Source: an uncultured Chlorobiaceae bacterium
GTDB taxonomy: Bacteria > Bacteroidota > Ignavibacteria > UBA10030 > SZUA-254
DNA: 64,000 bases
Direction of reading: 5' to 3'
Assembly (NCBI GenBank): GCA_964523395.1
Contig: CAZFXS010000004.1
Location: 141,581-205,580 of the forward strand
Numbering within the stretch: the stretch's first letter is position 1; each line of letters begins with the position of its first letter. Under the pieces are notes generated by a model that saw only the letters and a list, made by a program, of their open reading frames with translations, was not told where the DNA came from and made no database searches. Made by a program: the position numbers and the translations under genes. Shown here in pieces: positions 1 to 64,000 of this stretch.

Positions 1-4
1 ACAG

Positions 5-2734
5 ATGGCATATAACCGCGTGTTCCGCGAATTCAGAACGTGGAAACGTTACCGCGGCGGACAGGCGGATGATATCTGGATCTATGATTTCACTACCAAA
101 AATATCACCAACATCACCAACAACCCCGCACAGGATATTATCCCGATGTGGAGCGGCAACAAAATCTATTTCGCCTCCGATCGCGATGAAATCAAGAAGA
201 TGAACCTCTACTCGTATGATCTTACAACGAAAGAAACAAAGAAACTAACAAATTTTACCGCATACGATGTGAAGTTCCCTTCACTTGGAAACAATGCGAT
301 CGTATTTGAAAACGGCGGTTACATTTACAAGCTTGATCTTGCCTCGGAACAAGCCATGAAAATCCCGATCTATATCCAGGAGGATTTAGCCATAGGCCGC
401 GGAGGATTAAGGGACGTCAGCAAAGAAGTGACAAACTTTGAAATTTCTCCTGATGGCAACCGTGCGCTTTTCGGCGCACGGGGGGATATTTTCACCGTGC
501 CGGCAAAATATGGCAACACGCGCAACCTGACCAACACGCCGGGGGTTCATGAACGCAACTCCAAATGGTCACCCGACGGGAAGTACATCGCGTATGTCAG
601 CGATGCTTCGGGAGAGGATGAAATCTGGATTGAACCGCAGGATGGAAACGGAACACCGGTGCAACTGACAAAGAACGGAGACACCTACAAGTTTCAGATT
701 GCGTGGTCACCCGACAGCAAGAAGATCATGTGGGCGGATAAAAAATTACGTCTGCAGTATGTAGACATCGATTCAAAATCGATAACGACCATCGCGCAAG
801 CAACGGCATTTGAGTTCAATGATTACAACTGGTCGCCTGACAGCAAGTGGATTACATACGCGAAGCCTGAAGAAAAAAGTATGATTACCGTTCAGCTTTA
901 TTCACTCGACAAAAAAGAAACGCATCAGGTAACCGATGGTTGGTTTGATTCTTATCAACCTACATTCAGTTCCGACGGTAAATATCTGTTCTTCGTTTCC
1001 GACAGAACATTTAATCCGACCTTCAACAACGTTGAATTGAACGCGAACTTCAATGACATGTCTGGTGTTTTTCTTGTTACTCTCTCAAAAGACACCAAAT
1101 CCCCCTTCGCGCCCAAAAGTGATGAAGTAAAAATCGCTGCTGCGAAAACAGAAGGGAAAAAAGAAGATGATAAAAAGAAGGATAAAGAAGAACCGAAATT
1201 GACGGTGAAAGTGGATGTGGCCGGACTTCAAAGCCGAATCACTTCTCTACCCATCGGGGCGGGGAATTACCGCAACCTGCAGTCTGTCGGCGATAAGCTC
1301 TATTATGTTCGCACAAGCGCGAAGGAAGATAAGGCCACACTTTATCTGTATGATCTTGACAAGCAGAAAGAAACTTCGCTCGGGAATTTCAACGGCTATG
1401 AAATATCTTCCGATACAAAAAAAATGTTAATCGGCGGTGACGGCAGTTATTATATCATTGATCTTCCGACAGGAAAGATCGATGCAAAGGACGCTTTGAA
1501 CCTGAGTGACATGAAAGTCAATCTTGACCGCCGCGCTGAATGGAACCAGATGTTCAACGAAAGCTGGCGCCAGATGCGTGACTTCTTCTTCGACCCGAAC
1601 ATGCATGGCGTTGACTGGCCGAAAATGAAAGCACGGTATGCGGAGCTTCTTCCCTATGTTTCTCACCGCGCCGATCTTACCTATATCATTGGTGAAATGA
1701 TCAGCGAAATAAGCGTCGGGCACGCGTATGTTGGTGGCGGAGATTATCCGAAAGCGGATCGTATTCAACAGGGGTTGCTCGGTGCGAAAATTGAACGCGA
1801 CGCGACCTCGAAATATTACCGCATCAAAAAAATTCTCAAAGGGCAAAACTGGGACAGAAGTGTCCGTTCACCATTAACGGAAATCGGTGTTGACGCGCGT
1901 GAAGGTGATTACATTATTGAGGTAAACGGTAACCCGACCAACGGTATGAACGATCTTTATGAAGCGCTTGTGAACACCGTGGGCAAACAGGTGACGCTTA
2001 CCCTGAATTCCGAACCGAAGAGCGCCGGAAGCCGTACCACTGTTGTGGTTCCCACAGGCGATGAACGCTCTCTCTATTACTATAACTGGGTTCAGGACAA
2101 TATTGATAAAGTTTCCAAAGCTACCGATGGTAAAGTCGGTTATTTACATATCCCCGATATGGGAACCGGCGGGCTTATTGAATTCACAAAATACTTTTAC
2201 CCTCAGCTCCGCAAGGAAGCGCTTATCGTCGACGTGCGCGGCAATGGCGGCGGATTTGTCTCGCCGATTATCATTGAACGCTTACAGCGCCAGCTTGCGA
2301 TGATCGACATCGCGCGCAATACCGCGGCAACGCTTGATCCCGCCGGCATGGTCCTCGGGCCAAAAGTTTTGCTCGCCGATGAATTTTCCGCATCCGACGG
2401 TGACATCGTTACGTACCGTTTCAAAAAATATAAACTCGGACCGGTCATTGGTAAACGCACGTGGGGCGGCGTGGTCGGCATCCGAGGATCGCTTCCGCTG
2501 CTTGACGGTGGTTTCCTGAACCGCCCCGAGTTTTCCAGATATGATACCGAAGGGACGTCCTGGATCATGGAAGGATACGGCGTAGATCCCGATATCTTTG
2601 TTGACAATGACCCGGATCGTGAGTTCAACGGCATCGATGACCAGTTGAACAAAGCAATCGAAGTCATTAAAGAAGAAATGAAAAAGAATCCGGTCAAATT
2701 GCCGCCTCCGCCGAAATATCCGGACAAACATTAA
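5..2734 (+). CDS. Tricorn-like protease (S41 family; PD40 propeller, PDZ, C-terminal catalytic domain), 5'-truncated by the window edge
   Basis: WSPDG/PD40 repeats; VGYLHIPDM, LIVDVRGNGGG, SASDGD and GKRTWGGVVG S41/tricorn motifs; frame is open to the window start. Confidence 0.93.
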   Translation: MAYNRVFREFRTWKRYRGGQADDIWIYDFTTKNITNITNNPAQDIIPMWSGNKIYFASDRDEIKKMNLYSYDLTTKETKKLTNFTAYDVKFPSLGNNAIVFENGGYIYKLDLASEQAMKIPIYIQEDLAIGRGGLRDVSKEVTNFEISPDGNRALFGARGDIFTVPAKYGNTRNLTNTPGVHERNSKWSPDGKYIAYVSDASGEDEIWIEPQDGNGTPVQLTKNGDTYKFQIAWSPDSKKIMWADKKLRLQYVDIDSKSITTIAQATAFEFNDYNWSPDSKWITYAKPEEKSMITVQLYSLDKKETHQVTDGWFDSYQPTFSSDGKYLFFVSDRTFNPTFNNVELNANFNDMSGVFLVTLSKDTKSPFAPKSDEVKIAAAKTEGKKEDDKKKDKEEPKLTVKVDVAGLQSRITSLPIGAGNYRNLQSVGDKLYYVRTSAKEDKATLYLYDLDKQKETSLGNFNGYEISSDTKKMLIGGDGSYYIIDLPTGKIDAKDALNLSDMKVNLDRRAEWNQMFNESWRQMRDFFFDPNMHGVDWPKMKARYAELLPYVSHRADLTYIIGEMISEISVGHAYVGGGDYPKADRIQQGLLGAKIERDATSKYYRIKKILKGQNWDRSVRSPLTEIGVDAREGDYIIEVNGNPTNGMNDLYEALVNTVGKQVTLTLNSEPKSAGSRTTVVVPTGDERSLYYYNWVQDNIDKVSKATDGKVGYLHIPDMGTGGLIEFTKYFYPQLRKEALIVDVRGNGGGFVSPIIIERLQRQLAMIDIARNTAATLDPAGMVLGPKVLLADEFSASDGDIVTYRFKKYKLGPVIGKRTWGGVVGIRGSLPLLDGGFLNRPEFSRYDTEGTSWIMEGYGVDPDIFVDNDPDREFNGIDDQLNKAIEVIKEEMKKNPVKLPPPPKYPDKH

Positions 2735-2759
2735 GCCTGTACGATCTATTTGCTACCGA

Positions 2760-2795
2760 GAGCCCCGCTCCTCCGAGCGGGGTTCTTTTTGTTTT
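2760..2795 (+). terminator. Rho-independent terminator
   Basis: GAGCCCCGCTC-CTCC-GAGCGGGGTTC followed by TTTTTGTTTT, 25 nt after the tricorn stop. Confidence 0.9.
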
Positions 2796-2816
2796 AGTGG
2801 AGCGGTATTTTTCCTG

Positions 2817-2845
2817 TTGAACCAGAACCAATATTTTACTACCTT
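2817..2845 (+). promoter_or_regulatory. Putative sigma70 promoter for the kinase locus
   Basis: TTGAAC-N17-TACCTT; same TTG...N17...TANNTT pattern as several other promoters in the window. Confidence 0.5.
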
Positions 2846-2940
2846 TCTACTCACAGAATTGAGCACTCCGTAATAATCACACGAGCTGTTCTGCTGTTTC
2901 TCGCTGAACTTAAGCAAAATATTATCAATGTATTTACTCT

Positions 2941-2982
2941 TTGAATGATTTCTTCATTGATTCAATGAAGAAATGAACAAAT
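2941..2982. repeat. Octamer-period palindromic array
   Basis: Perfect IR TTCTTCATTGA-T-TCAATGAAGAA (2950-2972); ends in AAATGAACAAAT, also at 5290-5301. Confidence 0.7.
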
Positions 2983-2994
2983 CACCCTATTACT

Positions 2995-3096
2995 ATGATC
3001 GGCACAACAATATCCCACTACAAAATTCTGGAAAAATTGGGCGAAGGCGGACCTGACCGCCGAAGCAGTGCACCTTATTGGAAAGTAACATTATGA
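2995..3096 (+). CDS. 33-aa uORF or kinase 5' relic (MIGTTISHYKILEKLGEGGPDRRSSAPYWKVTL); stop overlaps the kinase ATG
   Basis: First 19 codons encode 18/19 residues identical to the downstream kinase N-terminus; ATGA overlap at 3093-3096. Confidence 0.6.
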   Translation: MIGTTISHYKILEKLGEGGPDRRSSAPYWKVTL

Positions 3097-5222
3097 TTGG
3101 CAGCACGATTTCTCATTATAAGATACTCGAGAAGCTCGGCGAAGGCGGCATGGGCATTGTGTACAAGGCCCAGGACCTGACCTTAGACCGAATGGTCGCA
3201 CTTAAATTTCTTCCACCTCATCTTTCAGCATCGGAAGAAAACAAAGCCCGCTTCATGCGCGAAGCGAAAGCAGCCGCGGCGCTCAATCACCCGAATATTC
3301 TCGGCGTCTACGAAATTGATGAGCAAGATGGTACGCTTTTCTTCTCCATGGAATACGTGGAAGGAAAAACACTGAAGGCCCACATTGCCAGTCTGAAATC
3401 GGGATCCGGTATCCCCTTCGATGACGCAATCAGATGGACAAAACAAATTGCTCACGGATTAAAATCCGCTCACGACAAAAATATTATTCACCGCGATATC
3501 AAACCCGAGAATGTGATGCTGACGAAAGACGGGCAGCTTAAAATCATGGACTTCGGCATCGCGAAACTTACCGGAAGCACCGGTGTGACGAAAACCGGTG
3601 TTTCTATCGGTACGCTCGCGTACATGTCGCCGGAACAGGCGCAGGGCATTGCCGCCGACCACCGTTCCGATATCTGGTCGCTTGGTGTAATATTGTATGA
3701 AATGCTCACCGGCGAAGTCCCGTTCAGAGCGGAACATGAAGCAGGGTTGCTTTACCTCATTGTGAATGAAAATCCTCCTCTTCCGAGCGCGATGGATAAG
3801 AAAATCCCGCGCCAGATTGATTCGGCGGTCATGAAAATGCTCGAAAAAGACCGTGAAAAGAGATTTGGTACAACGGAAGATGTCATCATCAGCCTCGACC
3901 AGGTCCGCAAAGAAATTGAAGCGGCTGCCTCCGGGCCAAAGACTAAAAGCGTGGCAGTTCTTCCCTTCGGCAACATCAGTCCCGACAAGGAAAGCGATTA
4001 CTTCGGCGACGGGTTAACCGAAGAACTCATTGTCAACTTATCCAAACTGAAGGAAATCCGCGTTGTACCGCGCGCGACATCCATGCAATACCGCGGTTCA
4101 AACAAAGACGTAAAAACCATCGGACGGGAACTCGGCACACGGTACATCCTTTCCGGCAACGTGCGCAAGTTTCAGGATAATCTACGCATCAGCGTCGAAC
4201 TCATAGACAATGAAACGGAAGAACAAATCTGGGCGGAAACATATAAAGGAAAACTTGCCGATGTTTTTGATATTCAGGAACAGGTATCGAAGCAAATCGT
4301 CGAAGCATTAATGGTAAAATTATCGCCCAAGGAAAAAATCGTACTGACGAAACGTTCGACAGATAATCCTGAGGCATTTGATTGTTACCTGCGGGCAAGG
4401 GATTTCCTGTATAAACTTACAAAGAACAATGTGCAGTTCTCCATCCAGCTGTTCCAGCGCGCAATAGAACTGGATAACCGCTACGCTGTTGCATACGCTG
4501 GACTTGGCGAGGCATACGCGACGATGTATAATTATTTTGAATCGAGCGAAAGCTTACTCGACAAAGCGATTGAAGCAAGCTTGAAGGCGTTGATGTATGA
4601 TTCGACGCTATCGGAGGCGTACGCTGCGCTTGGTCTCGCGTACTTTGACAGGAAAGAACTGGATGAAGCGGTTACGGCTACTCAAAAGGCAATAGAGCTC
4701 GATCCAAACAATTATATTGCCTACTGGATCCTGGGGCGTATCTATCATTCCACCGACCGCGACATCGAAGCGGCTGATCTGTTCAAGAAAACTATAGAGT
4801 TGAATGAATCTTTTTATTCGGCATTGAACGACCTTCTCAACGTGTACGAACGTCTGGGCGACAAGGTGAAATGGATGGAAACCATGGATTCGCTGCTAAA
4901 ATTCTTTCCTGTCTATCTTTCTCAACATCCTGATGACGCTCGCGGGCAAATGTATTACGCCATCCATCTTGCCGCGGCAGGAAGAAAAGAAGAAGCAAAG
5001 ATCCAGGGTGCGAAAGCTCTGGAATTAAATCCCGGCGATTCACTTATGATGTACAACGCCGCGTGCATGTATGCGCGTCTTGGTGAAACCAAACTTGCGG
5101 CGAAAACACTTAAGGATGCCGTTGCCGCAGGGCAGGAAGATTTTGAATGGATTAAGAGAGATTCGGATCTCGATTCAATCCGTAACGAACCCGATTACAT
5201 TGAAATGATGGAAGGGAGATAG
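3093..5222 (+). CDS. Hanks-type Ser/Thr protein kinase with TolB-like domain and TPR repeats
   Basis: LGEGGMG, VALK, HRDIKPEN, DFG, YMSPEQ; SVAVLPFGNIS...DGLTEELI domain; TPR helices. ATG 3093 preferred over the TTG at 3078. Confidence 0.93.
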   Translation: MIGSTISHYKILEKLGEGGMGIVYKAQDLTLDRMVALKFLPPHLSASEENKARFMREAKAAAALNHPNILGVYEIDEQDGTLFFSMEYVEGKTLKAHIASLKSGSGIPFDDAIRWTKQIAHGLKSAHDKNIIHRDIKPENVMLTKDGQLKIMDFGIAKLTGSTGVTKTGVSIGTLAYMSPEQAQGIAADHRSDIWSLGVILYEMLTGEVPFRAEHEAGLLYLIVNENPPLPSAMDKKIPRQIDSAVMKMLEKDREKRFGTTEDVIISLDQVRKEIEAAASGPKTKSVAVLPFGNISPDKESDYFGDGLTEELIVNLSKLKEIRVVPRATSMQYRGSNKDVKTIGRELGTRYILSGNVRKFQDNLRISVELIDNETEEQIWAETYKGKLADVFDIQEQVSKQIVEALMVKLSPKEKIVLTKRSTDNPEAFDCYLRARDFLYKLTKNNVQFSIQLFQRAIELDNRYAVAYAGLGEAYATMYNYFESSESLLDKAIEASLKALMYDSTLSEAYAALGLAYFDRKELDEAVTATQKAIELDPNNYIAYWILGRIYHSTDRDIEAADLFKKTIELNESFYSALNDLLNVYERLGDKVKWMETMDSLLKFFPVYLSQHPDDARGQMYYAIHLAAAGRKEEAKIQGAKALELNPGDSLMMYNAACMYARLGETKLAAKTLKDAVAAGQEDFEWIKRDSDLDSIRNEPDYIEMMEGR

Positions 5223-5233
5223 GAGGATTTGCA

Positions 5234-5301
5234 CATTGAATCATGTATTCATTGAATCATTGGAAAAGCTTTTCAATGTAACAATGATTAAATGAACAAA
5301 T
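5234..5301. repeat. Inverted pair of octamer arrays between convergent genes (possible terminator)
   Basis: CATTGAAT CATGTATT CATTGAAT CATTG, central palindrome AAAAGCTTTT, then CAATGTAA CAATGATT AAATGAAC. Confidence 0.7.
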
Positions 5302-5306
5302 AACTC

Positions 5307-5792
5307 TCATTCTTCCGCCATCGCCTCCAGCAACACAATGTTGAATGACCGGTACACATCGATACCGGCGAAAATAATTCCAACAAACACGCCGACCATT
5401 CCTGTAAGAAACAGCACCAGCGGAAGAACTCCCGCAAACACCACTCCGCTTACAAGGCTTAACCCGATACTTACCGAGGTAAGAACGAACAAAGCAATCG
5501 AAGACTGCATCGCGAGTATCGCGTTGCGTACGATTCGGCTGCGGACAAGTAGTTCCTCCGTTTGTTTCCGTATGTTCATGAATCTCGCGTTGTCGGTATA
5601 ATTAAGGTCGTGCTCTTCGCCAAGTTGTTTGGTCAGCTTCCGCTTTTCATCGTTCAGTAATCTGATGCGATTGATGATGGCGGAGTACCTGTTGCTCATC
5701 CCGAGCAGAAGCAGTCCCACCGCCGAAATGCCCACGGCAGGCGCCAAAATCGCCTGAATTGCCTGAATTGCCGTTACTGAGATCTGTTCCAT
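5307..5792 (-). CDS. DUF2721-like membrane protein
   Basis: ILAPAV.ISA.GLLLL...NRY..IINRIR N-terminus and three hydrophobic segments. Confidence 0.75.
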   Translation of the reverse strand: MEQISVTAIQAIQAILAPAVGISAVGLLLLGMSNRYSAIINRIRLLNDEKRKLTKQLGEEHDLNYTDNARFMNIRKQTEELLVRSRIVRNAILAMQSSIALFVLTSVSIGLSLVSGVVFAGVLPLVLFLTGMVGVFVGIIFAGIDVYRSFNIVLLEAMAEE

Positions 5793-5897
5793 TGTTTACT
5801 TCCTGATTAACTTGCATCCAATCTAAATATTTCCATATTATTTACAAAGGAAGGAATTGAGTCATCGAGCCATTGAATCAATGAGTAAATTCTAATT

Positions 5898-6245
5898 ATG
5901 CCTCAACCCGGATATACACTATCTTCTCTCGTCGAAAATGCTGACCACCTCCGGCAGCTTCCCAAATCGAGTTTACAACCGGGCACATGGGTATTTGTGA
6001 AAACTGCAAACTCGGTGTACACAGTTCATATTCTTCAGGATGGCTTCTGCAAAGTGTCGGGAGGATGGTTCGACCGCAAAGGACTTTCACCGGCCACGAC
6101 ACGTATCAGCGGATGCACGTGGGGTGGAAGCACGATTAAAATCGATATCGCAGCAGCGTGCGGGCTCTGCATGGAGTTCGGCAACCGTCTCGTTACAACA
6201 CCCATTCAGAAAATTGTTGTTCTTCCCGGGGGATGTGAGAATTAG
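5898..6245 (+). CDS. Hypothetical protein (115 aa, beta-rich)
   Basis: ATG-started ORF filling the gap; candidate promoter TTGCAT-N18-TATTAT at 5812-5841; family not recognised. Confidence 0.6.
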   Translation: MPQPGYTLSSLVENADHLRQLPKSSLQPGTWVFVKTANSVYTVHILQDGFCKVSGGWFDRKGLSPATTRISGCTWGGSTIKIDIAAACGLCMEFGNRLVTTPIQKIVVLPGGCEN

Positions 6246-6248
6246 GAG

Positions 6249-6326
6249 AGCATTGAGACATTGATTCATTTGTTCATTGGTTCATTTTCTAATGTCCAAA
6301 TGATTCGATGAATCAATGATTCAATT
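6249..6326. repeat. Inverted pair of octamer arrays
   Basis: CATTGAGA CATTGATT CATTTGTT CATTGGTT CATT...CAAATGAT TCGATGAA TCAATGAT TCAAT. Confidence 0.7.
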
Positions 6327-6335
6327 TTAAAAGCG

Positions 6336-7535
6336 ATGATCTCCCCCGACCTTTCTTCACCTCAAAAAAACACTCTCATTCTTCCCGTAATTGTCCTCTC
6401 TCAGTTCGCCGGTACTTCTCTCTGGTTTGCTGTCAATGCTATTCTTCCCGATTTACAACACGACTGGAACTTGCCCGCCGATGCTGTCGGCAACATGACT
6501 TCGGCGATTCAACTCGGATTTATTACCGGGACATTGCTCTTCGCGTTTCTGAACATTGCCGACCGCTTTTCTCCGCGGAAAATATTTTTGATTTGTTCTC
6601 TTGCCGGATCAGTAAGCAATCTCCTGATCTACGGTATCGCGCATGACCTGACAACGCTCCTGTTCCTTCGTTTCCTTACCGGCATTGCTCTGGCAGGCAT
6701 TTATCCGGTTGGAATGAAGATAGCGGCAGGATGGTACAAAGTCGGACTCGGAAACGCGCTCGGTTTTCTTGTCGGGGCATTGGTGTTGGGCACTTCGTTT
6801 CCTCATTTTCTGCGGAGCTTTGAGTCGGATGTTCATTGGGAAACAGTGATCGTCACTATTTCAATGATATCTGCCGCAGGCGGCGCATTAATGTGGCTCT
6901 TTGTGCCCGACGGGCCGTTCTTGACGAAGGGAACTTCATTTAACCCGAAGGCGCTGGCAGTGATTTTCCGGTCACGCGATTTGCGCGCGGCGGCGTTCGG
7001 ATATTTCGGACATATGTGGGAGCTCTACACGTTCTATGCGTTCGTGCCGTTTATGCTCTCGGCATATCTGGCAATGCATCCGGAAGTGAATTTTAATATT
7101 TCGTTTTGGTCATTTTGCATAATCGCCGCGGGAAGCATCGGTTGCGCAGTTGGCGGAGTGATTTCTCAGCGTACCGGTAGTGCCCGTGTCGCGTTTATCC
7201 AGTTGCTCGGCTCCGGATTATTATGTCTCTTTTCCCCCCTGCTCCTCCACTCCCCATCACCGGTGTTTCTTTCTCTCTTTATTGCCTGGGGTGCTCTCGT
7301 TGTTGGCGACTCCCCTCAATTCTCCGCTCTGATCGCCCGCTACGCACCGAAAGAGCTTGTCGGCTCTGCGCTCACGATCGGCAACTCCATTGGGTTCAGT
7401 ATTACGATTGTGAGTATACAGACGATTTCGTATCTGATGAAATTTGTTCCGGCTGAGTATCTGTTTATGTTTCTTGCGGTTGGACCGTTGGTTGGGTTGA
7501 TTTCTTTTTCTCCGTTACTCAAAAACGAACACTGA
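6336..7535 (+). CDS. MFS transporter
   Basis: About 12 hydrophobic segments; IADRFSPR loop motif; RFLTG..LAGIYP. Confidence 0.9.
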   Translation: MISPDLSSPQKNTLILPVIVLSQFAGTSLWFAVNAILPDLQHDWNLPADAVGNMTSAIQLGFITGTLLFAFLNIADRFSPRKIFLICSLAGSVSNLLIYGIAHDLTTLLFLRFLTGIALAGIYPVGMKIAAGWYKVGLGNALGFLVGALVLGTSFPHFLRSFESDVHWETVIVTISMISAAGGALMWLFVPDGPFLTKGTSFNPKALAVIFRSRDLRAAAFGYFGHMWELYTFYAFVPFMLSAYLAMHPEVNFNISFWSFCIIAAGSIGCAVGGVISQRTGSARVAFIQLLGSGLLCLFSPLLLHSPSPVFLSLFIAWGALVVGDSPQFSALIARYAPKELVGSALTIGNSIGFSITIVSIQTISYLMKFVPAEYLFMFLAVGPLVGLISFSPLLKNEH

Positions 7536-7662
7536 TATATCGGTAGAACTATTTACTTGCGTTATCATGGATTTCGTGTATATTTAGACGAATTAAAAGC
7601 TATATTCAAAAGTATTTCACTTTCTTTCGGATATGCTCGAACTAACATCAGGAATTATCTGA

Positions 7663-8292
7663 ATGATTAAGTTTCGTTTTGTTTGGTTCTGGGGTAAAAT
7701 ATTTGGATATCTTGATTGCCACAAAGAGCGATTTGAATTGTTCTTGATCGCCGGCACAATAATAATGGGAGTACTCGTCTATCGAGAAACTAAAAACCAG
7801 GTCCAAGAAATGCGAGATGCTTTAAACTTTCAAAAGAACATCATCTCAGCAGATATTAACTTCGAAATTCTTGGTACACGGGATACCTCATATAAGTCTG
7901 GTTACGTCCAGGAAGAATGGCTTAAACTTCGGCTTAGTAATGATGGACAATCCCCTGCTCGCAACGTTAACTATTCCAATGTAGTTGTCGTACCCGCAAG
8001 AGGAGCTATGGATTTCACTATGGAGGAGATTGCTCAATGCAGACTAAATAAGCCTCCGTTCAAATATACTCTTGGTTCCAAGAGTACAATGGAAATTGAA
8101 ATGCTCAACTATTCAGAAGTCATAGAGTCTGCAAAATTTGGGGATACTAACAATGCTCAATTTGATGTTATGTTTTGTGGAATAATTACTTATTCAGATG
8201 TCGTTGGCGAAGCCCATGAGATTACCTTCTGTGGACTTTATAATGCTAATAGGAAACCAGTTTTTATCGGTGAATGTAACACCCGTAAATAG
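7663..8292 (+). CDS. Hypothetical protein with one N-terminal TM segment, AT-rich
   Basis: 209-aa ORF with AGGA upstream; hydrophobic LFLIAGTIIMGVLVY; visibly more AT-rich than neighbours. Confidence 0.65.
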   Translation: MIKFRFVWFWGKIFGYLDCHKERFELFLIAGTIIMGVLVYRETKNQVQEMRDALNFQKNIISADINFEILGTRDTSYKSGYVQEEWLKLRLSNDGQSPARNVNYSNVVVVPARGAMDFTMEEIAQCRLNKPPFKYTLGSKSTMEIEMLNYSEVIESAKFGDTNNAQFDVMFCGIITYSDVVGEAHEITFCGLYNANRKPVFIGECNTRK

Positions 8293-8379
8293 AAAAAATT
8301 TTTTCTTAATAACTGCTGAATTCATTCCACAAACATCAATTTCTATATAAGAATTAGCAAAAAACGAGGTTTTATTGAT

Positions 8380-8419
8380 GTAAAGTATGCTTGACTTTTA
8401 GTAAAGCATGCTGTATATT
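8380..8419 (+). promoter_or_regulatory. Sigma70 promoter overlapped by two candidate XRE operator sites
   Basis: TTGACT(8391)-N17-TATATT(8414); GTAAAGTATGCTTGAC (8380) and GTAAAGCATGCTGTAT (8401), 21 bp apart. Confidence 0.7.
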
Positions 8420-8461
8420 CCTTGTGTCATTACATTCATCACTAACACAAGGAATCGCACC

Positions 8462-8857
8462 ATGAAAACAACACCGAAGAAACGCAGTATCTCCGCCGCG
8501 CTGGTGAGCGGCATACTTTTTTTCCTCCTTTATTTTACCGCGCGGGCGTTCCTTGAATCGCCCGACATGAGTCCAACCAACAAAGTCCTGATCGCGCTTA
8601 TGCCCGTGCCGGTGTTCGCGGTATTTCTCTGGACGTTCATCAAAGAACTCCGCGGCGCGGATGAGCTGCACCGCCGTGTTCACCTCGAAGCGCTCGCCGT
8701 CGCGTTCCCGCTTACGTTATTACTGCTGATGATCCTCGGGCTCCTCCAGCGCGCCATCGAACTGCCGTTCGAAGACTGGAGCTACCTGCACGTGTGGCAG
8801 TTTCTCCCAATCTTTTATTTTGGCGGGCTGGCGCTGGCATGGAGGCGCTACAAATGA
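8462..8857 (+). CDS. Small multi-pass membrane protein coupled to an XRE regulator
   Basis: ATG 8462 with AAGGA upstream; four hydrophobic segments; ATGA overlap with the next gene. Confidence 0.8.
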   Translation: MKTTPKKRSISAALVSGILFFLLYFTARAFLESPDMSPTNKVLIALMPVPVFAVFLWTFIKELRGADELHRRVHLEALAVAFPLTLLLLMILGLLQRAIELPFEDWSYLHVWQFLPIFYFGGLALAWRRYK

Positions 8858-9060
8858 AAAACCGGTTGCGCGTCCTCCGCGCCGAAAAGAACTGGTCGCA
8901 GGCCGACCTCGCCGACAAGCTCGAGGTCTCACGCCAGACCATCAACTCCATCGAAACGGAAAAATACGAACCGAGCTTGAGCCTGGCTTTTAAAGTCGCT
9001 GCGTTGTTTGGAATGACGATCGAAGAGATTTTCCAGGCTGACGGGAAAGAAGGCACATGA
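8854..9060 (+). CDS. XRE-family helix-turn-helix transcriptional regulator
   Basis: MKNRLRVLRAEKNWSQADLADKLEVSRQTINSIETEKYEPSL; GGAGG upstream. Confidence 0.93.
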   Translation: MKNRLRVLRAEKNWSQADLADKLEVSRQTINSIETEKYEPSLSLAFKVAALFGMTIEEIFQADGKEGT

Positions 9061-9075
9061 TGGCTCTTATAAATA

Positions 9076-9138
9076 TCACCACAGAGACTCAGAGAACACA
9101 GAGTAATTTTCTCTGCAGACTTTGCGTCTCAGCGGTGA
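9076..9138. repeat. Nonamer-period imperfect inverted repeat
   Basis: TCACCACAGAGACTCAGAGAACACAGAG, 7-nt spacer, reverse copy (20/28 match); third arm at 22812-22839. Confidence 0.7.
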
Positions 9139-9227
9139 ATAATAAATCGTAGCCGCAACTATTTCAGGCATGCTCAAGTCCAACATACAAGCCACTGTTT
9201 CTCGTCTTAGACTACGGGGTTAACACC

Positions 9228-10967
9228 ATGATATTTATCCGCTCTTTGGTTCTCACTATACTTATCGCGATCTCGTTCTCCGGCTGTAACAGCGGAGAAA
9301 ACAAACAACAACTCACACCTTCGGCAATCCTCGAAAAGAAAAACGAATGGATTCCCTACTTCCAGGAAAATGCCGTCAATAAACTGTTACAGGAATCTTC
9401 CCACAAATTCAAACCATCGACTGTCGCGTTTACGAATGTCAATCTTATCTCAATGGAAGATGCTTCCGTACGGAAAAATAAAACAGTCGTAATTGAAAAC
9501 GGGAAATTTAGTGCCATCGGAAATTCCGGAGAGGTTACGATTCCCACAGGCGCGACAAGGATAGACGGAACGGGACAATATCTTATCCCCGGCCTTACCG
9601 ATATGCACATCCACTCGCTCGTCAGCAATAGTCAGAAATTGCTGAACCTTGCCTGCGGCGTTACGACCGTCCGCGATATGGACGGCTTTCCGTGGCTATT
9701 GAAGGAACGCGACATGATTGCAAAGAATGCCATGCTCGGTCCCACAGTATACCAGACAGGTCAAATCCTGAATTACAATGCTATGGATTACTATGCCCGT
9801 GTCATTAAAACTTCCGAAGAAGCGCGTGCCGCGGTCCGCGCGGATAAAGAAGCTGGATATGATTTCATAAAAGTGCACAATAACGTTCCACCCGAAATCT
9901 ATGCCGCAATCTGCGACGAAGCGAAAACGCTCTCCATCGACGTTGTCGGCCATATCCCTCACCGTGTGACGCTTCAGCAGGCAATTGCCTCCGGGCAAAG
10001 AACGTTCGAACACATGAAGGGATACTACAGTGACCGCACGCTCGAAATGACGACGGAAGATTACATGGCGTTGACCAAAGGCGCCGATGTCTGGAACTGT
10101 CCGACCTTCTATACGAGAAGAATCGGAGAGTCAAAAAATTTTGTAACCGGTCTGCTTACGACTGAGGAAGCAAAATACGCACCGGCATTAGACAGAAAGC
10201 GGTGGCTTGCGAACGCTCCGGAACATGCCGAGGAAAACGGACAAAAGATTTTTAATCAGTCCAAAAAAATATTTTCCGAGCTGTTAACAATCAACGCGAA
10301 ATTTATCGCAGGAACTGATTGCGGCGGCGGATACGGCAAGATGATTCCTGGCTTCGCCTTGCTCGATGAGATTGAAACAATGGAAAGCTTTGGTATGACG
10401 CCGTTCCAGGCATTGCAGTCGGCGACAATCAATGCCGCGCTCGCAATGCGGAAGGAAAAAGAATTCGGTACCATCGCCGTCGGCAAACGGGCCGACTGTG
10501 TTCTACTGCCGGGGAATCCGCTGGAGAACATAAAAAGCTTGCGGTCCAATAACGGTGTCATGGTACGGGGAATATGGCTTTCCAAAAATGACATTGCCGG
10601 AATGTTAAAGCAAATTGAAGATCTGTACTCAGAAGAATACGATTTCCTCGGCAGTGATCCTGTTCATGCGGTAACTGTCATGCCGAAAGAATACAATGAA
10701 CTCCGCATGGCCGGCTTTTGCGGAAGGCGTGATGTTACAGAGCATCTGGGAAGGATGCTGATCGAACTCGGAATGACGGACGATGCAACAACGATGTTCT
10801 CGTATCAGAAAGAAGATTTCCCAGCCATGCCGGACGGTTACCTGAACCTCGCCGAAGTATACTCCGCATCAGGAAAGAAATCACTCGCAGAAAAAGAATG
10901 CGAACAGGTGTTAAAAATAGACCCTGCAAATGAAAAAGCAAAGGAAATCTTGAGGTCAATTAAGTAA
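9228..10967 (+). CDS. Amidohydrolase-family lipoprotein with C-terminal TPR
   Basis: Lipobox-like ISFSGC; PGLTDMHIH, IKVH, VGH, FEH and AGTD metal-site motifs; TPR-like C-terminus. Confidence 0.85.
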   Translation: MIFIRSLVLTILIAISFSGCNSGENKQQLTPSAILEKKNEWIPYFQENAVNKLLQESSHKFKPSTVAFTNVNLISMEDASVRKNKTVVIENGKFSAIGNSGEVTIPTGATRIDGTGQYLIPGLTDMHIHSLVSNSQKLLNLACGVTTVRDMDGFPWLLKERDMIAKNAMLGPTVYQTGQILNYNAMDYYARVIKTSEEARAAVRADKEAGYDFIKVHNNVPPEIYAAICDEAKTLSIDVVGHIPHRVTLQQAIASGQRTFEHMKGYYSDRTLEMTTEDYMALTKGADVWNCPTFYTRRIGESKNFVTGLLTTEEAKYAPALDRKRWLANAPEHAEENGQKIFNQSKKIFSELLTINAKFIAGTDCGGGYGKMIPGFALLDEIETMESFGMTPFQALQSATINAALAMRKEKEFGTIAVGKRADCVLLPGNPLENIKSLRSNNGVMVRGIWLSKNDIAGMLKQIEDLYSEEYDFLGSDPVHAVTVMPKEYNELRMAGFCGRRDVTEHLGRMLIELGMTDDATTMFSYQKEDFPAMPDGYLNLAEVYSASGKKSLAEKECEQVLKIDPANEKAKEILRSIK

Positions 10968-10981
10968 AAAATTTTGTACAC

Positions 10982-13900
10982 TTAGTGTCCTGGTGTCTGT
11001 GTGGTAATATTTTTATCCACATGTTCTACTGAACTCGATGTTATCACTTTTTCTAAGGTTAACTTCGCATTCAACAATCGTTGGGAGTTATCCGTCGCTT
11101 TCGGTTGCGCAAACACGAGCAATAACGCTTTGCCTTCCTGTTTTAGTTGAACGTTGGAAATCTTCCCATCAGTAATCAGCTTCATGATCCGCTGAAACGG
11201 TGAATCGGTGGTATCCGGCGTTCCATAAAACGCGGTGTCCGAACTTTCCGGCAATGTCAGCACAAGCGTACCGCCACGAAGCGAAACTTTCTGTGCGCGG
11301 ATATTTGATGCGGCAAGCCTGAGTTCCACCAGTCCGCACAAATGCTCAACTTCTTTGGGATATTCCCCGAACCTGTCACGCAATTCCGTTCTCATCGCCT
11401 GAAGCTCACCCGGTTCCTTCGCGGCATACAGCCTACGGTACACATCGAGCCGCTCGGCGTCGGATTCGATGTACAGATCGGGAATCAGCGCCTCGATGTC
11501 AGACTCCACAACTGCCTCTTTTGAATTCGAAATTCGAGATTCGACATTCGAAATTTCCCTGAATTCTTCCTGCCTCAATTCCTCCACTGCTTCCCGCACA
11601 ATCCTTTCATACATCTCAAATCCCATATCCATGATGAATCCGGATTGTTCGCCGCCGAGCAGGTTGCCCGCGCCACGGATTTCCAGATCGCGCATGGCAA
11701 GATTAAATCCCGAGCCAAGCTCTGTAAATTCTTCAATCGCCTGAAGCCTGCGAAGTGTTTGCTTTGGTATCACGGTAAGCGGCGGTGTCAGCAGATAACA
11801 ATATGCCTGCACATTTGACCTGCCCACCCTGCCGCGCAGCTGATATAATTCAGCCAACCCAAACATATCAGCGCGATTAATAATAATGGTATTTACGCTC
11901 GGGATATCGACACCGGACTCGATGATTTTAGTGCATACAAGTACGTCATATTTCTTTTCCAAGAAATTGAGCATTGTTTTTTCGAGCTCGTGCCCGCTCA
12001 TTTGTCCATGCGCTACATGCACTTTGGCTTCCGGCACCTGCGTTCTGATTTGATCGGCGATAGCGTCGATATTGCTGACGCGGTCGTGGATAACATAGAC
12101 CTGTCCGCCGCGGTGCAGTTCTTTGAGAATAGCTTCTTTGGTGATTTTCCACTGTGTTTGTTTCCCGCCTGTATCGGCCGGAATAATTTCCGTGATAATG
12201 GGAATACGGTTTCGCGGCGGTGTATTAATTAATGAAAGATCGCGGGCACCGATCAGTGAGAAATGCAATGTTCGGGGAATCGGCGTTGCCGTCATCGCCA
12301 GCGTATCGACGCTTGCTTTCCATTGCCGCAGTTTCTCTTTCGCCGCGACTCCAAAACGATGCTCTTCATCGATGATCAGCAATCCGAGATCTTTGAATGC
12401 AATATCTTTCGACAAAATTCTATGCGTTCCGATGATGATATCAATAGCACCCTGCTTCAGCGTTTCAACTATTTTTTTCTGCTCCTTCACCGATTTGAAC
12501 CGCGTCAAGTTTTCAATCCGCGCCGTATAGCGCGAGAGCCGGTCCTGAAACGTGTTGTAATGCTGGAGCGCGAGTATCGTCGTCGGGACAAGTATCGCGA
12601 CCTGTTTTCCATCCATCACCGCTTTGAACGCGGCGCGCACCGCAACTTCCGTTTTCCCGAACCCGACGTCGCCGCAGATGAGCCTGTCCATCGGTGACGG
12701 GCTTTCCATATCGCTCTTCACATCAAGCGTCGCGCGCGCCTGATCGAGCGTATCTTCATACATGAAAGATGCTTCCAGCTCTTTCTGCCAGTGCGTATCC
12801 GACGAGAACGCGAATCCCTGTTCCTGTTTTCTTCTGGCGTAGAGCGTAATGATATCGCGGGCAATATCTTTTATGCGTTTCTTTGCCCTCTCTCTCATCC
12901 GGTCCCACTCACCCGTGCCAAGCCTGGTGAGTTTCGGGACATGCCCGTCCTGCGAAGAATATTTCTGAACCCGGTTGACAAAATTCAGATTTACATAGAG
13001 CACGTCGTTTTCCAAAAACAGAAGTTTCAACACTTCCTGTTCTCCCCCTGCGACATTAATTTTTGTCAGGCCGCTGAATGTCCCGATACCATGATCGACG
13101 TGCACAACATAGTCACCGCGTTTAAGCTGTTGGAGTTCTTTTTGAGAGATTCCTTTGAAACGGCGGCGCATGGGAAGTCCGCGGCGCTTGAGCCGGTTGA
13201 AGATTTCGTGTTCTGTGAAAACGGCAATGCGAGCCGAAGGATAGATGAAACCGGAATGGATGGTTTCGGAGAGAAATGTTGGTTTGATGGTCGATATCGG
13301 ATGTTCGTCAACCGTTGATTCGGATATTGCGTTTTGAGTATCAAGTGAAAATTTTTGAGGAGAATCAATCGCTTCATTAATCAGTTCGTTAAGCCTGTCG
13401 GTTTCCGCCTTTGTATCGCTTGTCAGATACACAGAATACCCGTCATCAAATAATTTCTGTAATGACTCGATAAGAATATTCACGTTGCCGTTGTACGCCG
13501 GCTGCGGTTGCGTGTGTGTATCAATTGCATTCCCGCCGCCGCCGAACGACGTACAAACGATAGCGGGAAATTCTTTTACCCGCTGAAATATATATTCGGA
13601 TGAAAAAAGCTCTTTCTCATGTTCCTTCGTCGCTTCGTTTATCTCGCGCTCCACCTGCTCCGGTTCATCAAGAACAATCAGCGCGTGACCGGCAAGATAA
13701 TCAAAGACGGATGCTGAATGTTTACTCTCTGCGCCATCTGCTCTCTGCGCTTCATCCGCGGAATCTGTTTCATCAGTCATTAGAGACGGAACAATGCTTG
13801 CGAACTGCAGTTCACGGATGGAGCGTTGTGAGAGAACATCGAACTCGCGGATAGATTCCACGGTATCCCCCCAGAATTCGATTCGTATGGGATTCTCCCC

Positions 13901-14461
13901 GACAAAAGGAAAAAGGTCGATAATACCGCCGCGCACAGCGTATTCACCATATCCTCCCACAAAATCTTTTCTCTCGAATCCGAGCTGATCAATTTGTCCG
14001 ACAAGCTGTTGAAAGGCGTACTCTTTTCCTTTCGTTATCTCAATAATTGTCTGACGAAATGCCTGTTGTTCAGGAAGGTGTCCTGCCACCGCTTGCGGCG
14101 AAGCGACAACAAGAACTGCCGCGCCGGATGAAAGCGCCTTGAGAGTTTCGATTTGCGCAATAGATGTGCTGACATCAAGAGATTGTCCGTGATGTGAAGG
14201 CTTCTCTCCAAAAAAGCGGACATGTTGTTCCCCCAGCAGCAACGCGCAATCGTCGCGCAGTTTTTCGGCCCTGTCTTCATCCGAAGCCACAAGAAGAACC
14301 TGCCGTTGTGCAGACTCAAATACATTGACAGCGGCGAACGCGATAAGCGATCCCACAACGCTTCGTAATTCGAAACGCTCTCCCGGCGTGAATGACTGCA
14401 GCTTGTCGTTTAATTGCCGAAATTCTCCGGACCGAAATATTTTTTCCTTAATCTTGTCCAA
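10982..14461 (-). CDS. mfd: Transcription-repair coupling factor
   Basis: GDYVVHVDHGIG CarD-like domain; GDVGFGKTEV Walker A; DEEH; LYQLRGRVGRS; TRG motif DLEIRGAGNLLG; TTG start. Confidence 0.97.
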   Translation of the reverse strand: MDKIKEKIFRSGEFRQLNDKLQSFTPGERFELRSVVGSLIAFAAVNVFESAQRQVLLVASDEDRAEKLRDDCALLLGEQHVRFFGEKPSHHGQSLDVSTSIAQIETLKALSSGAAVLVVASPQAVAGHLPEQQAFRQTIIEITKGKEYAFQQLVGQIDQLGFERKDFVGGYGEYAVRGGIIDLFPFVGENPIRIEFWGDTVESIREFDVLSQRSIRELQFASIVPSLMTDETDSADEAQRADGAESKHSASVFDYLAGHALIVLDEPEQVEREINEATKEHEKELFSSEYIFQRVKEFPAIVCTSFGGGGNAIDTHTQPQPAYNGNVNILIESLQKLFDDGYSVYLTSDTKAETDRLNELINEAIDSPQKFSLDTQNAISESTVDEHPISTIKPTFLSETIHSGFIYPSARIAVFTEHEIFNRLKRRGLPMRRRFKGISQKELQQLKRGDYVVHVDHGIGTFSGLTKINVAGGEQEVLKLLFLENDVLYVNLNFVNRVQKYSSQDGHVPKLTRLGTGEWDRMRERAKKRIKDIARDIITLYARRKQEQGFAFSSDTHWQKELEASFMYEDTLDQARATLDVKSDMESPSPMDRLICGDVGFGKTEVAVRAAFKAVMDGKQVAILVPTTILALQHYNTFQDRLSRYTARIENLTRFKSVKEQKKIVETLKQGAIDIIIGTHRILSKDIAFKDLGLLIIDEEHRFGVAAKEKLRQWKASVDTLAMTATPIPRTLHFSLIGARDLSLINTPPRNRIPIITEIIPADTGGKQTQWKITKEAILKELHRGGQVYVIHDRVSNIDAIADQIRTQVPEAKVHVAHGQMSGHELEKTMLNFLEKKYDVLVCTKIIESGVDIPSVNTIIINRADMFGLAELYQLRGRVGRSNVQAYCYLLTPPLTVIPKQTLRRLQAIEEFTELGSGFNLAMRDLEIRGAGNLLGGEQSGFIMDMGFEMYERIVREAVEELRQEEFREISNVESRISNSKEAVVESDIEALIPDLYIESDAERLDVYRRLYAAKEPGELQAMRTELRDRFGEYPKEVEHLCGLVELRLAASNIRAQKVSLRGGTLVLTLPESSDTAFYGTPDTTDSPFQRIMKLITDGKISNVQLKQEGKALLLVFAQPKATDNSQRLLNAKLTLEKVITSSSVEHVDKNITTQTPGH

Positions 14462-14493
14462 TTGAAAATTGCAAATTGTAAATCGTAAATTGT
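14459..14493. repeat. Heptamer array abutting and including the mfd TTG start
   Basis: CAATTGA AAATTGC AAATTGT AAATCGT AAATTGT on the + strand. Confidence 0.75.
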
Positions 14494-14692
14494 ACAGTTA
14501 CCCTCTGACCCCTTATCATCGGTTGCATTTCCAACACTGCGTTCATCATTTCCGTAACTACAAAACACTCCACCCCTACCGCAAAGATTCGCCAGAACTT
14601 TCGCAGTAAGGGTGAACTAACATACGCAAGAAGAGATCGATTTGCAAGACTTCGGAATGAAATTCATATAACAATTTTGTATGTTGGATGCC

Positions 14693-15118
14693 ATGACACC
14701 CAAACTTATCATCACAAAAACGGTCTCCATACCACTTTCAGAGCTGGAATTCCGGTTCGCGCGCGGCAGCGGCCCCGGCGGACAGAATGTTAACAAGGTG
14801 GAAACGCGTGTGGAATTATTGTTCGACGCGGCTCATTCCCCGAGTCTTACGAATGAAACCCGGGAGATGGTTTTTCATTCAATCGGATCACGAATTGACG
14901 CAAACGGGATACTGCATCTCGTTGTTGGTACGTCGCGGAGTCAGTGGAAAAACAGACAGGAGGCAATCAAACGTTTTCTTGAGTTAATGCAGAAAGCACT
15001 CACACCAAAGAAAAAACGGGTAAAAACAAAACTGCCGCAAGTGGCAAAACAAAAAAGGCTTGAACAGAAGAAACGCAGGGGAGAGAACATACGGATGAGA
15101 AGAATCATACCGGACTGA
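14693..15118 (+). CDS. arfB: Alternative ribosome-rescue peptidyl-tRNA hydrolase
   Basis: IPLSELEFRFARGSGPGGQNVNKVET (GGQ), SRSQWKNR and a basic C-terminal tail; start may be 14681. Confidence 0.92.
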   Translation: MTPKLIITKTVSIPLSELEFRFARGSGPGGQNVNKVETRVELLFDAAHSPSLTNETREMVFHSIGSRIDANGILHLVVGTSRSQWKNRQEAIKRFLELMQKALTPKKKRVKTKLPQVAKQKRLEQKKRRGENIRMRRIIPD

Positions 15119-15131
15119 CATTCGCATTCAT

Positions 15132-15163
15132 GAATTGACTTTGCTGTTGTCAATTCTTAGATT
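15132..15163 (+). promoter_or_regulatory. Sigma70 promoter with an overlapping palindrome
   Basis: TTGACT(15135)-N17-TAGATT(15158); GAATTGAC-N9-GTCAATTC at 15132-15156 covers the -35. Confidence 0.55.
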
Positions 15164-15206
15164 AGCCAAACTTTTGACAGCAAACATATAGTGAAAGGGA
15201 GATCCT

Positions 15207-17525
15207 ATGGTTGGTTTGCTCTTCTTGCTCCTTCTTGTGTTAATTATCCTGGTAGCTACGTTATTTTCAAGAATAACTTCGCTCAGCAACAGAATTGACA
15301 TCGTCGAGTGGAGCATCCGCGACATCCGGAAATCCCTTCCCAAAGAACCGGAGACACCTCAACAGAAAGTTTCACCACAACCTGCCGCATCGGTTCCGCC
15401 AACTACCGCTTCTCAATCACCGGCTCCGCAGGTATTGCCTCCACCGGTTCTTCAGCAGACTGCAGCTCCAAAACCTGCGTCAATCCCAATACCCGAACCG
15501 AAACCTTCACGCACGCGGGAAGAACTTGAAGCATTTATCGGCGGAAAACTTCTCAACCGCATCGGCGCTCTCGCTCTTGTGATCGGGATTGGTTTCTTCC
15601 TCAAGTACGCATTTGACAATAACTGGATTTCCGAAACGATGAGAATTGTCATCGGAGCTATTGTTGGAATCGGAGTATTGTTTGGCGGTGTCCGTACACA
15701 TCGCAAGGGATTTGAGATCTTCGCGCAGGGACTTTTCGGGGCGGGAATTTCCATTCTTTATCTTTCCGTGTATGCTTCATTTAATTTTTATCATCTCGTT
15801 GCACAGCCCGTCGCTTTTGGCATGATGTCGCTGGTTACCATTGTGGCGTTTGTGTTCGCGTTCAAATATAATTCACTCGCGATTTCAGTTCTGGCGTGGG
15901 CCGGAGGATTTCTGACTCCCTTTCTTCTCAGCACCGGGAGTGCAAATGAAGTAGGATTATTTACTTACGTAACATTGCTTGAAGCCGGATTGCTTGCCAT
16001 CGTTATGAAAAAACATACATGGGCCGTGCTTGAACCGTTAACACTGCTTGCGACATACTCGGTATTTTTGCTTTGGAAAAACGAATATTATACCGACAAT
16101 GAACTCGGTATTACCCTCTTTTTTGTTTCTGTCTTCTGGATACTGTTATACTTATCAAGCTTCTATCAGACGATCAACGGAAAGATGTCCCAACCAATTT
16201 TCCTTCAACTTTCAAGCTTGTTTAACGCGGTAATATATTATTCCATCATCTATAATCTGATCGACCCCCTTCATCATGAATGGATGGGAGCTACATCGCT
16301 GATCCTGTGTCTCGCATATGCCGTGCAGATTTTCGTGTTCAGGAAATACGCGGAGAACACCGCAATGATCGCCCAAACGACATTCATCAGCATGGCACTC
16401 CTCGTATTCGCGACAGGTATTCAGTACAAGGGTTTCACCGTGGCGATATTCTGGTCAATTGAAGCGTGCGTGCTGGCATGGTGCGGACAACGGTGGAACA
16501 TTCGCTATGTAACATTTTTTGCCGCAGGACTTCTTGCATGTGCTATGGTAAAACTTGGAACTACGTACGGAGCGTTCAATTATATTCCGCTAAGTGATTT
16601 TTCATTATTGCTGAATTACCGTGCGCTCACATATATGGTTGCCGCTGCATCGTTGTATATCTGCGCCCGAATCCTCAGAAACAATACTGAACAGCCTCTG
16701 CCTCTCATTGTCACCGGCCTCCATGCAATGTGGATTATTGTTTTGTTATGCTTTCTTACCGTTGAGATTAACGATTTCTTCAATCAAAAGATTGCAAACA
16801 CTGATCACCTGCAGCAGCAATATCTGAATTTTTCCAGGTTTATGGTCATGGCTGTTGCGTGGATACTGTATTCTCTGCCTCTTGCATATCTTGGCGTAAA
16901 GAAACAACTGCTTCCGGTGTTAACCCCGGCGCTGATGATCGTTGCGATATCGACCTTCCTTGTATTTTTTCAGGGGATAGCCTTTTCGCCGATTGATTAC
17001 TTTGCTGCCATAATAAACATCAGAGCTCTCGCGTTTGGTATTGTTCTGAGTGGAATGGTCATTCATATTCTTATGCTGATGAAAGAAAAATCCCGCTACG
17101 AATGGTCGGGCGAAGTCGGTGCTGCGCTGGGAATTTCAGCGGTGTTGCTCCTGCTGGCATTGCTTACCGGAGAAACACGTGACATTTTCGAATTGCAGAT
17201 TAACAATTTGCACGCAATAGCTCCTGAAGATCATGAAAACATTTCGCGGATAGAAAATCTGAAACAGCTATTTCTTTCGGGGTTGTGGATGGTATACGGA
17301 GGATTGCTGATGGCAATCGGTATTTGGAAACGGCAGCGCGGCATGCGGATGCTTTCCATAGTGCTGTTGGGAATTGCAATCCTGAAAATATTTATTTACG
17401 ACTTGTCGTTTCTCGAAACATTGTATCGCATCTTCTCTTTTATCGGGTTGGGGATTATCCTTTTGACGGCGTCGTATCTGTATCAAAAATATAAAGCCAT
17501 AATTTTCGAAGGGACCACCATGTAG
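15207..17525 (+). CDS. DUF2339-like large membrane protein
   Basis: Pro-rich linker, then LEAFIGGKLLNRIG...GIGFFLKYAF; many TM segments; K.F.YDLS.L..LYRI.SFIGLG C-terminus. Confidence 0.88.
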   Translation: MVGLLFLLLLVLIILVATLFSRITSLSNRIDIVEWSIRDIRKSLPKEPETPQQKVSPQPAASVPPTTASQSPAPQVLPPPVLQQTAAPKPASIPIPEPKPSRTREELEAFIGGKLLNRIGALALVIGIGFFLKYAFDNNWISETMRIVIGAIVGIGVLFGGVRTHRKGFEIFAQGLFGAGISILYLSVYASFNFYHLVAQPVAFGMMSLVTIVAFVFAFKYNSLAISVLAWAGGFLTPFLLSTGSANEVGLFTYVTLLEAGLLAIVMKKHTWAVLEPLTLLATYSVFLLWKNEYYTDNELGITLFFVSVFWILLYLSSFYQTINGKMSQPIFLQLSSLFNAVIYYSIIYNLIDPLHHEWMGATSLILCLAYAVQIFVFRKYAENTAMIAQTTFISMALLVFATGIQYKGFTVAIFWSIEACVLAWCGQRWNIRYVTFFAAGLLACAMVKLGTTYGAFNYIPLSDFSLLLNYRALTYMVAAASLYICARILRNNTEQPLPLIVTGLHAMWIIVLLCFLTVEINDFFNQKIANTDHLQQQYLNFSRFMVMAVAWILYSLPLAYLGVKKQLLPVLTPALMIVAISTFLVFFQGIAFSPIDYFAAIINIRALAFGIVLSGMVIHILMLMKEKSRYEWSGEVGAALGISAVLLLLALLTGETRDIFELQINNLHAIAPEDHENISRIENLKQLFLSGLWMVYGGLLMAIGIWKRQRGMRMLSIVLLGIAILKIFIYDLSFLETLYRIFSFIGLGIILLTASYLYQKYKAIIFEGTTM

Positions 17526-17548
17526 CCCGACCTGCATGCCAATCATAT

Positions 17549-17572
17549 GTCCATTTGAGAAATGGACGCTAC
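17549..17572 (-). repeat. GTAG-family REP
   Basis: Reverse strand GTAGC GTCCATTT CTC AAATGGAC. Confidence 0.9.
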
Positions 17573-17598
17573 ACCTCGCAGGCTAAAAATGTAATCAT

Positions 17599-17622
17599 GT
17601 AACATCCGCTTGGTAATTGGAT
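17599..17622 (+). repeat. Degenerate REP at the 3' side of the RAYT gene
   Basis: GTAAC ATCCGCTT GGT AATTGGAT, preceded by CAT like the copies at 18284 and 41749. Confidence 0.6.
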
Positions 17623-17650
17623 GATGATTATTGTTTTATTAACAAAGTAT

Positions 17651-18187
17651 TTATTCTTCGTATAACCCTCGAAATGGAAATTCATTTTCATCAAAATCAC
17701 AAAAGTCGATTTCTAACCTTCCCTTCTGAACAACTTCTATAAAATTGTGAAACGGAAAATCCTTTGGTTTGACTCGAAGATGTTTGTATGAGTTATAGAA
17801 AATATATTCAAGGTGATTTTGAAAATCCTTGTTTTCCCAGCTTACACGTATGCAATGATCCATGGTTCCCCGTTGCCACACATGCTCCTCTTCGAACAAT
17901 AGCTTTTTTTTAATTTCCTTTGATGTGTGTTTTTTAAAGTCTCGCAAGAAGGCAGAGAGATCCTTTATACTTTCAATCTCAACAAGCGCGTGAATATAAT
18001 CGGGCATAATTGTAAATGCGATTAACTCCTTTATTTTTTCCTCATAGAATTTTAGATTATCAATAAGCATCTCAGGTACAGAGTGGTAATGTAACAACAT
18101 TCTACGCTTATCCGTGCAAAAGGTGAGAAAATAAATTGAGTAATCCTGGTGATAACGTGGCGGTTTGCCTGAAAAGAGAATTTTCAT
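17651..18187 (-). mobile_element. REP-associated tyrosine transposase (RAYT, IS200-like Y1 HUH), HUH motif altered
   Basis: YFLTFCT, MPDYIH (canonical MPDHIH), LRDFKKHTS, VWQRG..DHCIR, EYIFYNS; flanked by REPs; GGAGG before ATG 18187. Confidence 0.88.
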
Positions 18188-18230
18188 AATTCCTCCCATT
18201 ATGACTTAATTGATTTGGCTAAACCCTAAA

Positions 18231-18344
18231 GTCCATTTATGAAATGGACGCTACCCCTGCCTTATGGGGAAAAAAAGAAACATGTAGCATCCGATTCTCA
18301 ATCGGATTATTGCTTCGTGAGTCCATTTACGAAATGGACGCTAC
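18231..18344. repeat. REP cluster: single REP 18231-18254 and REPIN 18284-18344
   Basis: (-)GTAGCGTCCATTTCATAAATGGAC; (+)GTAGCATCCGATTCTCAATCGGAT; 13-nt spacer; (-)GTAGCGTCCATTTCGTAAATGGAC. Confidence 0.92.
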
Positions 18345-19198
18345 GCTTTTAAATTCTTTAACTTTCCTAAAAACTCCTCCGCTTCACGCTTACCAAGCCC
18401 TTTTGATTCGAGATATTCCTGTGTGATCGGTTTCGTGTCAAGGTGATCGGCAAGGACATTGAGCTCAAGACGGGAAAACTTTTCACTCTTCAGCATATAA
18501 TCTTCAAATGCTTCCCAGGCCATCGGTGCGATTATTTTTGTTATTGCCGCCATCGCTTCACCGTAGACCCTGATTTCATACTGCGCGTGCGGATCAATGC
18601 GTAAACGGAGGAAATGAAAAAGATTGTGCAGGTCAATCTTCCAATACCATTCTGTATATAACGATAACGGAAGATTAATACGTGCAAGCTCGCGCGCAAT
18701 ATCTGATTCGAGCATTTGCTCGTACTCGCTGTACATCTGCTGTTGAGATGACGTAAGAATATTTAACACTCTTCCGCGGAGCTCGGCGGGAACATCTTCT
18801 TCACTTCGCCCCTGCTTGTTGCGAAGACTTTGAAAATGAATCGCATGGTGTTCCGGAATGTAAAATTCATCCTTCATCACCGAATATCTTCCCGAATACT
18901 CATTCACATTCGCCGTGCGGTGGCGAATCCACTGCCGCGCGACAAAAATGGGGAGCTTCACATGGAATTTCAATTCCACCATCTCGAACGGTGTCGTATG
19001 CAAATGACGCATGAGATAGCGGATCAATCCGCGGTCTTCGTTGACTGTCTTCGTCCCTTTGCCGTACGAAACGCGTGCAGCCTGGACGATTGCTTCGTCC
19101 CCGCCCATGTAATCGACAAGACGGACAAAGCCGGCGTTGAGACATTTGAATTCTTTATCGAGTATTTCTTCTGCCTGAGGATTGGTAACGTGAGCCAA
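18341..19198 (-). CDS. thyX: FAD-dependent thymidylate synthase
   Basis: IVQAARVSYG, HTTPFE, ARQWIRHRTANVNEYSGRY (RHRX7SXR), NLFHFLRLR; TTG start 19198 after AAAGGA. Confidence 0.96.
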   Translation of the reverse strand: MAHVTNPQAEEILDKEFKCLNAGFVRLVDYMGGDEAIVQAARVSYGKGTKTVNEDRGLIRYLMRHLHTTPFEMVELKFHVKLPIFVARQWIRHRTANVNEYSGRYSVMKDEFYIPEHHAIHFQSLRNKQGRSEEDVPAELRGRVLNILTSSQQQMYSEYEQMLESDIARELARINLPLSLYTEWYWKIDLHNLFHFLRLRIDPHAQYEIRVYGEAMAAITKIIAPMAWEAFEDYMLKSEKFSRLELNVLADHLDTKPITQEYLESKGLGKREAEEFLGKLKNLKA

Positions 19199-19358
19199 AC
19201 GTAGGGTTCCTTTAAAATTTGTGCGACACAATGTAAGGAATACACAAGAAAAATGCCATGAAAAACTGAAGACTGTTTGGAGGTTTGAATTTTGGGTATT
19301 GAGTAATCTTTGGCAACTCAAAACTCACATCTCAAAATTCAAAACATTATTCCCTCTT

Positions 19359-19387
19359 TTGTATTTCCCTCCCTCTTTCCTTATCTT
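19359..19387 (+). promoter_or_regulatory. Sigma70 promoter, probably giving a leaderless mRNA
   Basis: TTGTAT-N17-TATCTT ending 5 nt before ATG 19393; pyrimidine-only upstream tract, no SD. Confidence 0.55.
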
Positions 19388-19392
19388 TTCCC

Positions 19393-19806
19393 ATGATTAA
19401 AGTCGCAGTCGGCATCATCATTCAAAAAGAACATGACGCAAATTCAAAATCTTGCCGTGTGTTATTGTGTCAGAGGAAAAAATCCGCAAGGTATGGATTG
19501 AAGTGGGAATTTCCAGGCGGTAAACTTGAAGATGGCGAAACACCGGAATACTGCCTCCGGCGCGAATTGCGTGAAGAACTGAGTATTTCCGCCGAGATAG
19601 GCCAATTATTCCACCAACAGCATTATGTGTACCCCGACAGCGGCAAATTTGATGTCTTCTATTATAAAGTGGATACTTTCACCGGCACGATTATCAATCA
19701 TGTTTTCGAATCGTTTGAATGGGTTCCAGTCGCTGAGCTGTTCCAATATGATATTCTCGATGGCAATCGAGATGTGGTCGCCAAATTGTTAAAAGAGTAT
19801 GCGTAA
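19393..19806 (+). CDS. mutT: Nudix hydrolase, MutT-like (d)NTP pyrophosphohydrolase
   Basis: WEFPGGKLEDGETPEYCLRRELREELSI Nudix box; operonic with mutY. Confidence 0.8.
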   Translation: MIKVAVGIIIQKEHDANSKSCRVLLCQRKKSARYGLKWEFPGGKLEDGETPEYCLRRELREELSISAEIGQLFHQQHYVYPDSGKFDVFYYKVDTFTGTIINHVFESFEWVPVAELFQYDILDGNRDVVAKLLKEYA

Positions 19807-20734
19807 GATATCTCCCAGGAAAGTTTCCTCACTGCATAGAAAGGTCATCAGCTGGTACCGCTTGCATAAGCGCGAACTGGAGTGGAGAAAAACGCGCGAT
19901 CCGTATGTCATTTTGATATCCGAAATCATGCTTCAGCAAACACAGGTCAGCCGTGTCAGGGAAAAGCTTCCGCTGTTTCTGAAATCATTCCCGACATTGC
20001 GCAGACTCGCATCCTCTTCAAAAGCAGACGTTCTTCGCGCATGGAAAGGAATGGGTTACAATAACAGAGCAATTCGTTTACGTGATATGGCTCGTGCAAT
20101 CCGGGACAACCATCATGGAACTATTCCATGTGACATTGAAACATTGCTTACACTTCCCGGGATCGGGCCATATACAGCACACGCGCTTTCCTGTTTTGCA
20201 TTTAAGAAATCTGTCCCTGTTGTCGACGTAAATATTCGTCGGGTTCTTTCGCGGGTTTTCAGAAAATCAAAAAACCTGACCGATGCATTTGATGAACCGA
20301 CTTCCTGGAAGCTTGCAAAAGATATTTTACCTCAAGATGCTTATACATGGAATCAGGCGCTGATGGACATCGGCGCAACAATTTGCACTGCGCGACAACC
20401 ATCATGCAACAGTTGCCCTATCGCAACTCTTTGCAGTTCACGAACTTCACTGCAACATATTTCAACCAAACATCCGAAGCTTCAATCGAAAAAAACCGAG
20501 CCGATGCACGATGGGGTTCCACGCCGTATCTGGCGCGGACGGATTGTTGAAGCACTGCGGAATGTCAACAGCAAAGGTTCGATAAGCCTGCCGAGTCTTG
20601 GTAAAATAATTAAACCGGGTTTCACAAAAGCTGATGATAAATGGTTGATGTCACTTATCTCGTTATTGAAAGATGATGGTATTGTTGAAACGAGAAATCA
20701 TCAATCCGCTACATTCGTTTCTCTCGCATCATGA
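19799..20734 (+). CDS. mutY: A/G-specific adenine glycosylase, short form lacking the C-terminal MutT-like domain
   Basis: DPYVILISEIMLQQTQV, WKGMGYNNRA, LPGIGPYTA, VVDVNIRRV, NQALMDIGATICTARQPSCNSCPIATLC (4Fe-4S). Confidence 0.9.
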   Translation: MRKISPRKVSSLHRKVISWYRLHKRELEWRKTRDPYVILISEIMLQQTQVSRVREKLPLFLKSFPTLRRLASSSKADVLRAWKGMGYNNRAIRLRDMARAIRDNHHGTIPCDIETLLTLPGIGPYTAHALSCFAFKKSVPVVDVNIRRVLSRVFRKSKNLTDAFDEPTSWKLAKDILPQDAYTWNQALMDIGATICTARQPSCNSCPIATLCSSRTSLQHISTKHPKLQSKKTEPMHDGVPRRIWRGRIVEALRNVNSKGSISLPSLGKIIKPGFTKADDKWLMSLISLLKDDGIVETRNHQSATFVSLAS

Positions 20735-21369
20735 AAAAGAAGCCGGATAAAATTACCATACAAGAGTTGAAAGCACTTCATCATGAACAGCAGAACGCCA
20801 TACACGAGCGACTGACTGAATTTTCGCAAGTACTGCAAAGCGAATATTTTTACGAATTACTCTATTGCCTGCTCACACCGCAATCAAGCGCTGTCAATGC
20901 CGACAAAGCAGTGAAAGTTCTCCGCGAGAACAATATTTTTTATGATGATATAGATCCTGAACCGCTCCTCCACCACAAGGAGTATTACATCCGTTTTCAC
21001 AAAACAAAAGCAAAACATATTTCCGGAATGAAGAAGCAATTTTCCATTATCGAAAGCCATCTTTCCAATGGAAGTACCGGAATTGAAATACGCGAATGGC
21101 TCGTCAACAATGTTAAAGGGCTGGGGTGGAAAGAGTCATCGCATTTTCTCCGCAATATTGGTTATCGCAATCTTGCCATTCTGGACAGGCATATTCTGAG
21201 AAACCTTGTCCGGACGGGCGCTCTTCGCATGCTTCCGAAAACCCTTACCGCCAAAAAATATCTGAGCATTGAGAAAAAATTTCGTACATTCTCTGATTCC
21301 GTTGGCATACCGATGGACGAACTGGATTTGCTGTTCTGGAGTATGGAAACGGGGGAAATTTTAAAATGA
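20731..21369 (+). CDS. ogg: 8-oxoguanine DNA glycosylase/lyase, Ogg2 type
   Basis: VKGLGWKESSHFLRNIG, AILDRHILR, YLSIE, ELDLLFWS; C-terminal Lys. Confidence 0.88.
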   Translation: MKKKPDKITIQELKALHHEQQNAIHERLTEFSQVLQSEYFYELLYCLLTPQSSAVNADKAVKVLRENNIFYDDIDPEPLLHHKEYYIRFHKTKAKHISGMKKQFSIIESHLSNGSTGIEIREWLVNNVKGLGWKESSHFLRNIGYRNLAILDRHILRNLVRTGALRMLPKTLTAKKYLSIEKKFRTFSDSVGIPMDELDLLFWSMETGEILK

Positions 21370-21488
21370 TTTCGAAATTCGGATTTGGGATTGCGAATTT
21401 AAGATATTTATAACTTTCAATCGCCGATTTACAATTTATTGGTTCTAAACTTTTTTAATTTTGAATTTTTACTTTTGACTTATTGCTT
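21370..21488. repeat. Two heptamer arrays
   Basis: GATTTCG AAATTCG GATTTGG GATTGCG AATTTAA after ogg; TTTTAAT TTTGAAT TTTTACT TTTGACT TATTGCT directly before ATG 21489. Confidence 0.75.
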
Positions 21489-22628
21489 ATGAAACCTCTC
21501 GTAATCGGCGCCGGCATGATGGGAAGCGCGATGGCGTACGACCTTGCGCATTCTCCGGGCGTTGACCTGGTTCTTCTTGCCGATATTAATGAAGAACGCG
21601 CGCAACAAGTTGCATCGTCTATCGGGGGTAACGTCAAAGCTTGCCGCATCGATACCAACAACATGAAGGACGTTATTCAGCTCATGCGGCAGGCGAACGT
21701 CGCCATCGGAGCTACGAGTTATACGCACAACGTCGGATTGACGAAAGCTGCAATTGAGGCAAAGATTCATTTCTGCGACCTTGGCGGCAACATGGATGTT
21801 GTCTATGAACAGATGAAGCTGAATGATCTGGCCCGCGCCGCAAATGTATTGATCCTTCCCAACTGCGGACTTGCCCCGGGAATGGCGTGTGTCATTGCGG
21901 CAGGCGGGGCGAAAAAATTTGATACGGTCAACGCTATTCATATCCGCGTCGGCGGACTTCCACAGCATCCACAACCTCCGCTGAACTACCAGCTTGTATT
22001 TTCCGCGGAGGGATTAATTAATGAATATCTTGAGCCGGCAGAAGCCATCCGCAATGGTGAACTGCAACAGCTTGAATCTATGACCGATCTTGAAGACCTG
22101 GAATTTCCACCACCGTTCAATAAGCTTGAAGCGTTTAACACATCCGGAGGTATTTCCACGCTCACAGGAATGTACAAGGGCAAAATTAACAATCTTGATT
22201 ACAAAACAATCCGGTACAAAGGGCACTGCGAAAAATTCAAAATGCTGCTCGACCTCGGATTCGCAAGCGCCGAGCCGATCATGGTCGGGAACTCCGTCCG
22301 CACCGCACGTGAATTGTTCGAAGAAATGCTGAGGCGCAAGCTTCCGGCAAATGGTCCTGATGTTGTGCTCACCCGGGTGACCATCAAAGGCACGATGAGT
22401 GGTTCACCGAAAACACTTGCGTATGAAATGGTAGATTATTATGATGATACCGTGAAAATAACATCGATGATGCGGACCACCGCGTTTCCGACGTCAATTA
22501 TCGCGCAAATGGTTGTGGATGGGACAATTTCGTCGCGGGGTGTTTTTCCTCCAGAGCAATGCGTACCGCTTGAACCGTTCATCGCCGAGCTTAAAAAGAG
22601 AAATATCATTATTAAAGAAACTTCATAA
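21489..22628 (+). CDS. Saccharopine dehydrogenase / lysine 6-dehydrogenase family protein
   Basis: VIGAGMMG Rossmann motif, DLGGN, NCGLAPG, VGGLPQ, LEAFNTSGG, YKTIRYKGH. Confidence 0.88.
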   Translation: MKPLVIGAGMMGSAMAYDLAHSPGVDLVLLADINEERAQQVASSIGGNVKACRIDTNNMKDVIQLMRQANVAIGATSYTHNVGLTKAAIEAKIHFCDLGGNMDVVYEQMKLNDLARAANVLILPNCGLAPGMACVIAAGGAKKFDTVNAIHIRVGGLPQHPQPPLNYQLVFSAEGLINEYLEPAEAIRNGELQQLESMTDLEDLEFPPPFNKLEAFNTSGGISTLTGMYKGKINNLDYKTIRYKGHCEKFKMLLDLGFASAEPIMVGNSVRTARELFEEMLRRKLPANGPDVVLTRVTIKGTMSGSPKTLAYEMVDYYDDTVKITSMMRTTAFPTSIIAQMVVDGTISSRGVFPPEQCVPLEPFIAELKKRNIIIKETS

Positions 22629-22811
22629 CCCCGAGCGAAACCGAGGGGTAGAATACAAGAGACTTTTATGAAACGTCCGTTATCTGTCGTCATTATTTCA
22701 AAAGACCCAAAGACACTGCAGGAAACCCACAACCGGTTTGATGTGCAGACAAGTTTTCCGAGGTTGAAGCTGTTTTCAATATTTTTGAAGGCCTTTTTTT
22801 CACTGTAATTT

Positions 22812-22839
22812 TCACCGCGAAGACGCAGAGAACACCGAG
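22812..22839 (+). repeat. Single arm of the nonamer-period repeat
   Basis: TCACCGCGAAGACGCAGAGAACACCGAG; 23/28 identical to 9076-9103. Confidence 0.65.
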
Positions 22840-22853
22840 AAAGAATTTTCACT

Positions 22854-23351
22854 ATGGCTGATACAAATTCATTTGATATTGTTTCCAAAGTCGATATGCA
22901 GGAAGTCGACAATGCGCTCAATCAGGCACGGAAAGAAATTATCCAGCGCTATGATTTCAAAGGATCAAAAACATCAATCGATCTGAAAGAAAAGGAAAAT
23001 CAAATTATCCTTATTTCTGACGATGATTTCAAAATGAAAGCAGTGGTGGATATACTTCAGTCGAAATTTGTAAAGCGCAACGTTCCGTTGAAAGCTCTTT
23101 CGTACGGCACGGTTGAACCGGCGGCGGGCGGAACCGTACGGCAGGTTATTACGTTACAGAATGGCATCGACAAGGAAAACGCGAAGCTTATTGTAAAAAT
23201 GATTAAAGATTCCAAGTTAAAAGTGCAGGCACAGATCATGGATGACCAGGTACGTGTCAGCGGAAAAAGCAAAGATGATCTCCAATCGGTCATGGCTCTG
23301 CTTCGCGGAGCCGATCTTAAATTCGCAGTGCAATTCACGAACTACCGATAA
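22854..23351 (+). CDS. yajQ: YajQ-family nucleotide/c-di-GMP-binding protein
   Basis: [16 protein letters not shown]...[35 protein letters not shown]. Confidence 0.96.
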
Positions 23352-23362
23352 GTGTTGCGCTG

Positions 23363-24934
23363 ATGCGAAAATTTTCTCTGGCCATTTTTCTCTTTGTTTG
23401 TTGCCTCTCCTCATTCGCACAGAACAGTATTCCGCTTCAGTTTTTACAGGACCCCAAGCGCGACCGCCAAATTGCAGCAATCAACCGACAGGGGGCAACC
23501 TTCATTTCCCTTAAAGATATCTCACAGGCATTCAGGCTTTCCGTTTCTCAGACAATCGAATCCCAGAAAGCGGAAATCAACACACCCTCGTTTACTCTTA
23601 AAGTCACGGCAAACAACCCGTTTATTATTGTCGTAGATAAACTGCAGAACGCAAGCATTGTTCAGCTTCCGCTGAGTGTCCTGTTTAACAATAAAACTTT
23701 CTATCTTCCTGTTGAACAATTTCTCCCTGTCTTCAATACTATTGTCTCAGAGGAACTTTCTTACGACAAGCTCAGGAACAGTATCATCGTGGGGCGGGCG
23801 CCCGCTCCGTCGAAATTCGATGTTGCCGGATTGATGTTCGAACAAAAATCCAATGGATTCCTGATCCGCATTCAATGCGGCAAAAAACTGACGGATTACG
23901 AAAGCTTCCTCAAACCGATCGGCGAAGATACGTGGCTGTATGTGACAATCGCAAACGCCAAAGCTGACCTCAAAACAATTAACGCGATGAAACCGTACGG
24001 CGCCGTAAAGAAAATTCTTGTCTTCCAGTCACCGACATCAGTACAATTAACATTCCGTTTGAAGGGACAAGTGACAAATACTGAGCTGATCCCCGCGGAA
24101 GGAAGCAACGACATTCTTGTTGCGGTCCACATGCCGACGGAAGAACAACTTGCGCTCAGAAAGCGTGAGCAGGAACGCAATCTCGATCGCGAACGGAACA
24201 GATGGAAGCTTGATGTAGTCGTGATCGATGCAGGGCACGGTGGAGATGACCCCGGAACCATCGGCGTAACAAAAACAAAAGAAAAAGATATTACTCTTTC
24301 AATTGCCTTAAAACTGGGAAAGCAGATTGAAAAGAATCTTCCCGATGTTAAAGTTGTGTACACAAGAAAGACTGATGAATTCGTAGAGTTATACCGGCGC
24401 GGACAAATCGCGAACCAGGCTGAAGGCAAACTGTTTATCAGCATTCATTGCAATTCTACGCGGCGAAAGCCGAGCGACGCAAACGGATTTGAAATTTATC
24501 TGTTGCGGCCCGGCAAAACCGATGCTGCTATTCAGATTGCGGAGCAGGAAAACGCGGTTGTAAAATTAGAAGAAGGCTACGAACAACGCTATCAGCAACT
24601 GACAGAAGAAAATTTCATACTGCTCACCATGGCGCAAAGCGCGTATGTCAAGTACAGCGAAAAGTTCGCGGCAATCCTGCGCCAGGAAATCGGCAAACAT
24701 CTCGACATTGAAAACAGGGGAGTCAAACAGGCCGGATTTTATGTTCTTGTCGGCGCTTCAATGCCAAATGTGCTTGTGGAGACGGGGTACCTCTCCAACC
24801 GCAAAGATGAACGAATTTTAAAAAGCAGTAAAGGTCAGCAAAAGATCGCCGAGGCGATTTTTAACGGGGTAAAGAAATATAAACAGGATTATGAAAAATC
24901 ATTATTAGAAGGAACTGACATCGGCTCACAATGA
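23363..24934 (+). CDS. N-acetylmuramoyl-L-alanine amidase (Amidase_3, AmiC-like)
   Basis: Signal peptide; VVIDAGHGGDDPG, KEKDITL, FISIHCNS, PNVLVETGYLSN. Confidence 0.92.
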   Translation: MRKFSLAIFLFVCCLSSFAQNSIPLQFLQDPKRDRQIAAINRQGATFISLKDISQAFRLSVSQTIESQKAEINTPSFTLKVTANNPFIIVVDKLQNASIVQLPLSVLFNNKTFYLPVEQFLPVFNTIVSEELSYDKLRNSIIVGRAPAPSKFDVAGLMFEQKSNGFLIRIQCGKKLTDYESFLKPIGEDTWLYVTIANAKADLKTINAMKPYGAVKKILVFQSPTSVQLTFRLKGQVTNTELIPAEGSNDILVAVHMPTEEQLALRKREQERNLDRERNRWKLDVVVIDAGHGGDDPGTIGVTKTKEKDITLSIALKLGKQIEKNLPDVKVVYTRKTDEFVELYRRGQIANQAEGKLFISIHCNSTRRKPSDANGFEIYLLRPGKTDAAIQIAEQENAVVKLEEGYEQRYQQLTEENFILLTMAQSAYVKYSEKFAAILRQEIGKHLDIENRGVKQAGFYVLVGASMPNVLVETGYLSNRKDERILKSSKGQQKIAEAIFNGVKKYKQDYEKSLLEGTDIGSQ

Positions 24935-24946
24935 TCATTGATCGCC

Positions 24947-26401
24947 ATGTTCCGCAACCTTAGCATTTCGACTAAACTCCTCATCACCATGGTGCCGCTG
25001 GTGTTTCTCGCCATCGGCCTCAGCGCTTACCTAAACAATCTCTACCAAGAAAAAGAAATGCTGAACCAGGCGCGATCAGCCGCACAGACAAACGCCGACC
25101 TTATCCGGGAATCGCTTGTCGATATGATGGTAACAAAATACAAAATCGATGACGAATACCTTGAACGCCTCAATAGTATCCGCGACATCCATGATGTGGA
25201 AATTTATTTCCTTCTCGACAGCCTCCGCTTAAATCTGACGTATCAATCCGAAGAACGAACACGCCGGCTAACTGAGCGACAGCGACTCATGCCGGCAAAT
25301 GCCGATGTTATCGGAGTATTTCGGACCGGTGAATCATTATGGAAACGCAGGGACAACATTTATAATACCGTTATTCCGTTCCTCGCTACGCCAAAGTGCA
25401 TGAAATGTCATGATGTTCAGGAAGGCGCCGTCCTTGGCGCGATCACGATGGACATCTCGATCGACAGGATCGAAGCAGCTATCAGAAATAACTGGGGACG
25501 TTCGTTTATTATCTTTCTCGTGTTCACTGCCGCGGGAATATTCGCCACGGTTCTTCTGTATCAATTGTTAATAGCTAAACGCCTCTCGAACCTGGTCGAA
25601 GCCACAAAGGCAATCGGCAGCGGAAACCTTGACAAACCCCTGCATGATTTTTCTTCGCGTGACGAGCTTGGAGAGCTGCGCATAGCGATTGAGACCATGC
25701 GCCAGCAGTTAAAAAATGCTCAGGCAAAACTGATTCATGGCGAGCGATTATCAATGATCGGCCAGATGGCAAGCTCTATTATCCATGATTTCCGCACACC
25801 AATGAGCACCATCAATCTTGCGGTAGCAAACCTGCAGCAGGGACAGGATGTCGGGCGCGAAAAAATGGAACTCTGGTATGGTATGATCCGAGACTCTGTT
25901 CAGAAAATGATCACTATGGCGCAAGAGCTGCTGGAATTTTCGCGCGGTGAGGCAACACTGAATAAACAGGAGCATTCAGTTCCGGAATTTGTTGATTTGA
26001 TAACGCGCAGTGTTTCACTTCACCTTGAACAGGCGCATATCCGTTTAACAGTAGAACAGGAATATGGCGGCAAGTGTGTATTTGATATGGACAGGTTTCA
26101 CCGGGCATTGGTGAACATCATTACAAACGCACAGGATGCCATGAGCAACGGCGGCGAGCTTCGCATCAGTTCATCGTTCAGAAATGGTTACGTCTGCTTT
26201 ACCATCAGCGACACCGGGCAGGGCATCCCGGCTGAAATCAAAGACAAGATATTCGATGCGTTTGTAACAAAGGGAAAGAAAAAAGGTACCGGCCTCGGGC
26301 TCGCAATTACAAAACGGATCATTGACCAGCATGGAGGTATGATCGATGTAAAGAGCGAAGCCGGGAGAGGGACAACGTTTGAGGTAATGATACCGGCGTA
26401 G
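24947..26401 (+). CDS. HAMP sensor histidine kinase with an extracytoplasmic CxxCH heme-c motif
   Basis: Two TMs flanking KCMKCHDV; HAMP (RDELGEL); H-box IIHDFRTP; NAQDAM, DTGQG, GTGLGL; ATG 24947 preferred. Confidence 0.9.
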   Translation: MFRNLSISTKLLITMVPLVFLAIGLSAYLNNLYQEKEMLNQARSAAQTNADLIRESLVDMMVTKYKIDDEYLERLNSIRDIHDVEIYFLLDSLRLNLTYQSEERTRRLTERQRLMPANADVIGVFRTGESLWKRRDNIYNTVIPFLATPKCMKCHDVQEGAVLGAITMDISIDRIEAAIRNNWGRSFIIFLVFTAAGIFATVLLYQLLIAKRLSNLVEATKAIGSGNLDKPLHDFSSRDELGELRIAIETMRQQLKNAQAKLIHGERLSMIGQMASSIIHDFRTPMSTINLAVANLQQGQDVGREKMELWYGMIRDSVQKMITMAQELLEFSRGEATLNKQEHSVPEFVDLITRSVSLHLEQAHIRLTVEQEYGGKCVFDMDRFHRALVNIITNAQDAMSNGGELRISSSFRNGYVCFTISDTGQGIPAEIKDKIFDAFVTKGKKKGTGLGLAITKRIIDQHGGMIDVKSEAGRGTTFEVMIPA

Positions 26402-26483
26402 CTACTTGTTGCGAAAACTGCTTTGCAAGTTACTTAAATGTCACCCCGATTACACCCGATCCGAACGCTTGAATTCGCATGTA

Positions 26484-28355
26484 TCATTGTACAACGAGTA
26501 CCGGAATTGAAAGCTTGTGTCTCACCTCCGAGATGGAAGCACCAAAAAGCACATCTTTAAATCCCCGATGGCCATGCCCGCCCATCACCAGCAAATCAAT
26601 TTCGTATTCTCCGGAAAGCTTAACAAGCTGATCCGGAACGCGACCAAACCCTAACGCGGGAATAGCATCAATGTTTTTTTCCTTTAGCTGCTTCGCGATG
26701 GCATTTAGTTTCTCCCTGTCACTGCGTGCTTCGTCATCATTTGCTTCCTTACCATACAACTGGCCGCTTACGCCCTCTACAATATGAAACAAGTACATTG
26801 ACGCCCCATGCTGTAGAGCAAGTGTTTGCGCATGCGACAAAACTTTCGCGTCCACCGGACCATAATCGAGAGCAACTCCTATTCGTGCATAGGTTTGAGG
26901 GGCAACAGCGACTGACTTTTCCGGCGAAGAAACAACGGGGGTTTTCTTACGCAATGCCACCGGAAGTGCAACATATATTAACAGAAACGCGCAACCGACG
27001 GCAACCGGGACAACGGTTATCCACAACCAAATTGCATCAGGTCCCGCATTTTCTATCCAACCGGAAATTGTCGAAAGAACCAGTTTCGCGTTTAACCCGA
27101 CGATAATTGTGGCTGAAACCCAGGCAAGGATTTTTACCCATGTTTTATTGGCAAATTCTCCCATCTTCTCTTTATTGCTTGTATACTGAATGAGAGGTAT
27201 GACAGCAAACGGGAGCTGAAGACTTAAAATAACCTGGCTGAGAATAAGAAGTCCATAGGAACCCTCTTCTCCTTTGATTGAAATGACAAGGACTGCAGGA
27301 ACGATGGCAATTAATCTTGTGATCAGCCTTCGTAAAACCGGCCGTATTCTGAATTGCAGAAACCCTTCCATAACAATTTGACCGGCAAGCGTTCCGGTAA
27401 GCGTTGAACTTTGTCCCGCTGATAGCAGAGCAACTGCGAAGAGCGTGCTGGCAATCGCGGAACCGAGAAGAGGAGAGAGCAGTTCATGCGCCTGTTGAAT
27501 TTCTGTTACAACCACTCCATTTTTGAAAAACACAGCCGACGACACAATGAGAATTGCTGAGTTGACAAAGAACGCGGCGTTAAGCGCGACTGCGGTGTCA
27601 ACCAGATTGTACTTGCATGCTCTGCGCTTCGCATCAGTAGTTTGCTGTACTTCACGGGTTTGCACAAGCGCGGAATGAAGATACAGATTGTGCGGCATCA
27701 CGGTTGCGCCGAGAATACCGATTGCCACATACAGGCTCTCGGAGGACAGCCGCGGAACAAATCCTGTCACCACATCGCCCCACACAGGTTGTGAAAGAAA
27801 AACCTCTATGCCGAAACAGACACCTATAGTTGTGACGAGTGCGAGGATAAAGGCTTCCATTTTCCGGATGCCGAAACTCTGAATCACCAGAAACAGCATT
27901 GTGTCAAAACCGGTAATGATGACGCCATACAGAAGCGGTATATCAAACAGCAGATTTAATCCGATCGCTGTACCGAGAACTTCGGCAAGGTCGCATGCGG
28001 CAATAGCCACCTCACAAAGAATCCAGAGAATAATTGCGACCGGTTTGGGATAGCTTTCACGGCAGGCCTGCGCGAGATCGCGCCCGGAAACAATCCCCAT
28101 CCTCGCTGAAAGTGTTTGCAGTAACACGGCCATGAGATTCGACATTGCCAAAACCCAGATCAGCTGGTATCCAAAGCGGGCACCGCCTTCAAGATCCGTT
28201 GCCCAGTTTCCGGGATCCATATATCCGACACTCACAAGATATGCCGGCCCTGCAAATGCGAACATGCGTTTAAAGATCCCCGCACTCCACGGGATGGAAA
28301 CACTCCGATGTACTTCGGAGAGTGAAACAGATGTATGTTCAGTTTTTATCTTCAT
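26484..28355 (-). CDS. mntH: Nramp divalent-metal transporter with a C-terminal universal-stress domain
   Basis: GYMDPGNWATD, GATVMPHNLYLHS, GQSSTLTGT; USP motif DLLVMGGHGHRG. Confidence 0.93.
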   Translation of the reverse strand: MKIKTEHTSVSLSEVHRSVSIPWSAGIFKRMFAFAGPAYLVSVGYMDPGNWATDLEGGARFGYQLIWVLAMSNLMAVLLQTLSARMGIVSGRDLAQACRESYPKPVAIILWILCEVAIAACDLAEVLGTAIGLNLLFDIPLLYGVIITGFDTMLFLVIQSFGIRKMEAFILALVTTIGVCFGIEVFLSQPVWGDVVTGFVPRLSSESLYVAIGILGATVMPHNLYLHSALVQTREVQQTTDAKRRACKYNLVDTAVALNAAFFVNSAILIVSSAVFFKNGVVVTEIQQAHELLSPLLGSAIASTLFAVALLSAGQSSTLTGTLAGQIVMEGFLQFRIRPVLRRLITRLIAIVPAVLVISIKGEEGSYGLLILSQVILSLQLPFAVIPLIQYTSNKEKMGEFANKTWVKILAWVSATIIVGLNAKLVLSTISGWIENAGPDAIWLWITVVPVAVGCAFLLIYVALPVALRKKTPVVSSPEKSVAVAPQTYARIGVALDYGPVDAKVLSHAQTLALQHGASMYLFHIVEGVSGQLYGKEANDDEARSDREKLNAIAKQLKEKNIDAIPALGFGRVPDQLVKLSGEYEIDLLVMGGHGHRGFKDVLFGASISEVRHKLSIPVLVVQ

Positions 28356-29005
28356 AGTTTTTGTACAAAAATATTTTTAGCCATCTGACGGCTCAGGGAA
28401 ATCTGTTTTTTTTTGAATTGAACGATAACCGAGCCGTCAAACTCTATTCGTTGTTTTATGAGAAATGTGGTGTTCAGTCGAAGTCCTACCGAATCAAGAT
28501 ATTGCAACGCCTCAGGGCTTTCGTCGCTGACGCGAACTATAACATATTTTTCTCTCACCTCACATTCATCAAGACTTTGATAGTTGAGTTCAACCAATTC
28601 ACCATCGGCAGTTGGAATCGGATCCCCGTGCGGATCTACCTTTGGATAGCCAAGCATTTTGTCGAGGCGTTTATCGAGCTCATCGGAAGTCACATGCTCA
28701 AGACGTTCCGCTTCCTCGTGCACTTCATCCCAGGTATAGCCGAGGTGTTGCACAAGAAACATCTCCCATAAACGGTGGCGGCGCATCATTTTCATCGCCA
28801 GACGTCTTCCGGATTCGGTAAGATTAACCCCCTGGTAAGGGACATAATGAATCAATTTTCTCTCAGAAAGTTTTTTCATCATGTCGGTAACAGAACCATC
28901 GCCGATGTTAAGATGCTTGGCAAGTTCTGAGGTACCTACAGATTTGCCCCTTTTCCCCAGTTTATAGATACTTTTGATGTAGTCTTCGGTTGATTGATTG
29001 AGCAT
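28352..29005 (-). CDS. mntR: DtxR/MntR-family metal-dependent repressor with FeoA-like domain
   Basis: TEDYIKSIY, SVTDMMKKL, RRHRLWEMFL, VHEEAERLEH, DPHGDPIP. Confidence 0.9.
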   Translation of the reverse strand: MLNQSTEDYIKSIYKLGKRGKSVGTSELAKHLNIGDGSVTDMMKKLSERKLIHYVPYQGVNLTESGRRLAMKMMRRHRLWEMFLVQHLGYTWDEVHEEAERLEHVTSDELDKRLDKMLGYPKVDPHGDPIPTADGELVELNYQSLDECEVREKYVIVRVSDESPEALQYLDSVGLRLNTTFLIKQRIEFDGSVIVQFKKKQISLSRQMAKNIFVQKL

Positions 29006-29018
29006 AATGTCGTTATTA

Positions 29019-29063
29019 ATATTTAGGCTTACCTAAATATATATTTTGGTATGTAAAAGTCAA
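29019..29063 (-). promoter_or_regulatory. DtxR/MntR operator and promoter of mntR-mntH
   Basis: Perfect ATATTTAGG-CTTA-CCTAAATAT (29019-29040); minus-strand TTGACT-N16-TATATT (29063-29036) overlaps it. Confidence 0.8.
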
Positions 29064-29214
29064 ATCTTAAATAAGGAAATCATTCCCTGTCTCTTGATTG
29101 GCTTAGATTTTTCATAGTAATTGTGTGAAGGCAATCACATTTGTCATTTGAGATTGCCCTATTTTTGGTTAATCTGTTTACGCTTCACGAATTAATACAA
29201 ACAACGGAGATTGT

Positions 29215-29598
29215 ATGGGTCAACAGCAAATATTGATGATTGTGTTGGGAGTGATAATTGTGGGGATAGCGATTGCTGTCGGTATTGCTCAGTTTGGTTC
29301 AGATAGTATCTCCTCCGCGAAAGACGGACTTATTAACGACCTGAACAATCTTTCAATCAACGCGTTTCAGTATAAATCTCTTCCGCGTTCTATGGGAGGG
29401 GGAAGCGGATCGTACGTGGGGTACAGAATTCCGACAAAGCTTCAGTCTAATGAAGATGGGACTTTTTCCGTAAGCACATCAACCTCATCCCGTGTAACAT
29501 TTGTTGCAACCTCGGCAATTGGATACGGGACAATTACAGTAATATGTGACAGCCTGGGGCAACTCGGAGCTTTTACATACGCGGGCCAGTTTCAATAA
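29215..29598 (+). CDS. Pilin-like small protein (possible class III signal peptide)
   Basis: MG|QQQILMIVLGVIIVGIAIAVG: Gly-Gln, then a long hydrophobic helix; GGAG upstream. Confidence 0.55.
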   Translation: MGQQQILMIVLGVIIVGIAIAVGIAQFGSDSISSAKDGLINDLNNLSINAFQYKSLPRSMGGGSGSYVGYRIPTKLQSNEDGTFSVSTSTSSRVTFVATSAIGYGTITVICDSLGQLGAFTYAGQFQ

Positions 29599-29619
29599 CA
29601 ATAGTTTCTCTCTTACCCT

Positions 29620-29704
29620 GTAACATCCGGACTATCCGCCATCTCTCTGGCGGATTCGCAACCGAATTATAGCAATATATGTCCATTGAAGAAATGGACA
29701 CTAC
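29620..29704. repeat. REPIN whose left REP is split by a 24-nt hairpin insertion
   Basis: GTAACATCCG | GACTATCCGCCATCTCTCTGGCGG | ATTCGCAACCGAAT, 13-nt spacer, (-)GTAGTGTCCATTTCTTCAATGGAC. Confidence 0.75.
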
Positions 29705-29714
29705 CGCTTTCCTG

Positions 29715-30980
29715 CTATACATTATTCTCCTTCTTTACAAGGAAGAAATTATAAGCGATCATTAACAACGTTGATCCAAACCCTATTCCGGCAAGAATAT
29801 ACCACATCATCGTCGGGTTAAAGGAAGATTTAATATACGTTTCCACCAACCAGCCGGCCAGCGGACCCGCAACAAACGAACCGATCGCAACCGGCAAAAA
29901 AGCAAATCCCATGAACGTCCCTACCTGGTCTTTTGGAGCAAGCGCGCTTACATACTCATAAAAACGAGGCGCTTGTGTTGCCTCTCCGATCGCGAACAAC
30001 ATCATCGCAATAATCGCACCGGTCACCGAACCCGTAACAGCAATAATCAACCACGAACAACTAGCGATGAGGAAGCCCAGGGTCATTGCAGTAATCGGTT
30101 TCCATTTTTTTACCATTGCAGTAATTGGAACACCCACAAGAATAATTGTCCATGCATCCACTGTCTCCAGTATTTCGAATTGTTCAAAATGCAGCACATC
30201 GGTGACATAAAACGGGAATGAGTAAAAAATCTGCCAGAACATGATCCAGAAACCGGAAAAGATTACCAGAAATGCTATAAAACGCCCGTTTGCGAATACC
30301 ATAAACATGTCAATGATAACCTGTCCCATTGTTTTTCCGCTTGCCTGTTCATTTGATTCTACAGGCTCTTTGAAAAATAATAATGTTCCGATAAACAACA
30401 GCAATGATGTCAGGGACGACATAACCAAAACAAATTCAATTCCCAGCCCTTCGCGCACCTGCAGAGCGAGTATCGGGCCAATCGCTCCGCCGATATTGAC
30501 AAGTGTATAGTAAATTGAGAATCCCAACGACCGTGACTCAGGTTTCGATGTTCTCGCAACCGTCCCTACAATACATGGCTTAATAAGTGATCCTCCGACA
30601 GCAGTAAGAAACAGCACCGCAATGATGTAGGGAGTTTTGCCAATTGCGCCGACGATTTCCTGACCAAACTCCATTCCCGCCAAACCTATTAAAAAATATC
30701 CAACAGTGAAGAACGCAAAGCACGCCGAGAGGGTCCGCTTAAAACCGTAGCGGTCGACGAAGGTTCCAGCAAGAATTGGAAGTGAATACAACACTCCGGA
30801 AAAAAGGCCGGCGAGTGACCCCGCAACCTGAGGACCCAATCCCACTTTTGTGGCGAGATACACGGTCAGTACCGCCTTCGCCCCGTAAAAGGCAAACCGT
30901 TCAAAAAGTTCAAGCGTATTGGCTATCCAAAACGTTTTGTGAAAGCCGGTACGGACATTCTGTATCCAGGAGTTGCTCAT
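29715..30980 (-). CDS. POT/PTR-type MFS peptide transporter
   Basis: ELFERFAFYG (ExxERFxYY-like), GSLIKP, FSIYYTLVNIG; about 12 TMs. Confidence 0.85.
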   Translation of the reverse strand: MSNSWIQNVRTGFHKTFWIANTLELFERFAFYGAKAVLTVYLATKVGLGPQVAGSLAGLFSGVLYSLPILAGTFVDRYGFKRTLSACFAFFTVGYFLIGLAGMEFGQEIVGAIGKTPYIIAVLFLTAVGGSLIKPCIVGTVARTSKPESRSLGFSIYYTLVNIGGAIGPILALQVREGLGIEFVLVMSSLTSLLLFIGTLLFFKEPVESNEQASGKTMGQVIIDMFMVFANGRFIAFLVIFSGFWIMFWQIFYSFPFYVTDVLHFEQFEILETVDAWTIILVGVPITAMVKKWKPITAMTLGFLIASCSWLIIAVTGSVTGAIIAMMLFAIGEATQAPRFYEYVSALAPKDQVGTFMGFAFLPVAIGSFVAGPLAGWLVETYIKSSFNPTMMWYILAGIGFGSTLLMIAYNFFLVKKENNV

Positions 30981-31109
30981 GAATTCCTCTATACTATTGA
31001 TAGATTATCCAAATTTATAATCCATGAAAGTAGCGAAACGGTTTCATAGAAGCAACAGATTGCCCGTGAAAGTGCTGCCTAAATGTTTGGCCTGTTGAGG
31101 TTTCCTCAA

Positions 31110-31138
31110 TTGTTCATCTCCGTTTTTTTCAGTATCTT
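31110..31138 (+). promoter_or_regulatory. Putative sigma70 promoter of pckG
   Basis: TTGTTC-N17-TATCTT. Confidence 0.5.
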
Positions 31139-31183
31139 GATTCACTTTTTATCAAAAATCAACTTTATTTTTAAAGGAATAGC

Positions 31184-33022
31184 ATGGATTCATTTCCGGA
31201 ATATGTAAAAAACGCAAAATTAGTTAGATGGGTTGGAGATATGGCAAGATTATGCCAGCCGAAAAATATTCACTGGTGCGAAGGAACTAATCAGGAATAT
31301 CAGTCGCTGTGCGATCAGCTTGTGGCATCGGGAACGTTTATAAAACTGAACGAACAGAAACGCCCGAACAGTTTTTTGGCAAGATCAGACGCAGGTGACG
31401 TTGCCCGTGTTGAAGACCGGACATTCATTTGCAGTATGAGAAAAGAAGACGCCGGCCCGACCAATAACTGGGTACACCCAAAGGAAATGAAAGCCACGCT
31501 GTCAACACTATTCGAAGGCTGTATGCAGGGAAGAACAATGTATGTTATCCCGTTCAGCATGGGTCCGCTTGGATCAGAGATAGCTCACATTGGCGTTCAG
31601 GTAACCGATTCACCCTATGTTGTTGTAAGCATGAAGATTATGACGCGCATGGGAAGAAAAGTATTGGACGTCCTCGGCAATAATGAATTTGTCCCGTGCC
31701 TGCACTCTGTCGGCATGCCGTTGCAGCCCGGACAGAAGGATGTTCCGTGGCCATGTAACAAAGACAAAAAGTATATTGTCCATTTCCCCGAAGAACGTTC
31801 AATCTGGTCATTCGGCAGCGGGTATGGAGGAAACGCGTTGTTGGGGAAAAAATGTTTCGCGCTCCGCATCGCGTCAGCGATGGCACGCGATGAAGGCTGG
31901 CTTGCCGAGCACATGCTCATTCTCGGCGCCGAATCCCCCGAAGGAGAAAAAACATACATCGCAGCAGCTTTTCCCAGCGCGTGCGGTAAAACAAATTTTG
32001 CCATGCTCATTCCGCCAAAATCTTTTAAGGGTTGGAAAATTACCACTGTTGGTGATGACATCGCATGGGTGAAGCCGGGTGCAGACGGAAAATTGTACGC
32101 GATTAACCCGGAAGCCGGTTACTTTGGGGTGGCGCCGGGGACTTCTGTCAAGACAAACCCGAACGCGATGGAATGCATTCGCGCAAATACCATTTACACA
32201 AATGTTGCTCTTACGCCAGACGGGGATGTATGGTGGGAAGGAATGACAGACGCGCCACCGGCAAAACTTATTGACTGGCGCGGCGAAGAATGGACCCCGG
32301 CATCCGGCAAACCTGCGGCGCATCCAAACGCCCGTTTCACCGCCCCCGCGCATCAAAATCCCATCATCGATCCCGCGTGGGAAGATCCTAAAGGTGTTCC
32401 TATCAGCGCTCTGATTTTCGGGGGAAGAAGAAGCACTGTCGTTCCGCTCGTATATCAATCCGCAAACTGGAACTTCGGCGTATACATGGCTGCCACAATG
32501 GGGTCGGAAACAACAGCGGCCGCTGCGGGCGAAGTGGGAAAAGTCCGCCGCGATCCGATGGCAATGATTCCGTTCTGCGGCTATCATATGGCGGATTATT
32601 TCAATCACTGGCTCGAATTCGGCCGGCATTTACCCAATCCGCCTCGCATTTTTGCCGTGAACTGGTTCCGCAAAGATGAAAACGGAAAATTCCTTTGGCC
32701 CGGTTATGGTGAGAACATGCGTGTGTTAAAGTGGATTGTTGACCGTGCGAAAGGGCATGGCCACGCCATTGAAAGCCCGCTCGGATGGATGCCGCAATAC
32801 GAGGATATTTCATGGGAAGGACTGGAAGAATTTACGCCCGAAAAATTCAAGATGCTCATGTCGGTGAAAAGCGAAGATTGGAAAAACGAGCTCCTTTCAC
32901 AGCAGGAATTTTTCTCAAAGCTCTATGATAAACTCCCGAAAGAATTTATCTTTATGCGCGAACTTATCCTTTCGAGCCTCTGGCGATCACCTGAACATTG
33001 GGAGCTCGCGCAAGAAAGATAA
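31184..33022 (+). CDS. pckG: Phosphoenolpyruvate carboxykinase (GTP)
   Basis: [56 protein letters not shown]. Confidence 0.97.
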
Positions 33023-33036
33023 CAAGGTGAATAATC

Positions 33037-33083
33037 TTTAGAATTTTTTACTTTTTAATTTTGAATTTTTACTTGCTTTTATC
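33037..33083. repeat. Heptamer array directly before a start codon
   Basis: TTTTTAATTTTGAATTTTTACTT (33052-33074) is identical to 21452-21474. Confidence 0.75.
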
Positions 33084-34118
33084 ATGAAGGCTGTCCGTTT
33101 CCATACATTCGGTGATGCATCGGTACTTCGGTATGAAGAAGCACCGACGCCGGCTATTGGCCCGAATGATGTGTTACTGCAAATGAAAGCCGCCGCGCTG
33201 AATCATCTGGATATTTGGGTACGGAGCGGTGCGCGCGAACGCAATATCCCGCTGCCGCACATTCCCGGATCGGATGGAGCCGGCATTATCGCAGAAACCG
33301 GAAGCGCAGTTGACTGGCTGAAGCAGGGAGACCGCGTGCTGATATCGTCGGGACTTTCATGCGGTCATTGCGACAAATGTTTAAGCGGACGTGATAATAT
33401 CTGCCGTGATTACCGCGTGCTCGGGGTCAGAGAAGACGGAACCTACGCAGAATTTGTCAAACTCCCTGCCGTCAATGTATTGCCTATTCCGGAAGGAATG
33501 GACTTCCCCGAAGCCGCAGCTGCACCGCTTGTTTTTCTTACCGCATGGCACATGCTTGTTACACTCGCTAAAATCCAACCCGGTGAAACTGTGCTCGTAC
33601 ATGGCGCCGGAAGCGGTGTTGGTTCTGCTGCTATTCAAATTGCAAAACTATTCGGCTCCCATGTTATCACAACAGCAGGCGCAAACGATAAGCTTCAGAA
33701 AGCAAAATCACTCGGTGCGGATGAACTGATTAATTACCGCGAAAAAGATTTTACCGAAGAAGTAAAACGTCTTACCGATAAAAAAGGCGTTGATGTTGTT
33801 TTTGAACATATCGGCGGGGAAGTACTGGAAAAAAGCATTACTGTTCTGACAAAAGGCGGACGACTTGTCACCTGCGGAGCCACCACTGAATTTGTCGCGA
33901 AGATGGATATACGCTATATTTACTCCCGCCATCAGACTATTTACGGTTCATGGATGGGAGGAAAGCAAGAGTTAGTCGAAGTGATGAAGTTTTTCAAAGG
34001 ACCGAATCCAAAATTTCACGCCGTCATCGACAAAACATTTCCATTAGCTCAGGCTGCAGAAGCTCATAGAAGAATTGAAGAGCGGAAAAATTTCGGAAAA
34101 GTTGTTCTCACGATCTAA
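33084..34118 (+). CDS. Zinc-binding MDR alcohol dehydrogenase / quinone oxidoreductase
   Basis: ALNHLD, PHIPGSDGAG, CGHCDKC...C structural Zn site, VHGAGSGVG, FGKVVL. Confidence 0.9.
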   Translation: MKAVRFHTFGDASVLRYEEAPTPAIGPNDVLLQMKAAALNHLDIWVRSGARERNIPLPHIPGSDGAGIIAETGSAVDWLKQGDRVLISSGLSCGHCDKCLSGRDNICRDYRVLGVREDGTYAEFVKLPAVNVLPIPEGMDFPEAAAAPLVFLTAWHMLVTLAKIQPGETVLVHGAGSGVGSAAIQIAKLFGSHVITTAGANDKLQKAKSLGADELINYREKDFTEEVKRLTDKKGVDVVFEHIGGEVLEKSITVLTKGGRLVTCGATTEFVAKMDIRYIYSRHQTIYGSWMGGKQELVEVMKFFKGPNPKFHAVIDKTFPLAQAAEAHRRIEERKNFGKVVLTI

Positions 34119-34156
34119 CGTGTTCTCGTACAAAGAGGATAGCACTGCAAATTAAC

Positions 34157-35104
34157 ATGGTTACTTTCTCAGATATTGAATCCGCCTACAATACCGTAAA
34201 GCCAATCGTTCACAAAACCCCGCTTCTTTCCTCACGGACGTTTAATCAACTCAACGGCAACGAAGTATATTTTAAAGCAGAAAATTTCCAGCGCATCGGC
34301 GCGTTCAAAATCCGCGGCGCGTACAATAAAATTGCCTCACTGACAGATGAAGAACGAAAACGGGGAATTATCGCGCATTCATCAGGCAATCATGCACAAG
34401 GCGTGGCACTCGCCTGCAAACTATTCGGCGCGAAGGCTACTATTGTTATGCCGCACAATTCCGTCACTGCAAAAGTTGAAGCCACCAAAGGGTATGGCGC
34501 CGAAATAGTTTTTTGTGAAGATTCCACCGACGACCGTGAGCGGGTCACGAAAATCCTCATCAACAAACATAATTATGTTCTTATCCATCCTTACGAAGAC
34601 GAAGTACTGATCGCCGGACAGGGAACTGTAGCCCTGGAAATATTTCAGGATATGAAAGAACTTGATTATCTGTTCGTACCGGTCGGCGGAGGCGGGCTGA
34701 TTTCCGGCTGTGCTATAGCTTCAAAGAACCTTTTTCCTGGAATTCGTGTAATCGGCGTCGAAACAGAAGGGGCTAACGACTGCTATCAATCCTTCCGCGC
34801 TAACCGCATCGTCAAAATTGAATCTGCGAAAACCATTGCCGACGGCATACGCACACTCTCGGTCGGAACTCTCAATTTTGAGATAATGAAAAAGTATGTT
34901 GACGATATTGTTATTATAAAAGACGATGCGATTGGTCCCATGATGAAATTTTTTTACGAAAGAATGAAAATTGTTGTCGAACCTACGGGCGCCGTCGCTT
35001 CTGCCGCAATTTTCGACAATGGTTTAGGCCTTTCCGGAAAGAAAATTTGTGCCGTCGTCAGCGGAGGTAATGTCGATGCAGAAGCATTCAAAAAACTTAT
35101 TTAA
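34157..35104 (+). CDS. PLP-dependent threonine/serine dehydratase family protein
   Basis: KAENFQRIGAFKIRG, SSGNHAQG, PVGGGGLISG, VVEPTGA, SGGNVD. Confidence 0.92.
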   Translation: MVTFSDIESAYNTVKPIVHKTPLLSSRTFNQLNGNEVYFKAENFQRIGAFKIRGAYNKIASLTDEERKRGIIAHSSGNHAQGVALACKLFGAKATIVMPHNSVTAKVEATKGYGAEIVFCEDSTDDRERVTKILINKHNYVLIHPYEDEVLIAGQGTVALEIFQDMKELDYLFVPVGGGGLISGCAIASKNLFPGIRVIGVETEGANDCYQSFRANRIVKIESAKTIADGIRTLSVGTLNFEIMKKYVDDIVIIKDDAIGPMMKFFYERMKIVVEPTGAVASAAIFDNGLGLSGKKICAVVSGGNVDAEAFKKLI

Positions 35105-35123
35105 GCCCCCGGCGGTTTTCCTC

Positions 35124-35152
35124 TTGACAAAGCAATTCAATTCTTGTATCTT
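35124..35152 (+). promoter_or_regulatory. Sigma70 promoter
   Basis: TTGACA-N17-TATCTT. Confidence 0.7.
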
Positions 35153-35200
35153 TACGCAATTCTAAACCCACTATCCACCATTTTTCTAAGAGGAGTTAGT

Positions 35201-35875
35201 ATGAAGAAGCACGTTTCATTTTTGTTTATCATTCTTGCAGTGCTGGCACTGGTGGCCGGATGTAAGAAAGATGAAAACCCGGTAAATCCCGGAGGCGGCG
35301 GAACCACCTCAACGACATATACCGGCGTATTTTCCAATCCTGCGGAGACAGGAAGGTTGACACTTGAGGTTCCCACGGCTAAAGTTTTAGCCGGCGATAC
35401 CACTCTTATTTCCGGGAAAATATTTCTGGCAACAGGAGATACCGTTCTTCTCTCAGGATTCTTTGTTCATTCCACCGGTCAGATTCATGTTGCCGGCGGC
35501 GGCTACGTTTTTGACGGCACATATGCGGCCGGCCAGATCACGGGCAGCTACACAGGTCCAAATGGAAACGGCGGTTTCACCGTGCGTGAAGCAACCGGAG
35601 AAAATACAATCAAAGTGTATTGCGGCCACTACCAGCAAAACTCTCCGGGAACAAACAGCGGAAGTTTCACTATGATTGTCGACGGAACCTCGGTAACAAT
35701 TATGGTCGACGGAGATGATCCGCTCTACGGTACAGTCGATGGCTCCACCGTGAATATTTATTTCCCTGGAACTACAGTGGTTCTCGCTACTGGCACAATT
35801 AGCACAGAAGGTGCCTCCGGACAATATAATACGGGCGACGAACAGGGTACCTGGTCAGCAACACCCTGCCAGTAA
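35201..35875 (+). CDS. Hypothetical lipoprotein, Gly/Thr-rich beta protein
   Basis: AGGAG SD; MKK...LALVAGC lipobox. Confidence 0.8.
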   Translation: MKKHVSFLFIILAVLALVAGCKKDENPVNPGGGGTTSTTYTGVFSNPAETGRLTLEVPTAKVLAGDTTLISGKIFLATGDTVLLSGFFVHSTGQIHVAGGGYVFDGTYAAGQITGSYTGPNGNGGFTVREATGENTIKVYCGHYQQNSPGTNSGSFTMIVDGTSVTIMVDGDDPLYGTVDGSTVNIYFPGTTVVLATGTISTEGASGQYNTGDEQGTWSATPCQ

Positions 35876-35909
35876 TACCATACTGACCGGTTGTTGATTT
35901 AATTTCTGC

Positions 35910-35946
35910 AATCCCGCTTCCGGATAACGGAAGCGGGATTTTTTTT
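35910..35946 (+). terminator. Rho-independent terminator
   Basis: AATCCCGCTTCCG-GATAA-CGGAAGCGGGATT followed by a T run. Confidence 0.92.
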
Positions 35947-35954
35947 ACCTTTTC

Positions 35955-35983
35955 TTGAGATTCACTAAACGCTTCAGTATATT
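35955..35983 (+). promoter_or_regulatory. Sigma70 promoter
   Basis: TTGAGA-N17-TATATT upstream of 36031. Confidence 0.6.
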
Positions 35984-36030
35984 TCGCAAGACATTTCAAG
36001 CCGCATTCAATCACTATCACCGGAGGTTGT

Positions 36031-36327
36031 ATGTTTGTCATTAGAGATATTATGTACTGCAAGCCGGGACAAGTCCGCGCAATGGTTGAGAAGTTCAAGG
36101 AGCTCAACAAAGTGTTGAAAAAATTCGGATACCCGCCCGGGAGAATCCTTACCGACGTCTGTGCTGAACGGTACTGGACGGTTGTCTCGGAGATGGAGGT
36201 TAAGAACCTCGAAGAGTACACCGAGATGTCGAGAAAAACCATGAAGGACAAAAAACTCCAGCAAGCCATGAAAAACTATCACGACCTTGTAGACCACGGA
36301 CGTCGTGAGATTTATATGGTGGAATGA
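36031..36327 (+). CDS. NIPSNAP-like / dimeric alpha-beta barrel small protein
   Basis: GGAGG SD; F.IRD..YCKPG...RILTD....YWTVV.E pattern; fold assignment is inference. Confidence 0.65.
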   Translation: MFVIRDIMYCKPGQVRAMVEKFKELNKVLKKFGYPPGRILTDVCAERYWTVVSEMEVKNLEEYTEMSRKTMKDKKLQQAMKNYHDLVDHGRREIYMVE

Positions 36328-36376
36328 TCCTGCCATAATCAAGATCCGGCATTCTTATTATTTCCCCTTAACGAAG

Positions 36377-39300
36377 ATGGTGACAACACGTATTGATAAC
36401 AAACGGAACGCCATCTTCATTTTTTTTCTTCTCTGTCTGCTAGGATTCAACACCGGATCTCCGGCTCAACAGGCAAATCCTGCGTTAACGTTTTACACCG
36501 CAACTTCATTTTCACAAGGTGAATTCGGGTTCGGCCTTTCTGTCGTATCGGATTCTTCAATCTGGTATACTACAAATACCGGTGTGTTTCATTTTGACGG
36601 CCGCCGTTCGATGAAACATCTCGACGCATCCCGGTTTCATACATCGCAAATAGAAGTCCTTCTAATCGATGCCGTCTCCGATAACAACGTCTGGGTTCTC
36701 GGGCACGATTCGAAAACGTGGAAAAAAACAATGTTCCACTTCGATGGAAACACATGGAAGTCAGTTTCGTTTCCCCAGGTATTCACCGATCCGAATGATG
36801 ACCTCGTCGTCTTCAGACTGCGGATGTATTCATACAATAATCGTACACTCGGTTACGCCGCGGGACAGGATGGCCTTGTCTATATGTATGACGGAACCAC
36901 ATGGAAGATTATCCCGAGGTTTACCAACGAAACACTCCGCGGACTGCGGATCTATGCGCCAAACAATGTGTGGGTGGGCGGAAAAAACGGAGCAATATTT
37001 CATTACGACGGTCAGCGCTGGATTCCCGCCCAGTTTTCTGACGCCTCAAACAACATTTACTATTTTGATCTGGCATTTCCGTCACAAACAGACGGGTGGG
37101 CAGTTGGAAAAGGAGGCATAGCACATTTCAACGGACAAAGCTGGCGGACCGTTTCTACCCCCACTACATCTACAATTACCACAATCACCATGATTGCGGG
37201 GGATAACGGATGGGCGGTGACAGACAATGGTACGGTTCTCCATTATGATGGAATGCATTGGAACATCTTCAAACAAATGTCCCGGGATGCCGGCCTTACT
37301 TCTCTGCAGGCATTGGAACAACACGAAAAGTTTACTTTATATTTTCTTAATACGGAAGGGGTGGTCGTTTCGTATTGGGGAATTGTTCCTTCGTTTACCG
37401 ATGCGTCGGCATCTTCAAATATTCATCTGTATGGCGGAGACGCATTACTTGCTGATTTCGACAACAATCAAACTGAAGATTTGATAACATCGGCTTTCAC
37501 TTCCTTCCCCGACAGAATATACTCAAATCGTGGCGACGGTTTTTTTACTGAAATGACAAACCAATTACACACTACAAATACTCCTCTTGCAACCGCAACC
37601 CGGCTTGCAGACCTGGATAACAATGGATTTGTCGATGTGTACCAGACACAATCCCCGGCGCGCGACGTTTGGTACAGAAATTTCGGGTCGTGGAAATTTG
37701 AGCCTGTGACATCACCTGTTGCATTCCCCACCCTCGATGGCCGCTGTGTCTCAAAATTCGCCGACATGGACTGCGATGGCGACTTGGATTTAGTCTATAT
37801 GCAGAGCCAGGCATCGGAAGTTCAATGGCCATTTGCAATTTTTACAAACGACGGGATTGGAAATTTTTCACCCCCGAGAACTATTGGCCGGCCAATAGCT
37901 GCCGGGGGAATCACATACTCATTTTTTATTGCCAACCTTAATGACGACAACATCCCTGATCTCTTTAAATTCAATCTCGGCGATAAATGTGAATTATATT
38001 TTTATAACAGCGGTGAGGTGCGCGATACGGCAACCTGGGCTGGAGCTGACGGCACATTCTTCGCTGCATCTCCAAACATTACCTGGGCCGCCCCAATCGA
38101 TATCAATAATGATGGTTCAATGGATATTTGTATGGTCTCCAGAACAGGCCAGGCCGCGTTCTTCCTGAATAATGGGAAGGGAAAATTTACTCCCGCAAAT
38201 TCTCTTGCCTTCGATCCCCGTGGAGAAAATCCCATGGGAAATTTTACCGATATCGATTGCGACGGTGACATGGATTTATTTCTTGTCGATCGCTTTTATA
38301 AAAACGACAACGAAGCGTTCTCTGAGTACAGGGAAGTTTCGTTTCGCCAAACTTCTTTTCCAACGTTCAGCGACTTTGATGGCGACGGCGATCCTGATAT
38401 TATCACTTCGGCATATCGCGACAATGGCAGGTTGTATGTCCTGAAAAATGAGCTCAACCCCTCCGGCGCAGTCCGCATTTCCGTGAACGGCATCAGAAGC
38501 AATTCTTTTGGAGTTGGCGCCCGAGTCAATCTCTGGAAATATCATGATGCCGGCAAGGAACTTGTTGATGTCCGCGAAGTTATTTCGCCCGGCCCGCTCT
38601 ATTTCTACGTTGATTCCACCAACCGGTATGATCTTGATGTAAAGTTCCCAAGCGGAATCGAAGTTCATTCGGCTTCGATTCAACCCGGGACGCATGAAAT
38701 ATCAGAATTCTCTTTTCCGATGAATTACGTGTGGGATTTTTATTACTCGCTTCAGCGATCATGGAAATACACAAACGGAATACTGGAGCTCGTAAAACTC
38801 GGAATTTTTGGCGGGATGTTTATTGTCGCTTTTCGGGTTTCCAAAAAATTCAAAGCCGACCGGTACGTGCGCCATCCGTTATTTATTGCCGCCATGTTGC
38901 TTTTGTATATCCTCATCATCCATGCGACGGTTCGGAACGGAACGGTCATGGCAACAATTCTTCCGCTGGGAGCTGTACTTCTTATCAATGCCGGATGGGT
39001 TGCAACAACGCGCAACATCGTGCTTCGGCGGGAAGCAAATTATGTTTCTCATTTCAGATTGCTGGAACTCCTCGGCGAAGGAGGAATGGGAAAAGTATAT
39101 AAAGCCGCTGACAGCATCACAAAGAATATCGTAGCGGTAAAAGTTCTCAATCCGGCAATTATGAAAGATGTCGAAAACCGGAAACGGCTGAGAAACGAAG
39201 GCAATATTCTTTCGTCGTTTTCTCATCCGAACATTGTGAAAGTATTTGAGGTCGGAGAAACAGAAACACAAAGTTTTATCGCGATGGAATATCTGCCGGG

Positions 39301-39841
39301 CGGCACACTCCGGCAGCATCTCGAGAAAACGTATCCACTCCCCACACAAGAACTTGGCAGGATATTTTTACAGATATGCGACGGCGTGTCAGAAATTCAT
39401 TCGCGCGATATCGTCCATCGCGACCTGAAAACCGGCAACATTATGCTCGACGACAATACTAACATCCGCATTATGGATTTTGGATTGTCAAAGTCGCCGC
39501 TGGTAACAACCATGACCACACTTGGCACTGTCATCGGAACACTCGGCTATGTTTCACCGGAGCAAGTGACAAGTATGAATGTGGACCGCCGTGCCGATAT
39601 TTTTTCGCTCGGCGTGGTATTGTATGAATTACTCACAAACCAGCTTCCGTTCAAAGGTGAAAATGAAATTGCCGTTATCCACTCCATCTTCAATACGATT
39701 CCTCCTGCTCCTTCCACACTTACCACCGGTATTCCTTCCTCACTCGACGGAATTATCTCAACGTGTCTTCAAAAAAATCCCGACGACCGCTATCAGTCTG
39801 TCGCAGAACTCCGCGTTGCTCTTGAAAAGGAATTTTGCTAA
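36377..39841 (+). CDS. Receptor-like Ser/Thr kinase: signal peptide, (H/M)(Y/F)(D/N)G repeats, seven FG-GAP-like repeats, ASPIC/UnbV-like domain, three TMs, kinase
   Basis: Six H(F/Y)DG..W-type repeats; DFDNNQ, DLDNNG, DMDCDG, NLNDDN, DINNDG, DIDCDG, DFDGDG; GIRSNSFGVGARV; LGEGGMG, VAVK, HRDLKTGN, DFG, SPEQ. Confidence 0.88.
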   Translation: MVTTRIDNKRNAIFIFFLLCLLGFNTGSPAQQANPALTFYTATSFSQGEFGFGLSVVSDSSIWYTTNTGVFHFDGRRSMKHLDASRFHTSQIEVLLIDAVSDNNVWVLGHDSKTWKKTMFHFDGNTWKSVSFPQVFTDPNDDLVVFRLRMYSYNNRTLGYAAGQDGLVYMYDGTTWKIIPRFTNETLRGLRIYAPNNVWVGGKNGAIFHYDGQRWIPAQFSDASNNIYYFDLAFPSQTDGWAVGKGGIAHFNGQSWRTVSTPTTSTITTITMIAGDNGWAVTDNGTVLHYDGMHWNIFKQMSRDAGLTSLQALEQHEKFTLYFLNTEGVVVSYWGIVPSFTDASASSNIHLYGGDALLADFDNNQTEDLITSAFTSFPDRIYSNRGDGFFTEMTNQLHTTNTPLATATRLADLDNNGFVDVYQTQSPARDVWYRNFGSWKFEPVTSPVAFPTLDGRCVSKFADMDCDGDLDLVYMQSQASEVQWPFAIFTNDGIGNFSPPRTIGRPIAAGGITYSFFIANLNDDNIPDLFKFNLGDKCELYFYNSGEVRDTATWAGADGTFFAASPNITWAAPIDINNDGSMDICMVSRTGQAAFFLNNGKGKFTPANSLAFDPRGENPMGNFTDIDCDGDMDLFLVDRFYKNDNEAFSEYREVSFRQTSFPTFSDFDGDGDPDIITSAYRDNGRLYVLKNELNPSGAVRISVNGIRSNSFGVGARVNLWKYHDAGKELVDVREVISPGPLYFYVDSTNRYDLDVKFPSGIEVHSASIQPGTHEISEFSFPMNYVWDFYYSLQRSWKYTNGILELVKLGIFGGMFIVAFRVSKKFKADRYVRHPLFIAAMLLLYILIIHATVRNGTVMATILPLGAVLLINAGWVATTRNIVLRREANYVSHFRLLELLGEGGMGKVYKAADSITKNIVAVKVLNPAIMKDVENRKRLRNEGNILSSFSHPNIVKVFEVGETETQSFIAMEYLPGGTLRQHLEKTYPLPTQELGRIFLQICDGVSEIHSRDIVHRDLKTGNIMLDDNTNIRIMDFGLSKSPLVTTMTTLGTVIGTLGYVSPEQVTSMNVDRRADIFSLGVVLYELLTNQLPFKGENEIAVIHSIFNTIPPAPSTLTTGIPSSLDGIISTCLQKNPDDRYQSVAELRVALEKEFC

Positions 39842-39900
39842 CATTGCCTACCGTATTCCCTGAATTCGGGATATTTACTAATAGTAACTACGACATTTTC

Positions 39901-41631
39901 ATGGCACAAACACCGAAATCATTCACCGACATCCAAAAACAAATCGGCGATAACATCAGCAGGCTTTCAACGATGTTTATGGAGGTTTCCGCCCTGGTAA
40001 AAACCGGCGGCAATTCAGCTGACATCCAGAAAAAAATCGACAAGCTTTTCATGGTTGTTATGGATTCTCATCGCTCGCTCGGCAATGAAATCGGTTCGAT
40101 GACCACTAAAGACGAAAAGATGGAAGAGCGATATGCTATTCTGCTGGAAGAAAAGCGACGCCTCGAAGTATTATATACATCGGGTATTGTGTTCTCTTCC
40201 GAAACGGAAATGCAAACATTAATGGAAAAAGCCATCGATATTGTTGTACATGAACTGAAAGCGGATGCGGGTTTTATTGTGCTGACTGACGCGAAAGGTG
40301 AAGTCGAATCTGTGTACGCCCGCAATATGAATCCCGACGACGCCACGGCGAAAGAGATGAGCATGTCAGTCATCCGAAATACCATCGGCCATTCAGCGCC
40401 GACGCAAGTAAATGACATCAACACCGAAGTACAGTTTTCCAAACAGCATAGTATCGTAAAGTTGGGCATTACTGCCGTTGTCTGTGTGCCTCTTGTATCG
40501 GGACAGCGCGTACTCGGCGCGGTCTATCTGGACCGCCGAAACAAAAACCTGCCGTTCACAGAAACCGACCTTGTGTTCCTTCTCGCGTTCGCCCGGCAGA
40601 TTGTGCGCGGGCTCGCGGTATCCTCGGAAATCGCGGCACTCGAGCAAAAATTGCTTGCCGAAGCGGCAATGAATTTTGATGACCTGAGAAAAGAGTTCAA
40701 TTGTACCAACATTATCGGCTCAAGCAAGAAACTGTTCGACGTGCTGAAAGTAGCGTCAAAAATCGCACCCACCGACGCATCCGTCGTGATCCTCGGCGAG
40801 AACGGCACGGGAAAAGACCTTCTCGCGCATGCGATTCACCGCAACAGCCCACGCGCGGACAAACCGTTTGTGACTATTAACTGCGGGGCAATACCGGCGG
40901 ATTTGCTGGAGTCGGAATTATTCGGGTATGATCCCGGCGCGTTTACCGGCGCGACGAAGTCAAAACCGGGAAAGCTTGAACTTGCCGACAGCGGTACAGT
41001 ATTCTTTGACGAAATCGGTGAGCTCAGCACCAATCTTCAGGCAAAACTCCTCCGTGTAATTCAGACAAAAGAGATTGAGCGGTTGGGCGGCGTTCTTCCT
41101 AAAAAAATTGACGTACGGATACTTTCCGCGACAAATAAAAACATCAAGGAAATGATTGCGAAAGGAGAGTTCCGCGAAGATCTTTATTATCGATTGAAAG
41201 TCATTGAACTGTCAATGCCCCCGCTCCGGGAGCGGAGGGAAGATATCGCGGATCTTGCCGGTGCATTTCTAAAAAAATATTCGACATCATCAGCGTTAAA
41301 CTTTTCTCCTGAAGCTCTTGACATCCTCGAGCAATATCCCTGGCACGGCAACGTGCGTGAGCTGGAAAATGTCATTCACCGGTGCACGGTGCTGGTGAAA
41401 AACAATACAGTGGAAGTTTCCGATCTGCCGCCTGAACTCATTCAGCAGGCAGAACAGGAACCGGGTATCAAGGTGGGAAAACCTCTGCTTGACGCGGAAA
41501 CTGAATTCCGCAGAATGTACATCATAAAAACCCTCCGCAAGTGCGGTTCCGTTGCCGAAGCGGCAAAAGAACTTGGCATCAACCGCACGCACTTCTATAA
41601 ACTCCTCAGCCAGTTGGAAATAGAATACTAA
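39901..41631 (+). CDS. Sigma54-dependent enhancer-binding protein (helical N-terminus, GAF, AAA+, Fis HTH)
   Basis: GAF (VCVPL...GAVYLD); GENGTGKD; GAFTGA; FFDEIGE; FREDLYYRL; AEAAKELGINRTHFYK. Confidence 0.94.
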   Translation: MAQTPKSFTDIQKQIGDNISRLSTMFMEVSALVKTGGNSADIQKKIDKLFMVVMDSHRSLGNEIGSMTTKDEKMEERYAILLEEKRRLEVLYTSGIVFSSETEMQTLMEKAIDIVVHELKADAGFIVLTDAKGEVESVYARNMNPDDATAKEMSMSVIRNTIGHSAPTQVNDINTEVQFSKQHSIVKLGITAVVCVPLVSGQRVLGAVYLDRRNKNLPFTETDLVFLLAFARQIVRGLAVSSEIAALEQKLLAEAAMNFDDLRKEFNCTNIIGSSKKLFDVLKVASKIAPTDASVVILGENGTGKDLLAHAIHRNSPRADKPFVTINCGAIPADLLESELFGYDPGAFTGATKSKPGKLELADSGTVFFDEIGELSTNLQAKLLRVIQTKEIERLGGVLPKKIDVRILSATNKNIKEMIAKGEFREDLYYRLKVIELSMPPLRERREDIADLAGAFLKKYSTSSALNFSPEALDILEQYPWHGNVRELENVIHRCTVLVKNNTVEVSDLPPELIQQAEQEPGIKVGKPLLDAETEFRRMYIIKTLRKCGSVAEAAKELGINRTHFYKLLSQLEIEY

Positions 41632-41670
41632 GGAAATGTCATTGCGAGATTGAAGCTGCAGTTGAAAAAC

Positions 41671-41807
41671 GTAGTACCCGTTTTGCAAAAGGGTTTTACG
41701 CCTGTGTCCGATTAAGAATCGGACGCTACGCGTATGCGCGGAGATCATGTAGCATCCGTTTCGTAAACGGATCTTACACCTAAGTCCGATTGAGAATCGG
41801 ACGCTAC
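41671..41807. repeat. Two tandem 59-nt REPINs (period 78)
   Basis: (+)41671-41694, (-)41706-41729, (+)41749-41772, (-)41784-41807; related 11-nt spacers TTTACGCCTGT and CTTACACCTAA. Confidence 0.9.
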
Positions 41808-41826
41808 TCTGCCCAAGAACAATAAC

Positions 41827-41844
41827 CCCATGCTTCAGCATGGG
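41827..41844. other. Perfect small hairpin between convergent genes
   Basis: CCCATGCT-TC-AGCATGGG. Confidence 0.5.
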
Positions 41845-41883
41845 AACTAATAGACAACAAGGAAAGAAGGCTTTAGCCCTGAC

Positions 41884-42858
41884 TTACGGAACCGCTTTCC
41901 CTCTTGCCGCCACAAACAATGCATACCACTCCTCACGGCTCAGTTCCACTTTATCTGCCAGACAACTTGCAATGATACGTTCCGGGTTTGTCGAACCGAT
42001 AATCGGCTGAATGCCTGCCGGATGCCGTAAAAGCCATGCGAGCATAATCGCCTCTTGAGAAGTTTGCTTTGTTTTTGCCATTGACGAAATCATTTCCGTA
42101 AGATTCCTCAATCGATCATCAGCTTGTTGAGTCTGATTAAACAGCCTACCGCCTGCAACCGGCGCCCATGCCTGAATCATAATATTGTTCAACCTGCAAT
42201 ACTCAAGTGTCCCCGGCGCGGACGTGTATTGTCCGCCTTCCATATTTGCCACAACACCTTCATTAATAAGATGATTGTGAAGAAGGTTCAGCTCGACCTG
42301 GTTGATAACAAGCGGCTGTTGTACGTATTTTTGCAGCAGCGCAATTTGTCCGGCGGTATGATTGCTTACACCGAAGTGGTGCACTTTTCCGTTTTTATGA
42401 AGCTCGTCGAATGCCCTTGCGACTTCCTCCGGCTCAACAAGCGGATCCGGACGGTGCAATAACAAAACATCAACATACTCTGTCCGGAGACGGCGCAGAC
42501 TTCCTTCAACCGCAGAGATGATATGTTCATAACTGAAATCATATCGTCCGGGAACACCGGCAGACGGATCGTCCTTGCGGCGGATGCCGCATTTTGTCTG
42601 GAGAATAATATTCGCGCGCATGCCGGGATGTTCTTGCAGAATTTCACCAAAGACCTGTTCCGATTTCCCGCGTGAATAAATATCCGCATGATCGAACAGC
42701 GTAATACCCTGTTCATATGCCGTCATAACAGCCGCAACCGCTTTCGACTTCTGATCAACGGATATGGGATTCCCATCCCACGATCCGCCGATGTTCATAC
42801 AGCCGTAGGCAATGCGAGAGAGAGTGAGATCGGTATGATAGATATGAAAAGTTCGCAT
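41884..42858 (-). CDS. Aldo/keto reductase (YdhF-like)
   Basis: YGCM, FDHADIY, TKCGI, DVLLLHRPDPL, GVSNH, PIIGS. Confidence 0.92.
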   Translation of the reverse strand: MRTFHIYHTDLTLSRIAYGCMNIGGSWDGNPISVDQKSKAVAAVMTAYEQGITLFDHADIYSRGKSEQVFGEILQEHPGMRANIILQTKCGIRRKDDPSAGVPGRYDFSYEHIISAVEGSLRRLRTEYVDVLLLHRPDPLVEPEEVARAFDELHKNGKVHHFGVSNHTAGQIALLQKYVQQPLVINQVELNLLHNHLINEGVVANMEGGQYTSAPGTLEYCRLNNIMIQAWAPVAGGRLFNQTQQADDRLRNLTEMISSMAKTKQTSQEAIMLAWLLRHPAGIQPIIGSTNPERIIASCLADKVELSREEWYALFVAARGKAVP

Positions 42859-42903
42859 GGTAGTTTTTCTTACCTTGGCCGTGACGCAGATTATTCCGTC
42901 AAT

Positions 42904-44139
42904 TTACTTAGTATCGGATTTTGGATCAACAATAGCTCCGACAAAAAGTATTAGACCGGTCTCATCATCTACAATTGCGAAGAAAAAAGGGTGGTCAACT
43001 ATCATTTCAAACGGCTTTGGTGGATCCGATCTAAGCGGCATGGTAGCGCAAACATCTAGCAACGTAATTGCGGCAGCTTCTGTCCCTTCTTCGTTCACGT
43101 CAAGATATGTTTTATGAATTACATCACTTATCATTACTGAAGATTGCGTCATTCGACTAAAATCCGCGCCCCCGTCGAACGCAATGCTCATGCCAAAGCT
43201 TTTCAACACATCAACCAAAGACGCAGCGTAATTTATCTTATACTTTGGCACACCGATTAGTCCGTATCGCCGAGAAACCGCGGATGTTGCCCTACTCCAC
43301 CCTGCCGTACTAAGACCTTCCAAAAAAAGGTGGATACCCTCTCGTTCTTGAGGAAGAACAATGCACATGCTAAATCGTTTACCATACGGAATGCTGACCA
43401 ATTGAAATTCTGAGCTTTCAAAATATTCAAATGTACCATATTGATGCATCCGTGGATATTTTTTCTCAGACCCACCAAGCAACATAAACGGCATCATTTC
43501 TGTTTGGATGGTTTCAAACGGTTTTGTCCATTCACCATTGAAGTAAATCGCGTTAAGAATGACCAGGAGATCATCTTTCTTAAATTGATCGATAATTTTA
43601 TCGATCTTCCCATGTGTCTTATTCCTCACCCATTCATTTATTTCTTCTGTCGCGGATGGTTGCGCAAAATCCTTCACGAAGGTTTCAACAGAATACTGTT
43701 CATTGCAATCTTTCACAAACTCTGGCTTGAGTTCAAACGGTTCGTTTAACCAAAGTGAGTTCGCGATGTTGAGCTCTGCCGAACTATCTGGTACCATTAA
43801 TAAATTCATTAAAAGGGAATTTGACTTGTTAATCCTGTCTTGTGTAAACTCCTGGAGCTGTAGCGCTGTCTTGATTGAAGTTTCCGTTGCCCCGGCTGCA
43901 CCGTTGTTGATAATAGAAAGCGCGTAAAAGATACTTACAGGGGAAATAAATATGTTTTTTTCTGGTTCCCGTGAAGCCAAGGTTTTCAGAAGTTTAAAAC
44001 CAAATTCATTGACGGCGGATATGTAATCGATGTTGATTTCTGATTTCCGAGTACCGTCTTGAAAAGCAGCGCTTTGCTTCGCGCAAAAAGGTAGGAGGGT
44101 CACAAGTGCCGCAAGATATTTGACTGTATCAATGTTCAT
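42904..44139 (-). CDS. Secreted serpin (serine protease inhibitor)
   Basis: NIFISPVSI, LNAIYFNGEW, hinge EEGTEAAA, DHPFFFAI...LFVG; N-terminal signal-like segment. Confidence 0.93.
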   Translation of the reverse strand: MNIDTVKYLAALVTLLPFCAKQSAAFQDGTRKSEINIDYISAVNEFGFKLLKTLASREPEKNIFISPVSIFYALSIINNGAAGATETSIKTALQLQEFTQDRINKSNSLLMNLLMVPDSSAELNIANSLWLNEPFELKPEFVKDCNEQYSVETFVKDFAQPSATEEINEWVRNKTHGKIDKIIDQFKKDDLLVILNAIYFNGEWTKPFETIQTEMMPFMLLGGSEKKYPRMHQYGTFEYFESSEFQLVSIPYGKRFSMCIVLPQEREGIHLFLEGLSTAGWSRATSAVSRRYGLIGVPKYKINYAASLVDVLKSFGMSIAFDGGADFSRMTQSSVMISDVIHKTYLDVNEEGTEAAAITLLDVCATMPLRSDPPKPFEMIVDHPFFFAIVDDETGLILFVGAIVDPKSDTK

Positions 44140-44166
44140 GGGGTATATCTCCTTTGTTAAGATTTT

Positions 44167-45006
44167 TTAAACCACCTTCCAATATGCCGCGCTGTCATCA
44201 ATCTTTTCAAGATTGCATTGAATAGAATTCAACGCAATAAATTCCGTCACAGCACGCCTGCACGCTGGCCAAGAGTAGTAATCATCCACAATAACAAATC
44301 CGCCCTTGTTGACTTTGTGATAAAGATTCGTTAACGCATCCATCGTTAATGAGTAGAGGTCGCCGTCGAGACGGAGAACCGCAAGCTTGTCAACCGGCGC
44401 GCTCGGAAGAGATTCATTAAACCACCCCGGAATGAATTTCACGTTGTCATCCAGCAATCCGAAACGTTCAAAATTCGATTTTACTTTTTCCATGGAAACT
44501 TTCAGGTAATCGTTTTGGCTCATATCCCAACCATCATCACCCGATTTCGGTGCCGGCAATCCTTCGAATGAATCCGCCGGCCAGATATTCCGTTCGGTGA
44601 TATTGTGCGCTTTCAAAAGCGCGCGGAAGAAAATTGCAGTTCCGCCGCGCCAGACTCCGGTTTCAATAAAATCGCCTGGAACGTTGTTGCGCAACACTTC
44701 TTCAACACAATACTGGACGTTATCCAGCCTCCGGTGTCCCACCATAGTATAACAGACAAGCGGCCAGCCGCTTCCTTCGTCGCGTTCATGCTGACTGAAC
44801 GCGCGTTGTTTCACCAGCAAAAGATTTTTCTTCTTCAGAAACTTCACAAGCGCGTCACGGAGAGGCACAATGACCGGCCGCAGTACCGGTGGAACCGCAA
44901 ACCCCGGTGTCCCCGAATGAATCAGTGCCCACGAACTTTCATCGTAGATGGAGCCTGTAAGAATTTTTTTCAACAGCTCGAGATATTGGTGGTCAGCTTC
45001 TGTCAT
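44167..45006 (-). CDS. TylF/MycF/NovP-family O-methyltransferase
   Basis: TMVG.RRLDN, GDFIETGVWRGG, DSFEGLP, PGWF.ESLP, LRLDGDLY, VDDY; start at ATG 45006. Confidence 0.92.
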   Translation of the reverse strand: MTEADHQYLELLKKILTGSIYDESSWALIHSGTPGFAVPPVLRPVIVPLRDALVKFLKKKNLLLVKQRAFSQHERDEGSGWPLVCYTMVGHRRLDNVQYCVEEVLRNNVPGDFIETGVWRGGTAIFFRALLKAHNITERNIWPADSFEGLPAPKSGDDGWDMSQNDYLKVSMEKVKSNFERFGLLDDNVKFIPGWFNESLPSAPVDKLAVLRLDGDLYSLTMDALTNLYHKVNKGGFVIVDDYYSWPACRRAVTEFIALNSIQCNLEKIDDSAAYWKVV

Positions 45007-45529
45007 TTTTTTTAGATGTGTGATTTGAACGGTCATCGATAACAATCGTTTCGGCAATGCGGTCGTGAACAGTACGGCGATCTGTTCGGAGAAAGTACTG
45101 GAAAAACCCAAAGCCGAGCTCCAGCGCTGACGCGCCATACCCGAGCGAGCGCTCGAATGAATGCCAGAGACTCATCTGTTCATGCACCAGCGAAACGATG
45201 CGGATGCGGCAGATTTTTTTACCAATCGTTTGTCCGTTAAAGAAATAAACGCTCAGCGTGAAGTAGCCAACCAGCCAGACAATGCTGTACCAGTTCTTAA
45301 AGAATGTAAATTGCAGATTAATATGCTCATCGGAAGAAATGATTCCCGTTTTCTGAATAAGAATCCCGCCGCCGACAGTGATCCCGACGAATAAAATTCC
45401 CGCGATCAGAAAATCGAGCAGAAGCGCAATCGCCCGGCGCGGGAATGATGCCAGAGGCAAACCTGAAAGCACTGACTCCCGAGAAGGATCTGGAGGACAA
45501 TAATTATTTTGATTAATATTTCCACTCAT
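44993..45529 (-). CDS. RDD-family membrane protein
   Basis: LASFPRRAIALLLD, GQTIGKKICRIRIV, HDRIAETIVI; start 45529 or 45592. Confidence 0.9.
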   Translation of the reverse strand: MSGNINQNNYCPPDPSRESVLSGLPLASFPRRAIALLLDFLIAGILFVGITVGGGILIQKTGIISSDEHINLQFTFFKNWYSIVWLVGYFTLSVYFFNGQTIGKKICRIRIVSLVHEQMSLWHSFERSLGYGASALELGFGFFQYFLRTDRRTVHDRIAETIVIDDRSNHTSKKNDRS

Positions 45530-45601
45530 TTTTTTTGGAACATGCTCTCGAATGTACCCATAACTTTGCAGAAACTCAATGCTTTCCTTCATGCCGGTGT
45601 G

Positions 45602-45663
45602 TGTCGCCCGATACCGACATCAACACGCCAATCAGCCATCTCTTTTGTCGCCCTGTAACGACA
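45602..45663. promoter_or_regulatory. Two candidate enhancer (UAS) palindromes
   Basis: TGTCG-CCCGATAC-CGACA (45602-45619) and TGTCG-CCCTGTAA-CGACA (45646-45663), 44 bp apart. Confidence 0.7.
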
Positions 45664-45684
45664 GATTTTATCGATTTTCTTTAA

Positions 45685-45697
45685 AATCAATTATTTC
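45685..45697 (+). promoter_or_regulatory. IHF-like site
   Basis: AATCAATTATTTC versus WATCAANNNNTTR (1 mismatch), in an AT-rich stretch between the UAS and the core promoter. Confidence 0.45.
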
Positions 45698-45723
45698 AGC
45701 TCTTTTTCTCCACTTTTAAGCAA

Positions 45724-45738
45724 CGGCACGGGATTTGT
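45724..45738 (+). promoter_or_regulatory. Putative sigma54 (-24/-12) promoter
   Basis: CGGCACGGGATTTGT versus consensus TGGCACGnnnnTTGC; GG-N10-GT, so the -12 C is replaced by T. Confidence 0.6.
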
Positions 45739-45777
45739 CAGTATCTCACCTGTTCATTCACGCACATTAAACAGTTC

Positions 45778-45972
45778 ATGCAAAAACACATACTCATCAT
45801 CGATGATGATACACAGGAGCTTCGCAAGTTAAGAGAGATTCTTACACGCGAAGGGTACGATATCATGACGGCAACTGATAAGCAGACGGCAATTCAGATT
45901 TCCGAGAAAGTACCAATCGGTTTTATCCTTGCAAAAGCATCGATGCTCGGTTTTCCCAATGAAAAACAATAA
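45778..45972 (+). CDS. Half-receiver micro-protein (64 aa) lacking the phospho-acceptor Asp
   Basis: ILIIDDD...LREILTREGYDI.TA; third strand GFILAK has no Asp; protein ends there. Confidence 0.75.
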   Translation: MQKHILIIDDDTQELRKLREILTREGYDIMTATDKQTAIQISEKVPIGFILAKASMLGFPNEKQ

Positions 45973-46002
45973 TCATTCACATTCATTTATAAGGTAATCT
46001 CT

Positions 46003-48096
46003 ATGAACACTTTGTTGAAAACGATTTGTATTGCTCTTTGCGTTTATACAACCGGTCTGTCTCAATGGCTGCAAACTTCGGGTCCGGAAGGCGGCGCCGC
46101 CTTCGCAATCTTTGCCGACGGCAGTAATCTCTACGCGGGTATGGCGGGAAATGCCGGAGTGTTCCGGTCAACCGACGGCGGTGCGACCTGGGAGCAAAAA
46201 ATCAACGGCATGAACTATCAGTCCACCACTGTTATTAGCAAAAGCGGTTCCTATCTTCTCGCCACCGGAACTGTCGGTTTGTACCGCTCAACCGATAACG
46301 GCGACACCTGGGTTGCGGCTACAGGATTACCGCCGGGACACGGCGTGAACTCACTGGCAGTTGACGGAGCGAATGTTATCGCGGGAACATCCGGAAAAGG
46401 CATTTATGTTTCAACCGATAATGGCGATACATGGACACCTGCAAGCACAGGACTTCCCGGCGCAGGCGCCACCACCACGGTCGGAAATGTTGTTATCAAC
46501 GGTTCAACCATTCTCACCAGCGCTTCGGATTTCGGTACGACAACAACAATGTACCGTTCCACAAATTTTGGCGCTTCATGGACAGCGGCTGCGACCGGCC
46601 TTCCCGCCGATTATTCATTGTATTACGGAATGTGCATCGACGGATCTACAATCTATGCCGGCGGCGCGTATCTTTATAAAACTACCAACAACGGCGACAC
46701 CTGGACACCGGTCGAGAATGGAATTCCCAACTACTCCAGCATCATGAGTATTTCCGCAAACGGGACTTCCATCTTCGCGGCTGCAATGAATTACATCTAC
46801 CGCACTACGGATGGCGGCTCTAACTGGAGTCCAGCAACCGGCGGTTTGCCGTTTATGAATTTCATGTCGGTACGGATTGCAGGTTCAACTGTCTACGCCG
46901 GTTCAATTGCCAATGGTATATACAGTTCAACGGATAATGGGGTCACGTGGACACAAAAAGTCAACGGTTTAAAGGCAAGAGATATGAGTGGATTCCTTAT
47001 CGACGGGACGACGCTCTATGCCAACGGCAACAGCATATTCAAGACTTCAGATAACGGAGATACGTGGGAGAATGTTCGCGGCAATCTTAAAGACTCCTCA
47101 AGCATGCCTACACTTGTGTATGTCAACGGTTCAACGATGTTCGAACGCGATTTCCCGGCGACAGGCCTCGAGCGTTCAACGGACGGCGGCGCTACATGGA
47201 CTGTCGTTGGCAACGGTTTGTCACCATTCGGCACTGTCACCGGAATCGTCGATGTCCCTGGCGGATTGCTGACTGCCAGCAACCGTGTCTATAAAAGCAG
47301 TGATAACGGCGATAACTGGGTGCAGGTTGATTCATCGCTTGGATTGTTTGTCAGTTTTTCAGCTTTGACAAAAATCGGCACTACTGTTTATGCATATGGA
47401 CTCGGGGTTGCCAAATCCACAGACGACGGGGCAACATGGGTAAAAGCCGATTCTGGTTTGCCGGCGTTTTATTCACCGTCTACTCTTGTCGGAAATGGTT
47501 CAGGTTTATACGTATCAAGCGGGTTTACGTCTGGCATCTATCGTTCAACCAATGACGGGCAATCATGGTCGTTGTGGACCAGCGGCGCTTATTCACAACT
47601 GCTCATTCACGGAAACGACCTTTTCGGATGCCGGGACAATGACGGCATCTTCATTCGTAAAAACTTCACAGGCGCTTTTACCAGAATTTCTACCGGGCTG
47701 CCGAGCCCTAATTTCCTTTACACGTTTGTCATCCACAATGGATGGATGTTTGCAGGTACCGGCGGTAATAGTGTCTGGCGCAGGCCTTTGTCGGATGTTA
47801 CGGCTGTGGAAGAGATCGCCGGAACTCTTCCAACGGAGTTTATGCTTTCTCAGAATTATCCAAACCCGTTTAATCCAATGACAAACTTCGAATTACGAAT
47901 TGCGGATTTCGGATTTGTGACGCTTCGGGTGTACGATGTACTTGGAAGGGAAGTTACATCTCTGGTGAACGAGACGCTTCAACCCGGGACCTACAAAGTA
48001 TCGTGGGACGCAGGCAATCAGACCAGCGGAGTTTATTATTATAAACTACAGGCGGGAAATTATTCCGAAACGAAAAAGATGTTGCTCGTCAAATAA
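46003..48096 (+). CDS. T9SS type A sorting-domain protein with BNR/Asp-box propellers
   Basis: Signal peptide; many S(T/S)D(N/G)G.TW Asp-boxes; QNYPNPFNP...VYDVLGREV...GTY...GVYYYKL...KKMLLVK. Confidence 0.9.
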   Translation: MNTLLKTICIALCVYTTGLSQWLQTSGPEGGAAFAIFADGSNLYAGMAGNAGVFRSTDGGATWEQKINGMNYQSTTVISKSGSYLLATGTVGLYRSTDNGDTWVAATGLPPGHGVNSLAVDGANVIAGTSGKGIYVSTDNGDTWTPASTGLPGAGATTTVGNVVINGSTILTSASDFGTTTTMYRSTNFGASWTAAATGLPADYSLYYGMCIDGSTIYAGGAYLYKTTNNGDTWTPVENGIPNYSSIMSISANGTSIFAAAMNYIYRTTDGGSNWSPATGGLPFMNFMSVRIAGSTVYAGSIANGIYSSTDNGVTWTQKVNGLKARDMSGFLIDGTTLYANGNSIFKTSDNGDTWENVRGNLKDSSSMPTLVYVNGSTMFERDFPATGLERSTDGGATWTVVGNGLSPFGTVTGIVDVPGGLLTASNRVYKSSDNGDNWVQVDSSLGLFVSFSALTKIGTTVYAYGLGVAKSTDDGATWVKADSGLPAFYSPSTLVGNGSGLYVSSGFTSGIYRSTNDGQSWSLWTSGAYSQLLIHGNDLFGCRDNDGIFIRKNFTGAFTRISTGLPSPNFLYTFVIHNGWMFAGTGGNSVWRRPLSDVTAVEEIAGTLPTEFMLSQNYPNPFNPMTNFELRIADFGFVTLRVYDVLGREVTSLVNETLQPGTYKVSWDAGNQTSGVYYYKLQAGNYSETKKMLLVK

Positions 48097-48130
48097 TGCT
48101 GTTTATCCTTTAGAAGGAAGGAAAATTGAA

Positions 48131-50230
48131 ATGAAAATGTTTGTGTGTGTGCTCGCGACTATTGTGCTCTGTAACATTGCAGCGGCTCAATGGATACAAA
48201 CAAATGGTCCATCCGGCGGTACTGTGACACGTCTTGTCACTAATGAGACAAACGGTTACCTTTTTGCGCTGGCAAGCGGTGACGCGTACCGTTCAACCGA
48301 TCAAGGTACCACCTGGACGCGAAGCACTGCCAGTCTTCAGGCAAATCTCGGCGCTACTACAATAACAGCATCGGGAACATCGGTCTATATCGGCATCGGA
48401 AGCGGAAATACCACATATATCCTCTCCCGTTCGACCGATAACGGCGACACATGGACACCGGCAACCGCAACAGGCATACCGGCATTCTATATTCCTTCCG
48501 CAATGACAGTTACCGGTTCCAGACTGCTGCTCTACGCAACCTACCTTCTTGGTGGAGGAAAAATGTTCGCTTCCACCGACGGAGGTGAAAATTTTACCGA
48601 ATCCGGAGCAGGTTTACCGACCAATTTCGCCGCAGGATATTTTACGCAGAAGGGTTCAACAATCTTTGCCAGCAACACTAACCCGGGAATCTATCAATCG
48701 ACTGATAATGGAGTAAACTGGACAAAATCCAATTCTACCATCGGAGGCATCACCGGATTGACATCAAACTCTTCAGGAGTCTTTGTTTCTACCAGCACAA
48801 CCGGAGTTTACCGATCTAATGGCACGGATACGGTCTGGACAAAAATTAATCCCGACACTCCGTCGAACTTTACTTCTTCGATTCTCGCGACATCCACAAA
48901 TCTTTTCATTGCTCTTGGCGGCGCGATGATGCGCGCAGACCAAAATGGTGGCTCGTGGGACAGTGCACGCGTCGGACTCCCACCGTATAACGCAGGCACA
49001 GCCATCAGCGCCATTACTAAAACCGGTTCAAGCATCCTCTGTGCGTACGCAAAGCACGGCATTTACCGCACTACCGATAACGGCGTAAACTGGTTTCAGT
49101 CTCACGAGGGAGTGAAGTCGTTAAAAATCAACGGCATTCATGCAAGCAATGGATATTTATTTGCAGCGGGAGATCAATATGGGAATTTCAGAAGCGCCGA
49201 TCACGGAGACACGTGGACAGAAATCAACAATGGTATTTCCGTAACAGCTGGCTGGTTTTGTTTTGCGCGCGTCGGATCAGATGTGCTCGCAGGCGCCGGT
49301 TCATCTCTGCTGTACCGGAGTTCAGATAACGGAAATAACTGGACATTAAGCAACTCCGGATTCGCTCTTACCAACTCATTCGCGTTTTATGTTGAAGGCA
49401 ACACCGTCTACACCACAGGAGCAGCCGGTGTATCGAAATCGACAGATGGCGGATTGACGTGGAACACGCTTCCTGCGGGTTATCTCTTCTATGAAGGAGG
49501 GCTCGATATCTGGAAAGACGGTTCGAACATCCTGACCGGGTCTAATGTCGCAAGTCATCGCTCAACCGATGACGGTGCGTCATGGACAACAACCGCCGGA
49601 GCGATAGGAGCATTTACACAAATGGATTCAGTTCTTTTCAACGCTTCGCTTACTCTTGGTGTAAGAAAATCAACAGATCATGGTGCGAGCTGGACGGCGA
49701 CAGGAAGTTTTCCGTTTACGGTTGGCCCGCAATGTCTTACGGCCAAAGGGCAGGATCTTTATGCCGGAACGAATGACGGTGTTTATCGCTCAACAAATTA
49801 CGGAACTACGTGGACTGCAATTAATGACGGCTTTGCCCCGAAAACCTCTATCTACAAAATAACATTTGACGACCAGTATCTTTATGCGGGGACAGTTACG
49901 CGCAGTGTCTGGCGGCGGCCGCTTTCCGAAATCACTGACGTGAAGGAAATCTCTCAGGAAATTCCCTCTTCATATTCTCTCAGCCAGAATTATCCGAACC
50001 CGTTTAATCCAACGACAAATTTCGAATTACGAATTGCGAATTTCGGATTTGTGTCGGTGAAAATATTTGATGTGCTTGGAAACGAAATAACGACGCTGGT
50101 AAATGAATCGCTACAACCCGGAACTTACAATGTATCTTGGAATGCAAGCAATCAGCCCAGCGGCGTGTATTATTACAGGCTTTCGTCAGGGTCATTTTCC
50201 CAAACAAAAAAATTATTACTGATGAAATAA
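48131..50230 (+). CDS. T9SS type A sorting-domain protein with BNR/Asp-box propellers (paralog 2)
   Basis: Same architecture; GGAAG upstream. Confidence 0.9.
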   Translation: MKMFVCVLATIVLCNIAAAQWIQTNGPSGGTVTRLVTNETNGYLFALASGDAYRSTDQGTTWTRSTASLQANLGATTITASGTSVYIGIGSGNTTYILSRSTDNGDTWTPATATGIPAFYIPSAMTVTGSRLLLYATYLLGGGKMFASTDGGENFTESGAGLPTNFAAGYFTQKGSTIFASNTNPGIYQSTDNGVNWTKSNSTIGGITGLTSNSSGVFVSTSTTGVYRSNGTDTVWTKINPDTPSNFTSSILATSTNLFIALGGAMMRADQNGGSWDSARVGLPPYNAGTAISAITKTGSSILCAYAKHGIYRTTDNGVNWFQSHEGVKSLKINGIHASNGYLFAAGDQYGNFRSADHGDTWTEINNGISVTAGWFCFARVGSDVLAGAGSSLLYRSSDNGNNWTLSNSGFALTNSFAFYVEGNTVYTTGAAGVSKSTDGGLTWNTLPAGYLFYEGGLDIWKDGSNILTGSNVASHRSTDDGASWTTTAGAIGAFTQMDSVLFNASLTLGVRKSTDHGASWTATGSFPFTVGPQCLTAKGQDLYAGTNDGVYRSTNYGTTWTAINDGFAPKTSIYKITFDDQYLYAGTVTRSVWRRPLSEITDVKEISQEIPSSYSLSQNYPNPFNPTTNFELRIANFGFVSVKIFDVLGNEITTLVNESLQPGTYNVSWNASNQPSGVYYYRLSSGSFSQTKKLLLMK

Positions 50231-50274
50231 ACGGGAGTGCGGGGGCAACAACAAACAATAGGAGGAAACATTGT

Positions 50275-52440
50275 ATGAACATACTGTTACAGATCTGCCT
50301 GATTATCGTTGCAACATCGCTGACAGTTGCACAGCCTTTTTGGGAACGGTTGCCGGGACCAAATGCTACTCACAGCATTAATTGCCTTAAGGAGGATGCC
50401 GCCGGTGGAAAATTGTATGCCGGTACTGCCCTCGGTGGCGGGATATATGTATCGGCCGATAACGGGGCTACGTGGTCCCTTAAAGCTTCTGGTTTGGATC
50501 CGAACGCTTCAATCCTTGATATTGAAACCGATAACGCCGGCAACGTGTACGCCCTTGGTGTTAAAACATACAAATCAACAAACGGAGGCGATACATGGGA
50601 AAAACTTGACAATAGCACCGACGGCATGACTACATTACATATTACATCCGGAGGAGTTATTTTTGCAGGGCAAGAAACAGCTGTAGGAAACGGGATTACC
50701 AGATCAACCGATGGCGGAACTACCTGGGAATTTGCCAGAACCGGCCTTCCCACAACCATTCTCGGCCCATTCACCTATTATCGCAGTGTCTCGAGTATTA
50801 CCTCCGATGGTTCCGGAAATCTCTACTGCACAGTAAATGGCGGAAATGCGTCCACTGAAGCCGGAGTGTACAAATCAACAAACAATGGCGATACATGGAC
50901 ACGCACAAGCAACGGTTTGCTTGCAAACGTTAGCGTCGAGCCGGTACTGTACAGTCCGAACGGAATGATATATGCCGCGGTCAGAAACCGGGTGTACCAC
51001 AGCACTGACGCAGGCGCAAGCTGGGTTCTCGGCGATTCCATTCCAATGGCGAACTCCACCCTCATCAGCCGGCTGGCGGTGAATTCTTCGCATCAGATTT
51101 TTGCAGGTACAACGGCCGGAGTCTTCCGTGCCGCGAAAGGCGGAATTGGCTGGGCTTCAATCAACGTTCCTTCAAGCAGTAATTACGATTTCATTGTTAC
51201 TTCAGCAAACGCATACCTTGCGGCACCCCTTGAGATCTGGGGAACGCACGGCGGCATTCACCAATCAACCGACGATGGGGCTACATGGAACACATTAAAC
51301 AACGGCATAAATAACACACCGACATTCGCTCTCAAAGTCGGCTCCTCCGGCGTTATTTTGAACGGACTTGGCGGCGGCAGAGTTGAATTCTCTTATGATA
51401 ATGGTGCCACATTTACGCGGGCGTATCTTTCATACACCGGCCTCTTCACATTTGCTGCTCTTGCCGCGTTTGAAGAGAATCCTTCCGGCACCATTGTCGC
51501 AGCAACCGGAGAAGGGCTGCACACATCAACTGATCAAGGTGTTACGTGGACTAAAACATCGTCAGTCTCAAATCAGCGCGCATTGACATTAGACCAGAGC
51601 GGGAATTTTTTCGCAGCCAACGGAAGCGGCGCGTACAAATCAACAGATAACGGACAAACGTGGAATTCACTCGGCGGGGGCGGTGATGCCTATGGCATAT
51701 TGGTAACACAGGCCGGTACAATTCTGACAGGAACGTATAACAGCGGTGTTAACCGCACAACCGACGGCGGTACAACATGGACGAATTCGGGTACCATCGT
51801 GTTTGGTAATGTAACGATAGGAAAATTTGTTCAGCTTGACAATGGAACGATTTATACGCACGCTCTTCTCGGAATTTTCAAATCGACGGATGACGGCGCA
51901 ACATGGGCAGCCCTGACAGGAACACCCATTGGCGTACAATCCAGGAAAATTGAAAGCACCGGCAATATATTACTGCTTGGTACTCCGGAGGGGCTTTACA
52001 AAACCATAGACGGCGGCGCAAACTGGACAAAACACGCCGACGGCCTCATGAATACTGTTCTCGATCATCTTTCTGTTGGACCCGATGGACGGTTGTACGG
52101 CGCAGGCGGCGCCGGAATTTACCGCACAACAAATCCGATTACCACCGGCGTCGAACTATCATCCAATATCATTCCATCAGCGTTCGAACTTACACAGAAT
52201 TATCCGAACCCGTTTAACCCAATGACAAATTTCGAATTACGAATTGCGAATTTCGGATTCGTGACGTTACGTATTTACGATATGCTTGGAAAAGAAGTCG
52301 CATCGCTGATTAACAAAACGCTTCAACCCGGAATATACAAAGTTTCGTGGGACGCGGGTGCACAACCCAGCGGTGTATATTTTTACCGTCTCACCGCAGG
52401 TGAATTTAATCAAACAAAACAAATGATACTCATCAAATAA
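50275..52440 (+). CDS. T9SS type A sorting-domain protein with BNR/Asp-box propellers (paralog 3)
   Basis: GGAGG SD before ATG 50275; Asp-boxes; NYPNPFNP C-terminal domain. Confidence 0.9.
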   Translation: MNILLQICLIIVATSLTVAQPFWERLPGPNATHSINCLKEDAAGGKLYAGTALGGGIYVSADNGATWSLKASGLDPNASILDIETDNAGNVYALGVKTYKSTNGGDTWEKLDNSTDGMTTLHITSGGVIFAGQETAVGNGITRSTDGGTTWEFARTGLPTTILGPFTYYRSVSSITSDGSGNLYCTVNGGNASTEAGVYKSTNNGDTWTRTSNGLLANVSVEPVLYSPNGMIYAAVRNRVYHSTDAGASWVLGDSIPMANSTLISRLAVNSSHQIFAGTTAGVFRAAKGGIGWASINVPSSSNYDFIVTSANAYLAAPLEIWGTHGGIHQSTDDGATWNTLNNGINNTPTFALKVGSSGVILNGLGGGRVEFSYDNGATFTRAYLSYTGLFTFAALAAFEENPSGTIVAATGEGLHTSTDQGVTWTKTSSVSNQRALTLDQSGNFFAANGSGAYKSTDNGQTWNSLGGGGDAYGILVTQAGTILTGTYNSGVNRTTDGGTTWTNSGTIVFGNVTIGKFVQLDNGTIYTHALLGIFKSTDDGATWAALTGTPIGVQSRKIESTGNILLLGTPEGLYKTIDGGANWTKHADGLMNTVLDHLSVGPDGRLYGAGGAGIYRTTNPITTGVELSSNIIPSAFELTQNYPNPFNPMTNFELRIANFGFVTLRIYDMLGKEVASLINKTLQPGIYKVSWDAGAQPSGVYFYRLTAGEFNQTKQMILIK

Positions 52441-52455
52441 TCAGGAGAACAATCA

Positions 52456-55038
52456 ATGCGTACAGTACTCTTCTTCCTCACTGTTGTTGCTCTGCTTGTT
52501 GCTTTGCCGGTCGATCTTCCCCTTCTGGCCCAGGCAAAAGCGCCGGTGTGGAAAGAAAACCTCGGGGAAAAAATCATCGATTATCACTTCCTCCAGGATG
52601 GAAAATACCTTTTCTTTATTAACGGTAAATGGATGTGGTTGTATGACGCCAAGACCGGACAGAATATCTACAAGCACGAAGTTGATGATTTTGAGGGCGA
52701 CGGTATTCACAACCTTGTGGACAATAATAAGAAGTATCTTGTTAGCTCAGGGAATAAATTGCTTTGCTACGACCCTCTTACCGCCAAAATCATCTGGCAG
52801 CAGGAATATAAAGATATCAGCCAGGACGATTTTACGGATTTTGATTATGCCGGCAACAACGCGGTGATGCGATACGGGAATAAGCACATCGGCTTCAACC
52901 TTGAAACGGGGAATGAAGTATGGCGGAATGAAATAGAATACAACGGCGATTTGATGTTAAAGGGATCGGCAAACTGGTTTGAAGTATATGATTACGACCG
53001 CTTTATCGTCTGCGCGCCCGGGGATAACGTCCGCTTCTACAAACTTAGTGACGGACAGATGTTCCACGAGGAAAAGGACATTGAACCGAACGGCGATATT
53101 GTCGATGCGGGCAATAACTGGTACTACCGTACTGATGATGACAAATTTCTTCTGATGGTTGTGAATGACGGGGCATTATTGCTGGACATCCCGAATAATA
53201 AAATCGTTGCAAGACATAAATTCGGTGTCGGCGGCGATAAACCTGTGCTGGTGCCAACCACTGTTGGCTGCGCGATTCTCGGGAAAGAAAAAATCGTCCA
53301 CTTTAATTTTGCAACAATGCAGGTAACCGAAGTAGCATTTCCTCTGGACGATGTCCGCACCCTTCACACGTACAACGTTGCTGGAAAAGATTTGATGGTC
53401 TTCGGCGGTGACAGCAAAATGGCTGCCGTCGATCTCGTCGCCGGCAAACTGCTCTGGCAATCCGTAAAGGATGATAAGAACTTCGAAGGTTACGCGCACC
53501 ATTACGAAGAATCATTAGACGGAAAAACGCTTGTGTACGGCAACAATATCGTCTTCACATACAATAATCCGAACATCAGCGGTGATGAAAAAGGGACAAA
53601 TCTTTATCTTATGAGCGTCGATGCGCTTTCAGGAAAAGTAAATTACCGCGTGAAGGTAGGGCTCGGTGCATTCGTTATGACAAGCTTCACGCGCGGGCTT
53701 GCGAAAGTTATGACAAGCCTGTCAACCGGTTTTATGGCTGTTGCCTCAGCAGGAATGGCGGCAAACCCCGCCATGGCCGCGCAGGCACGTGTCAACGATA
53801 TGCTCGGATGGAACAACATCGGTTTTGATTATGAACTTGTTCCATTCAACGGCAATATACTCGTCGTTCTCAATACGACTGCGCACATGCAAAATCCTGA
53901 CACCAAAGATGATGGCGGTGAAGGATTTGTGTTAGTTGATCCCAACTCTGGAAAAATAATCTACAAGGATTACTTTGAACTCAGTGATGACGGCCAGGGA
54001 GGATTGGAACCGCCGCCGGTACGCGGCGATTTCGTCATCGAAAAGAACATCGCGTATATGACAGGGAAAAACCGTGTTGTTGCGTTCGATCTTAGTGCGG
54101 GAAAACGGCTCTGGACACTCGAAAAAGAAATGAAGAAAGATTTTCCTGTCGACCTTGCGTACATCGACGGTACATTGTTCTGCAAGTTCGGTAAAATCGA
54201 ATACAGCACCGCACTGGAAAAAGACGATATCAAGGTAACCGAAGGATGGAAAAAAGATCCGTATGGTTTCTGCGCGATTGATCCCTCCAGCGGAAAAATC
54301 CTCTGGCGTGTCGAAACGAAGAAAGATCCCGGGTTCTCTACTCCGTACTTCTCAATCGAACGCTACTATAATCCAAACACAAAGCAGCTTTATTTTGCCG
54401 ACGAAGAAAATGTGTACGGATTAAAACTTTCGAAGGATGGCGGCAAATATGACTGGACATACAACCTCGAGAAGAATAAAGTCGGAAAAATCAAACAGGA
54501 TGAATCGTACGCCATTAATAAAACGTGGCTCGGCATGGACCGCAAGGTTACGCAAACCGATTATTACTTCGGCGGAAGTTTCGCGTACAGCGTGAAAACA
54601 GATATCGGCGGCGTCAGCCAGAAAGGCGTTGCGGAATTTATGGACGACGCCATGAACGCCGAACTTTCTTCAACATACGAAAGCTGGGGAAACCACTGGG
54701 GCGTCAGCGCCAACCATTGCCTGCGCGTGTTATTTAACGGGAGCAGAATTCTTGCGATCGGTCCTGATGGTGTCGGTTACATCGATCCCGTCACCGGAAA
54801 AGGAGAGTGGGTGCATGATTGGAATTACGATAAAGGCGAAGTCCGCCTCCTTCCTCAGGTTATCGGCAGTAAATTTCTCTACTGTATTAAACAAAAACTG
54901 ACGCTGGTGGATTTGCAGAATGGTTCAAAAGTCTGGCAAGCGGAAGAAGCATCACATCCCGGCTTTTTCTTTGCGCCGGATGAGTCCGGGTTATACTCAA
55001 TCGATGACGAGGATATTTCGGGATACAATCTTAAGTAA
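52456..55038 (+). CDS. Exported PQQ-like (BamB-type) beta-propeller repeat protein
   Basis: Signal peptide; repeated .D..TG(K/N)..W motifs; GGAG SD; no T9SS CTD. Confidence 0.82.
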   Translation: MRTVLFFLTVVALLVALPVDLPLLAQAKAPVWKENLGEKIIDYHFLQDGKYLFFINGKWMWLYDAKTGQNIYKHEVDDFEGDGIHNLVDNNKKYLVSSGNKLLCYDPLTAKIIWQQEYKDISQDDFTDFDYAGNNAVMRYGNKHIGFNLETGNEVWRNEIEYNGDLMLKGSANWFEVYDYDRFIVCAPGDNVRFYKLSDGQMFHEEKDIEPNGDIVDAGNNWYYRTDDDKFLLMVVNDGALLLDIPNNKIVARHKFGVGGDKPVLVPTTVGCAILGKEKIVHFNFATMQVTEVAFPLDDVRTLHTYNVAGKDLMVFGGDSKMAAVDLVAGKLLWQSVKDDKNFEGYAHHYEESLDGKTLVYGNNIVFTYNNPNISGDEKGTNLYLMSVDALSGKVNYRVKVGLGAFVMTSFTRGLAKVMTSLSTGFMAVASAGMAANPAMAAQARVNDMLGWNNIGFDYELVPFNGNILVVLNTTAHMQNPDTKDDGGEGFVLVDPNSGKIIYKDYFELSDDGQGGLEPPPVRGDFVIEKNIAYMTGKNRVVAFDLSAGKRLWTLEKEMKKDFPVDLAYIDGTLFCKFGKIEYSTALEKDDIKVTEGWKKDPYGFCAIDPSSGKILWRVETKKDPGFSTPYFSIERYYNPNTKQLYFADEENVYGLKLSKDGGKYDWTYNLEKNKVGKIKQDESYAINKTWLGMDRKVTQTDYYFGGSFAYSVKTDIGGVSQKGVAEFMDDAMNAELSSTYESWGNHWGVSANHCLRVLFNGSRILAIGPDGVGYIDPVTGKGEWVHDWNYDKGEVRLLPQVIGSKFLYCIKQKLTLVDLQNGSKVWQAEEASHPGFFFAPDESGLYSIDDEDISGYNLK

Positions 55039-55066
55039 GCTAACCCCAACTAAGTGAGGTGAAGTC

Positions 55067-55106
55067 AGAAGAGGGTGAAGCATTTCTTTCGCCTTCTTCT
55101 TATTTT
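55067..55106 (+). terminator. Putative terminator of the 45778-55038 unit
   Basis: AGAAGAGGGTGAAG...CTTTCGCCTTCTTCT stem with G-U pairs, then TATTTT. Confidence 0.55.
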
Positions 55107-56305
55107 ATCTGCTTGAGTGCCTGGCGGAAATCTTCAATCAAATCATTAATTCCTTCAACGCCGACCGAAATTCTTATCATCCCGGGCGTAACGCCATGCT
55201 GAGCCAGTTCCGCTTTCGTCATGTTGATGTGGGATGAATAGACCGGAATGCTCACAAGTGTTTCCACACCGCCCAATGACATCGCGTTAAGCGCCACACG
55301 GAGTGAATCACATACTTTTGCAGCCGCTTTTACACCGCCTTTTACTTCAATTGTCACCATCCCGCCAAACCCGGCCATCTGTTTCTTGGCAATTTTATGT
55401 TGAGGATGTGAAGGAAGTCCGGGATACAGTACTCGGTTGACTTTAGGATGCTTTTCCAACGCACGCGCGAGCGCCATCGCGTTTCGATTTTGCCGCTCTA
55501 CACGGAGTTCAAATGTCTTCAGGCTACGATCGAGCAGATATGCCGCGAACGGATCGGCGCACCCGCCGAGCGACTTTGCCGTGTCTTTTACTTTCTTAAC
55601 AAACTCTTTTTTTCCGATGATAACGCCGCCCATGATATCGGCATGGCCGGATAAATATTTCGTTGTGCTTTCCATAATAACATCAGCACCAAACCCGAAC
55701 GGCTGCTGATTAAGAACAGACGCGAACGTATTGTCGATCATAACGATTATCTTTGTCCGGTGTTCACGCTCTACTTTTCTTGTGTATTTGACTAATTCTG
55801 CAATATCAACCAAGCCAAGCGTCGGATTTGTGGGTGTTTCGAGATAGAGAAGTTTCGTTCTTGGTGTGATGAGATACAGCAGGTCTTCAAGCGATTTCGG
55901 ATCGACATACTTCACCGTAACACCGTATTGGGGAAGTTCATCACGGAAGAATCTGTATGTGCCGCCATACAATCCCGGCGTGCTTACAATCTCATCGCCG
56001 CTTTTACATATTGTAAGTACTGCCGTTGATATTGCCGCCATACCGGAAGAAAACAGCGCCGCTGCTTCTCCCTCTTCCATCAGCGCAATACGCTTTTCAA
56101 CTTCGTTGACTGTTGGATTGTGATACCGCGTGTACACAAGAACATTCGGATCACCTTTCGCGTACCGGATTGCGTCGTTGGAGTTTTGGAGCCGGTACGT
56201 ACTCGTTTGGTAAATTGGAGTTGTCACAGGCCCGCGGATGCCGGAAGCATGTTTTCCGTGAATGGCGATTGTGGAAAGAGAGAGGGAGGGTTTTCTTTTT
56301 TTCAT
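55100..56305 (-). CDS. PLP-dependent trans-sulfuration enzyme (cystathionine gamma-synthase / methionine gamma-lyase family)
   Basis: PIYQTSTY, YTRYHNPT, FSSGMAAI, ETPTNPTL, DNTF, ESTTKYLSGH, SLGGVETL. Confidence 0.92.
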   Translation of the reverse strand: MKKRKPSLSLSTIAIHGKHASGIRGPVTTPIYQTSTYRLQNSNDAIRYAKGDPNVLVYTRYHNPTVNEVEKRIALMEEGEAAALFSSGMAAISTAVLTICKSGDEIVSTPGLYGGTYRFFRDELPQYGVTVKYVDPKSLEDLLYLITPRTKLLYLETPTNPTLGLVDIAELVKYTRKVEREHRTKIIVMIDNTFASVLNQQPFGFGADVIMESTTKYLSGHADIMGGVIIGKKEFVKKVKDTAKSLGGCADPFAAYLLDRSLKTFELRVERQNRNAMALARALEKHPKVNRVLYPGLPSHPQHKIAKKQMAGFGGMVTIEVKGGVKAAAKVCDSLRVALNAMSLGGVETLVSIPVYSSHINMTKAELAQHGVTPGMIRISVGVEGINDLIEDFRQALKQIK

Positions 56306-56321
56306 TTGTAAAACCGAAAAG

Positions 56322-56632
56322 TATATGAGTAATTGAGATTATGAGTATATGAGACTGAAAATATTACACCAATCGTTTTTGTAATCCGTAAACCATAGCA
56401 ATTACCTCATTCACCGAGTTCGTGGTTTTCAAATATACAGCCATCGCAATGAATTCATTTTCAAGCGCAATATAATGAGTGCTTTCCGATAAACGTTCAA
56501 CTCTTTTAAGCGATGCATATTACTCCTCCCTGCTTTGTTTGTAAAGTTGACTTCTTTATTCTTAAATACTTATTATCTTCCATGCTACGGTGCTCACAAT
56601 CTCATATACTCCACTACTCATCATCTCACATA
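56322..56632. repeat. Inverted octamer arrays flanking the four-helix-bundle relic
   Basis: Left TATATGAG TAATTGAG ATTATGAG TATATGAG (56322-56353); right CTCACAAT CTCATATA CTCCACTA CTCATCAT CTCACATA (56593-56632). Confidence 0.75.
56364..56518 (-). pseudogene. Internally deleted, frameshifted four-helix-bundle (23S-IVP/Avd-like family) gene
   Basis: GGGAGGAG SD; MHRLKELNVYRKAL N-terminus joined out of frame to HYIALENEFI...NEVIAMVYGLQKRLV*. Confidence 0.65.
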
Positions 56633-56633
56633 C

Positions 56634-57401
56634 CTATCTCGCGCACGTCTGCGCCCTTCCGCCATCAATACTGAAGCTTCCGCCTGTGACCCATCCTGCC
56701 TTATCGGATGCAAGGAAGAGAATCAGTTCCGCAACATCTTCCGGTGTACCAACGCGGCCAAGCGGGTGCGTTGACTTACTGTGCTCGAGAAATTTCGTGT
56801 AAACATCTTCCTGCATTCCGCTGGTGCGGTGAAGATTCGTCACAACCACGCCGGGATCAACGGCATTCACTCGTACACCTTTGGGTCCGAGTTCCAGCGC
56901 CGCACAGTGCGTCATCTGGTCAACGCCCGCTTTGCTCACGCAATACGCCAGAACATTGGGAAAAGAGCGGATACCTGTAACGCTGGAAACATTGACGATA
57001 TTTCCTTTCCGTTCTATAATAGAAGGAAGCGCAAGCTGGGTCAGATGAAACACTGACCGCAGATTGATATCGAACATTGCATCCCATTGCTGAAGCGTGG
57101 TGTTCTCAATCGTTCCGTTGCCGATGATACCTGCGGCATTTACAAGGACGTCGATCCCGCCGAAATGGGAGAGAGTTTTTTCGACAACCATCTTGCGGTC
57201 ATCGAGTTTTGTCAGGTCCGCAGCGATAATTAGAACCTGAGCCGGTTTGAGGTTTGAGGTTTGGGATTTGAGTTCGTTACCTCTGCGCGCGACAAACACC
57301 ACGTTCGCGCCACGCTCTACAGCCATGCGCGCCGTGGCTTTGCCGATACCGCTCGATGCGCCGGTAACGATGAAGGTTTTGTTGAAGAATTCTTTGGTCA
57401 T
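56634..57401 (-). CDS. Short-chain dehydrogenase/reductase
   Basis: TGASSGIG, NAAG, NVSS, YCVSK, GGSFSIDGG. Confidence 0.93.
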   Translation of the reverse strand: MTKEFFNKTFIVTGASSGIGKATARMAVERGANVVFVARRGNELKSQTSNLKPAQVLIIAADLTKLDDRKMVVEKTLSHFGGIDVLVNAAGIIGNGTIENTTLQQWDAMFDINLRSVFHLTQLALPSIIERKGNIVNVSSVTGIRSFPNVLAYCVSKAGVDQMTHCAALELGPKGVRVNAVDPGVVVTNLHRTSGMQEDVYTKFLEHSKSTHPLGRVGTPEDVAELILFLASDKAGWVTGGSFSIDGGRAQTCAR

Positions 57402-57402
57402 A

Positions 57403-57474
57403 AGTAAAAATTAAAAAGTAAAAAGTCAAAAAGGAATAGATCTTATTTTTTGCTTTTTCCTTTTGACTTTTTAA
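57403..57474. repeat. Inverted heptamer arrays; one arm encodes the UDG C-terminus
   Basis: AGTAAAA ATTAAAA AGTAAAA AGTCAAA (57403-57430) and TTATTTT TTGCTTT TTCCTTT TGACTTT (57443-57470). Confidence 0.7.
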
Positions 57475-58162
57475 TTAAACATGACTTTGCTTTGCTGAAA
57501 ATTTCATCAAACATGCTTTCTGTTAGCTTCCCCGTAAACGTATTCTGCTGGCTTGGGTGAAAGGACGTAATTAGTGTCTGGTGCTCATTGAGCTCGCACT
57601 GAATTCCATGACCGAACGCCGGCCGCTTTTTCATTGCGGTTCGTCCTGATGCTCTGAATGTATCAAAGATTGTATCGGCCGCGACTTTTCCGAGAGCAAT
57701 AACAACGCGAACATTCACGAGAAGCTCAAGTTCTTTCAGCAAAAACGGGCGGCAGTTCATCAGCTCTTTCGGCAGAGGTTTATTCTGCGGCGGTGCACAA
57801 CGGGCTGAAGCAGTGATGTAACAATCTTTCAGTGTTAACCCGTCGTTACGTGAAATCGATTCAGGCTGATTCGCAAACCCCGCCTTATACAATGCACGAT
57901 AAAGCCAGTCGCCGCTCCGGTCGCCGGTAAACATACGGCCGGTGCGGTTTGCGCCATGCGCGGCTGGCGCAAGTCCGATGATAAGAAGTCTTGCCTTCGG
58001 ATCACCGAAACCCGGCACGGCTTTTCCCCAGTAATTCTCCCCGATGAAACGGGAAACTTTAGTGCGTGCGACTTCTTCACGCCATTTCACAAGACGAGGA
58101 CATGCTTGACATGCTATAACAGTCTTGTAAAGCTTTTGAATGGCGCTGGAGTTATTCGTCAT
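57443..58162 (-). CDS. Uracil-DNA glycosylase, family 5 (UDGb type, 4Fe-4S)
   Basis: CQACPRL, GLAPAAHGANRTGRMFTGDRSG, RCAPPQNKP, FHPSQQNT. Confidence 0.92.
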   Translation of the reverse strand: MTNNSSAIQKLYKTVIACQACPRLVKWREEVARTKVSRFIGENYWGKAVPGFGDPKARLLIIGLAPAAHGANRTGRMFTGDRSGDWLYRALYKAGFANQPESISRNDGLTLKDCYITASARCAPPQNKPLPKELMNCRPFLLKELELLVNVRVVIALGKVAADTIFDTFRASGRTAMKKRPAFGHGIQCELNEHQTLITSFHPSQQNTFTGKLTESMFDEIFSKAKSCLIKKSKGKSKK

Positions 58163-58287
58163 AGTGTTTGCTTGAGGTCAAAAGTACGGAAAAAGAAATT
58201 GTAATCAAATCGTGTATACATCAACTAGTCGCTATCAAGCACTAAATGGGTTAGAATCTGCACTAGTCATTAACCCAGCAAAAGCTC

Positions 58288-58316
58288 TTGATTCGGTGTT
58301 ACATTTTCAGTAAGTT
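58288..58316 (+). promoter_or_regulatory. Sigma70 promoter, probably giving a leaderless mRNA
   Basis: TTGATT-N17-TAAGTT ending 6 nt before ATG 58323. Confidence 0.5.
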
Positions 58317-58322
58317 CTCCTG

Positions 58323-59456
58323 ATGAAAAAGAATCTTTCTCTCTTCGCGGGTTCATTAACCCTTGCAATTATTCTTGCGGAGGTGATTTTGCGTTTCTTT
58401 CCCATTATCGACCCGTACGGCACACTGAAAGGCAAACAGCATTTGTTCATCCCTTCGCAATTCCCGGTGAATGCAAGACTTTCCTTTTGCACAGAACCAG
58501 GACTTCCCGGGTTCACCGGAGATACCACGCACTTTACAGTAAATAATATGGGTTTCCGTGGTGACTCATTGCTATCGCCGAAACCGGAAAATGAATTCAG
58601 AATTTTTGTTCTAGGCGGCAGCACGGCTGAATGTTTGTATCTTGACGATGCAGATGCCTGGCCGGCAATTCTGCAACAAGAATTACAAGGCAACACGAAC
58701 CGAAGTGTTAAAATCTACAATGCGGGAAAGTCTGGCGATTTTTCACCCGACCATCTTGCGATACTTGCTCACCGCATCGTCCAGCTTCAACCGGATATGA
58801 TTGTGGTGATGGCCGGCGTTAATGATTTGTTACGATCGATCGTCCACTCTGATTATCTTCACTTTCCTGTGAACTCGGATTTCGACAGGTGGGGAACCGG
58901 TTACTGGGCCAAGCTGTTCCTGACAGAATTCCAGGTTAGCCGAAGAGCATTTTTCCTCCTGAAAAAAATTCATCCATGGGCAACACCAGACCAACAGTGG
59001 ATTACTATTATGTCGGGGTACCGTGCAAATGCCGATCTGCTATCAGATATGGAGTATTCCGATTCTATTCCGGTAATTCAGCTTCAACCATACGCGAGTA
59101 ATCTCACTAGCATTGCCGGACTCTGCACAGCTTTTAACGCAAAACTCATATTCATGCACCAGCAGTCCACGTGGAATAATCCTTCCGACTCTGTCATCAA
59201 CCGATGGCACTGGTTGAACAACCGCGATAATGTAAAGTACAGAGAACCGGTGATGGATTCGTTATTGCAGGAATATAACAGGACGATGGACGCCGTCGCA
59301 ATTCAATTTGCCATTCCGATTTTCCTTACGGATACGGTTGTGCCGAAAACACACGAGTATTTTTATGACGATTGCCACTTTAATCCGCGTGGTTCGCGAT
59401 TTGTGGGGAAGAAGTTAGCAGAATTTGTTGCTGATTATGTTCCAACACCCAAGTAG
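58323..59456 (+). CDS. SGNH/GDSL hydrolase-family protein with an N-terminal membrane anchor
   Basis: NNMGFRG, FVLGGST, YNAG.SG, MAGVND, DDCHFN..GS. Confidence 0.88.
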   Translation: MKKNLSLFAGSLTLAIILAEVILRFFPIIDPYGTLKGKQHLFIPSQFPVNARLSFCTEPGLPGFTGDTTHFTVNNMGFRGDSLLSPKPENEFRIFVLGGSTAECLYLDDADAWPAILQQELQGNTNRSVKIYNAGKSGDFSPDHLAILAHRIVQLQPDMIVVMAGVNDLLRSIVHSDYLHFPVNSDFDRWGTGYWAKLFLTEFQVSRRAFFLLKKIHPWATPDQQWITIMSGYRANADLLSDMEYSDSIPVIQLQPYASNLTSIAGLCTAFNAKLIFMHQQSTWNNPSDSVINRWHWLNNRDNVKYREPVMDSLLQEYNRTMDAVAIQFAIPIFLTDTVVPKTHEYFYDDCHFNPRGSRFVGKKLAEFVADYVPTPK

Positions 59457-59476
59457 ATACCGAGAAAGATTTGACA

Positions 59477-59776
59477 ATGTCATCGCATAAACTTTCGGTT
59501 GTCCTGCAATTCTTCGGATTGATTCTTGCCATCGTTGCCATCGGCTGGGGCGTTTTTGCAGATTATTCAATTGCGTTTCCCGGCCCAAGCGGTGAATGGG
59601 CCTCGCTCTCGCTGCTCGCTGGTTACGTAGTAAATGTTCCCGTTGGCATTATTTCACTCATTATCTTCTCAACTGTCAAGCGGGGCAATTCGAAACTTCG
59701 CCTCGCCGGCATCATCGCGTCAGTTACTGTGCTTGCTCTGCCGATTATAGGGAGCTTAATTCGCTGGCTGCGTTGA
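59477..59776 (+). CDS. Small hypothetical membrane protein
   Basis: Three hydrophobic segments; start 59471 (TTG) or 59477. Confidence 0.6.
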   Translation: MSSHKLSVVLQFFGLILAIVAIGWGVFADYSIAFPGPSGEWASLSLLAGYVVNVPVGIISLIIFSTVKRGNSKLRLAGIIASVTVLALPIIGSLIRWLR

Positions 59777-59790
59777 TCTCTTAGGCGTGA

Positions 59791-59883
59791 TCATTTGAGT
59801 GCCAAGTATACTGCGAGAGCCAGCAAAGCAAAACTTATCGCCCGGATCAAGAACAAAATAATATTCTCTGTATTTTTATTCAT
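59791..59883 (-). CDS. Candidate 30-aa single-TM peptide (MNKNTENIILFLIRAISFALLALAVYLALK)
   Basis: ATG-to-TGA ORF below the track cutoff; almost entirely one hydrophobic helix. Confidence 0.35.
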   Translation of the reverse strand: MNKNTENIILFLIRAISFALLALAVYLALK

Positions 59884-59906
59884 TTGCTCAAGCCCTTCTT
59901 CTCTTG

Positions 59907-59945
59907 AAAAAGATCTGAGCGGAGACAAACGTCTTTTCCGCTCAG
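59907..59945 (-). terminator. Terminator after the 59989-60804 gene
   Basis: Minus strand CTGAGCGGA...TCCGCTCAG, then ATCTTTTT. Confidence 0.65.
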
Positions 59946-59988
59946 CCTGCAATACCACAGATAGTATTCACTTTTCAGAACCCTGAAT

Positions 59989-60804
59989 TTAGAAGTTCAC
60001 GCCAACTTTGAATGACAGGGTGTTTACTGTCGCGAAGTTATACTCTGCTGCTAACCTGAACAATGAAATTTGCGTGACGGCTCCAAGAGTTGCTTGTGAA
60101 CCTGATACAAGTTCATCATCCAGATTGACTGCATTGGTTGTTTCATGAGCGCGTGCCGCGTATGTTGAAACAACGGCATATGGTGAAACTGAAATCAGAC
60201 TAGACAACGCAAACCGTTTGCTTGCCAGAACGTCAAGGCCGGTAACCGCGTAATCGAAATCATCGGGACCGTACAGTGACATAAGGCTCAGGCGTGTTGA
60301 GGCGGCCCAGTCGTTTTCCTGGTCATTCACAAAGCTGTACTGAATCTGTCCACCCCAGACACCATAGTTCGCGCCGGGCCGCCGTGTCCAGTACGCGCCA
60401 AGATCTATGTTGTCTGATACTCCTGCCCGCAACATAAGTCCGGGGAATCCCAGTCTGCTTCCTTCCATCAGCCAGTGGACTGAATCGGGATGAACAAATG
60501 TGTCATTCCACGCATTTTCGTTGGAATTGATTCCGGTTTCCCACTGCACGATGGAAAATTCGAAGTTACCCGCTCCCATTGGTTTTGCATCGGTAAGCGG
60601 GCGGAAATAGATTACCATTGCCGCCTCCTGCGCGAATTGATGCCACGCTTTCTGTGTCAGTGACGGATCGAGCTGAAATGAGCATTCTTCCCAACGGGGA
60701 TTGACATGAAGTTTTACCGTGTGGACGTCCTGGGCAAATCCGATTGATTGAATTGCCATCAGCACGAGTGCCATTGCGATTGTGGTGAATATGTTGTGTT
60801 TCAT
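59989..60804 (-). CDS. Hypothetical exported protein, outer-membrane beta-barrel-like
   Basis: Signal peptide; alternating amphipathic strands; C-terminal Phe (KVGVNF). Confidence 0.65.
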   Translation of the reverse strand: MKHNIFTTIAMALVLMAIQSIGFAQDVHTVKLHVNPRWEECSFQLDPSLTQKAWHQFAQEAAMVIYFRPLTDAKPMGAGNFEFSIVQWETGINSNENAWNDTFVHPDSVHWLMEGSRLGFPGLMLRAGVSDNIDLGAYWTRRPGANYGVWGGQIQYSFVNDQENDWAASTRLSLMSLYGPDDFDYAVTGLDVLASKRFALSSLISVSPYAVVSTYAARAHETTNAVNLDDELVSGSQATLGAVTQISLFRLAAEYNFATVNTLSFKVGVNF

Positions 60805-60859
60805 AACGAACTCCTTTTGTGTATTGGTTTGTTGATGCGATACCGGTCCGAAATGAGAA

Positions 60860-60901
60860 CCGCCGTATCTTTGAATTAATTTCTGGATAAAGATACGGCG
60901 G
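60860..60901. promoter_or_regulatory. Perfect 13-bp inverted repeat
   Basis: CCGCCGTATCTTT-N16-AAAGATACGGCGG between the araC-type stop and the next start. Confidence 0.5.
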
Positions 60902-60986
60902 ATTTGAAGCGATTTCGCTTCAGCCTGGAAGTTGAGACCAAAGTTGTGGTCCCGCCTTGTAGGTTGATACTGTGGAAAAAGGGGGG

Positions 60987-62114
60987 TTACTGCTTAGTTA
61001 TGAAATCGAAGTATTCTGAAGGGGTTTGGCCGGTGCTTTTCTTGAAATACCGGTTAAATGAGGATTTTGAATTGAAACCGCAATCTAATGCTAAAGAAAG
61101 GAGTGTGAGATTCCTGTTTTTGGGAATAGAAAGCAACCGCTTGAATTCTTCCACGCGATAGTGGTTGACAAAATCGTAGAAGTTCTTTCCTTCTTTTTCG
61201 TTGATGACCTGCGAAACATAATTGGGATGCGCTTTTAGCCGCGTTGCCAGATCGTCAGCGGAAAGATCATTTTTCTTATAGATTGCATCTTCTTTCATCA
61301 GGCGCATCAGCTCTTCATACAATTTCTCTGATTGCTCTTTGCTCAATCCCGACTTGGCATATTTCACCTTTCCCTGTTCTTCAGACACCGGAATATTTTC
61401 AGGTTCGGGGGGAGGGGGTAGTTTTTCCTGCTCCGGCGCAATAGCCTGATCCGCATCAAAAATCCTGATCTGACGAATACCGAAAAATCCGATAAGGAAC
61501 ACAAACACCGCAACTCCCATGAAGAGAACGGTTTCAGTCTGGAAGAACACAAGCAGCCAGATTCCCCCCATTCCCCAGGTAAGGATGCGGAGCCATTGCA
61601 AATCGATTTTATCCTGATATGAGAATTGATCCAGAATCCGGCGGCGGTGTTTTCTGAGAAGAAGAATTGACCATGTAATATAAACAATTCCTGATGCGCC
61701 TATGGCAAACGTTCTTATCGTGTTAAATACCTCATATCCCGCTCCCTGGTTTTTGTAGACCCAAATTTTCTGTTCTGCGGGAAGAATAAAGAACGTGATA
61801 AGATAGAGATACATCATACCCGCAGGAAGAAAATGAAAATAGAGGATGTTCCTCCGCGCCGGGAACTGATTCGTTACTGACCCGACATATAAATAGAGGA
61901 ATACGCCATGGAGAAGAGGAAACGGCAAGCTGACACCAAGTAGGAACGGGTAGTTATAAAGCTCTCCGGTATACGACAAGTAAAACATGAAGAGATGAAC
62001 CGTAATGACAAACATCCACAGCGCCAGAATTTTGTCCGATTCTGATTTGTTCTTCTTGCCGAGAAGCAAGAATTCAAAGAACACCGCTATGGTCATTCCC
62101 GCGATAAATATCAT
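60987..62114 (-). CDS. Membrane-anchored AraC-family transcriptional regulator
   Basis: N-terminal multi-TM region; YAKSGL, LSADDLA..L, NFYDFVNHYRVEEF, CGFNSKSSFNRYFKK.TG.TPS. Confidence 0.92.
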   Translation of the reverse strand: MIFIAGMTIAVFFEFLLLGKKNKSESDKILALWMFVITVHLFMFYLSYTGELYNYPFLLGVSLPFPLLHGVFLYLYVGSVTNQFPARRNILYFHFLPAGMMYLYLITFFILPAEQKIWVYKNQGAGYEVFNTIRTFAIGASGIVYITWSILLLRKHRRRILDQFSYQDKIDLQWLRILTWGMGGIWLLVFFQTETVLFMGVAVFVFLIGFFGIRQIRIFDADQAIAPEQEKLPPPPEPENIPVSEEQGKVKYAKSGLSKEQSEKLYEELMRLMKEDAIYKKNDLSADDLATRLKAHPNYVSQVINEKEGKNFYDFVNHYRVEEFKRLLSIPKNRNLTLLSLALDCGFNSKSSFNRYFKKSTGQTPSEYFDFITKQ

Positions 62115-62209
62115 GGTCTTCTCATAGAATGAACCGAATATGCACATGCTTTTGGAAAAAAGCAATTGCCGTATATCTAGCATCAGGCCGCACACCGCTT
62201 ACTTTTCTG

Positions 62210-62238
62210 TTGACACCCATAAATTATTTCCGTATGTT
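62210..62238 (+). promoter_or_regulatory. Sigma70 promoter
   Basis: TTGACA-N17-TATGTT. Confidence 0.65.
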
Positions 62239-62294
62239 CGCTTACGATTGTATAGAACACTTCCACCTCAGTACGTTCCGCCTAAAACTATCTT

Positions 62295-63452
62295 ATGAAA
62301 TATTCGTTCATCGTTGTTATCGCGGTATTCATATGCGGTTGTACCGAACACCCGGATCGTTCAATCGGCGACAGGAACAAACGCGTAACAAATTTTCTTG
62401 ACAACTCCATACGCGCGGATCACTTTCCCGGCATCCAGTATATCGTAACCGATTCCTCGGGGATAATATTCGAGTACTTCGGCGGAAACGCTGATATCGG
62501 GAATAACATTCCCATGTCACCATCAACGACGATGATGGCGTATTCGATGACGAAAACGTTTACCGCTGCGGCCGTCCTTCAGTTAATTGAACGGGGAAAA
62601 TTATCTCTTGATGATAGTGTCTTCAAATATTTCCCCGCCACCCCATACGGCAACTCAATGACAATACGGCACCTGTTGTCGCAAACATCCGGCATACCGA
62701 ATCCTATTCCGTTACGATGGGCTCATCTTGCAGGTGAACACGCCTCTTTTGACGAACATCGTGAGCTCGAGAAAGTGCTTGTGGAGCATCCTGATTTGGA
62801 ATTTCCTCCCGGAAGCAAGTACGCTTATTCAAATATTTCCTACTGGATTCTTGGAAAGATTATTGAGCAGGTGAGCCGACAATCATATCCTGATTACATG
62901 CGAGATCATATTTTTACGCCATTGGGTCTATCGGCGTCGGATGCAGGGTTCATCATCCCGGATGCTTCAAAACATGCCAAGGGGTATCTGAAAAAATATT
63001 CGCTGATGAATCTGATTAAAGGCTTTCTCATCGACGATAAATTCATCGGGGAATACGAAAGCAACTGGCTTCATATCAATGATCATCATTTGAACGGACC
63101 CGGCTTTGGCGGCCTGGTGATAACGGCGCGGGGTGTTGCCGCATTTCTTCGCGATCAACTCAAAGATTCGTCGGTGCTGATGGACAAGAAAACACACGAA
63201 CTTTTCTTCACACGACAAAAGACAACCTCCGGCGAATTCATTGACATGACACCCGGCTGGCATATCGGCAAACTCAACGAGACTGAGTATTATTTCAAAG
63301 AAGGAGGGGGCGGGGGATATCACGCCGAAATGCGGATCTATCCTGAACAACGGATTGCAACGGTGGTAATGGTGAATGAAACCAGTTCAGATTGTACAGA
63401 ACTTTACTCTGAAGCAGATAGGGAATTTGTTTTGACAGAAATAAGACAATAA
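62295..63452 (+). CDS. Serine hydrolase, class C beta-lactamase-like lipoprotein
   Basis: VFICGC lipobox; SMTK (SxxK); YSN; LLSQTSG. Confidence 0.9.
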   Translation: MKYSFIVVIAVFICGCTEHPDRSIGDRNKRVTNFLDNSIRADHFPGIQYIVTDSSGIIFEYFGGNADIGNNIPMSPSTTMMAYSMTKTFTAAAVLQLIERGKLSLDDSVFKYFPATPYGNSMTIRHLLSQTSGIPNPIPLRWAHLAGEHASFDEHRELEKVLVEHPDLEFPPGSKYAYSNISYWILGKIIEQVSRQSYPDYMRDHIFTPLGLSASDAGFIIPDASKHAKGYLKKYSLMNLIKGFLIDDKFIGEYESNWLHINDHHLNGPGFGGLVITARGVAAFLRDQLKDSSVLMDKKTHELFFTRQKTTSGEFIDMTPGWHIGKLNETEYYFKEGGGGGYHAEMRIYPEQRIATVVMVNETSSDCTELYSEADREFVLTEIRQ

Positions 63453-63462
63453 CCGCATTTCC

Positions 63463-63521
63463 GCAGCATTCGATTTACAACCGGACAGAGGCAGAAAATC
63501 CATTTTCGAAATGGATGCTAC
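63463..63521. repeat. REPIN (degenerate left REP, intact right REP)
   Basis: GCAGCATTCGATTTACAACCGGAC, 11-nt spacer, (-)GTAGCATCCATTTCGAAAATGGAT. Confidence 0.75.
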
Positions 63522-63550
63522 GCTTTCTAATAACACGCCCTAAGTTAAAC

Positions 63551-63582
63551 AAAAAACCCGATTCTTTCGAACCGGGTTTTTT
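63551..63582. terminator. Bidirectional Rho-independent terminator
   Basis: AAAAAACCCGATTC-TTTC-GAACCGGGTTTTTT between convergent genes. Confidence 0.88.
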
Positions 63583-63603
63583 AATTTGCTAGTAAGATAT
63601 TCG

Positions 63604-63927
63604 TTAATACCGCGGCACTTTTTTATCGATCTTCACCGACCATGCGTCAATACCGCCGGCGAGGTTCTTCACATTCTTGAATCCCTTCTCATATAAAAAC
63701 TCCACCGCGCGCTGACTTCTGTTGCCGTGATGGCACTGCACCACAATTTCTTGCTCGGGATTCAGCTCGTTGAACCGCCGGGGAATCTCGCCAAGCGGTA
63801 TCAGCACCGCGCCGGCAATGTTCGCCATTTTGTATTCCATCGGTTCGCGCACGTCTAAGATAAACGGCTTCTCGCCGCGGTCAAGCTTTTCCTTCAACTG
63901 TTCGACGGTCATCTGCAGTGACTGCAT
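63604..63927 (-). CDS. Rhodanese-like domain protein
   Basis: ILDVREPMEY, CHHGNRS active loop, NLAGGIDAWS; AAAGGA SD. Confidence 0.9.
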   Translation of the reverse strand: MQSLQMTVEQLKEKLDRGEKPFILDVREPMEYKMANIAGAVLIPLGEIPRRFNELNPEQEIVVQCHHGNRSQRAVEFLYEKGFKNVKNLAGGIDAWSVKIDKKVPRY

Positions 63928-64000
63928 ATCGTACGTCCTTTCAATGGGCGGTTCCGCGAGGAAGCCCAGGTTAAACTGCCGTACTTTCTGAAAGCGCGGC

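Follow-up and report, generated by a model that had tools for sequence, protein, structure and literature searches.

A candidate sigma-54-regulated module with a half-receiver gene as constant target in Ignavibacteriota and related FCB-group bacteria

Sigma-54 activators of the NifA/NorR/FhlA type combine a GAF domain, an AAA+ domain with the GAFTGA motif and a Fis-type HTH, and are served by tandem palindromic UAS located 60-200 bp upstream of -24/-12 promoters; the NifA site is TGT-N10-ACA. In Myxococcus xanthus, Hanks-type kinases take the role of histidine kinases as input to sigma-54 activators, and FHA-domain sigma-54 activators (FHA-EBPs) of this organism were reportedly described by Jelsbak, Givskov and Kaiser in 2005. 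Repression of the AAA+ domain by the GAF domain has been established for NorR (PMC2941729), and in Bacteroides the HTCS sense glycans for polysaccharide utilisation loci (PMC3243724, PMC3404733).

In the 64-kb stretch of DNA analysed here (the window), a receptor-type Hanks Ser/Thr kinase gene (positions 36377-39841, forward strand) is followed after 59 nt by the gene for a sigma-54 enhancer-binding protein (EBP; 39901-41631, forward strand). Two UAS palindromes lie ~4 kb downstream of the EBP gene, ahead of a sigma-54-type promoter and the gene for a 64-amino-acid half-receiver protein, mini-REC (45778-45972, forward strand). All genes, coordinates and gaps given in the initial annotation were recovered. 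In many uncultured Ignavibacteria-like genomes the kinase, the EBP, its sites and the half-receiver gene are again found together, so that locus comparison indicates a genuine regulatory module that has apparently not been described before; as the initial annotation had also held, no published description of such an architecture was found in the literature. Across the ~30 loci related to the window that were compared, the invariant core consists of the EBP, the UAS, the sigma-54-type promoter and the mini-REC gene. On this comparison, the constant output of the module is the small half-receiver protein rather than the secreted propellers. The explanation that we propose as the best is a sigma-54-regulated module conserved in the Ignavibacteriota and allied bacteria of the FCB group. 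In GTDB genomes, four out of four full-length EBP orthologues have the kinase upstream and mini-REC downstream, and an EBP orthologue adjoins, in tandem or convergently, in every mini-REC locus with enough sequence. An rpoN gene was not found within the 64-kb window.

The EBP comprises an N-terminal helical hairpin, a GAF domain, an AAA+ domain with the GAFTGA motif and a Fis-type HTH, with Pfam matches to GAF, Sigma54_activat (1.5e-68) and HTH_8, and Walker A, Walker B and GAFTGA are all present. In an AF2 model of residues 1-280 (pLDDT 68), helices at residues 6-34 and 39-118 precede the GAF domain. Neither REC nor FHA domains were found with Pfam, in agreement with what had been claimed. 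The protein thus resembles the NifA/NorR/FhlA-type activators but differs from them in the extra N-terminal helical hairpin, and its best-scoring named family, NifA (381 bits), falls under the equivalog cut-off of 528.85. Its partner gene is a Hanks kinase, and its target a half-receiver gene rather than nif, nor or hyc genes. With the M. xanthus networks it shares the idea of Hanks-type kinase input to a sigma-54 activator, but here the EBP has no FHA domain, the lineage is the FCB group and not Myxococcota, the kinase, a receptor whose ectodomain is N-terminal, is co-operonic with the EBP, and the target is a conserved half-receiver.

The kinase was recognised from Pfam matches, catalytic and Ca-loop motifs, a TM scan and orthologues in 14 other loci. 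It combines a periplasmic Ycf48/BNR-like propeller, FG-GAP/VCBS repeats, an ASPIC-like part, TM segments and a C-terminal cytoplasmic kinase domain (Pkinase 1.1e-58, FG-GAP_3 2.7e-26, weak Ycf48/BNR). There are five D-x-[DN]-x-[DN]-G-x-x-D loops, the catalytic motifs are intact (GxGxxG, VAVK, HRDLKxxN, DFG, SPE), and the TM scan gave an N-terminal signal/anchor and three TM-like segments ahead of the kinase domain. As in PknD/PknB-type kinases, a Hanks domain with all its catalytic motifs is joined to an extracytoplasmic propeller/repeat sensor; the topology is, however, reversed, with the sensor at the N-terminus, then three TM segments and the kinase at the C-terminus, both equivalog cut-offs are missed, and PASTA and NHL domains are lacking. 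The kinase lies directly upstream of the EBP in 15 distinct loci (the window, L001-L004, L081, L083, L086, L088, L104, L106, L114, L135, L136 and L137), and where called gene coordinates are available the two genes overlap or lie less than 60 nt apart (~36 nt in L081 and L083, a stop/start overlap in L135 and overlapping ORFs in L004). Three further members of the kinase family were looked up, one of which (P0055) is not on record, while in the loci recovered for the other two, L135 and L136, the kinase is upstream of the EBP. The co-conservation of kinase, EBP, palindromes and half-receiver gene that the initial annotation had proposed as a check was found, and the kinase belongs to it in these 15 loci, but not as a fixed part: it is absent beside the EBP in L091, L093, L094, L101, L102 and L110, and in the Chlorobiales locus L139 and its Chlorobiales-type clade. 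Nor is the FG-GAP ectodomain a fixed feature, since the orthologous kinases of L001, L086 and L088 carry an HTCS-like Reg_prop and Y_Y_Y sensor instead, with the kinase domain conserved (63-64% identity). This periplasmic sensor is that of the Bacteroides HTCS, with which the module also has in common that, in FCB bacteria, a membrane sensor controls genes whose exported products are probably carbohydrate-related. In contrast to the fused HisKA/HATPase/REC/AraC of the HTCS, the output is a Ser/Thr kinase domain and a separate sigma-54 EBP; the window's own kinase has a Ycf48-like and FG-GAP/ASPIC sensor, and SusC/SusD genes are absent.

We lean towards a mechanism in which dimers of the GAF-type EBP would bind a single TGTCGC-N6-GCGACA site or a pair of them lying on one face of the DNA, as co-conservation suggests, and would open, with ATP, a sigma-54 promoter 60-200 bp downstream, in line with the established bEBP mechanism. 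This promoter would always drive mini-REC and whatever envelope or secreted protein genes come next; gene order and promoter conservation are seen directly by locus comparison. Here and in many relatives, the membrane receptor Ser/Thr kinase would share a transcript with the EBP. The large periplasmic sensor of the kinase probably binds a glycan or surface polymer, and the kinase would bring in a signal from outside the cytoplasm, most likely through phosphorylation of the N-terminal helical/GAF region of the EBP, a step that may relieve the inhibition of the AAA+ domain by that region. Mini-REC, in turn, might feed back on the EBP or the kinase. Taken as a whole, we consider this mechanism somewhat probable.

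It is possible, if rather unlikely, that a small ligand on the GAF domain controls the EBP, as in NifA, NorR and FhlA, with the kinase as an accessory or modulator, or directed at another substrate, and its adjacency reflecting co-expression. The loci without the kinase and the closeness by score to NifA agree with this, as does an alignment that shows good conservation of the GAF domain in every orthologue, kinase-linked or not; no Ser/Thr position in the EBP alignment separates the two groups. Against it, every kinase family member with a recovered locus adjoins this EBP, the adjacency holds down to 32% kinase identity, includes stop/start overlaps and outlasts the swap of sensor domain, and in L136 a PTP/DSP-type phosphatase gene is inserted between kinase and EBP. 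We thus prefer kinase input to the EBP, although the EBP must also function where no kinase adjoins it, as in some loci, and its GAF domain may be the real sensor.

Mini-REC, the first gene of the activated unit and the sole invariant one, was identified from conservation, codon-position differences, an AF2 model and a structure match; in Pfam it covers positions 1-52 of 111 of Response_reg, at 27.6 bits, below the gathering cut-off of 30.2. The family is conserved and coding (46 clusters, 59-85 amino acids), and codon-position differences of 0.35/0.19/0.63 point to purifying selection. The predicted fold is beta1-alpha1-beta2-alpha2-beta3 (pLDDT 87), and the model matches the first half of receiver domains with TM-scores normalised to the query (TMq) of 0.7-0.8. 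Like pseudo-receivers (PMC12632262) and single-domain response regulators it is receiver-derived, and like the former it has lost the phospho-acceptor Asp, but it consists of the first half of the fold alone, with the T/K/switch residues and the alpha4-beta5-alpha5 face wholly absent; half-length receiver proteins are not mentioned in the pseudo-receiver review (PMC12632262). Its invariant residues cluster in alpha1, and T23, T31 and T37 are invariant, with T12 and T33 near-invariant. Such Thr residues in an otherwise short protein without the Asp, together with the co-occurrence of the kinase, EBP and mini-REC genes, would suit a kinase substrate that, once phosphorylated on Thr, acts as a Ser/Thr-type receiver analogue on the EBP or other targets. 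We regard this as improbable: these Thr residues are also conserved where the kinase is missing, so that their conservation is not tied to it. Not being phosphorylatable on Asp and exposing a nearly invariant alpha1 face, mini-REC would, in the mechanism favoured above, most likely be a small regulatory partner whose feedback is, speculatively, exerted through that face.

The presumed EBP sites of the window, TGTCGCCCGATACCGACA (45602-45619) and TGTCGCCCTGTAACGACA (45646-45663), are exact TGTCG-N8-CGACA palindromes 44 bp apart, against 0.08 expected in the window, and two were reached in one of 100 shuffles; the centre of the proximal one is ~72 bp upstream of the -24 GG. The family consensus TGTCGC-N6-GCGACA, which is TGT-N12-ACA and differs in this from the NifA site, has 37 occurrences in the 8.9 kb ahead of mini-REC genes and nine in 425 kb elsewhere (~200-fold enrichment). 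Pairs are spaced by 21-22, 33-36 or 44 bp in relatives, about two, three or four helical turns, and helical phase is kept. The -24/-12 element GGCACGGGATTTGT (45725-45738, forward strand), from which transcription may start near 45750, is the sole GGCAC-N5-TTGY in the 64 kb, yet alone it is not significant, as one is expected by chance, and its -12 element is TTGT in place of the canonical TTGC. The weight of both elements comes from relatives, since the orthologous small gene has this UAS and promoter ahead of it in ~28 loci. In 25 of 28, the 120 nt preceding mini-REC contain GG[CT]A[CT]-N5-TTG (~134-fold enriched). Over the whole family, the final -12 base varies (C in 12 loci, T in eight, A in four and G in three). 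Of the UAS/IHF/-24/-12 layout initially described, the palindromes and the -24/-12 element thus hold, conserved with the half-receiver gene, while the -12 element departs from GC and the IHF-like site AATCAATTATTTC at 45685 (one mismatch) is not evidence, as the window has 86 such matches against 84 expected. The non-canonical -12, the chance-level motif count and an intergenic region that also serves a divergent RDD gene and has weak sigma-70-like matches could indicate that another regulator binds the palindromes and an ordinary sigma-A promoter drives the small gene, the -24/-12 resemblance being fortuitous, but this is very improbable, because the motif, with its GG-N10-G spacing, keeps its position in 25 of 28 diverged loci, always accompanied by UAS and a neighbouring EBP, and most relatives have no divergent gene.

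The reverse-strand block at 41884-45592 (by Pfam an aldo/keto reductase, a serpin, a TylF-like methyltransferase and the RDD membrane protein) was rejected as part of the module, because what fills this gap is different in each relative; L137, the closest of them, lacks the serpin.

Downstream of mini-REC, the forward strand encodes three BNR/Asp-box propeller proteins (46003-48096, 48131-50230 and 50275-52440) and a PQQ_2/BamB-like propeller protein (52456-55038), at gaps of 30, 34, 44 and 15 nt, with domains as initially described. The first BNR protein, sortilin/Ycf48-like, has a signal peptide and a type A T9SS C-terminal domain, with weak similarity to GH74 and Ycf48 structures. Por_Secre_tail is present in each of the BNR proteins; the PQQ_2 protein has a signal peptide, and no T9SS tail was detectable in it. 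Gaps of 15-44 nt and no internal terminators suggest that mini-REC to the PQQ gene are co-transcribed, and a strong terminator-like hairpin at 55067-55100 (forward strand, 14 pairs, then a T-rich tail) is likely the end of the unit, so that in the favoured mechanism the driven set would here be mini-REC, the three T9SS BNR propellers and the PQQ-like propeller. The propeller operon that had been taken as the output does follow the promoter here, but it is one among several alternative cargos: genes past mini-REC vary between loci, and in some mini-REC is the only gene driven. As the cargo is not conserved, the specific link from ligand to secreted propellers is weak; a comparison of the kinase propeller with the cargo propellers gave no specific mutual similarity. 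The BNR then PQQ_2 order after mini-REC is found again in L135.

The initial annotation of this region had proposed that a receptor kinase, a sigma-54 activator, a sigma-54 promoter and an operon of T9SS propeller proteins make up a new signalling circuit. The genes concerned, coding for a receptor-type Ser/Thr kinase, a GAF-type sigma-54 enhancer-binding protein (EBP), a 64-aa half-receiver protein (mini-REC), BNR proteins and a PQQ propeller, are confirmed by the ORF listing and the Pfam and NCBIfam scans, and none of the module's proteins attains an NCBIfam equivalog cut-off. Comparison with related loci from other genomes and metagenomes (L001 to L139) indicates a real, conserved circuit whose centre is the EBP and mini-REC, with the kinase as a frequent, modular input. 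Scanning GTDB at one genome per species yielded only four full-length EBP orthologues (60-65% identity), all in Ignavibacteriota or "Bacteroidetes" MAGs, and the kinase lies directly upstream and mini-REC downstream in all four. A metagenome scan with alignment of the mini-REC clusters added approximately 30 further loci, and in every locus with enough DNA an orthologous EBP adjoins mini-REC, in some cases upstream in the same orientation, in others convergent with it. Approached from the kinase ectodomain, approximately nine full-length clusters were found among those scored by word-index search, and two of three clusters looked up gave a locus (L135 and L136), in both of which the kinase is directly upstream of the EBP. 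The order in L135 matches that of the window: kinase, EBP, a 61-aa mini-REC, a sortilin/T9SS protein and a PQQ_2 protein. Judged by these sequence comparisons, the constant parts are the EBP, its presumed palindromic binding sites (UAS), the promoter and mini-REC, while the kinase is frequent, not universal. EBP and promoter are separated by about 150 nt to 4 kb of DNA, which contains unrelated genes in each lineage.

The cargo, i.e. the genes following mini-REC, is also variable, and the T9SS propellers, initially taken as the output, are one optional output among several. One to three BNR/T9SS propellers are encoded in the window and in L001, L081, L087, L088, L106, L135 and L137. At this place L003, L004, L093, L107, L110 and L114 have a lipoprotein and/or a small OMP-barrel-like protein, and L104 has a DUF6588 protein. 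Nothing is encoded for 1.7 kb after mini-REC in L002, and the convergent clade has no cargo at all, the EBP gene being the next after mini-REC on the other strand. The readable downstream genes code for products with signal-peptide-like N-termini or with OMP- or lipoprotein-like features. In L002 (12920-16296), the approximately 1.7 kb without long ORFs is followed by typA/bipA split into two ORFs, which may have arisen by a frameshift or an error of assembly, or may mark a pseudogene. A gene for a GH77 4-alpha-glucanotransferase occurs after mini-REC or the small OMP gene in L083 (10364-12382), L093 (9620-11672) and, truncated, L110 (10935-11135), which belong to a clade with short gaps between EBP and mini-REC; a TerB-like gene is also found in this position in L083 and L093.

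In the window, mini-REC is followed, at gaps of 30, 34, 44 and 15 nt, by three BNR/Asp-box proteins, each with a T9SS C-terminal domain, and a PQQ_2-like propeller. The region's best terminator-like hairpin (55067-55100) lies after this unit. The three BNR proteins combine an N-terminal signal peptide with a C-terminal sorting domain of T9SS type A (PF18962, 30.5-35.5 bits against a cut-off of 27; TIGR04183, 37-42 bits against 23) and are thus predicted T9SS cargo, while the PQQ_2 protein matches neither PF18962 nor TIGR04183. Likeness of the BNR proteins to GH74 is weak and partial (E 3e-9 over approximately 160 residues), and they were not assigned to this family. A propeller type shared by sensor and cargo was likewise rejected, as BLASTP of the N-terminal propeller of the kinase against BNR1 gave a best E value of 4.6.

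The EBP gene (39901-41631, + strand) is situated 59 nt 3' of the kinase gene. Its product begins with a helical hairpin (helices 6-34 and 39-118) in an AF2 model of moderate confidence (pLDDT 68), which was used for secondary structure only. After the hairpin, the Pfam scan gives a GAF domain, the sigma-54-interacting AAA+ domain and a Fis-type HTH. The AAA+ domain (PF00158, 1.5e-68) retains GENGTGK (Walker A), VFFDE (Walker B) and the GAFTGA loop, and the C-terminal HTH_8 passes its cut-off (25.4 bits against 22). No REC or FHA domain was found in the EBP by Pfam scan (FHA at E <= 0.01), and no kinase-specific Ser/Thr is evident in an alignment of 19 orthologues. An identity as NifA was rejected (TIGR01817 equivalog, 381 bits against a cut-off of 528.85). 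No RpoN box occurs within the 64-kb window.

The 186-nt intergenic region upstream of mini-REC contains two exact TGTCG-N8-CGACA palindromes (45602 and 45646; 0.08 expected per window), an A/T-rich spacer and the sigma-54-type element GGCACGGGATTTGT at 45725, the sole GGCAC-N5-TTGY match in the window, where one would be expected by chance. In the -24/-12 layout originally described, the GG and the spacing agree with TGGCAC-N5-TTGC, but T stands in place of the -12 C (TTGT rather than TTGC), and the IHF site of that layout falls away, since the IHF-like sequence at 45685 (one mismatch) occurs at chance frequency (86 matches against 84 expected). Taken by itself, the promoter match of the window would not be convincing. 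In 28 non-redundant loci, allowing at most one mismatch, 37 palindromes occur in the 8.9 kb of DNA upstream of the mini-REC start against nine in the 425 kb elsewhere in the same loci, an enrichment of approximately 200-fold. The family consensus is TGTCGC-N6-GCGACA, and the sites are mostly paired at distances of 21-22, 33-36 or 44 bp. These distances correspond to roughly two, three or four turns of the helix and keep the sites on one face of the DNA. A GG[CT]A[CT]-N5-TTG motif is found within 120 nt of the mini-REC start codon in 25 of the 28 loci (approximately 134-fold enriched), 58-205 bp downstream of the centre of the proximal palindrome; TTGC is the commonest form, the base after TTG being C in 12 loci, T in eight, A in four and G in three. 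This footprint, conserved across the relatives, is the main evidence from which we infer that the palindromes are the enhancer of the EBP and the element a sigma-54 promoter; the palindromic UAS adjoining the EBP gene is its putative cognate site. Autoregulation of the kinase/EBP operon was considered and rejected, as UAS are absent upstream of the kinase genes and the nine palindromes found elsewhere than in front of mini-REC are scattered. A further sigma-54-like sequence, TGGCATTTTTCTTGT, at 19257 (- strand), at the 5' end of the thyX ORF (18341-19321), has no palindromic UAS nearby and may be a chance match.

The mini-REC gene (45778-45972, 64 aa) is the first of the downstream unit. Protein search gave 46 clusters, all of 59-85 aa and mostly of exactly 64 aa. 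That it might be a pseudogene or a chance ORF is contradicted by this conserved length, by an ATG at the aligned start in 28 of the 30 loci read, by conservation at the protein level and by the pairwise differences at the three codon positions (0.35, 0.19 and 0.63), findings that together mark it as a real gene. It is not a full receiver, as PF00072 scores 27.6 bits against a gathering threshold of 30.2 and aligns over profile positions 1-52 of 111. The AF2 model built with 41 sequences (pLDDT 87) has a beta1-alpha1-beta2-alpha2-beta3 fold with a short helix, and Foldseek superposes it on numerous receiver domains, ArcA, PhoP, Spo0F and NtrC1 among them, over their first half, with TM-scores normalised to the query (TMq) of 0.7-0.8 and an rmsd of approximately 1 Å over 48-50 residues. 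The second half of the receiver fold is missing. The first acidic residue, D9, is invariant, and the phospho-acceptor Asp is lacking, the residue after the invariant L51 at the end of beta3 being Ala or Gly in 28 of 28 loci. Conservation peaks in alpha1 and the next turn (E14 L15 R16 x L18 R19 E20 x L22 T23 R24 E25 G26), a stretch that, by helical periodicity, takes in residues on the exposed face. True receivers use the alpha1 surface to dock onto the helical hairpin of histidine kinases, and by analogy the conserved face suggests that mini-REC has a conserved protein partner. It may be speculated that this partner is the N-terminal helical hairpin of the EBP, which always co-occurs with mini-REC.

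The kinase gene (36377-39841, + strand) codes for a membrane protein of 1154 aa in the ORF listing and the Pfam and NCBIfam scans, with an N-terminal signal/anchor, a long ectodomain, three TM-like segments (approximately 801-877) and a C-terminal Hanks kinase domain. This is the topology of a eukaryote-like receptor kinase, with the N-terminal sensor outside and the kinase inside. The ectodomain comprises a weak Ycf48/BNR-like propeller and FG-GAP_3 repeats (2.7e-26), within which there are five D-x-[DN]-x-[DN]-G-x-x-D loops. Since all the catalytic motifs (GEGGMGKV, VAVK, HRDLKTGN, DFG and SPE) are present in the Ser/Thr kinase domain (PF00069, 1.1e-58), the enzyme is predicted to be active. 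Assignments to PknB or PknD fall below the NCBIfam equivalog cut-offs, and the match to the PknB/Stk1 PASTA kinases (NF033483, 299.8 bits against 450) covers the kinase domain only. The ORF upstream of the kinase gene (35144-35875) has no family match in the Pfam and NCBIfam scans; in L001 (5398-6534), L003 (53-1360) and L135 (6806-7927) T9SS-tail proteins are encoded directly upstream of the kinase.

A kinase adjoins the EBP in the window and in L001-L004, L081, L083, L086, L088, L104, L106, L114, L135, L136 and L137, often overlapping the EBP start or lying a few nt from it. The kinases of L001 (6656-9958), L086 (3878-7114) and L088 (1934-5191) have a kinase domain 63-64% identical to that of the window, with a Reg_prop and Y_Y_Y ectodomain in place of Ycf48-like, FG-GAP and ASPIC, and by this comparison the whole sensor module is swapped on a conserved kinase domain. 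In L136, a gene for a PTP/dual-specificity-type phosphatase (6015-6527) is intercalated between kinase and EBP. Conserved operon structure, sensor swap and intercalated phosphatase together point to a pathway in which the receptor kinase, by phosphorylating the EBP on Ser/Thr, would relay to it a signal from the periplasm. In the main rival reading, the GAF domain would respond to a ligand in the cytoplasm, and the kinase would be unnecessary or have a different substrate; this reading is favoured by the lineages in which no kinase lies next to the EBP, namely L091, L093, L110 and the convergent clade L094/L101/L102, the last sharing synteny with the Chlorobiales MAG L139.

What the sequences show directly is the order of the genes, their intact motifs, their co-conservation and the footprint of promoter and UAS. 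In keeping with established bEBP biology (PMC7175178, PMC7057263, PMC2941729), the EBP would bind the palindromes, oligomerise and open the sigma-54 closed complex using ATP, with its N-terminal GAF region gating the AAA+ domain. Reg_prop and Y_Y_Y are the periplasmic sensor type of the Bacteroides hybrid two-component systems (HTCS), whose ligands are oligosaccharides (PMC3243724), and this sensor type in the relatives, along with the exported BNR/GH74-like cargo, hints that the signal might be a glycan or surface polymer. As a speculative last step, mini-REC could feed back on the EBP or the kinase. A more far-reaching reading, which we consider rather unlikely, is a previously unrecognised pathway of the FCB group in which a sigma-54 activator is controlled not by a histidine kinase but by a receptor Ser/Thr kinase whose glycan-type sensors are interchangeable, and in which the half-receiver would be the dedicated invariant product, docking by alpha1 on the DHp-like hairpin of the EBP, or on the kinase, to close a feedback loop. 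Mini-REC would then be an example from nature of half a receiver fold that is functional.

Each part is of a known kind, namely bEBP, sigma-54 promoter, Hanks kinase and T9SS cargo. In contrast to the myxobacterial kinase/FHA-EBP pathway, the EBP here is without the FHA phosphothreonine-binding domain; where HTCS fuse HisKA, HATPase, REC and an AraC output, the Reg_prop/Y_Y_Y kinases carry Pkinase only; and mini-REC is half the length of pseudo-receivers. Nothing relevant was found in the literature on a kinase/GAF-EBP/half-receiver system or on sigma-54 control of T9SS cargo. If borne out, the module would represent a conserved route, free of FHA and receiver domains, by which receptor kinases of eukaryote-like type are coupled to sigma-54 transcription, and a new small-protein family, half a receiver domain, as the dedicated target of an activator. 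It would also supply a regulatory code (UAS consensus, promoter and cognate activator) for regulon prediction in Ignavibacteriota, Calditrichota and Chlorobiales MAGs, where almost nothing is known of the regulation of surface and T9SS-secreted proteins, and the HTCS-type sensor swap would point to glycan signals and hence to polymer degradation in sediments and groundwater.

Between EBP and promoter, the window has an opposite-strand block (41884-45592, - strand) coding for an aldo/keto reductase, a serpin, a TylF-like methyltransferase and an RDD protein. The secreted bacterial serpin (42904-44139, - strand; Serpin, 3.8e-107), whose gene is flanked by those for the aldo/keto reductase and TylF, would seem to have been inserted recently, as it is missing from the same, otherwise collinear block in L137, the closest relative. 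The TylF and RDD ORFs overlap by 146 nt (44993-45138), and TylF is 323 aa here against 289 aa in L137, so that its true start is probably further downstream than called. Elsewhere in the window are a gene for an IS200-like Y1 transposase (17651-18199, - strand) and one for a DtxR/MntR-type metal repressor adjoining a gene for an Nramp transporter-Usp domain fusion (26484-29005, - strand).

Follow-up and report, generated by a model that had tools for sequence, protein, structure and literature searches.

A receptor-type Hanks kinase with a two-propeller CRTAC1-like ectodomain encoded beside a sigma54 activator

Bacterial Hanks-type Ser/Thr kinases almost always have the kinase domain first and the sensor beyond the membrane, and for most of them little is known of what they sense or of the transcription that they control directly. 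The 64,000-nucleotide stretch of DNA analysed here (the window) encodes a kinase with the reverse, eukaryote-like order, and raises the question of what such a receptor senses, how the signal could cross the membrane, and to which genes it is passed. We consider it probable that the protein senses a ligand in the periplasm, perhaps a glycan, passes the signal to a sigma54 activator through Ser/Thr phosphorylation, carries an exchangeable ectodomain, and regulates a set of mini-REC and BNR genes. What is said of the cassette beyond its architecture and synteny, including this mechanism, we infer. In most bacterial Ser/Thr kinases, the ligand, the transmembrane signalling, and the phosphorylated transcription factor are hard to approach, but in this system they are directly testable. 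The host is a diderm of the Fibrobacterota-Chlorobiota-Bacteroidota (FCB) group, most likely of the class Ignavibacteria, and the outside location of the ectodomain is taken to be its periplasm.

Domain organization of the receptor kinase

The plus-strand open reading frame ends at position 39841 and can start at GTG 36305 or ATG 36377. The ATG results in a typical signal peptide and an N-terminus that agrees with those of the homologues, nine of which align end to end at full length. The hydropathy maximum of the signal peptide spans residues 12-30, and the homologues have equivalent N-termini; the peptide and its cleavage site were read by eye. From the N- to the C-terminus, the protein contains the Sec signal peptide, a Ycf48/BNR-like propeller, an FG-GAP propeller, an ASPIC/UnbV-like sandwich, three hydrophobic helices, and the kinase (Table 1). 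The ectodomain of ~750 residues is formed by two seven-bladed beta-propellers and a membrane-proximal beta-sandwich. The structure models, built from shallow alignments of 7-9 sequences, have pLDDT values of 74.6 and 80.2 and agree with the domain order. A preliminary description of the gene had proposed a receptor kinase with an integrin-alpha/CRTAC1-like ectodomain. Pfam, sequence motifs, the family alignment, and the models support the core of this proposal, a Ser/Thr kinase of the receptor type whose FG-GAP/ASPIC ectodomain resembles CRTAC1. The link to integrin alpha is marginal: integrin alpha4 matches the profile with E 0.0066, and the Pfam scan contains no Integrin_alpha2.

Table 1 Features of the receptor kinase and of the genes downstream of it (window coordinates)
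Feature	Extent	Coordinates	Strand	Basis and remarks
Receptor-type Hanks Ser/Thr kinase, whole gene	1154 aa	36377..39841	+	ORF list; Pfam Pkinase and FG-GAP_3; stop included
Signal peptide	aa 1-31	36377..36469	+	n-region basic; h-region AIFIFFLLCLLGF; probably cleaved after SPA
Propeller 1, seven-bladed, Ycf48/BNR-like	aa 37-334	36485..37378	+	Motifs, PSII_BNR, profile, fold match
Propeller 2, seven-bladed, FG-GAP/VCBS	aa 340-691	37394..38449	+	FG-GAP_3, motifs, CRTAC1 matches
ASPIC/UnbV-like beta-sandwich	aa 698-776	38468..38704	+	BLASTP to PF07593 of P0143, CRTAC1 profile match; adjoins membrane
Juxtamembrane helix, WDFxYSxxRSxKY	aa 782-797	38720..38767	+	Helix in model; invariant columns
Three transmembrane helices	aa 801-821, 834-852, 857-878	38777..39010	+	Hydropathy, charge counts, model
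Hanks-type Ser/Thr kinase domain	aa 893-1151	39053..39829	+	Pkinase, motifs, PknB fold match
Sigma54 enhancer-binding protein (EBP)	576 aa	39901..41631	+	Pfam; 60 bp 3' of kinase
Sigma54-like -24/-12 element	GGCACGGGATTTGT	45725..45738	+	40 nt upstream of mini-REC ORF
Mini-REC, truncated receiver-like ORF	64 aa	45778..45972	+	Sequence, tblastn
Three tandem BNR/Sortilin-Vps10/DUF6242 proteins with T9SS sorting tails	~700 aa each	46003..52440	+	Pfam
PQQ_2/BamB-like beta-propeller protein, last of cluster	860 aa	52456..55038	+	Pfam

Propeller 1 carries the H(Y/F)(D/N)G..W motif in six blades: five H(Y/F)(D/N)G copies start at residues 72, 121, 209, 250, and 289, and YMYDG is located at residue 170. 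The six repeats listed previously are thus present, but the modelled propeller has seven blades (28 strands, pLDDT ~85-90), the seventh of which closes the ring without a motif. The assignment of propeller 1 to the Ycf48/PSII_BNR group is marginal in sequence. With the propeller scanned alone, PSII_BNR (PF14870) reaches 28.9 bits (cut-off 27), compared with 23.9 bits in the full protein, and Ycf48 matches the family profile with E 1e-7. The seven-bladed fold agrees with the assignment (TM 0.70 to Ycf48 structure 5OJR), which implies no functional equivalence.

Propeller 2 is recognized by Pfam as FG-GAP_3 (92.7 bits against 26.9, E 2e-26, six stretches) and also as FG-GAP, and searches with it return hundreds of CRTAC1-family matches. 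Its seven loops of the Ca2+-type DxDxDGxxD pattern start at residues 360, 412, 463, 520, 575, 625, and 666. Five of them are strict DxDxDG loops, and those at 360 (DFDNNQ) and 520 (NLNDDN) are degenerate in the protein from the window. The acidic positions of the loops are invariant throughout the nine-member family alignment. The models contain 28 strands in seven blades, in agreement with the earlier reading of the seven repeats as one complete propeller.

The sandwich that follows propeller 2 gives no Pfam match to UnbV_ASPIC (PF07593) even at E<=10, either in the full protein or as an isolated region. Nevertheless, sequence comparison identifies the domain as a homologue of the CRTAC1 ASPIC/UnbV domain, as originally suggested. 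Residues ~714-774 align collinearly in BLASTP with the PF07593 domain of the CRTAC1-family protein P0143, and a weak PF07593 match is on record for the relative P0258. Murine CRTAC1 (9ETN), the best sequence match of the family profile in the PDB (E 1e-13 overall), is matched across its ASPIC domain (CRTAC1 residues 422-487). In the model, the sandwich has seven strands.

The kinase domain is predicted to be catalytically complete and PknB-like, as expected for the intact kinase described before. Pkinase (PF00069) matches residues 894-1140 with 199.2 bits (cut-off 31.7, E 1e-58). The catalytic motifs are GEGGMG (900-905), K922, E941, HRD (1014-1016), N1021, DFG (1034-1036), SPE (1060-1062), D1074, and R1138, and they are invariant in 9/9 aligned sequences. 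The activation loop is rich in Thr. PknB (6I2P) is the closest structural relative (E 2.8e-20, 34% identity), and the best Foldseek matches, PknB, Stk1, PknE, and PknI, have target TM values of 0.75-0.84, indicating a bilobal kinase fold.

Genes downstream of the kinase

The gene immediately downstream encodes a sigma54 enhancer-binding protein (EBP), the obvious candidate substrate of the kinase. It has an N-terminal helical region, a GAF domain, an AAA+ domain with GAFTGA, and HTH_8. Pfam assigns it to the sigma54 EBPs (PF00158, Sigma54_activat, 230 bits, together with HTH_8), and the GAFTGA and Walker A motifs are conserved in an alignment of six orthologues. Conserved Ser/Thr residues are also present, for example in the motif LY(T/A)SGIxF(S/T)(S/T)ETE. 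EBP orthologues of 54-66% identity lie directly 3' of the kinase in 10/11 loci (the window, L001, L002, L003, L004, L006, L008, L009, L088, and L089); L014 has none at this position.

It is possible that the two genes are merely co-transcribed, with the activator responding to a small molecule in its GAF domain and the kinase acting on other, pleiotropic substrates, as is usual for PknB-type kinases. Bacterial Hanks kinases typically have many substrates, the EBP has a complete GAF sensor of its own and could be regulated independently, it has neither an FHA nor a receiver domain as the sign of a phosphorylation target, and the locus L014 has a kinase but no EBP beside it. However, the adjacency is kept among EBP-bearing loci with kinase identities as low as 52%, including a locus with a different ectodomain. 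It also persists over gaps of 2 bp to ~1.2 kb, with a 4 bp overlap in one locus. In L002, a gene for a PTP/DSP-like phosphatase is located between kinase and EBP, which fits a phospho-switch. We therefore regard mere co-transcription as unlikely and favour signalling from the kinase to the EBP.

The putative targets of the EBP form a candidate regulon, for which a promoter can be recognised. The GGCACG-N4-TTG element upstream of the mini-REC ORF is the only exact match in the window. L001 and L004 carry the same element at the corresponding position, and L003 and L089 have GGCAT-N5-TTG. Overall, in five loci whose surrounding DNA is not conserved, the mini-REC ORF is preceded by GGCAY-N5-TTG at a distance of 20-140 nt. 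Several observations count against the proposed pathway: L014 has no EBP, the EBP and the mini-REC/BNR cluster of the window have three reverse-strand genes between them, the -12 element is TTGT instead of the canonical TTGC, and a scan for the sigma54 consensus across the whole window shows no enrichment.

The mini-REC is conserved in five other loci (54-82% identity, tblastn), and weak Response_reg matches are on record for it. It is followed by the BNR genes (46003-48096, 48131-50230, and ~50137-52440), the products of which are putative regulated cargo. BNR/Sortilin orthologues are located 3' of the kinase-EBP pair in L001, L003, L004, and L089. The nearest sequences in the PDB are GH74-type proteins (E 3e-9, a weak match) and Ycf48. 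The PQQ_2/BamB-like gene has an orthologue at the same position in L001. In L001 and L089, a gene for a Por_Secre_tail protein is found just upstream of the cassette.

Relatives and exchange of the ectodomain

The best whole-length fold matches of the ectodomain are the periplasmic sensors BT4663, BT3049, and BT4673. BT4663 matches over ~745 residues with E 5e-17 (TM 0.51-0.53 for 4A2M and 0.45-0.46 for 4A2L). Like the receptor kinase, the hybrid two-component (HTCS) sensors of Bacteroides thetaiotaomicron have two seven-bladed propellers and a membrane-proximal beta-sandwich, followed by the membrane and a cytoplasmic kinase. The two systems differ in the type of the propellers (here Ycf48-like and FG-GAP), in the sandwich (here ASPIC/UnbV), in the number of transmembrane helices (three here and one in HTCS), and in the output, which is a Hanks kinase with a separate sigma54 activator here and a HisKA-HATPase-REC-AraC fusion in HTCS. 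Pfam finds neither Reg_prop (PF07494) nor Y_Y_Y (PF07495) in the kinase from the window at E<=1, and no histidine-kinase or REC domain. For BT4663, a scissor-like movement has been reported as the mode of signalling (PMC8534201). The hybrid two-component sensors are the most informative systems for comparison; the preliminary description mentioned neither them nor the conserved association with the GAF-sigma54 EBP.

CRTAC1 (9ETN) is seventh in the fold ranking (E 9.5e-15) and the first target other than BT4663 chains. In the CRTAC1/ASPIC-UnbV family, as in the receptor kinase, ASPIC/UnbV comes after a DxDxDG-bearing FG-GAP propeller, and the sequences are collinear over 90-95% of this region. 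However, the CRTAC1-family proteins are soluble and secreted, with ~500-650 residues, whereas here a second propeller precedes the shared part and three transmembrane helices and a kinase follow it. The EGF-like domain of CRTAC1 is not found by Pfam in the receptor kinase. The ectodomain is a large structured sensor built from domains otherwise known in secreted proteins (CRTAC1) or histidine-kinase sensors (HTCS), and it places the CRTAC1/ASPIC fold, which is poorly understood, in a bacterial setting.

Two sister proteins, P0287 and P0301, have a Reg_prop and Y_Y_Y sensor according to Pfam. The kinase of P0287 (TAK65377.1, from a Bacteroidota MAG and annotated as "hypothetical protein") is 63% identical to the family consensus, whereas its ectodomain is of a different type and cannot be aligned with that of the double-propeller family. 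P0287 shares the sensor-transmembrane-kinase order, with one W-rich helix instead of three, and its locus retains the downstream cassette of a GAF-sigma54 EBP (64% identity), a mini-REC (73% identity), and a BNR T9SS protein. Because the same kinase, activator, mini-REC, and BNR cassette occurs with a Reg_prop and Y_Y_Y sensor, the ectodomain appears to be an input module that can be exchanged, whereas the output pathway is conserved and has been fitted with different sensors.

The ectodomain may instead bind proteins or report on the envelope in the manner of integrins or Tc toxins, with T9SS cargo, the status of the outer membrane or peptidoglycan, or cell-cell contact as the input. FG-GAP propellers of integrins and of YenB bind proteins, the family profile matches YenB with E 2.5e-9, and many genes of the cassette encode T9SS cargo, to which the upstream Por_Secre_tail genes can be added. 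This is rather improbable, because the closest fold to the whole ectodomain, BT4663, is a proven oligosaccharide sensor, the sister proteins bear the BT4663-type sensor itself, and sequence comparison detected no homology between propeller 1 and the BNR cargo proteins. The favoured ligand, a carbohydrate or an envelope-derived molecule, is suggested by the analogy of the ectodomain to the Bacteroides hybrid two-component sensors. A glycan is possible on the basis of this fold analogy and the weak GH74-like similarity of the cargo. More tentatively, the whole cassette could be a Ser/Thr-kinase counterpart of the Bacteroides HTCS/PUL logic, in which an exchangeable periplasmic double-propeller sensor of glycans or the envelope, either Ycf48-like with CRTAC1-like or Reg_prop/Y_Y_Y, acts through direct phosphorylation of a GAF-sigma54 EBP by a Hanks kinase on T9SS-secreted, GH74-like surface proteins. 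If this is so, a eukaryote-style receptor kinase would reach sigma54 transcription by a route not described before in the FCB superphylum.

Membrane region and signal transmission

The three transmembrane helices anticipated in the preliminary description are recovered as hydropathy segments, and all are helical in the model. Detection by hydropathy in nine homologues gave the same pattern, except that the third helix of P0008 is below the threshold. The loop after the first helix is rich in Lys and Arg (+3 to +6), and the segment after the third helix has a charge of +2 to +4 where all three helices are detected; both features are conserved in the family. This distribution of positive charge fits an N-terminus on the outside and a C-terminus on the inside. 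The sister proteins, with their single transmembrane helix between sensor and kinase, likewise have an odd number. Hydropathy, charge bias, and comparison thus support the proposed topology of a periplasmic ectodomain and a cytoplasmic kinase. It is very unlikely that the first helix is interfacial or that the second and third form a re-entrant hairpin, which would make the topology and the receptor reading wrong: the first helix does contain an invariant Glu, which counts against the topology, and a Lys, and the connector between the second and third has just 0-11 residues in homologues with both detected, but a periplasmic kinase would be without ATP, the proposed orientation agrees with the charge bias, the ectodomain-membrane-kinase order is kept in sister proteins that have one canonical helix of the HTCS type, and the model shows each of the three segments as a long helix. 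In the three-helix region, residues E804, Y844, H849, and R853 are invariant among nine homologues, as are S791, R794, and S795 of the juxtamembrane helix. The linker between the third helix and the kinase has only ~15 residues.

Ligand binding to the periplasmic ectodomain would alter the geometry of a dimer, and the change, transmitted through the helix bundle, would cause the activation loop, which is rich in Thr, to be autophosphorylated in trans. The adjacent EBP may then be phosphorylated, or activated in another way, by the kinase and would drive the sigma54 promoter before the mini-REC ORF and the genes of the T9SS-secreted BNR/GH74-like propeller proteins.

The mycobacterial receptor kinase PknD has an N-terminal kinase, one transmembrane helix, and an extracellular six-bladed NHL propeller. 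It shares with the receptor kinase the use of a beta-propeller as the extracytoplasmic sensor, but compared with PknB and PknD the order here is reversed, PASTA and NHL domains are absent, and the membrane linker is very short. The profile of Stk1/PknB PASTA kinases (NF033483) was rejected, since it reaches 299.8 bits against a cut-off of 450 and matches the kinase part alone. Eukaryotic receptor kinases (plant RLKs and animal Ser/Thr and Tyr kinases) similarly have a signal peptide, a ligand-binding ectodomain, a membrane passage, and a C-terminal Hanks kinase. They differ in having one transmembrane helix instead of three, whereas the kinase here is of the bacterial PknB type with a presumed sigma54-activator output, and there is no sign of a eukaryotic origin.

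The sensor-transmembrane-kinase order is reported for only 1/42 families in an atlas of bacterial Ser/Thr kinases from 2025 (bioRxiv 10.1101/2025.01.12.632604). Within the searched library, no paper describes the architecture of the receptor kinase. The architecture is not a one-off. It is common to at least ~35 clusters (50% identity) in Ignavibacteria, Calditrichota, and Bacteroidota MAGs and represents a well-defined, conserved, and modular system. Close copies are present in only 8/185,579 species genomes, and all bear the annotation "protein kinase" alone. All carriers found are metagenome-assembled genomes or metagenomic contigs, with no cultured isolate among them.

Domain organization of the receptor kinase

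The receptor kinase is encoded by a single long open reading frame on the plus strand, which extends in the ORF list of the window from 36305 (GTG) or 36377 (ATG) to 39841. Translation from ATG 36377 gives a protein of 1154 residues with the N-terminus MVTTRIDNKRNAIFIFFLLCLLGFNTGSPAQQ, in which hydropathy and sequence identify a basic n-region, a 13-residue hydrophobic core, and an S-P-A site. Because homologues have similar N-termini in the alignment, and the signal peptide follows ATG 36377, the coordinates 36377–39841 and the signal peptide proposed in the preliminary description are retained. A lipoprotein reading was rejected, since FLLC is a poor lipobox and its cysteine varies among homologues. 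Two upstream ORFs, encoding a 243-residue lipoprotein-like protein (35144–35875) and a 98-residue protein (36031–36327), gave no informative Pfam hit. A search of 13 loci found neither conserved beside the kinase, and both are therefore placed outside the system.

Two AlphaFold2 models were analyzed, one of the full-length protein (pLDDT 74.6) and one of the ectodomain alone (residues 35–782; pLDDT 80.2, pTM 0.62). Propeller 1 contains six H(Y/F)(D/N)G..W repeats at residues 72, 121, 170 (YMYDG), 209, 250, and 289. The six motifs had been counted correctly in the preliminary description, but the propeller is larger than they suggest, since the number of strands points to a seventh, motif-less closing blade. 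In fold, propeller 1 resembles Ycf48 (TM 0.70 to 5OJR, fold search with the ectodomain model); the family profile matches Ycf48 with E 1e-7, and propeller 1 scanned alone narrowly passes the Pfam threshold for PSII_BNR (28.9 bits vs 27). Propeller 2 carries seven Ca-type loops of the form DxDxDG (residues 360, 412, 463, 520, 575, 625, and 666), five strictly D-x-[DN]-x-[DN]-G and two degenerate, and forms one full propeller, as had been proposed. A Pfam scan of the whole protein places six segments of FG-GAP_3 (E 2e-26) and also reports FG-GAP and, weakly, PSII_BNR/Ycf48. When nine full-length homologues (40–51% identity) are aligned, the acidic residues of the loops, the Trp and Gly of the repeats, and every catalytic residue of the kinase prove invariant. 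The strong Pfam E-values and this invariance argue that the repeats and loops are not due to chance.

Coordinates of domains of the receptor kinase (in residues) and of neighboring genes (in nucleotides of the window or of the locus named)
Feature	Position	Strand	Basis
Propeller 1	residues 37–334	+	28 strands, seven blades, in both AlphaFold2 models
Propeller 2	residues 340–691	+	28 strands, seven blades, in both AlphaFold2 models
ASPIC/UnbV-like beta-sandwich	residues 698–776	+	seven strands in both models
Amphipathic helix, conserved	residues 782–797	+	AlphaFold2 models
Aldo/keto reductase, serpin, TylF-like methyltransferase genes	41884–45138	−	Pfam/ORF list
Mini-REC, window	45778–45972	+	tblastn
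Mini-REC, L001	13502–13678		tblastn
Mini-REC, L003	8388–8573		tblastn
Mini-REC, L004	13449–13625		tblastn
Mini-REC, L088	13292–13435		tblastn
Mini-REC, L089	15920–16105		tblastn
Three tandem ~700-residue BNR/Sortilin-Vps10/DUF6242 proteins with T9SS tails, then 860-residue PQQ_2/BamB-like propeller protein	46003–55038	+	Pfam

Propeller 2 and the sandwich have hundreds of matches among bacterial CRTAC1 family proteins (PF13517 + PF07593), with E-values of 1e-15 to 1e-22 and coverage of 90–95%, and a collinear BLASTP alignment to one of these proteins places residues ~714–774 on its PF07593 domain. The family profile matches the crystal sequence of murine CRTAC1 (9ETN) with E 1e-13, running through the ASPIC/UnbV part, and 9ETN was also found by fold (E 9.5e-15, ectodomain model). 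The Pfam model UnbV_ASPIC was not detected at any threshold in the full receptor kinase or in the isolated 115-residue region; the related protein P0258 has a weak match on record. Because of the Pfam failure, the ASPIC/UnbV homology, which the earlier reading had also recognized, is argued from alignment and profile. Integrin alpha similarity is marginal (family profile, E 0.0066), leaving CRTAC1 as the part of the originally proposed integrin-alpha/CRTAC1 likeness that stands. By sequence and fold, propeller 2 and the sandwich are a CRTAC1-like unit, a divergent CRTAC1/ASPIC module.

The receptor kinase belongs to the Hanks family. Its Pkinase domain (residues 894–1140, Pfam E 1e-58) is intact, as previously claimed, with the GEGGMG motif, K922, E941, HRD, N1021, DFG, a Thr-rich activation loop, SPE, D1074, and R1138, and is bilobal in both models. 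The nearest fold is PknB (34% identity, E 2.8e-20), in a search with the full-length model that matched kinase structures only; the ectodomain matches came from the separate ectodomain model. Identity as a PASTA kinase was rejected (NF033483, 300 bits vs a cut-off of 450).

Membrane topology and relation to known sensors

Three hydrophobic segments between the repeats and the kinase (residues 801–821, 834–852, and 857–878) form long helices in both models. Their topology was deduced from hydropathy, charge bias, and comparison with homologues. In eight of nine homologues, basic residues prevail by a net +3 to +6 in the loop after TM1 and by +2 to +4 in the stretch of 15 residues that follows TM3; the third helix of the ninth, P0008, is under the hydropathy threshold, so its charge counts are not comparable. 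The connection between TM2 and TM3 has 0–11 residues and little charge. This N-out/C-in bias fits a predicted layout of external ectodomain, TM1, cytoplasmic loop, TM2–TM3 hairpin, and internal kinase. The sister proteins P0287 and P0301, recovered by HMM search, consist of Reg_prop repeats, Y_Y_Y, one TM, and Pkinase. Their single W-rich TM (PPWWKTWWAY...) separates a sensor of another type from a kinase 63% identical to that of the receptor kinase family, and this odd number of crossings independently supports the N-out/C-in orientation. The hydropathy-based analysis thus agrees with the initial proposal of propellers outside and kinase inside, and the receptor-kinase architecture and topology are very probably correct. 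Since the host is an FCB-group diderm, "outside" is the periplasm. Many proteins of the window have T9SS sorting tails, and the PEPCK encoded next door is 80–87% identical to proteins labelled solely as from Ignavibacteria, Ignavibacteriales, and Bacteroidota MAGs. Three residues are invariant in nine family members and may be relevant to signalling: E804 inside TM1 (38786–38788), and H849 (38921–38923) and R853 (38933–38935) at the TM2–TM3 turn.

The best PDB matches of the 748-residue ectodomain model are BT4663 (4A2M/4A2L, E 5e-17, TM 0.51–0.53, ~745 residues), BT3049, and BT4673. The periplasmic domains of these hybrid two-component systems (HTCS) of Bacteroides thetaiotaomicron are composed of two seven-bladed propellers and a membrane-proximal Y_Y_Y sandwich, and BT4663 signals by a reported scissor-like movement (PMC8534201). 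Because the Reg_prop and Y_Y_Y signatures are absent from the receptor kinase according to Pfam, the likeness is one of layout, not of membership. The kinases of the sister proteins are as close to the family as its members are to each other, which indicates that the same kinase lineage bears either sensor type. By analogy, the whole protein may work like an HTCS sensor joined to a PknB-like kinase.

The receptor kinase differs in domain order from typical bacterial receptor kinases. In an atlas of bacterial serine/threonine kinases (STKs), only one of 42 families is reported to have a membrane segment ahead of the kinase, and Bacteroidota appear nowhere in the text (bioRxiv 10.1101/2025.01.12.632604). 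An internal contrast to the reversed order is provided by a second Hanks kinase in the window (3078–5222, plus strand), which has the ordinary kinase-first order with Pkinase at residues 14–267 and C-terminal TPR repeats. The protein P0010 (977 residues, high-GC) follows the usual order, with an N-terminal kinase, one TM, and ~14 C-terminal "GTILHWDGxxW" repeats of the type seen in propeller 1. HWDG..W-type repeats therefore recur as extracytoplasmic sensor modules in bacterial STKs of both domain orders.

Conserved gene neighborhood

The enhancer-binding protein (EBP; GAF, Sigma54_activat, and HTH_8 domains; 576 residues) is encoded 60 bp 3' of the kinase gene, with its true start at ATG 39901. 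Full-length EBP orthologues (54–66% identity) directly follow the kinase in homologous loci L001, L002, L003, L004, L006, L008, L009, L088, and the Reg_prop-type sister locus L089. The adjacency is thus present in 10 of 11 loci including the window, the sole locus without an EBP being L014 (6 kb of downstream sequence). The EBPs conserve the GAFTGA and Walker motifs in the alignment. The L003 orthologue (4000–5736) is called as two genes (467 and 102 residues), and tblastn aligns it as one piece of 578 residues; the split probably stems from an internal stop codon or from erroneous sequence in the metagenome contig. In L002, a gene for a 170-residue PTP/dual-specificity-phosphatase-like protein (6015–6527) is located between the kinase and EBP genes, with a remnant in L006 (4922–5023). 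This insertion, confined to one lineage, may encode a cognate phosphatase; the window showed no counterpart. Multihaem cytochrome (NrfH/NrfA-like) genes are positioned just 5' of the kinase in Calditrichota-type loci (L002 248–1765, L004 6051–7943, L005, L007, and L009 8211–9725), in some with YjbQ nearby. They are absent from the window, where the lipoprotein-like and 98-residue ORFs precede the kinase instead.

A second block, the truncated receiver-like mini-REC followed by BNR proteins, is present in L001, L003, L004, L089, and, 4 kb beyond the EBP, in the window; L088 has a mini-REC-like ORF alone. The aldo/keto reductase, serpin (bacterial, 411 residues), and TylF-like O-methyltransferase genes that separate the blocks in the window seem to be an insertion, because the blocks are contiguous in L001 and L004. 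Mini-REC (59–64 residues, 54–82% identity across loci) resembles the first half of a receiver domain (MxKHILIIDDDTQELRKLREILTREGYNIMTATD...), with K, G, or D at the phospho-acceptor Asp position. Each locus with the second block encodes one to three BNR proteins, and the PQQ_2 propeller protein closes the block in the window and L001. Among solved structures, the BNR proteins come closest in sequence to GH74-type "cellulose-binding family II" enzymes and to Ycf48 (E 3e-9 to 1e-7). Homology of propeller 1 to this secreted cargo was rejected (hhalign probability 0.5%).

In every locus examined (the window, L001, L003, L004, and L089), a correctly oriented sigma54-type element immediately precedes mini-REC, which in turn immediately precedes the BNR/T9SS genes. 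The window element, GGCACGGGATTTGT, is the sole exact GGCACG-N4-TTG in the 64 kb; its counterparts are GGCACGAAGCTTGT in L001, GGCATGAACTTTGC in L003, GGCACGCCATTTGC in L004, and GGCATAAGGGTTGA in L089. The elements were compared by eye, MAFFT having given no alignment of the short element, and three of the five deviate from GC at -12. The surrounding DNA does not align across loci, which argues that the element was kept by selection and not by recency. A scan of the window for TGGCAC-N5-TTGCW with two mismatches found no enrichment (32 sites vs 31.6 expected); the informative test was solely the comparison of the same position across loci.

Proposed signalling pathway and distribution of the family

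Sequence and models establish the domain order, the intact catalytic site, the Ca-type loops, and the membrane segments with their charge bias, and the loci establish the kinase–EBP pairing, the recurring promoter-like element, and the cargo genes; the pathway that follows is inferred from them. The periplasmic double propeller would bind a ligand, and a dimer rearrangement would pass through the helix bundle and the ~15-residue linker. The kinase may then trans-autophosphorylate its Thr-rich loop and phosphorylate the GAF-EBP, which would turn on the mini-REC/BNR operon from its sigma54 promoter. The link from kinase through EBP to sigma54 has about an even chance of being correct. The recurrent gene pairing speaks for it. 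In an alternative reading, kinase and EBP are neighbors without phosphotransfer and the EBP is driven by its GAF ligand. For the ligand in the proposed pathway, the best candidate would be a carbohydrate or a piece of the envelope, given the HTCS analogy, the sensors of the sister proteins, and the GH74-like cargo; a glycan, suggested by analogy, is nonetheless a rather doubtful candidate. The ectodomain may instead bind protein or envelope rather than sense a small ligand. A wrong membrane topology is improbable given the family charge bias and the single-TM sister proteins.

Nine full-length relatives were all that a word-indexed search recovered from 5.8 billion proteins, the sole informative name among them being "protein kinase [Calditrichota bacterium]". 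The complete double-propeller ectodomain is present in only 8 of 185,579 species-representative genomes, all MAGs (Calditrichota/Calditrichaceae, Ignavibacteria, and Bacteroidota labels, one "Deltaproteobacteria" bin, and one "Chlorobiaceae" bin). An exhaustive HMM search of 1.84 billion representatives widened the family to at least ~35 clusters formed at 50% identity (1120–1350 residues, 450–810 bits), collinear over most of the profile; one is named "protein kinase [Ignavibacteriales bacterium]". Six scanned cluster members have the same PSII_BNR-like, FG-GAP, and C-terminal Pkinase layout with three hydrophobic helices. Since at least ~35 clusters share it, the architecture is no singleton and represents a real, moderately sized, entirely uncharacterised family. 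The literature searched, on FG-GAP with Hanks kinases, bacterial CRTAC1/ASPIC, GAF-EBPs with Hanks kinases, and Reg_prop/Y_Y_Y with kinases, contained no description of the architecture or of the kinase/GAF-EBP cassette. The system is clean, testable, and modular, but it is known from MAGs alone and its mechanism is a proposal.

Elsewhere in the window, the product of a minus-strand gene (26484–28355) combines an Nramp metal transporter with a universal stress protein (Usp) domain at the C-terminus. A Tricorn-like protease (5–2734, plus strand; PD40 propeller, Tricorn C1, PDZ, and Peptidase_S41) is encoded by an ORF that begins at base 5 and may extend beyond the 5' end of the window; Tricorn-like genes are also found near the kinase in L002.

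Follow-up and report, generated by a model that had tools for sequence, protein, structure and literature searches.

The 185-bp intergenic region between a minus-strand gene of the RDD family (44993-45592) and a plus-strand ORF of 64 codons (45778-45972) contains two palindromes and a GG...TTG string, which raises the question of whether these form the enhancer and promoter of a sigma-54-dependent transcription unit and, if so, which activator acts there and on which genes. The region is part of a 64-kb stretch of DNA, referred to as the window, for which an earlier sequence-only reading had proposed upstream activator sites, an IHF site and a sigma-54 core in the classical order. We find it very probable that positions 45602-45739 are the control region of a sigma-54-dependent operon, comprising the gene of a half-receiver protein and three genes of secreted BNR/T9SS proteins, and that this operon is activated by the EBP encoded at 39901-41631. 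The elements of the region are given below in their order along the DNA.

45602-45619, no strand assigned: distal dyad UAS1, TGTCGCCCGATACCGACA, with its centre 114 bp upstream of the -24 GG and at about -138 from the predicted start
45646-45663, no strand assigned: proximal dyad UAS2, TGTCGCCCTGTAACGACA, with its centre 70 bp upstream of the GG and at about -94
45664-45723, no strand assigned: spacer, AT-rich (25% G+C), with T-tracts phased at about 10 bp
45724-45739, plus strand: sigma-54 core promoter, cGGCACGggatTTGTc, with the -24 GG at 45725-45726 and the -12 element GT at 45737-45738

Both dyads match TGTCG-N8-CGACA exactly, at the coordinates that the sequence-only reading had given, and are separated by 44 bp from start to start. 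Two exact copies of this pattern are present in the 64-kb window against 0.08 expected, and two copies were reached in 1 of 100 shuffles. Because of this excess over expectation, and because both exact copies fall in one and the same intergenic region, the dyads are beyond chance. A search of the 64-kb window for a further combination of dyads with a core returned none besides 45602-45739. UAS1 and UAS2 are regarded here as putative activator-binding sites of the 39901-41631 EBP.

The -24 GG begins 61 nt past the proximal dyad, and the GG-N10-GT core that had been claimed at this distance from the second dyad is indeed present at 45725-45738. The GG and the G doublet lie exactly 10 nt apart in a context resembling YTGGCACG-N4-TTGCW, as in sigma-54 promoters, while the C of that class at -12 is replaced by T in the window. 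From the usual convention for the -12 element, transcription would start near 45750. With an approximate sigma-54 matrix, the core of the window scores 9.6 bits and ranks 17 in the window; taken alone, it is not above chance. Sigma-70-like matches in the promoter region are at chance level, and Rfam and tRNA scans of the same region identified no family and no tRNA. A search for rpoN by an RpoN-box match within the 64-kb window gave no match; the presence of sigma-54 in the source genome is suggested by the GAFTGA-bearing EBP. Bacteroidota are known to have sigma-54 promoters (PMC9723704, PMC12316311), and a literature search on sigma-54 in Ignavibacteria and on Ignavibacterium RpoN found no relevant report.

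The region was compared with related loci, which are designated by L numbers. Thirty-three metagenomic loci with a true homologue of the half-receiver gene were collected by using alignment A1, and more were obtained by exact-protein look-ups; the core statistics come from 27 non-redundant upstream regions, with 264 upstream regions of the same loci serving as controls. An element YGG(C/T)A(C/T)-N5-TTG is located 28-98 bp before the ATG of the half-receiver gene in all 27 non-redundant regions. The GG is conserved in 27/27, the A in 26/27, the two T residues in 27/27 and 26/27, and the G at -13 in 26/27 (L136 being the one relative that does not have it), although the apparent conservation of GG and TTG is somewhat inflated by the choice of the best matrix match for each locus. 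The median core score is 11.8 bits, as compared with 1.6 in the controls (Mann-Whitney p = 4e-17), and the score of the window core is reached by 1.1% of the control upstream regions.

The dyads are conserved together with the core. Nearly all relatives possess one or two TGTCGC-N6-GCGACA dyads upstream of the core, situated 49-120 bp upstream of the GG, and in most of them the centre of the distal dyad is 103-120 bp from the GG. Of the 24 near-consensus dyads (at most one mismatch) present in 343 kb of related DNA, 23 fall within 260 bp upstream of a half-receiver gene, whereas shuffles of the same DNA yield 0-1 such sites. Alignment A2 of the closest relatives further reveals that the invariant columns are the two dyads and the GGCA...TTTG core and that the remaining DNA diverges, a pattern that has the form of a classic phylogenetic footprint. 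As in a bacterial enhancer, the two dyad sites (centres at about -138 and -94) are situated within about 80-150 bp upstream of the predicted start and are conserved in both sequence and position in most relatives. The order of UAS, UAS and sigma-54 core that the sequence-only reading had proposed is strongly backed by this footprinting.

The same reading had named the GT at -12 as the weak point of the promoter. In promoter compilations, no part of the sigma-54 element is usually better conserved than the GC at -12, and the core of the closest relatives L172 and L173, GGCACGGGATTTGCC, has TTGCC where the window has TTGTC, a single C-to-T difference. Both observations speak for an alternative in which the architecture is ancestral and the C-to-T change at -12 has crippled the promoter of the window or rendered it leaky and in part independent of the activator. 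The -12 base, however, is unusually variable among the 27 non-redundant relatives (A in 3, C in only 11, G in 4 and T in 9), the downstream genes of the window are intact ORFs, and the active E. coli pspA promoter with the core TGGCACGCAAATTGTA reads TTGTA, i.e. GT at -12. Because pspA also has T at this position, T is not disqualifying. We consider a crippled promoter improbable, and this alternative is a modifier of the main model more than a true rival to it. With GC in the nearest relative, a variable base in the family and GT in pspA, the non-consensus -12 element is a minor weakness; compared with the GC found in L172, this T may make the promoter weaker or its control less tight.

A second peculiarity of the sigma-54 control region of the window is the distance between its dyads. 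The centre-to-centre distance in the relatives is 33-35 bp. Alignment A2 reveals a 10-bp insertion between the dyads (within 45620-45645) that occurs only in the window and in L172/L173, as compared with L121, L123 and L174-L179, and this insertion accounts for the 44 bp observed here. The insertion displaced the proximal dyad by 10 bp, and since this corresponds to one helical turn, the helical phase of the dyads is kept. The four helical turns that had been taken as the established geometry are therefore not the norm of the family; the 44-bp distance is limited to the window and its closest relatives.

The candidate activator and a protein kinase are encoded next to each other on the plus strand.

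36305-39841, plus strand: receptor Ser/Thr protein kinase (Pfam Pkinase 1.1e-58 and FG-GAP_3)
39901-41631, plus strand: sigma-54 EBP (Pfam Sigma54_activat 1.5e-68, GAF and HTH_8)

The EBP consists of a coiled-coil/GAF sensor, an AAA+ domain with the GAFTGA loop (exact motif at 40936) and a C-terminal Fis-type HTH, and its gene is the sole EBP gene in the window. It scores below every NCBIfam equivalog cut-off, with NifA as the best match (381 bits versus a cut-off of 529) and GlrR at 270 versus 763. Full-length orthologues with 55-68% identity are found together with the half-receiver gene in almost every locus that has enough flank. The stop codon of the EBP gene is located 131-279 bp upstream of the half-receiver ATG in 13 of 21 loci, and in those 13 loci the dyads and the core make up nearly all of the intergenic DNA. 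In the window, the distance from the EBP gene to the promoter is 4.1 kb and includes four genes on the opposite strand, which encode an aldo-keto reductase, a serpin, a TylF-type methyltransferase and the RDD protein. By comparison with the relatives, these four genes have been inserted between the EBP gene and the promoter, and the dyads and core remained next to the half-receiver gene. An EBP with a GAFTGA motif and an HTH is thus genetically linked to the sites, as is the case for bacterial enhancers. The proposal of the sequence-only reading that the 39901 EBP is the cognate activator gains support from this conserved synteny with the dyad promoter.

The kinase gene is directly upstream of the EBP gene. 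In its product, a propeller with FG-GAP repeats is N-terminal, the Pkinase domain (about residues 910-1178) is C-terminal, and membrane segments are also present. The synteny of kinase and EBP is observed in L121, L123, L135, L138, L144, L146, L152, L165, L168 and L084; the last of these, from an Ignavibacteria bacterium MAG, contains the whole cassette. The order kinase - EBP - half-receiver is kept in almost every locus with enough flank. It is from this conserved adjacency that the receptor Ser/Thr kinase is proposed to set the activity of the EBP, probably via the N-terminal GAF region of the latter. The extracellular part of the kinase varies, with a BNR-like propeller and FG-GAP repeats in the window and Reg_prop/Y_Y_Y in L165 (3620-6907); the sensor appears to have been swapped while kinase and EBP were conserved. 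We also note a second Ser/Thr kinase gene in the window (3078-5222), which encodes a PknB-like kinase with TPR repeats; the lineage seems rich in eukaryote-like kinases.

The identity of the dyads bears on the choice of activator. The sequence-only reading had described the UAS motif as new. The consensus of the GlrR/QseF activator-binding site is TGTCN10GACA (PMC3045617). Both 18-bp dyads of the window fit this consensus and are of the GlrR/QseF type. The glmY promoter of E. coli K-12 comprises ABS1 TGTCTGTAAATCACGACA, ABS2 TGTCGCTTTCTGGCGACA, ABS3 TGTCTCTTTTTAGCGACA and the core TTGGCACAGTTACTGCA, with a distance of 33 bp between ABS1 and ABS2, and the relatives' consensus TGTCGC-N6-GCGACA equals ABS2. 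The EBP shares 44% identity with E. coli GlrR over the AAA+ domain and the HTH, and the recognition helices, NRTHFYKLLSQ in the EBP and NRTEFYKLLSR in GlrR, match at 9 of 11 positions. With a site equal to glmY ABS2 and a near-identical recognition helix, the motif is a known one. The EBP was also considered as a GlrR orthologue, and this assignment was rejected: it possesses GAF rather than a receiver with its Asp, its neighbour is a Ser/Thr kinase rather than GlrK, its target is protein-coding rather than glmY/glmZ, and its scores are below the NCBIfam cut-offs. In the clade of L145, L146 and L152, the HTH helix reads NRSHLHKLL in place of NRTHFYKLL and the distal dyad reads TGTTGC-N6-GCAACA in place of TGTCGC-N6-GCGACA; this may be a case of protein-DNA co-variation, anecdotal as a single event.

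Another possibility is that the sigma-54 promoter and its enhancers are real and that the dyads are bound by a different EBP with a similar HTH, encoded elsewhere. The 4.1-kb separation in the window would agree with this. In addition, EBPs with quite different HTH helices adjoin TGTCGC-N6-GCGACA dyads in L064, L088 and L111, and since their helices differ, the dyad type is not exclusive to one protein. This alternative is nevertheless very unlikely: almost all relatives have the EBP gene in the neighbourhood of the half-receiver gene, with direct adjacency in 13 of 21, the 39901 gene is the only EBP gene in the window, and the changed helix of the L145/L146/L152 clade goes with a changed distal dyad.

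A loose scan of genome contigs for TGTCG-N8-CGACA-N15-40-TGTCG-N8-CGACA, a pattern of low specificity, matched at least 120 loci, and its outcome agrees with the view that the motif is a known one. Among the matches listed, a strong sigma-54 core is present within 200 bp in 12 of 120 double-dyad loci, and an EBP gene is present within the same 8 kb in 9 of these 12. The core-bearing loci among the matches listed include Enterobacteriaceae, Burkholderiales, Spirochaetes, Clostridia, Myxococcota and Ignavibacteria, and the scan recovered both the L084 cassette and enterobacterial glmY promoters. The remaining 108 of the 120 loci listed are unrelated operators or coding repeats. The loose double-dyad pattern is not diagnostic across bacteria, while the spread of the core-bearing loci suggests that TGTCGC-N6-GCGACA is a widely used enhancer type. 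The scan also brought up a recurrent pair of palindromes that resemble TGTCGAGTATAGTCGACA and are set exactly 33 bp apart, the spacer between them being AT-rich; it occurs in MAGs of Erysipelotrichaceae, Treponema, Slackia and others (L006, L019, L026, L030, L050, L058, L065, L097, L098, L102 and L116). No sigma-54 core was found near these pairs, which presumably are an operator of another kind.

The finding that about 90% of the loose double sites in other bacteria are without a nearby sigma-54 core, among the matches listed, lends some weight to a further alternative, in which the dyads are ordinary repressor or activator operators of a housekeeping-sigma promoter and the GG...TTG string is coincidental or belongs to the Bacteroidota -7 box TAnnTTTG. 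TTTG is the best-conserved part of that box, and the conserved TTTG of alignment A2 could belong to it; moreover, the window core alone is at background level, and a weak sigma-70-like match at 45658-45687 overlaps UAS2. On the other hand, the GG is located exactly 10 nt from TTG-G in 27/27 relatives, the TA of TAnnTTTG is not conserved, alignment A2 contains no conserved -33/-35 element, and the neighbouring conserved regulator is a sigma-54 EBP. We therefore regard a housekeeping promoter as highly unlikely. The weakest alternative, that the palindromes are RNA hairpins (a terminator or attenuator) rather than protein-binding DNA, was rejected as carrying next to no probability: a terminator scan flags 45644-45665, followed by TTTTAT, and in many relatives the dyads are found past the stop codon of the EBP gene, on its strand, but the stem TGTCGC/GCGACA is conserved without compensatory changes while the loops vary, the stems are just 5-6 bp with loops of 6-8 nt, no plus-strand gene ends upstream in the window, and there is no Rfam match.

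A sigma-54 control region with distant activator sites leads to the question of how the DNA between UAS2 and the core might be bent. The sequence-only reading had placed an IHF-like site 21 bp downstream of the second dyad. The string itself, AATCAATTATTTC, is present at 45685-45697, 21 nt after the proximal dyad, and differs from the IHF consensus WATCAANNNNTTR by one mismatch; the position therefore stands, whereas the proposed function is not supported. An equally good match is obtained in 14% of shuffles of the spacer, and across 26 spacers the mean best mismatch to the IHF consensus is 2.27 as compared with 2.28 in shuffles. The site was rejected as a chance-level match that is neither conserved nor enriched, and the region differs in this respect from IHF-assisted sigma-54 promoters with a conserved WATCAANNNNTTR between UAS and core. 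Sigma-54 promoters independent of IHF are known (PMC2709558). The AA/TT autocorrelation in the spacer peaks at lags of 9-11 in the window and is weak across loci. The phased T-tracts suggest an intrinsic curvature of the spacer in place of an IHF site, and the AT-rich spacer is probably a looping or bending segment. A conserved island, ATTTCAG at 45693-45699, is located about 28 bp upstream of the GG and overlaps the 3' end of the IHF-like string; its A-T-C-G are invariant among ten close relatives in alignment A2.

The sigma-54 promoter is followed by four genes on the plus strand.

45778-45972, plus strand: half-receiver gene, 64 aa, first gene of the regulated unit
46003-48096, plus strand: BNR/Sortilin-type beta-propeller with a T9SS C-terminal sorting domain, second gene, 30 bp past the half-receiver gene
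48131-50230, plus strand: second BNR/T9SS paralogue, probably co-transcribed
50275-52440, plus strand: third BNR/T9SS paralogue, with its ATG at 50275, probably co-transcribed

The half-receiver product has 46 homologue clusters with 54-98% identity, nearly all of 64 aa, and several of its positions are invariant in alignment A1. Its AlphaFold model (pLDDT 87.8) has the order beta1-alpha1-beta2-alpha2-beta3 and superposes on the N-terminal half of receiver domains. The Pfam Response_reg match covers positions 1-52 of 111 with 27.6 bits, below the cut-off of 30.2. The end of beta3 reads ILAKA and provides no phospho-acceptor Asp; the 64-aa product is accordingly not a full (beta-alpha)5 receiver domain with such a residue. 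In every case the sigma-54 promoter is followed first by the half-receiver gene, whose product may be a feedback or adaptor protein. Exact-protein look-ups of the half-receiver and of the first BNR protein found no match.

No terminator was seen between the half-receiver and BNR genes, which are separated by intergenic gaps of 30-45 bp. A BNR orthologue follows the half-receiver gene in L121, L123, L124, L125, L165, L172, L174 and L178. The cargo after the half-receiver gene varies among the relatives and is always exported: BNR/T9SS proteins are found in the clade of the window, and small signal-peptide proteins that resemble outer-membrane proteins or lipoproteins are found elsewhere (L130, L139, L144, L147, L150 and L132). 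A general link between sigma-54 and the cell exterior has been described (PMC9723704), and the exported cargo fits this link.

Two observations were made on the other side of the promoter. The serpin gene (42904-44139; Pfam Serpin 3.8e-107) is missing from the otherwise collinear closest relative L172, where the order is EBP - AKR - TylF - RDD - half-receiver, and it looks like a recent insertion. The ORFs of the TylF-type methyltransferase (44167-45138) and of the RDD protein (44993-45592) overlap by 146 nt; the corresponding gene calls in L172 overlap by 44 nt, with an RDD product of 180 aa. Translation of the two probably begins at internal ATGs, in which case the RDD start would be near 45529, about 70 bp from UAS1.

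The following mechanism is proposed for the sigma-54 operon. Sigma-54 RNA polymerase would form a closed complex on the -24/-12 core at 45724-45739, and EBP dimers would bind the two 18-bp dyads through the Fis-type HTH. The bound dimers would then assemble the ATPase ring, which would contact the polymerase by looping of the AT-rich spacer. Remodelling of sigma-54 by the GAFTGA loop would open the promoter, and transcription would proceed from the predicted start through the half-receiver and BNR genes.

The promoter is real but of an ordinary sigma-54 type with known GlrR-type sites; it is conserved among the Ignavibacteria relatives and leaves the present picture of sigma-54 control as it was. 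Through it, an uncultured Ignavibacteria lineage, for which very little transcriptional regulation is known, gains a well-supported sigma-54 promoter and enhancer that can be tested, and a particular activator is tied to a particular target, the operon of the T9SS-secreted BNR propellers. The variable -12 base and the one-turn indel are natural variants for studies of sigma-54 stringency and enhancer phasing. The GlrR-type pair of helix and site is kept across phyla while the input has been swapped, from a receiver and histidine kinase to GAF and a Ser/Thr kinase. The cassette of kinase, GAF-EBP, half-receiver and secreted protein is uncharacterised and is more novel than the promoter. It is conceivable, and we put it forward tentatively, that Ser/Thr kinase, GAF-EBP, enhancer with sigma-54 promoter and half-receiver constitute an undescribed Ignavibacteria module, in which the kinase drives a GlrR-like activator, the truncated, non-phosphorylatable receiver is a feedback or adaptor output retained in all loci, and the secreted or envelope cargo (three T9SS BNR propellers in the window) is variable.

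Several known systems share part of this arrangement. NtrC at glnAp2 and NifA at nif likewise employ two dyads about three turns apart, about 100-140 bp upstream, and a looping activator, and NifA has the same GAF - AAA+ - HTH order as the EBP of the window. The half-sites, TGT-N10-ACA (16 bp) for NifA and TGCACC-N5-GGTGCA for NtrC, differ from the dyads of the window, and the unit of the window contains no nitrogen-metabolism genes. The E. coli pspA promoter depends on IHF. PspF acts at this promoter (PMC3709507), which likewise has upstream activator sites together with the GT at -12. In contrast to the EBP of the window, PspF has no sensor domain, and its site sequence is another one. In Myxococcus xanthus, NtrC-like EBPs with FHA domains are linked to Ser/Thr kinases; a eukaryote-like kinase replaces the histidine kinase there, as in the cassette of the window, where the EBP carries GAF instead of FHA and the coupling to the kinase is read from gene adjacency.

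The closest comparison is with GlrK/GlrR (QseE/QseF) at glmY/glmZ of Enterobacteriaceae, where the same 18-bp dyad is found upstream of a -24/-12 core. Where the EBP of the window has a coiled-coil and GAF region and a receptor Ser/Thr kinase neighbour, GlrR has a receiver at its N-terminus and a histidine kinase as partner. The glmY promoter has three sites, with ABS3 about 100 bp from the GG, whereas the window has two sites that are closer to the core (-94 and -138), and, unlike glmY, the promoter family of the window has no conserved IHF site. The target of GlrR is a small RNA and that of the window is a protein operon; GlrR belongs to Enterobacteriaceae, whereas the cassette of the window belongs to Ignavibacteria, as in L084.
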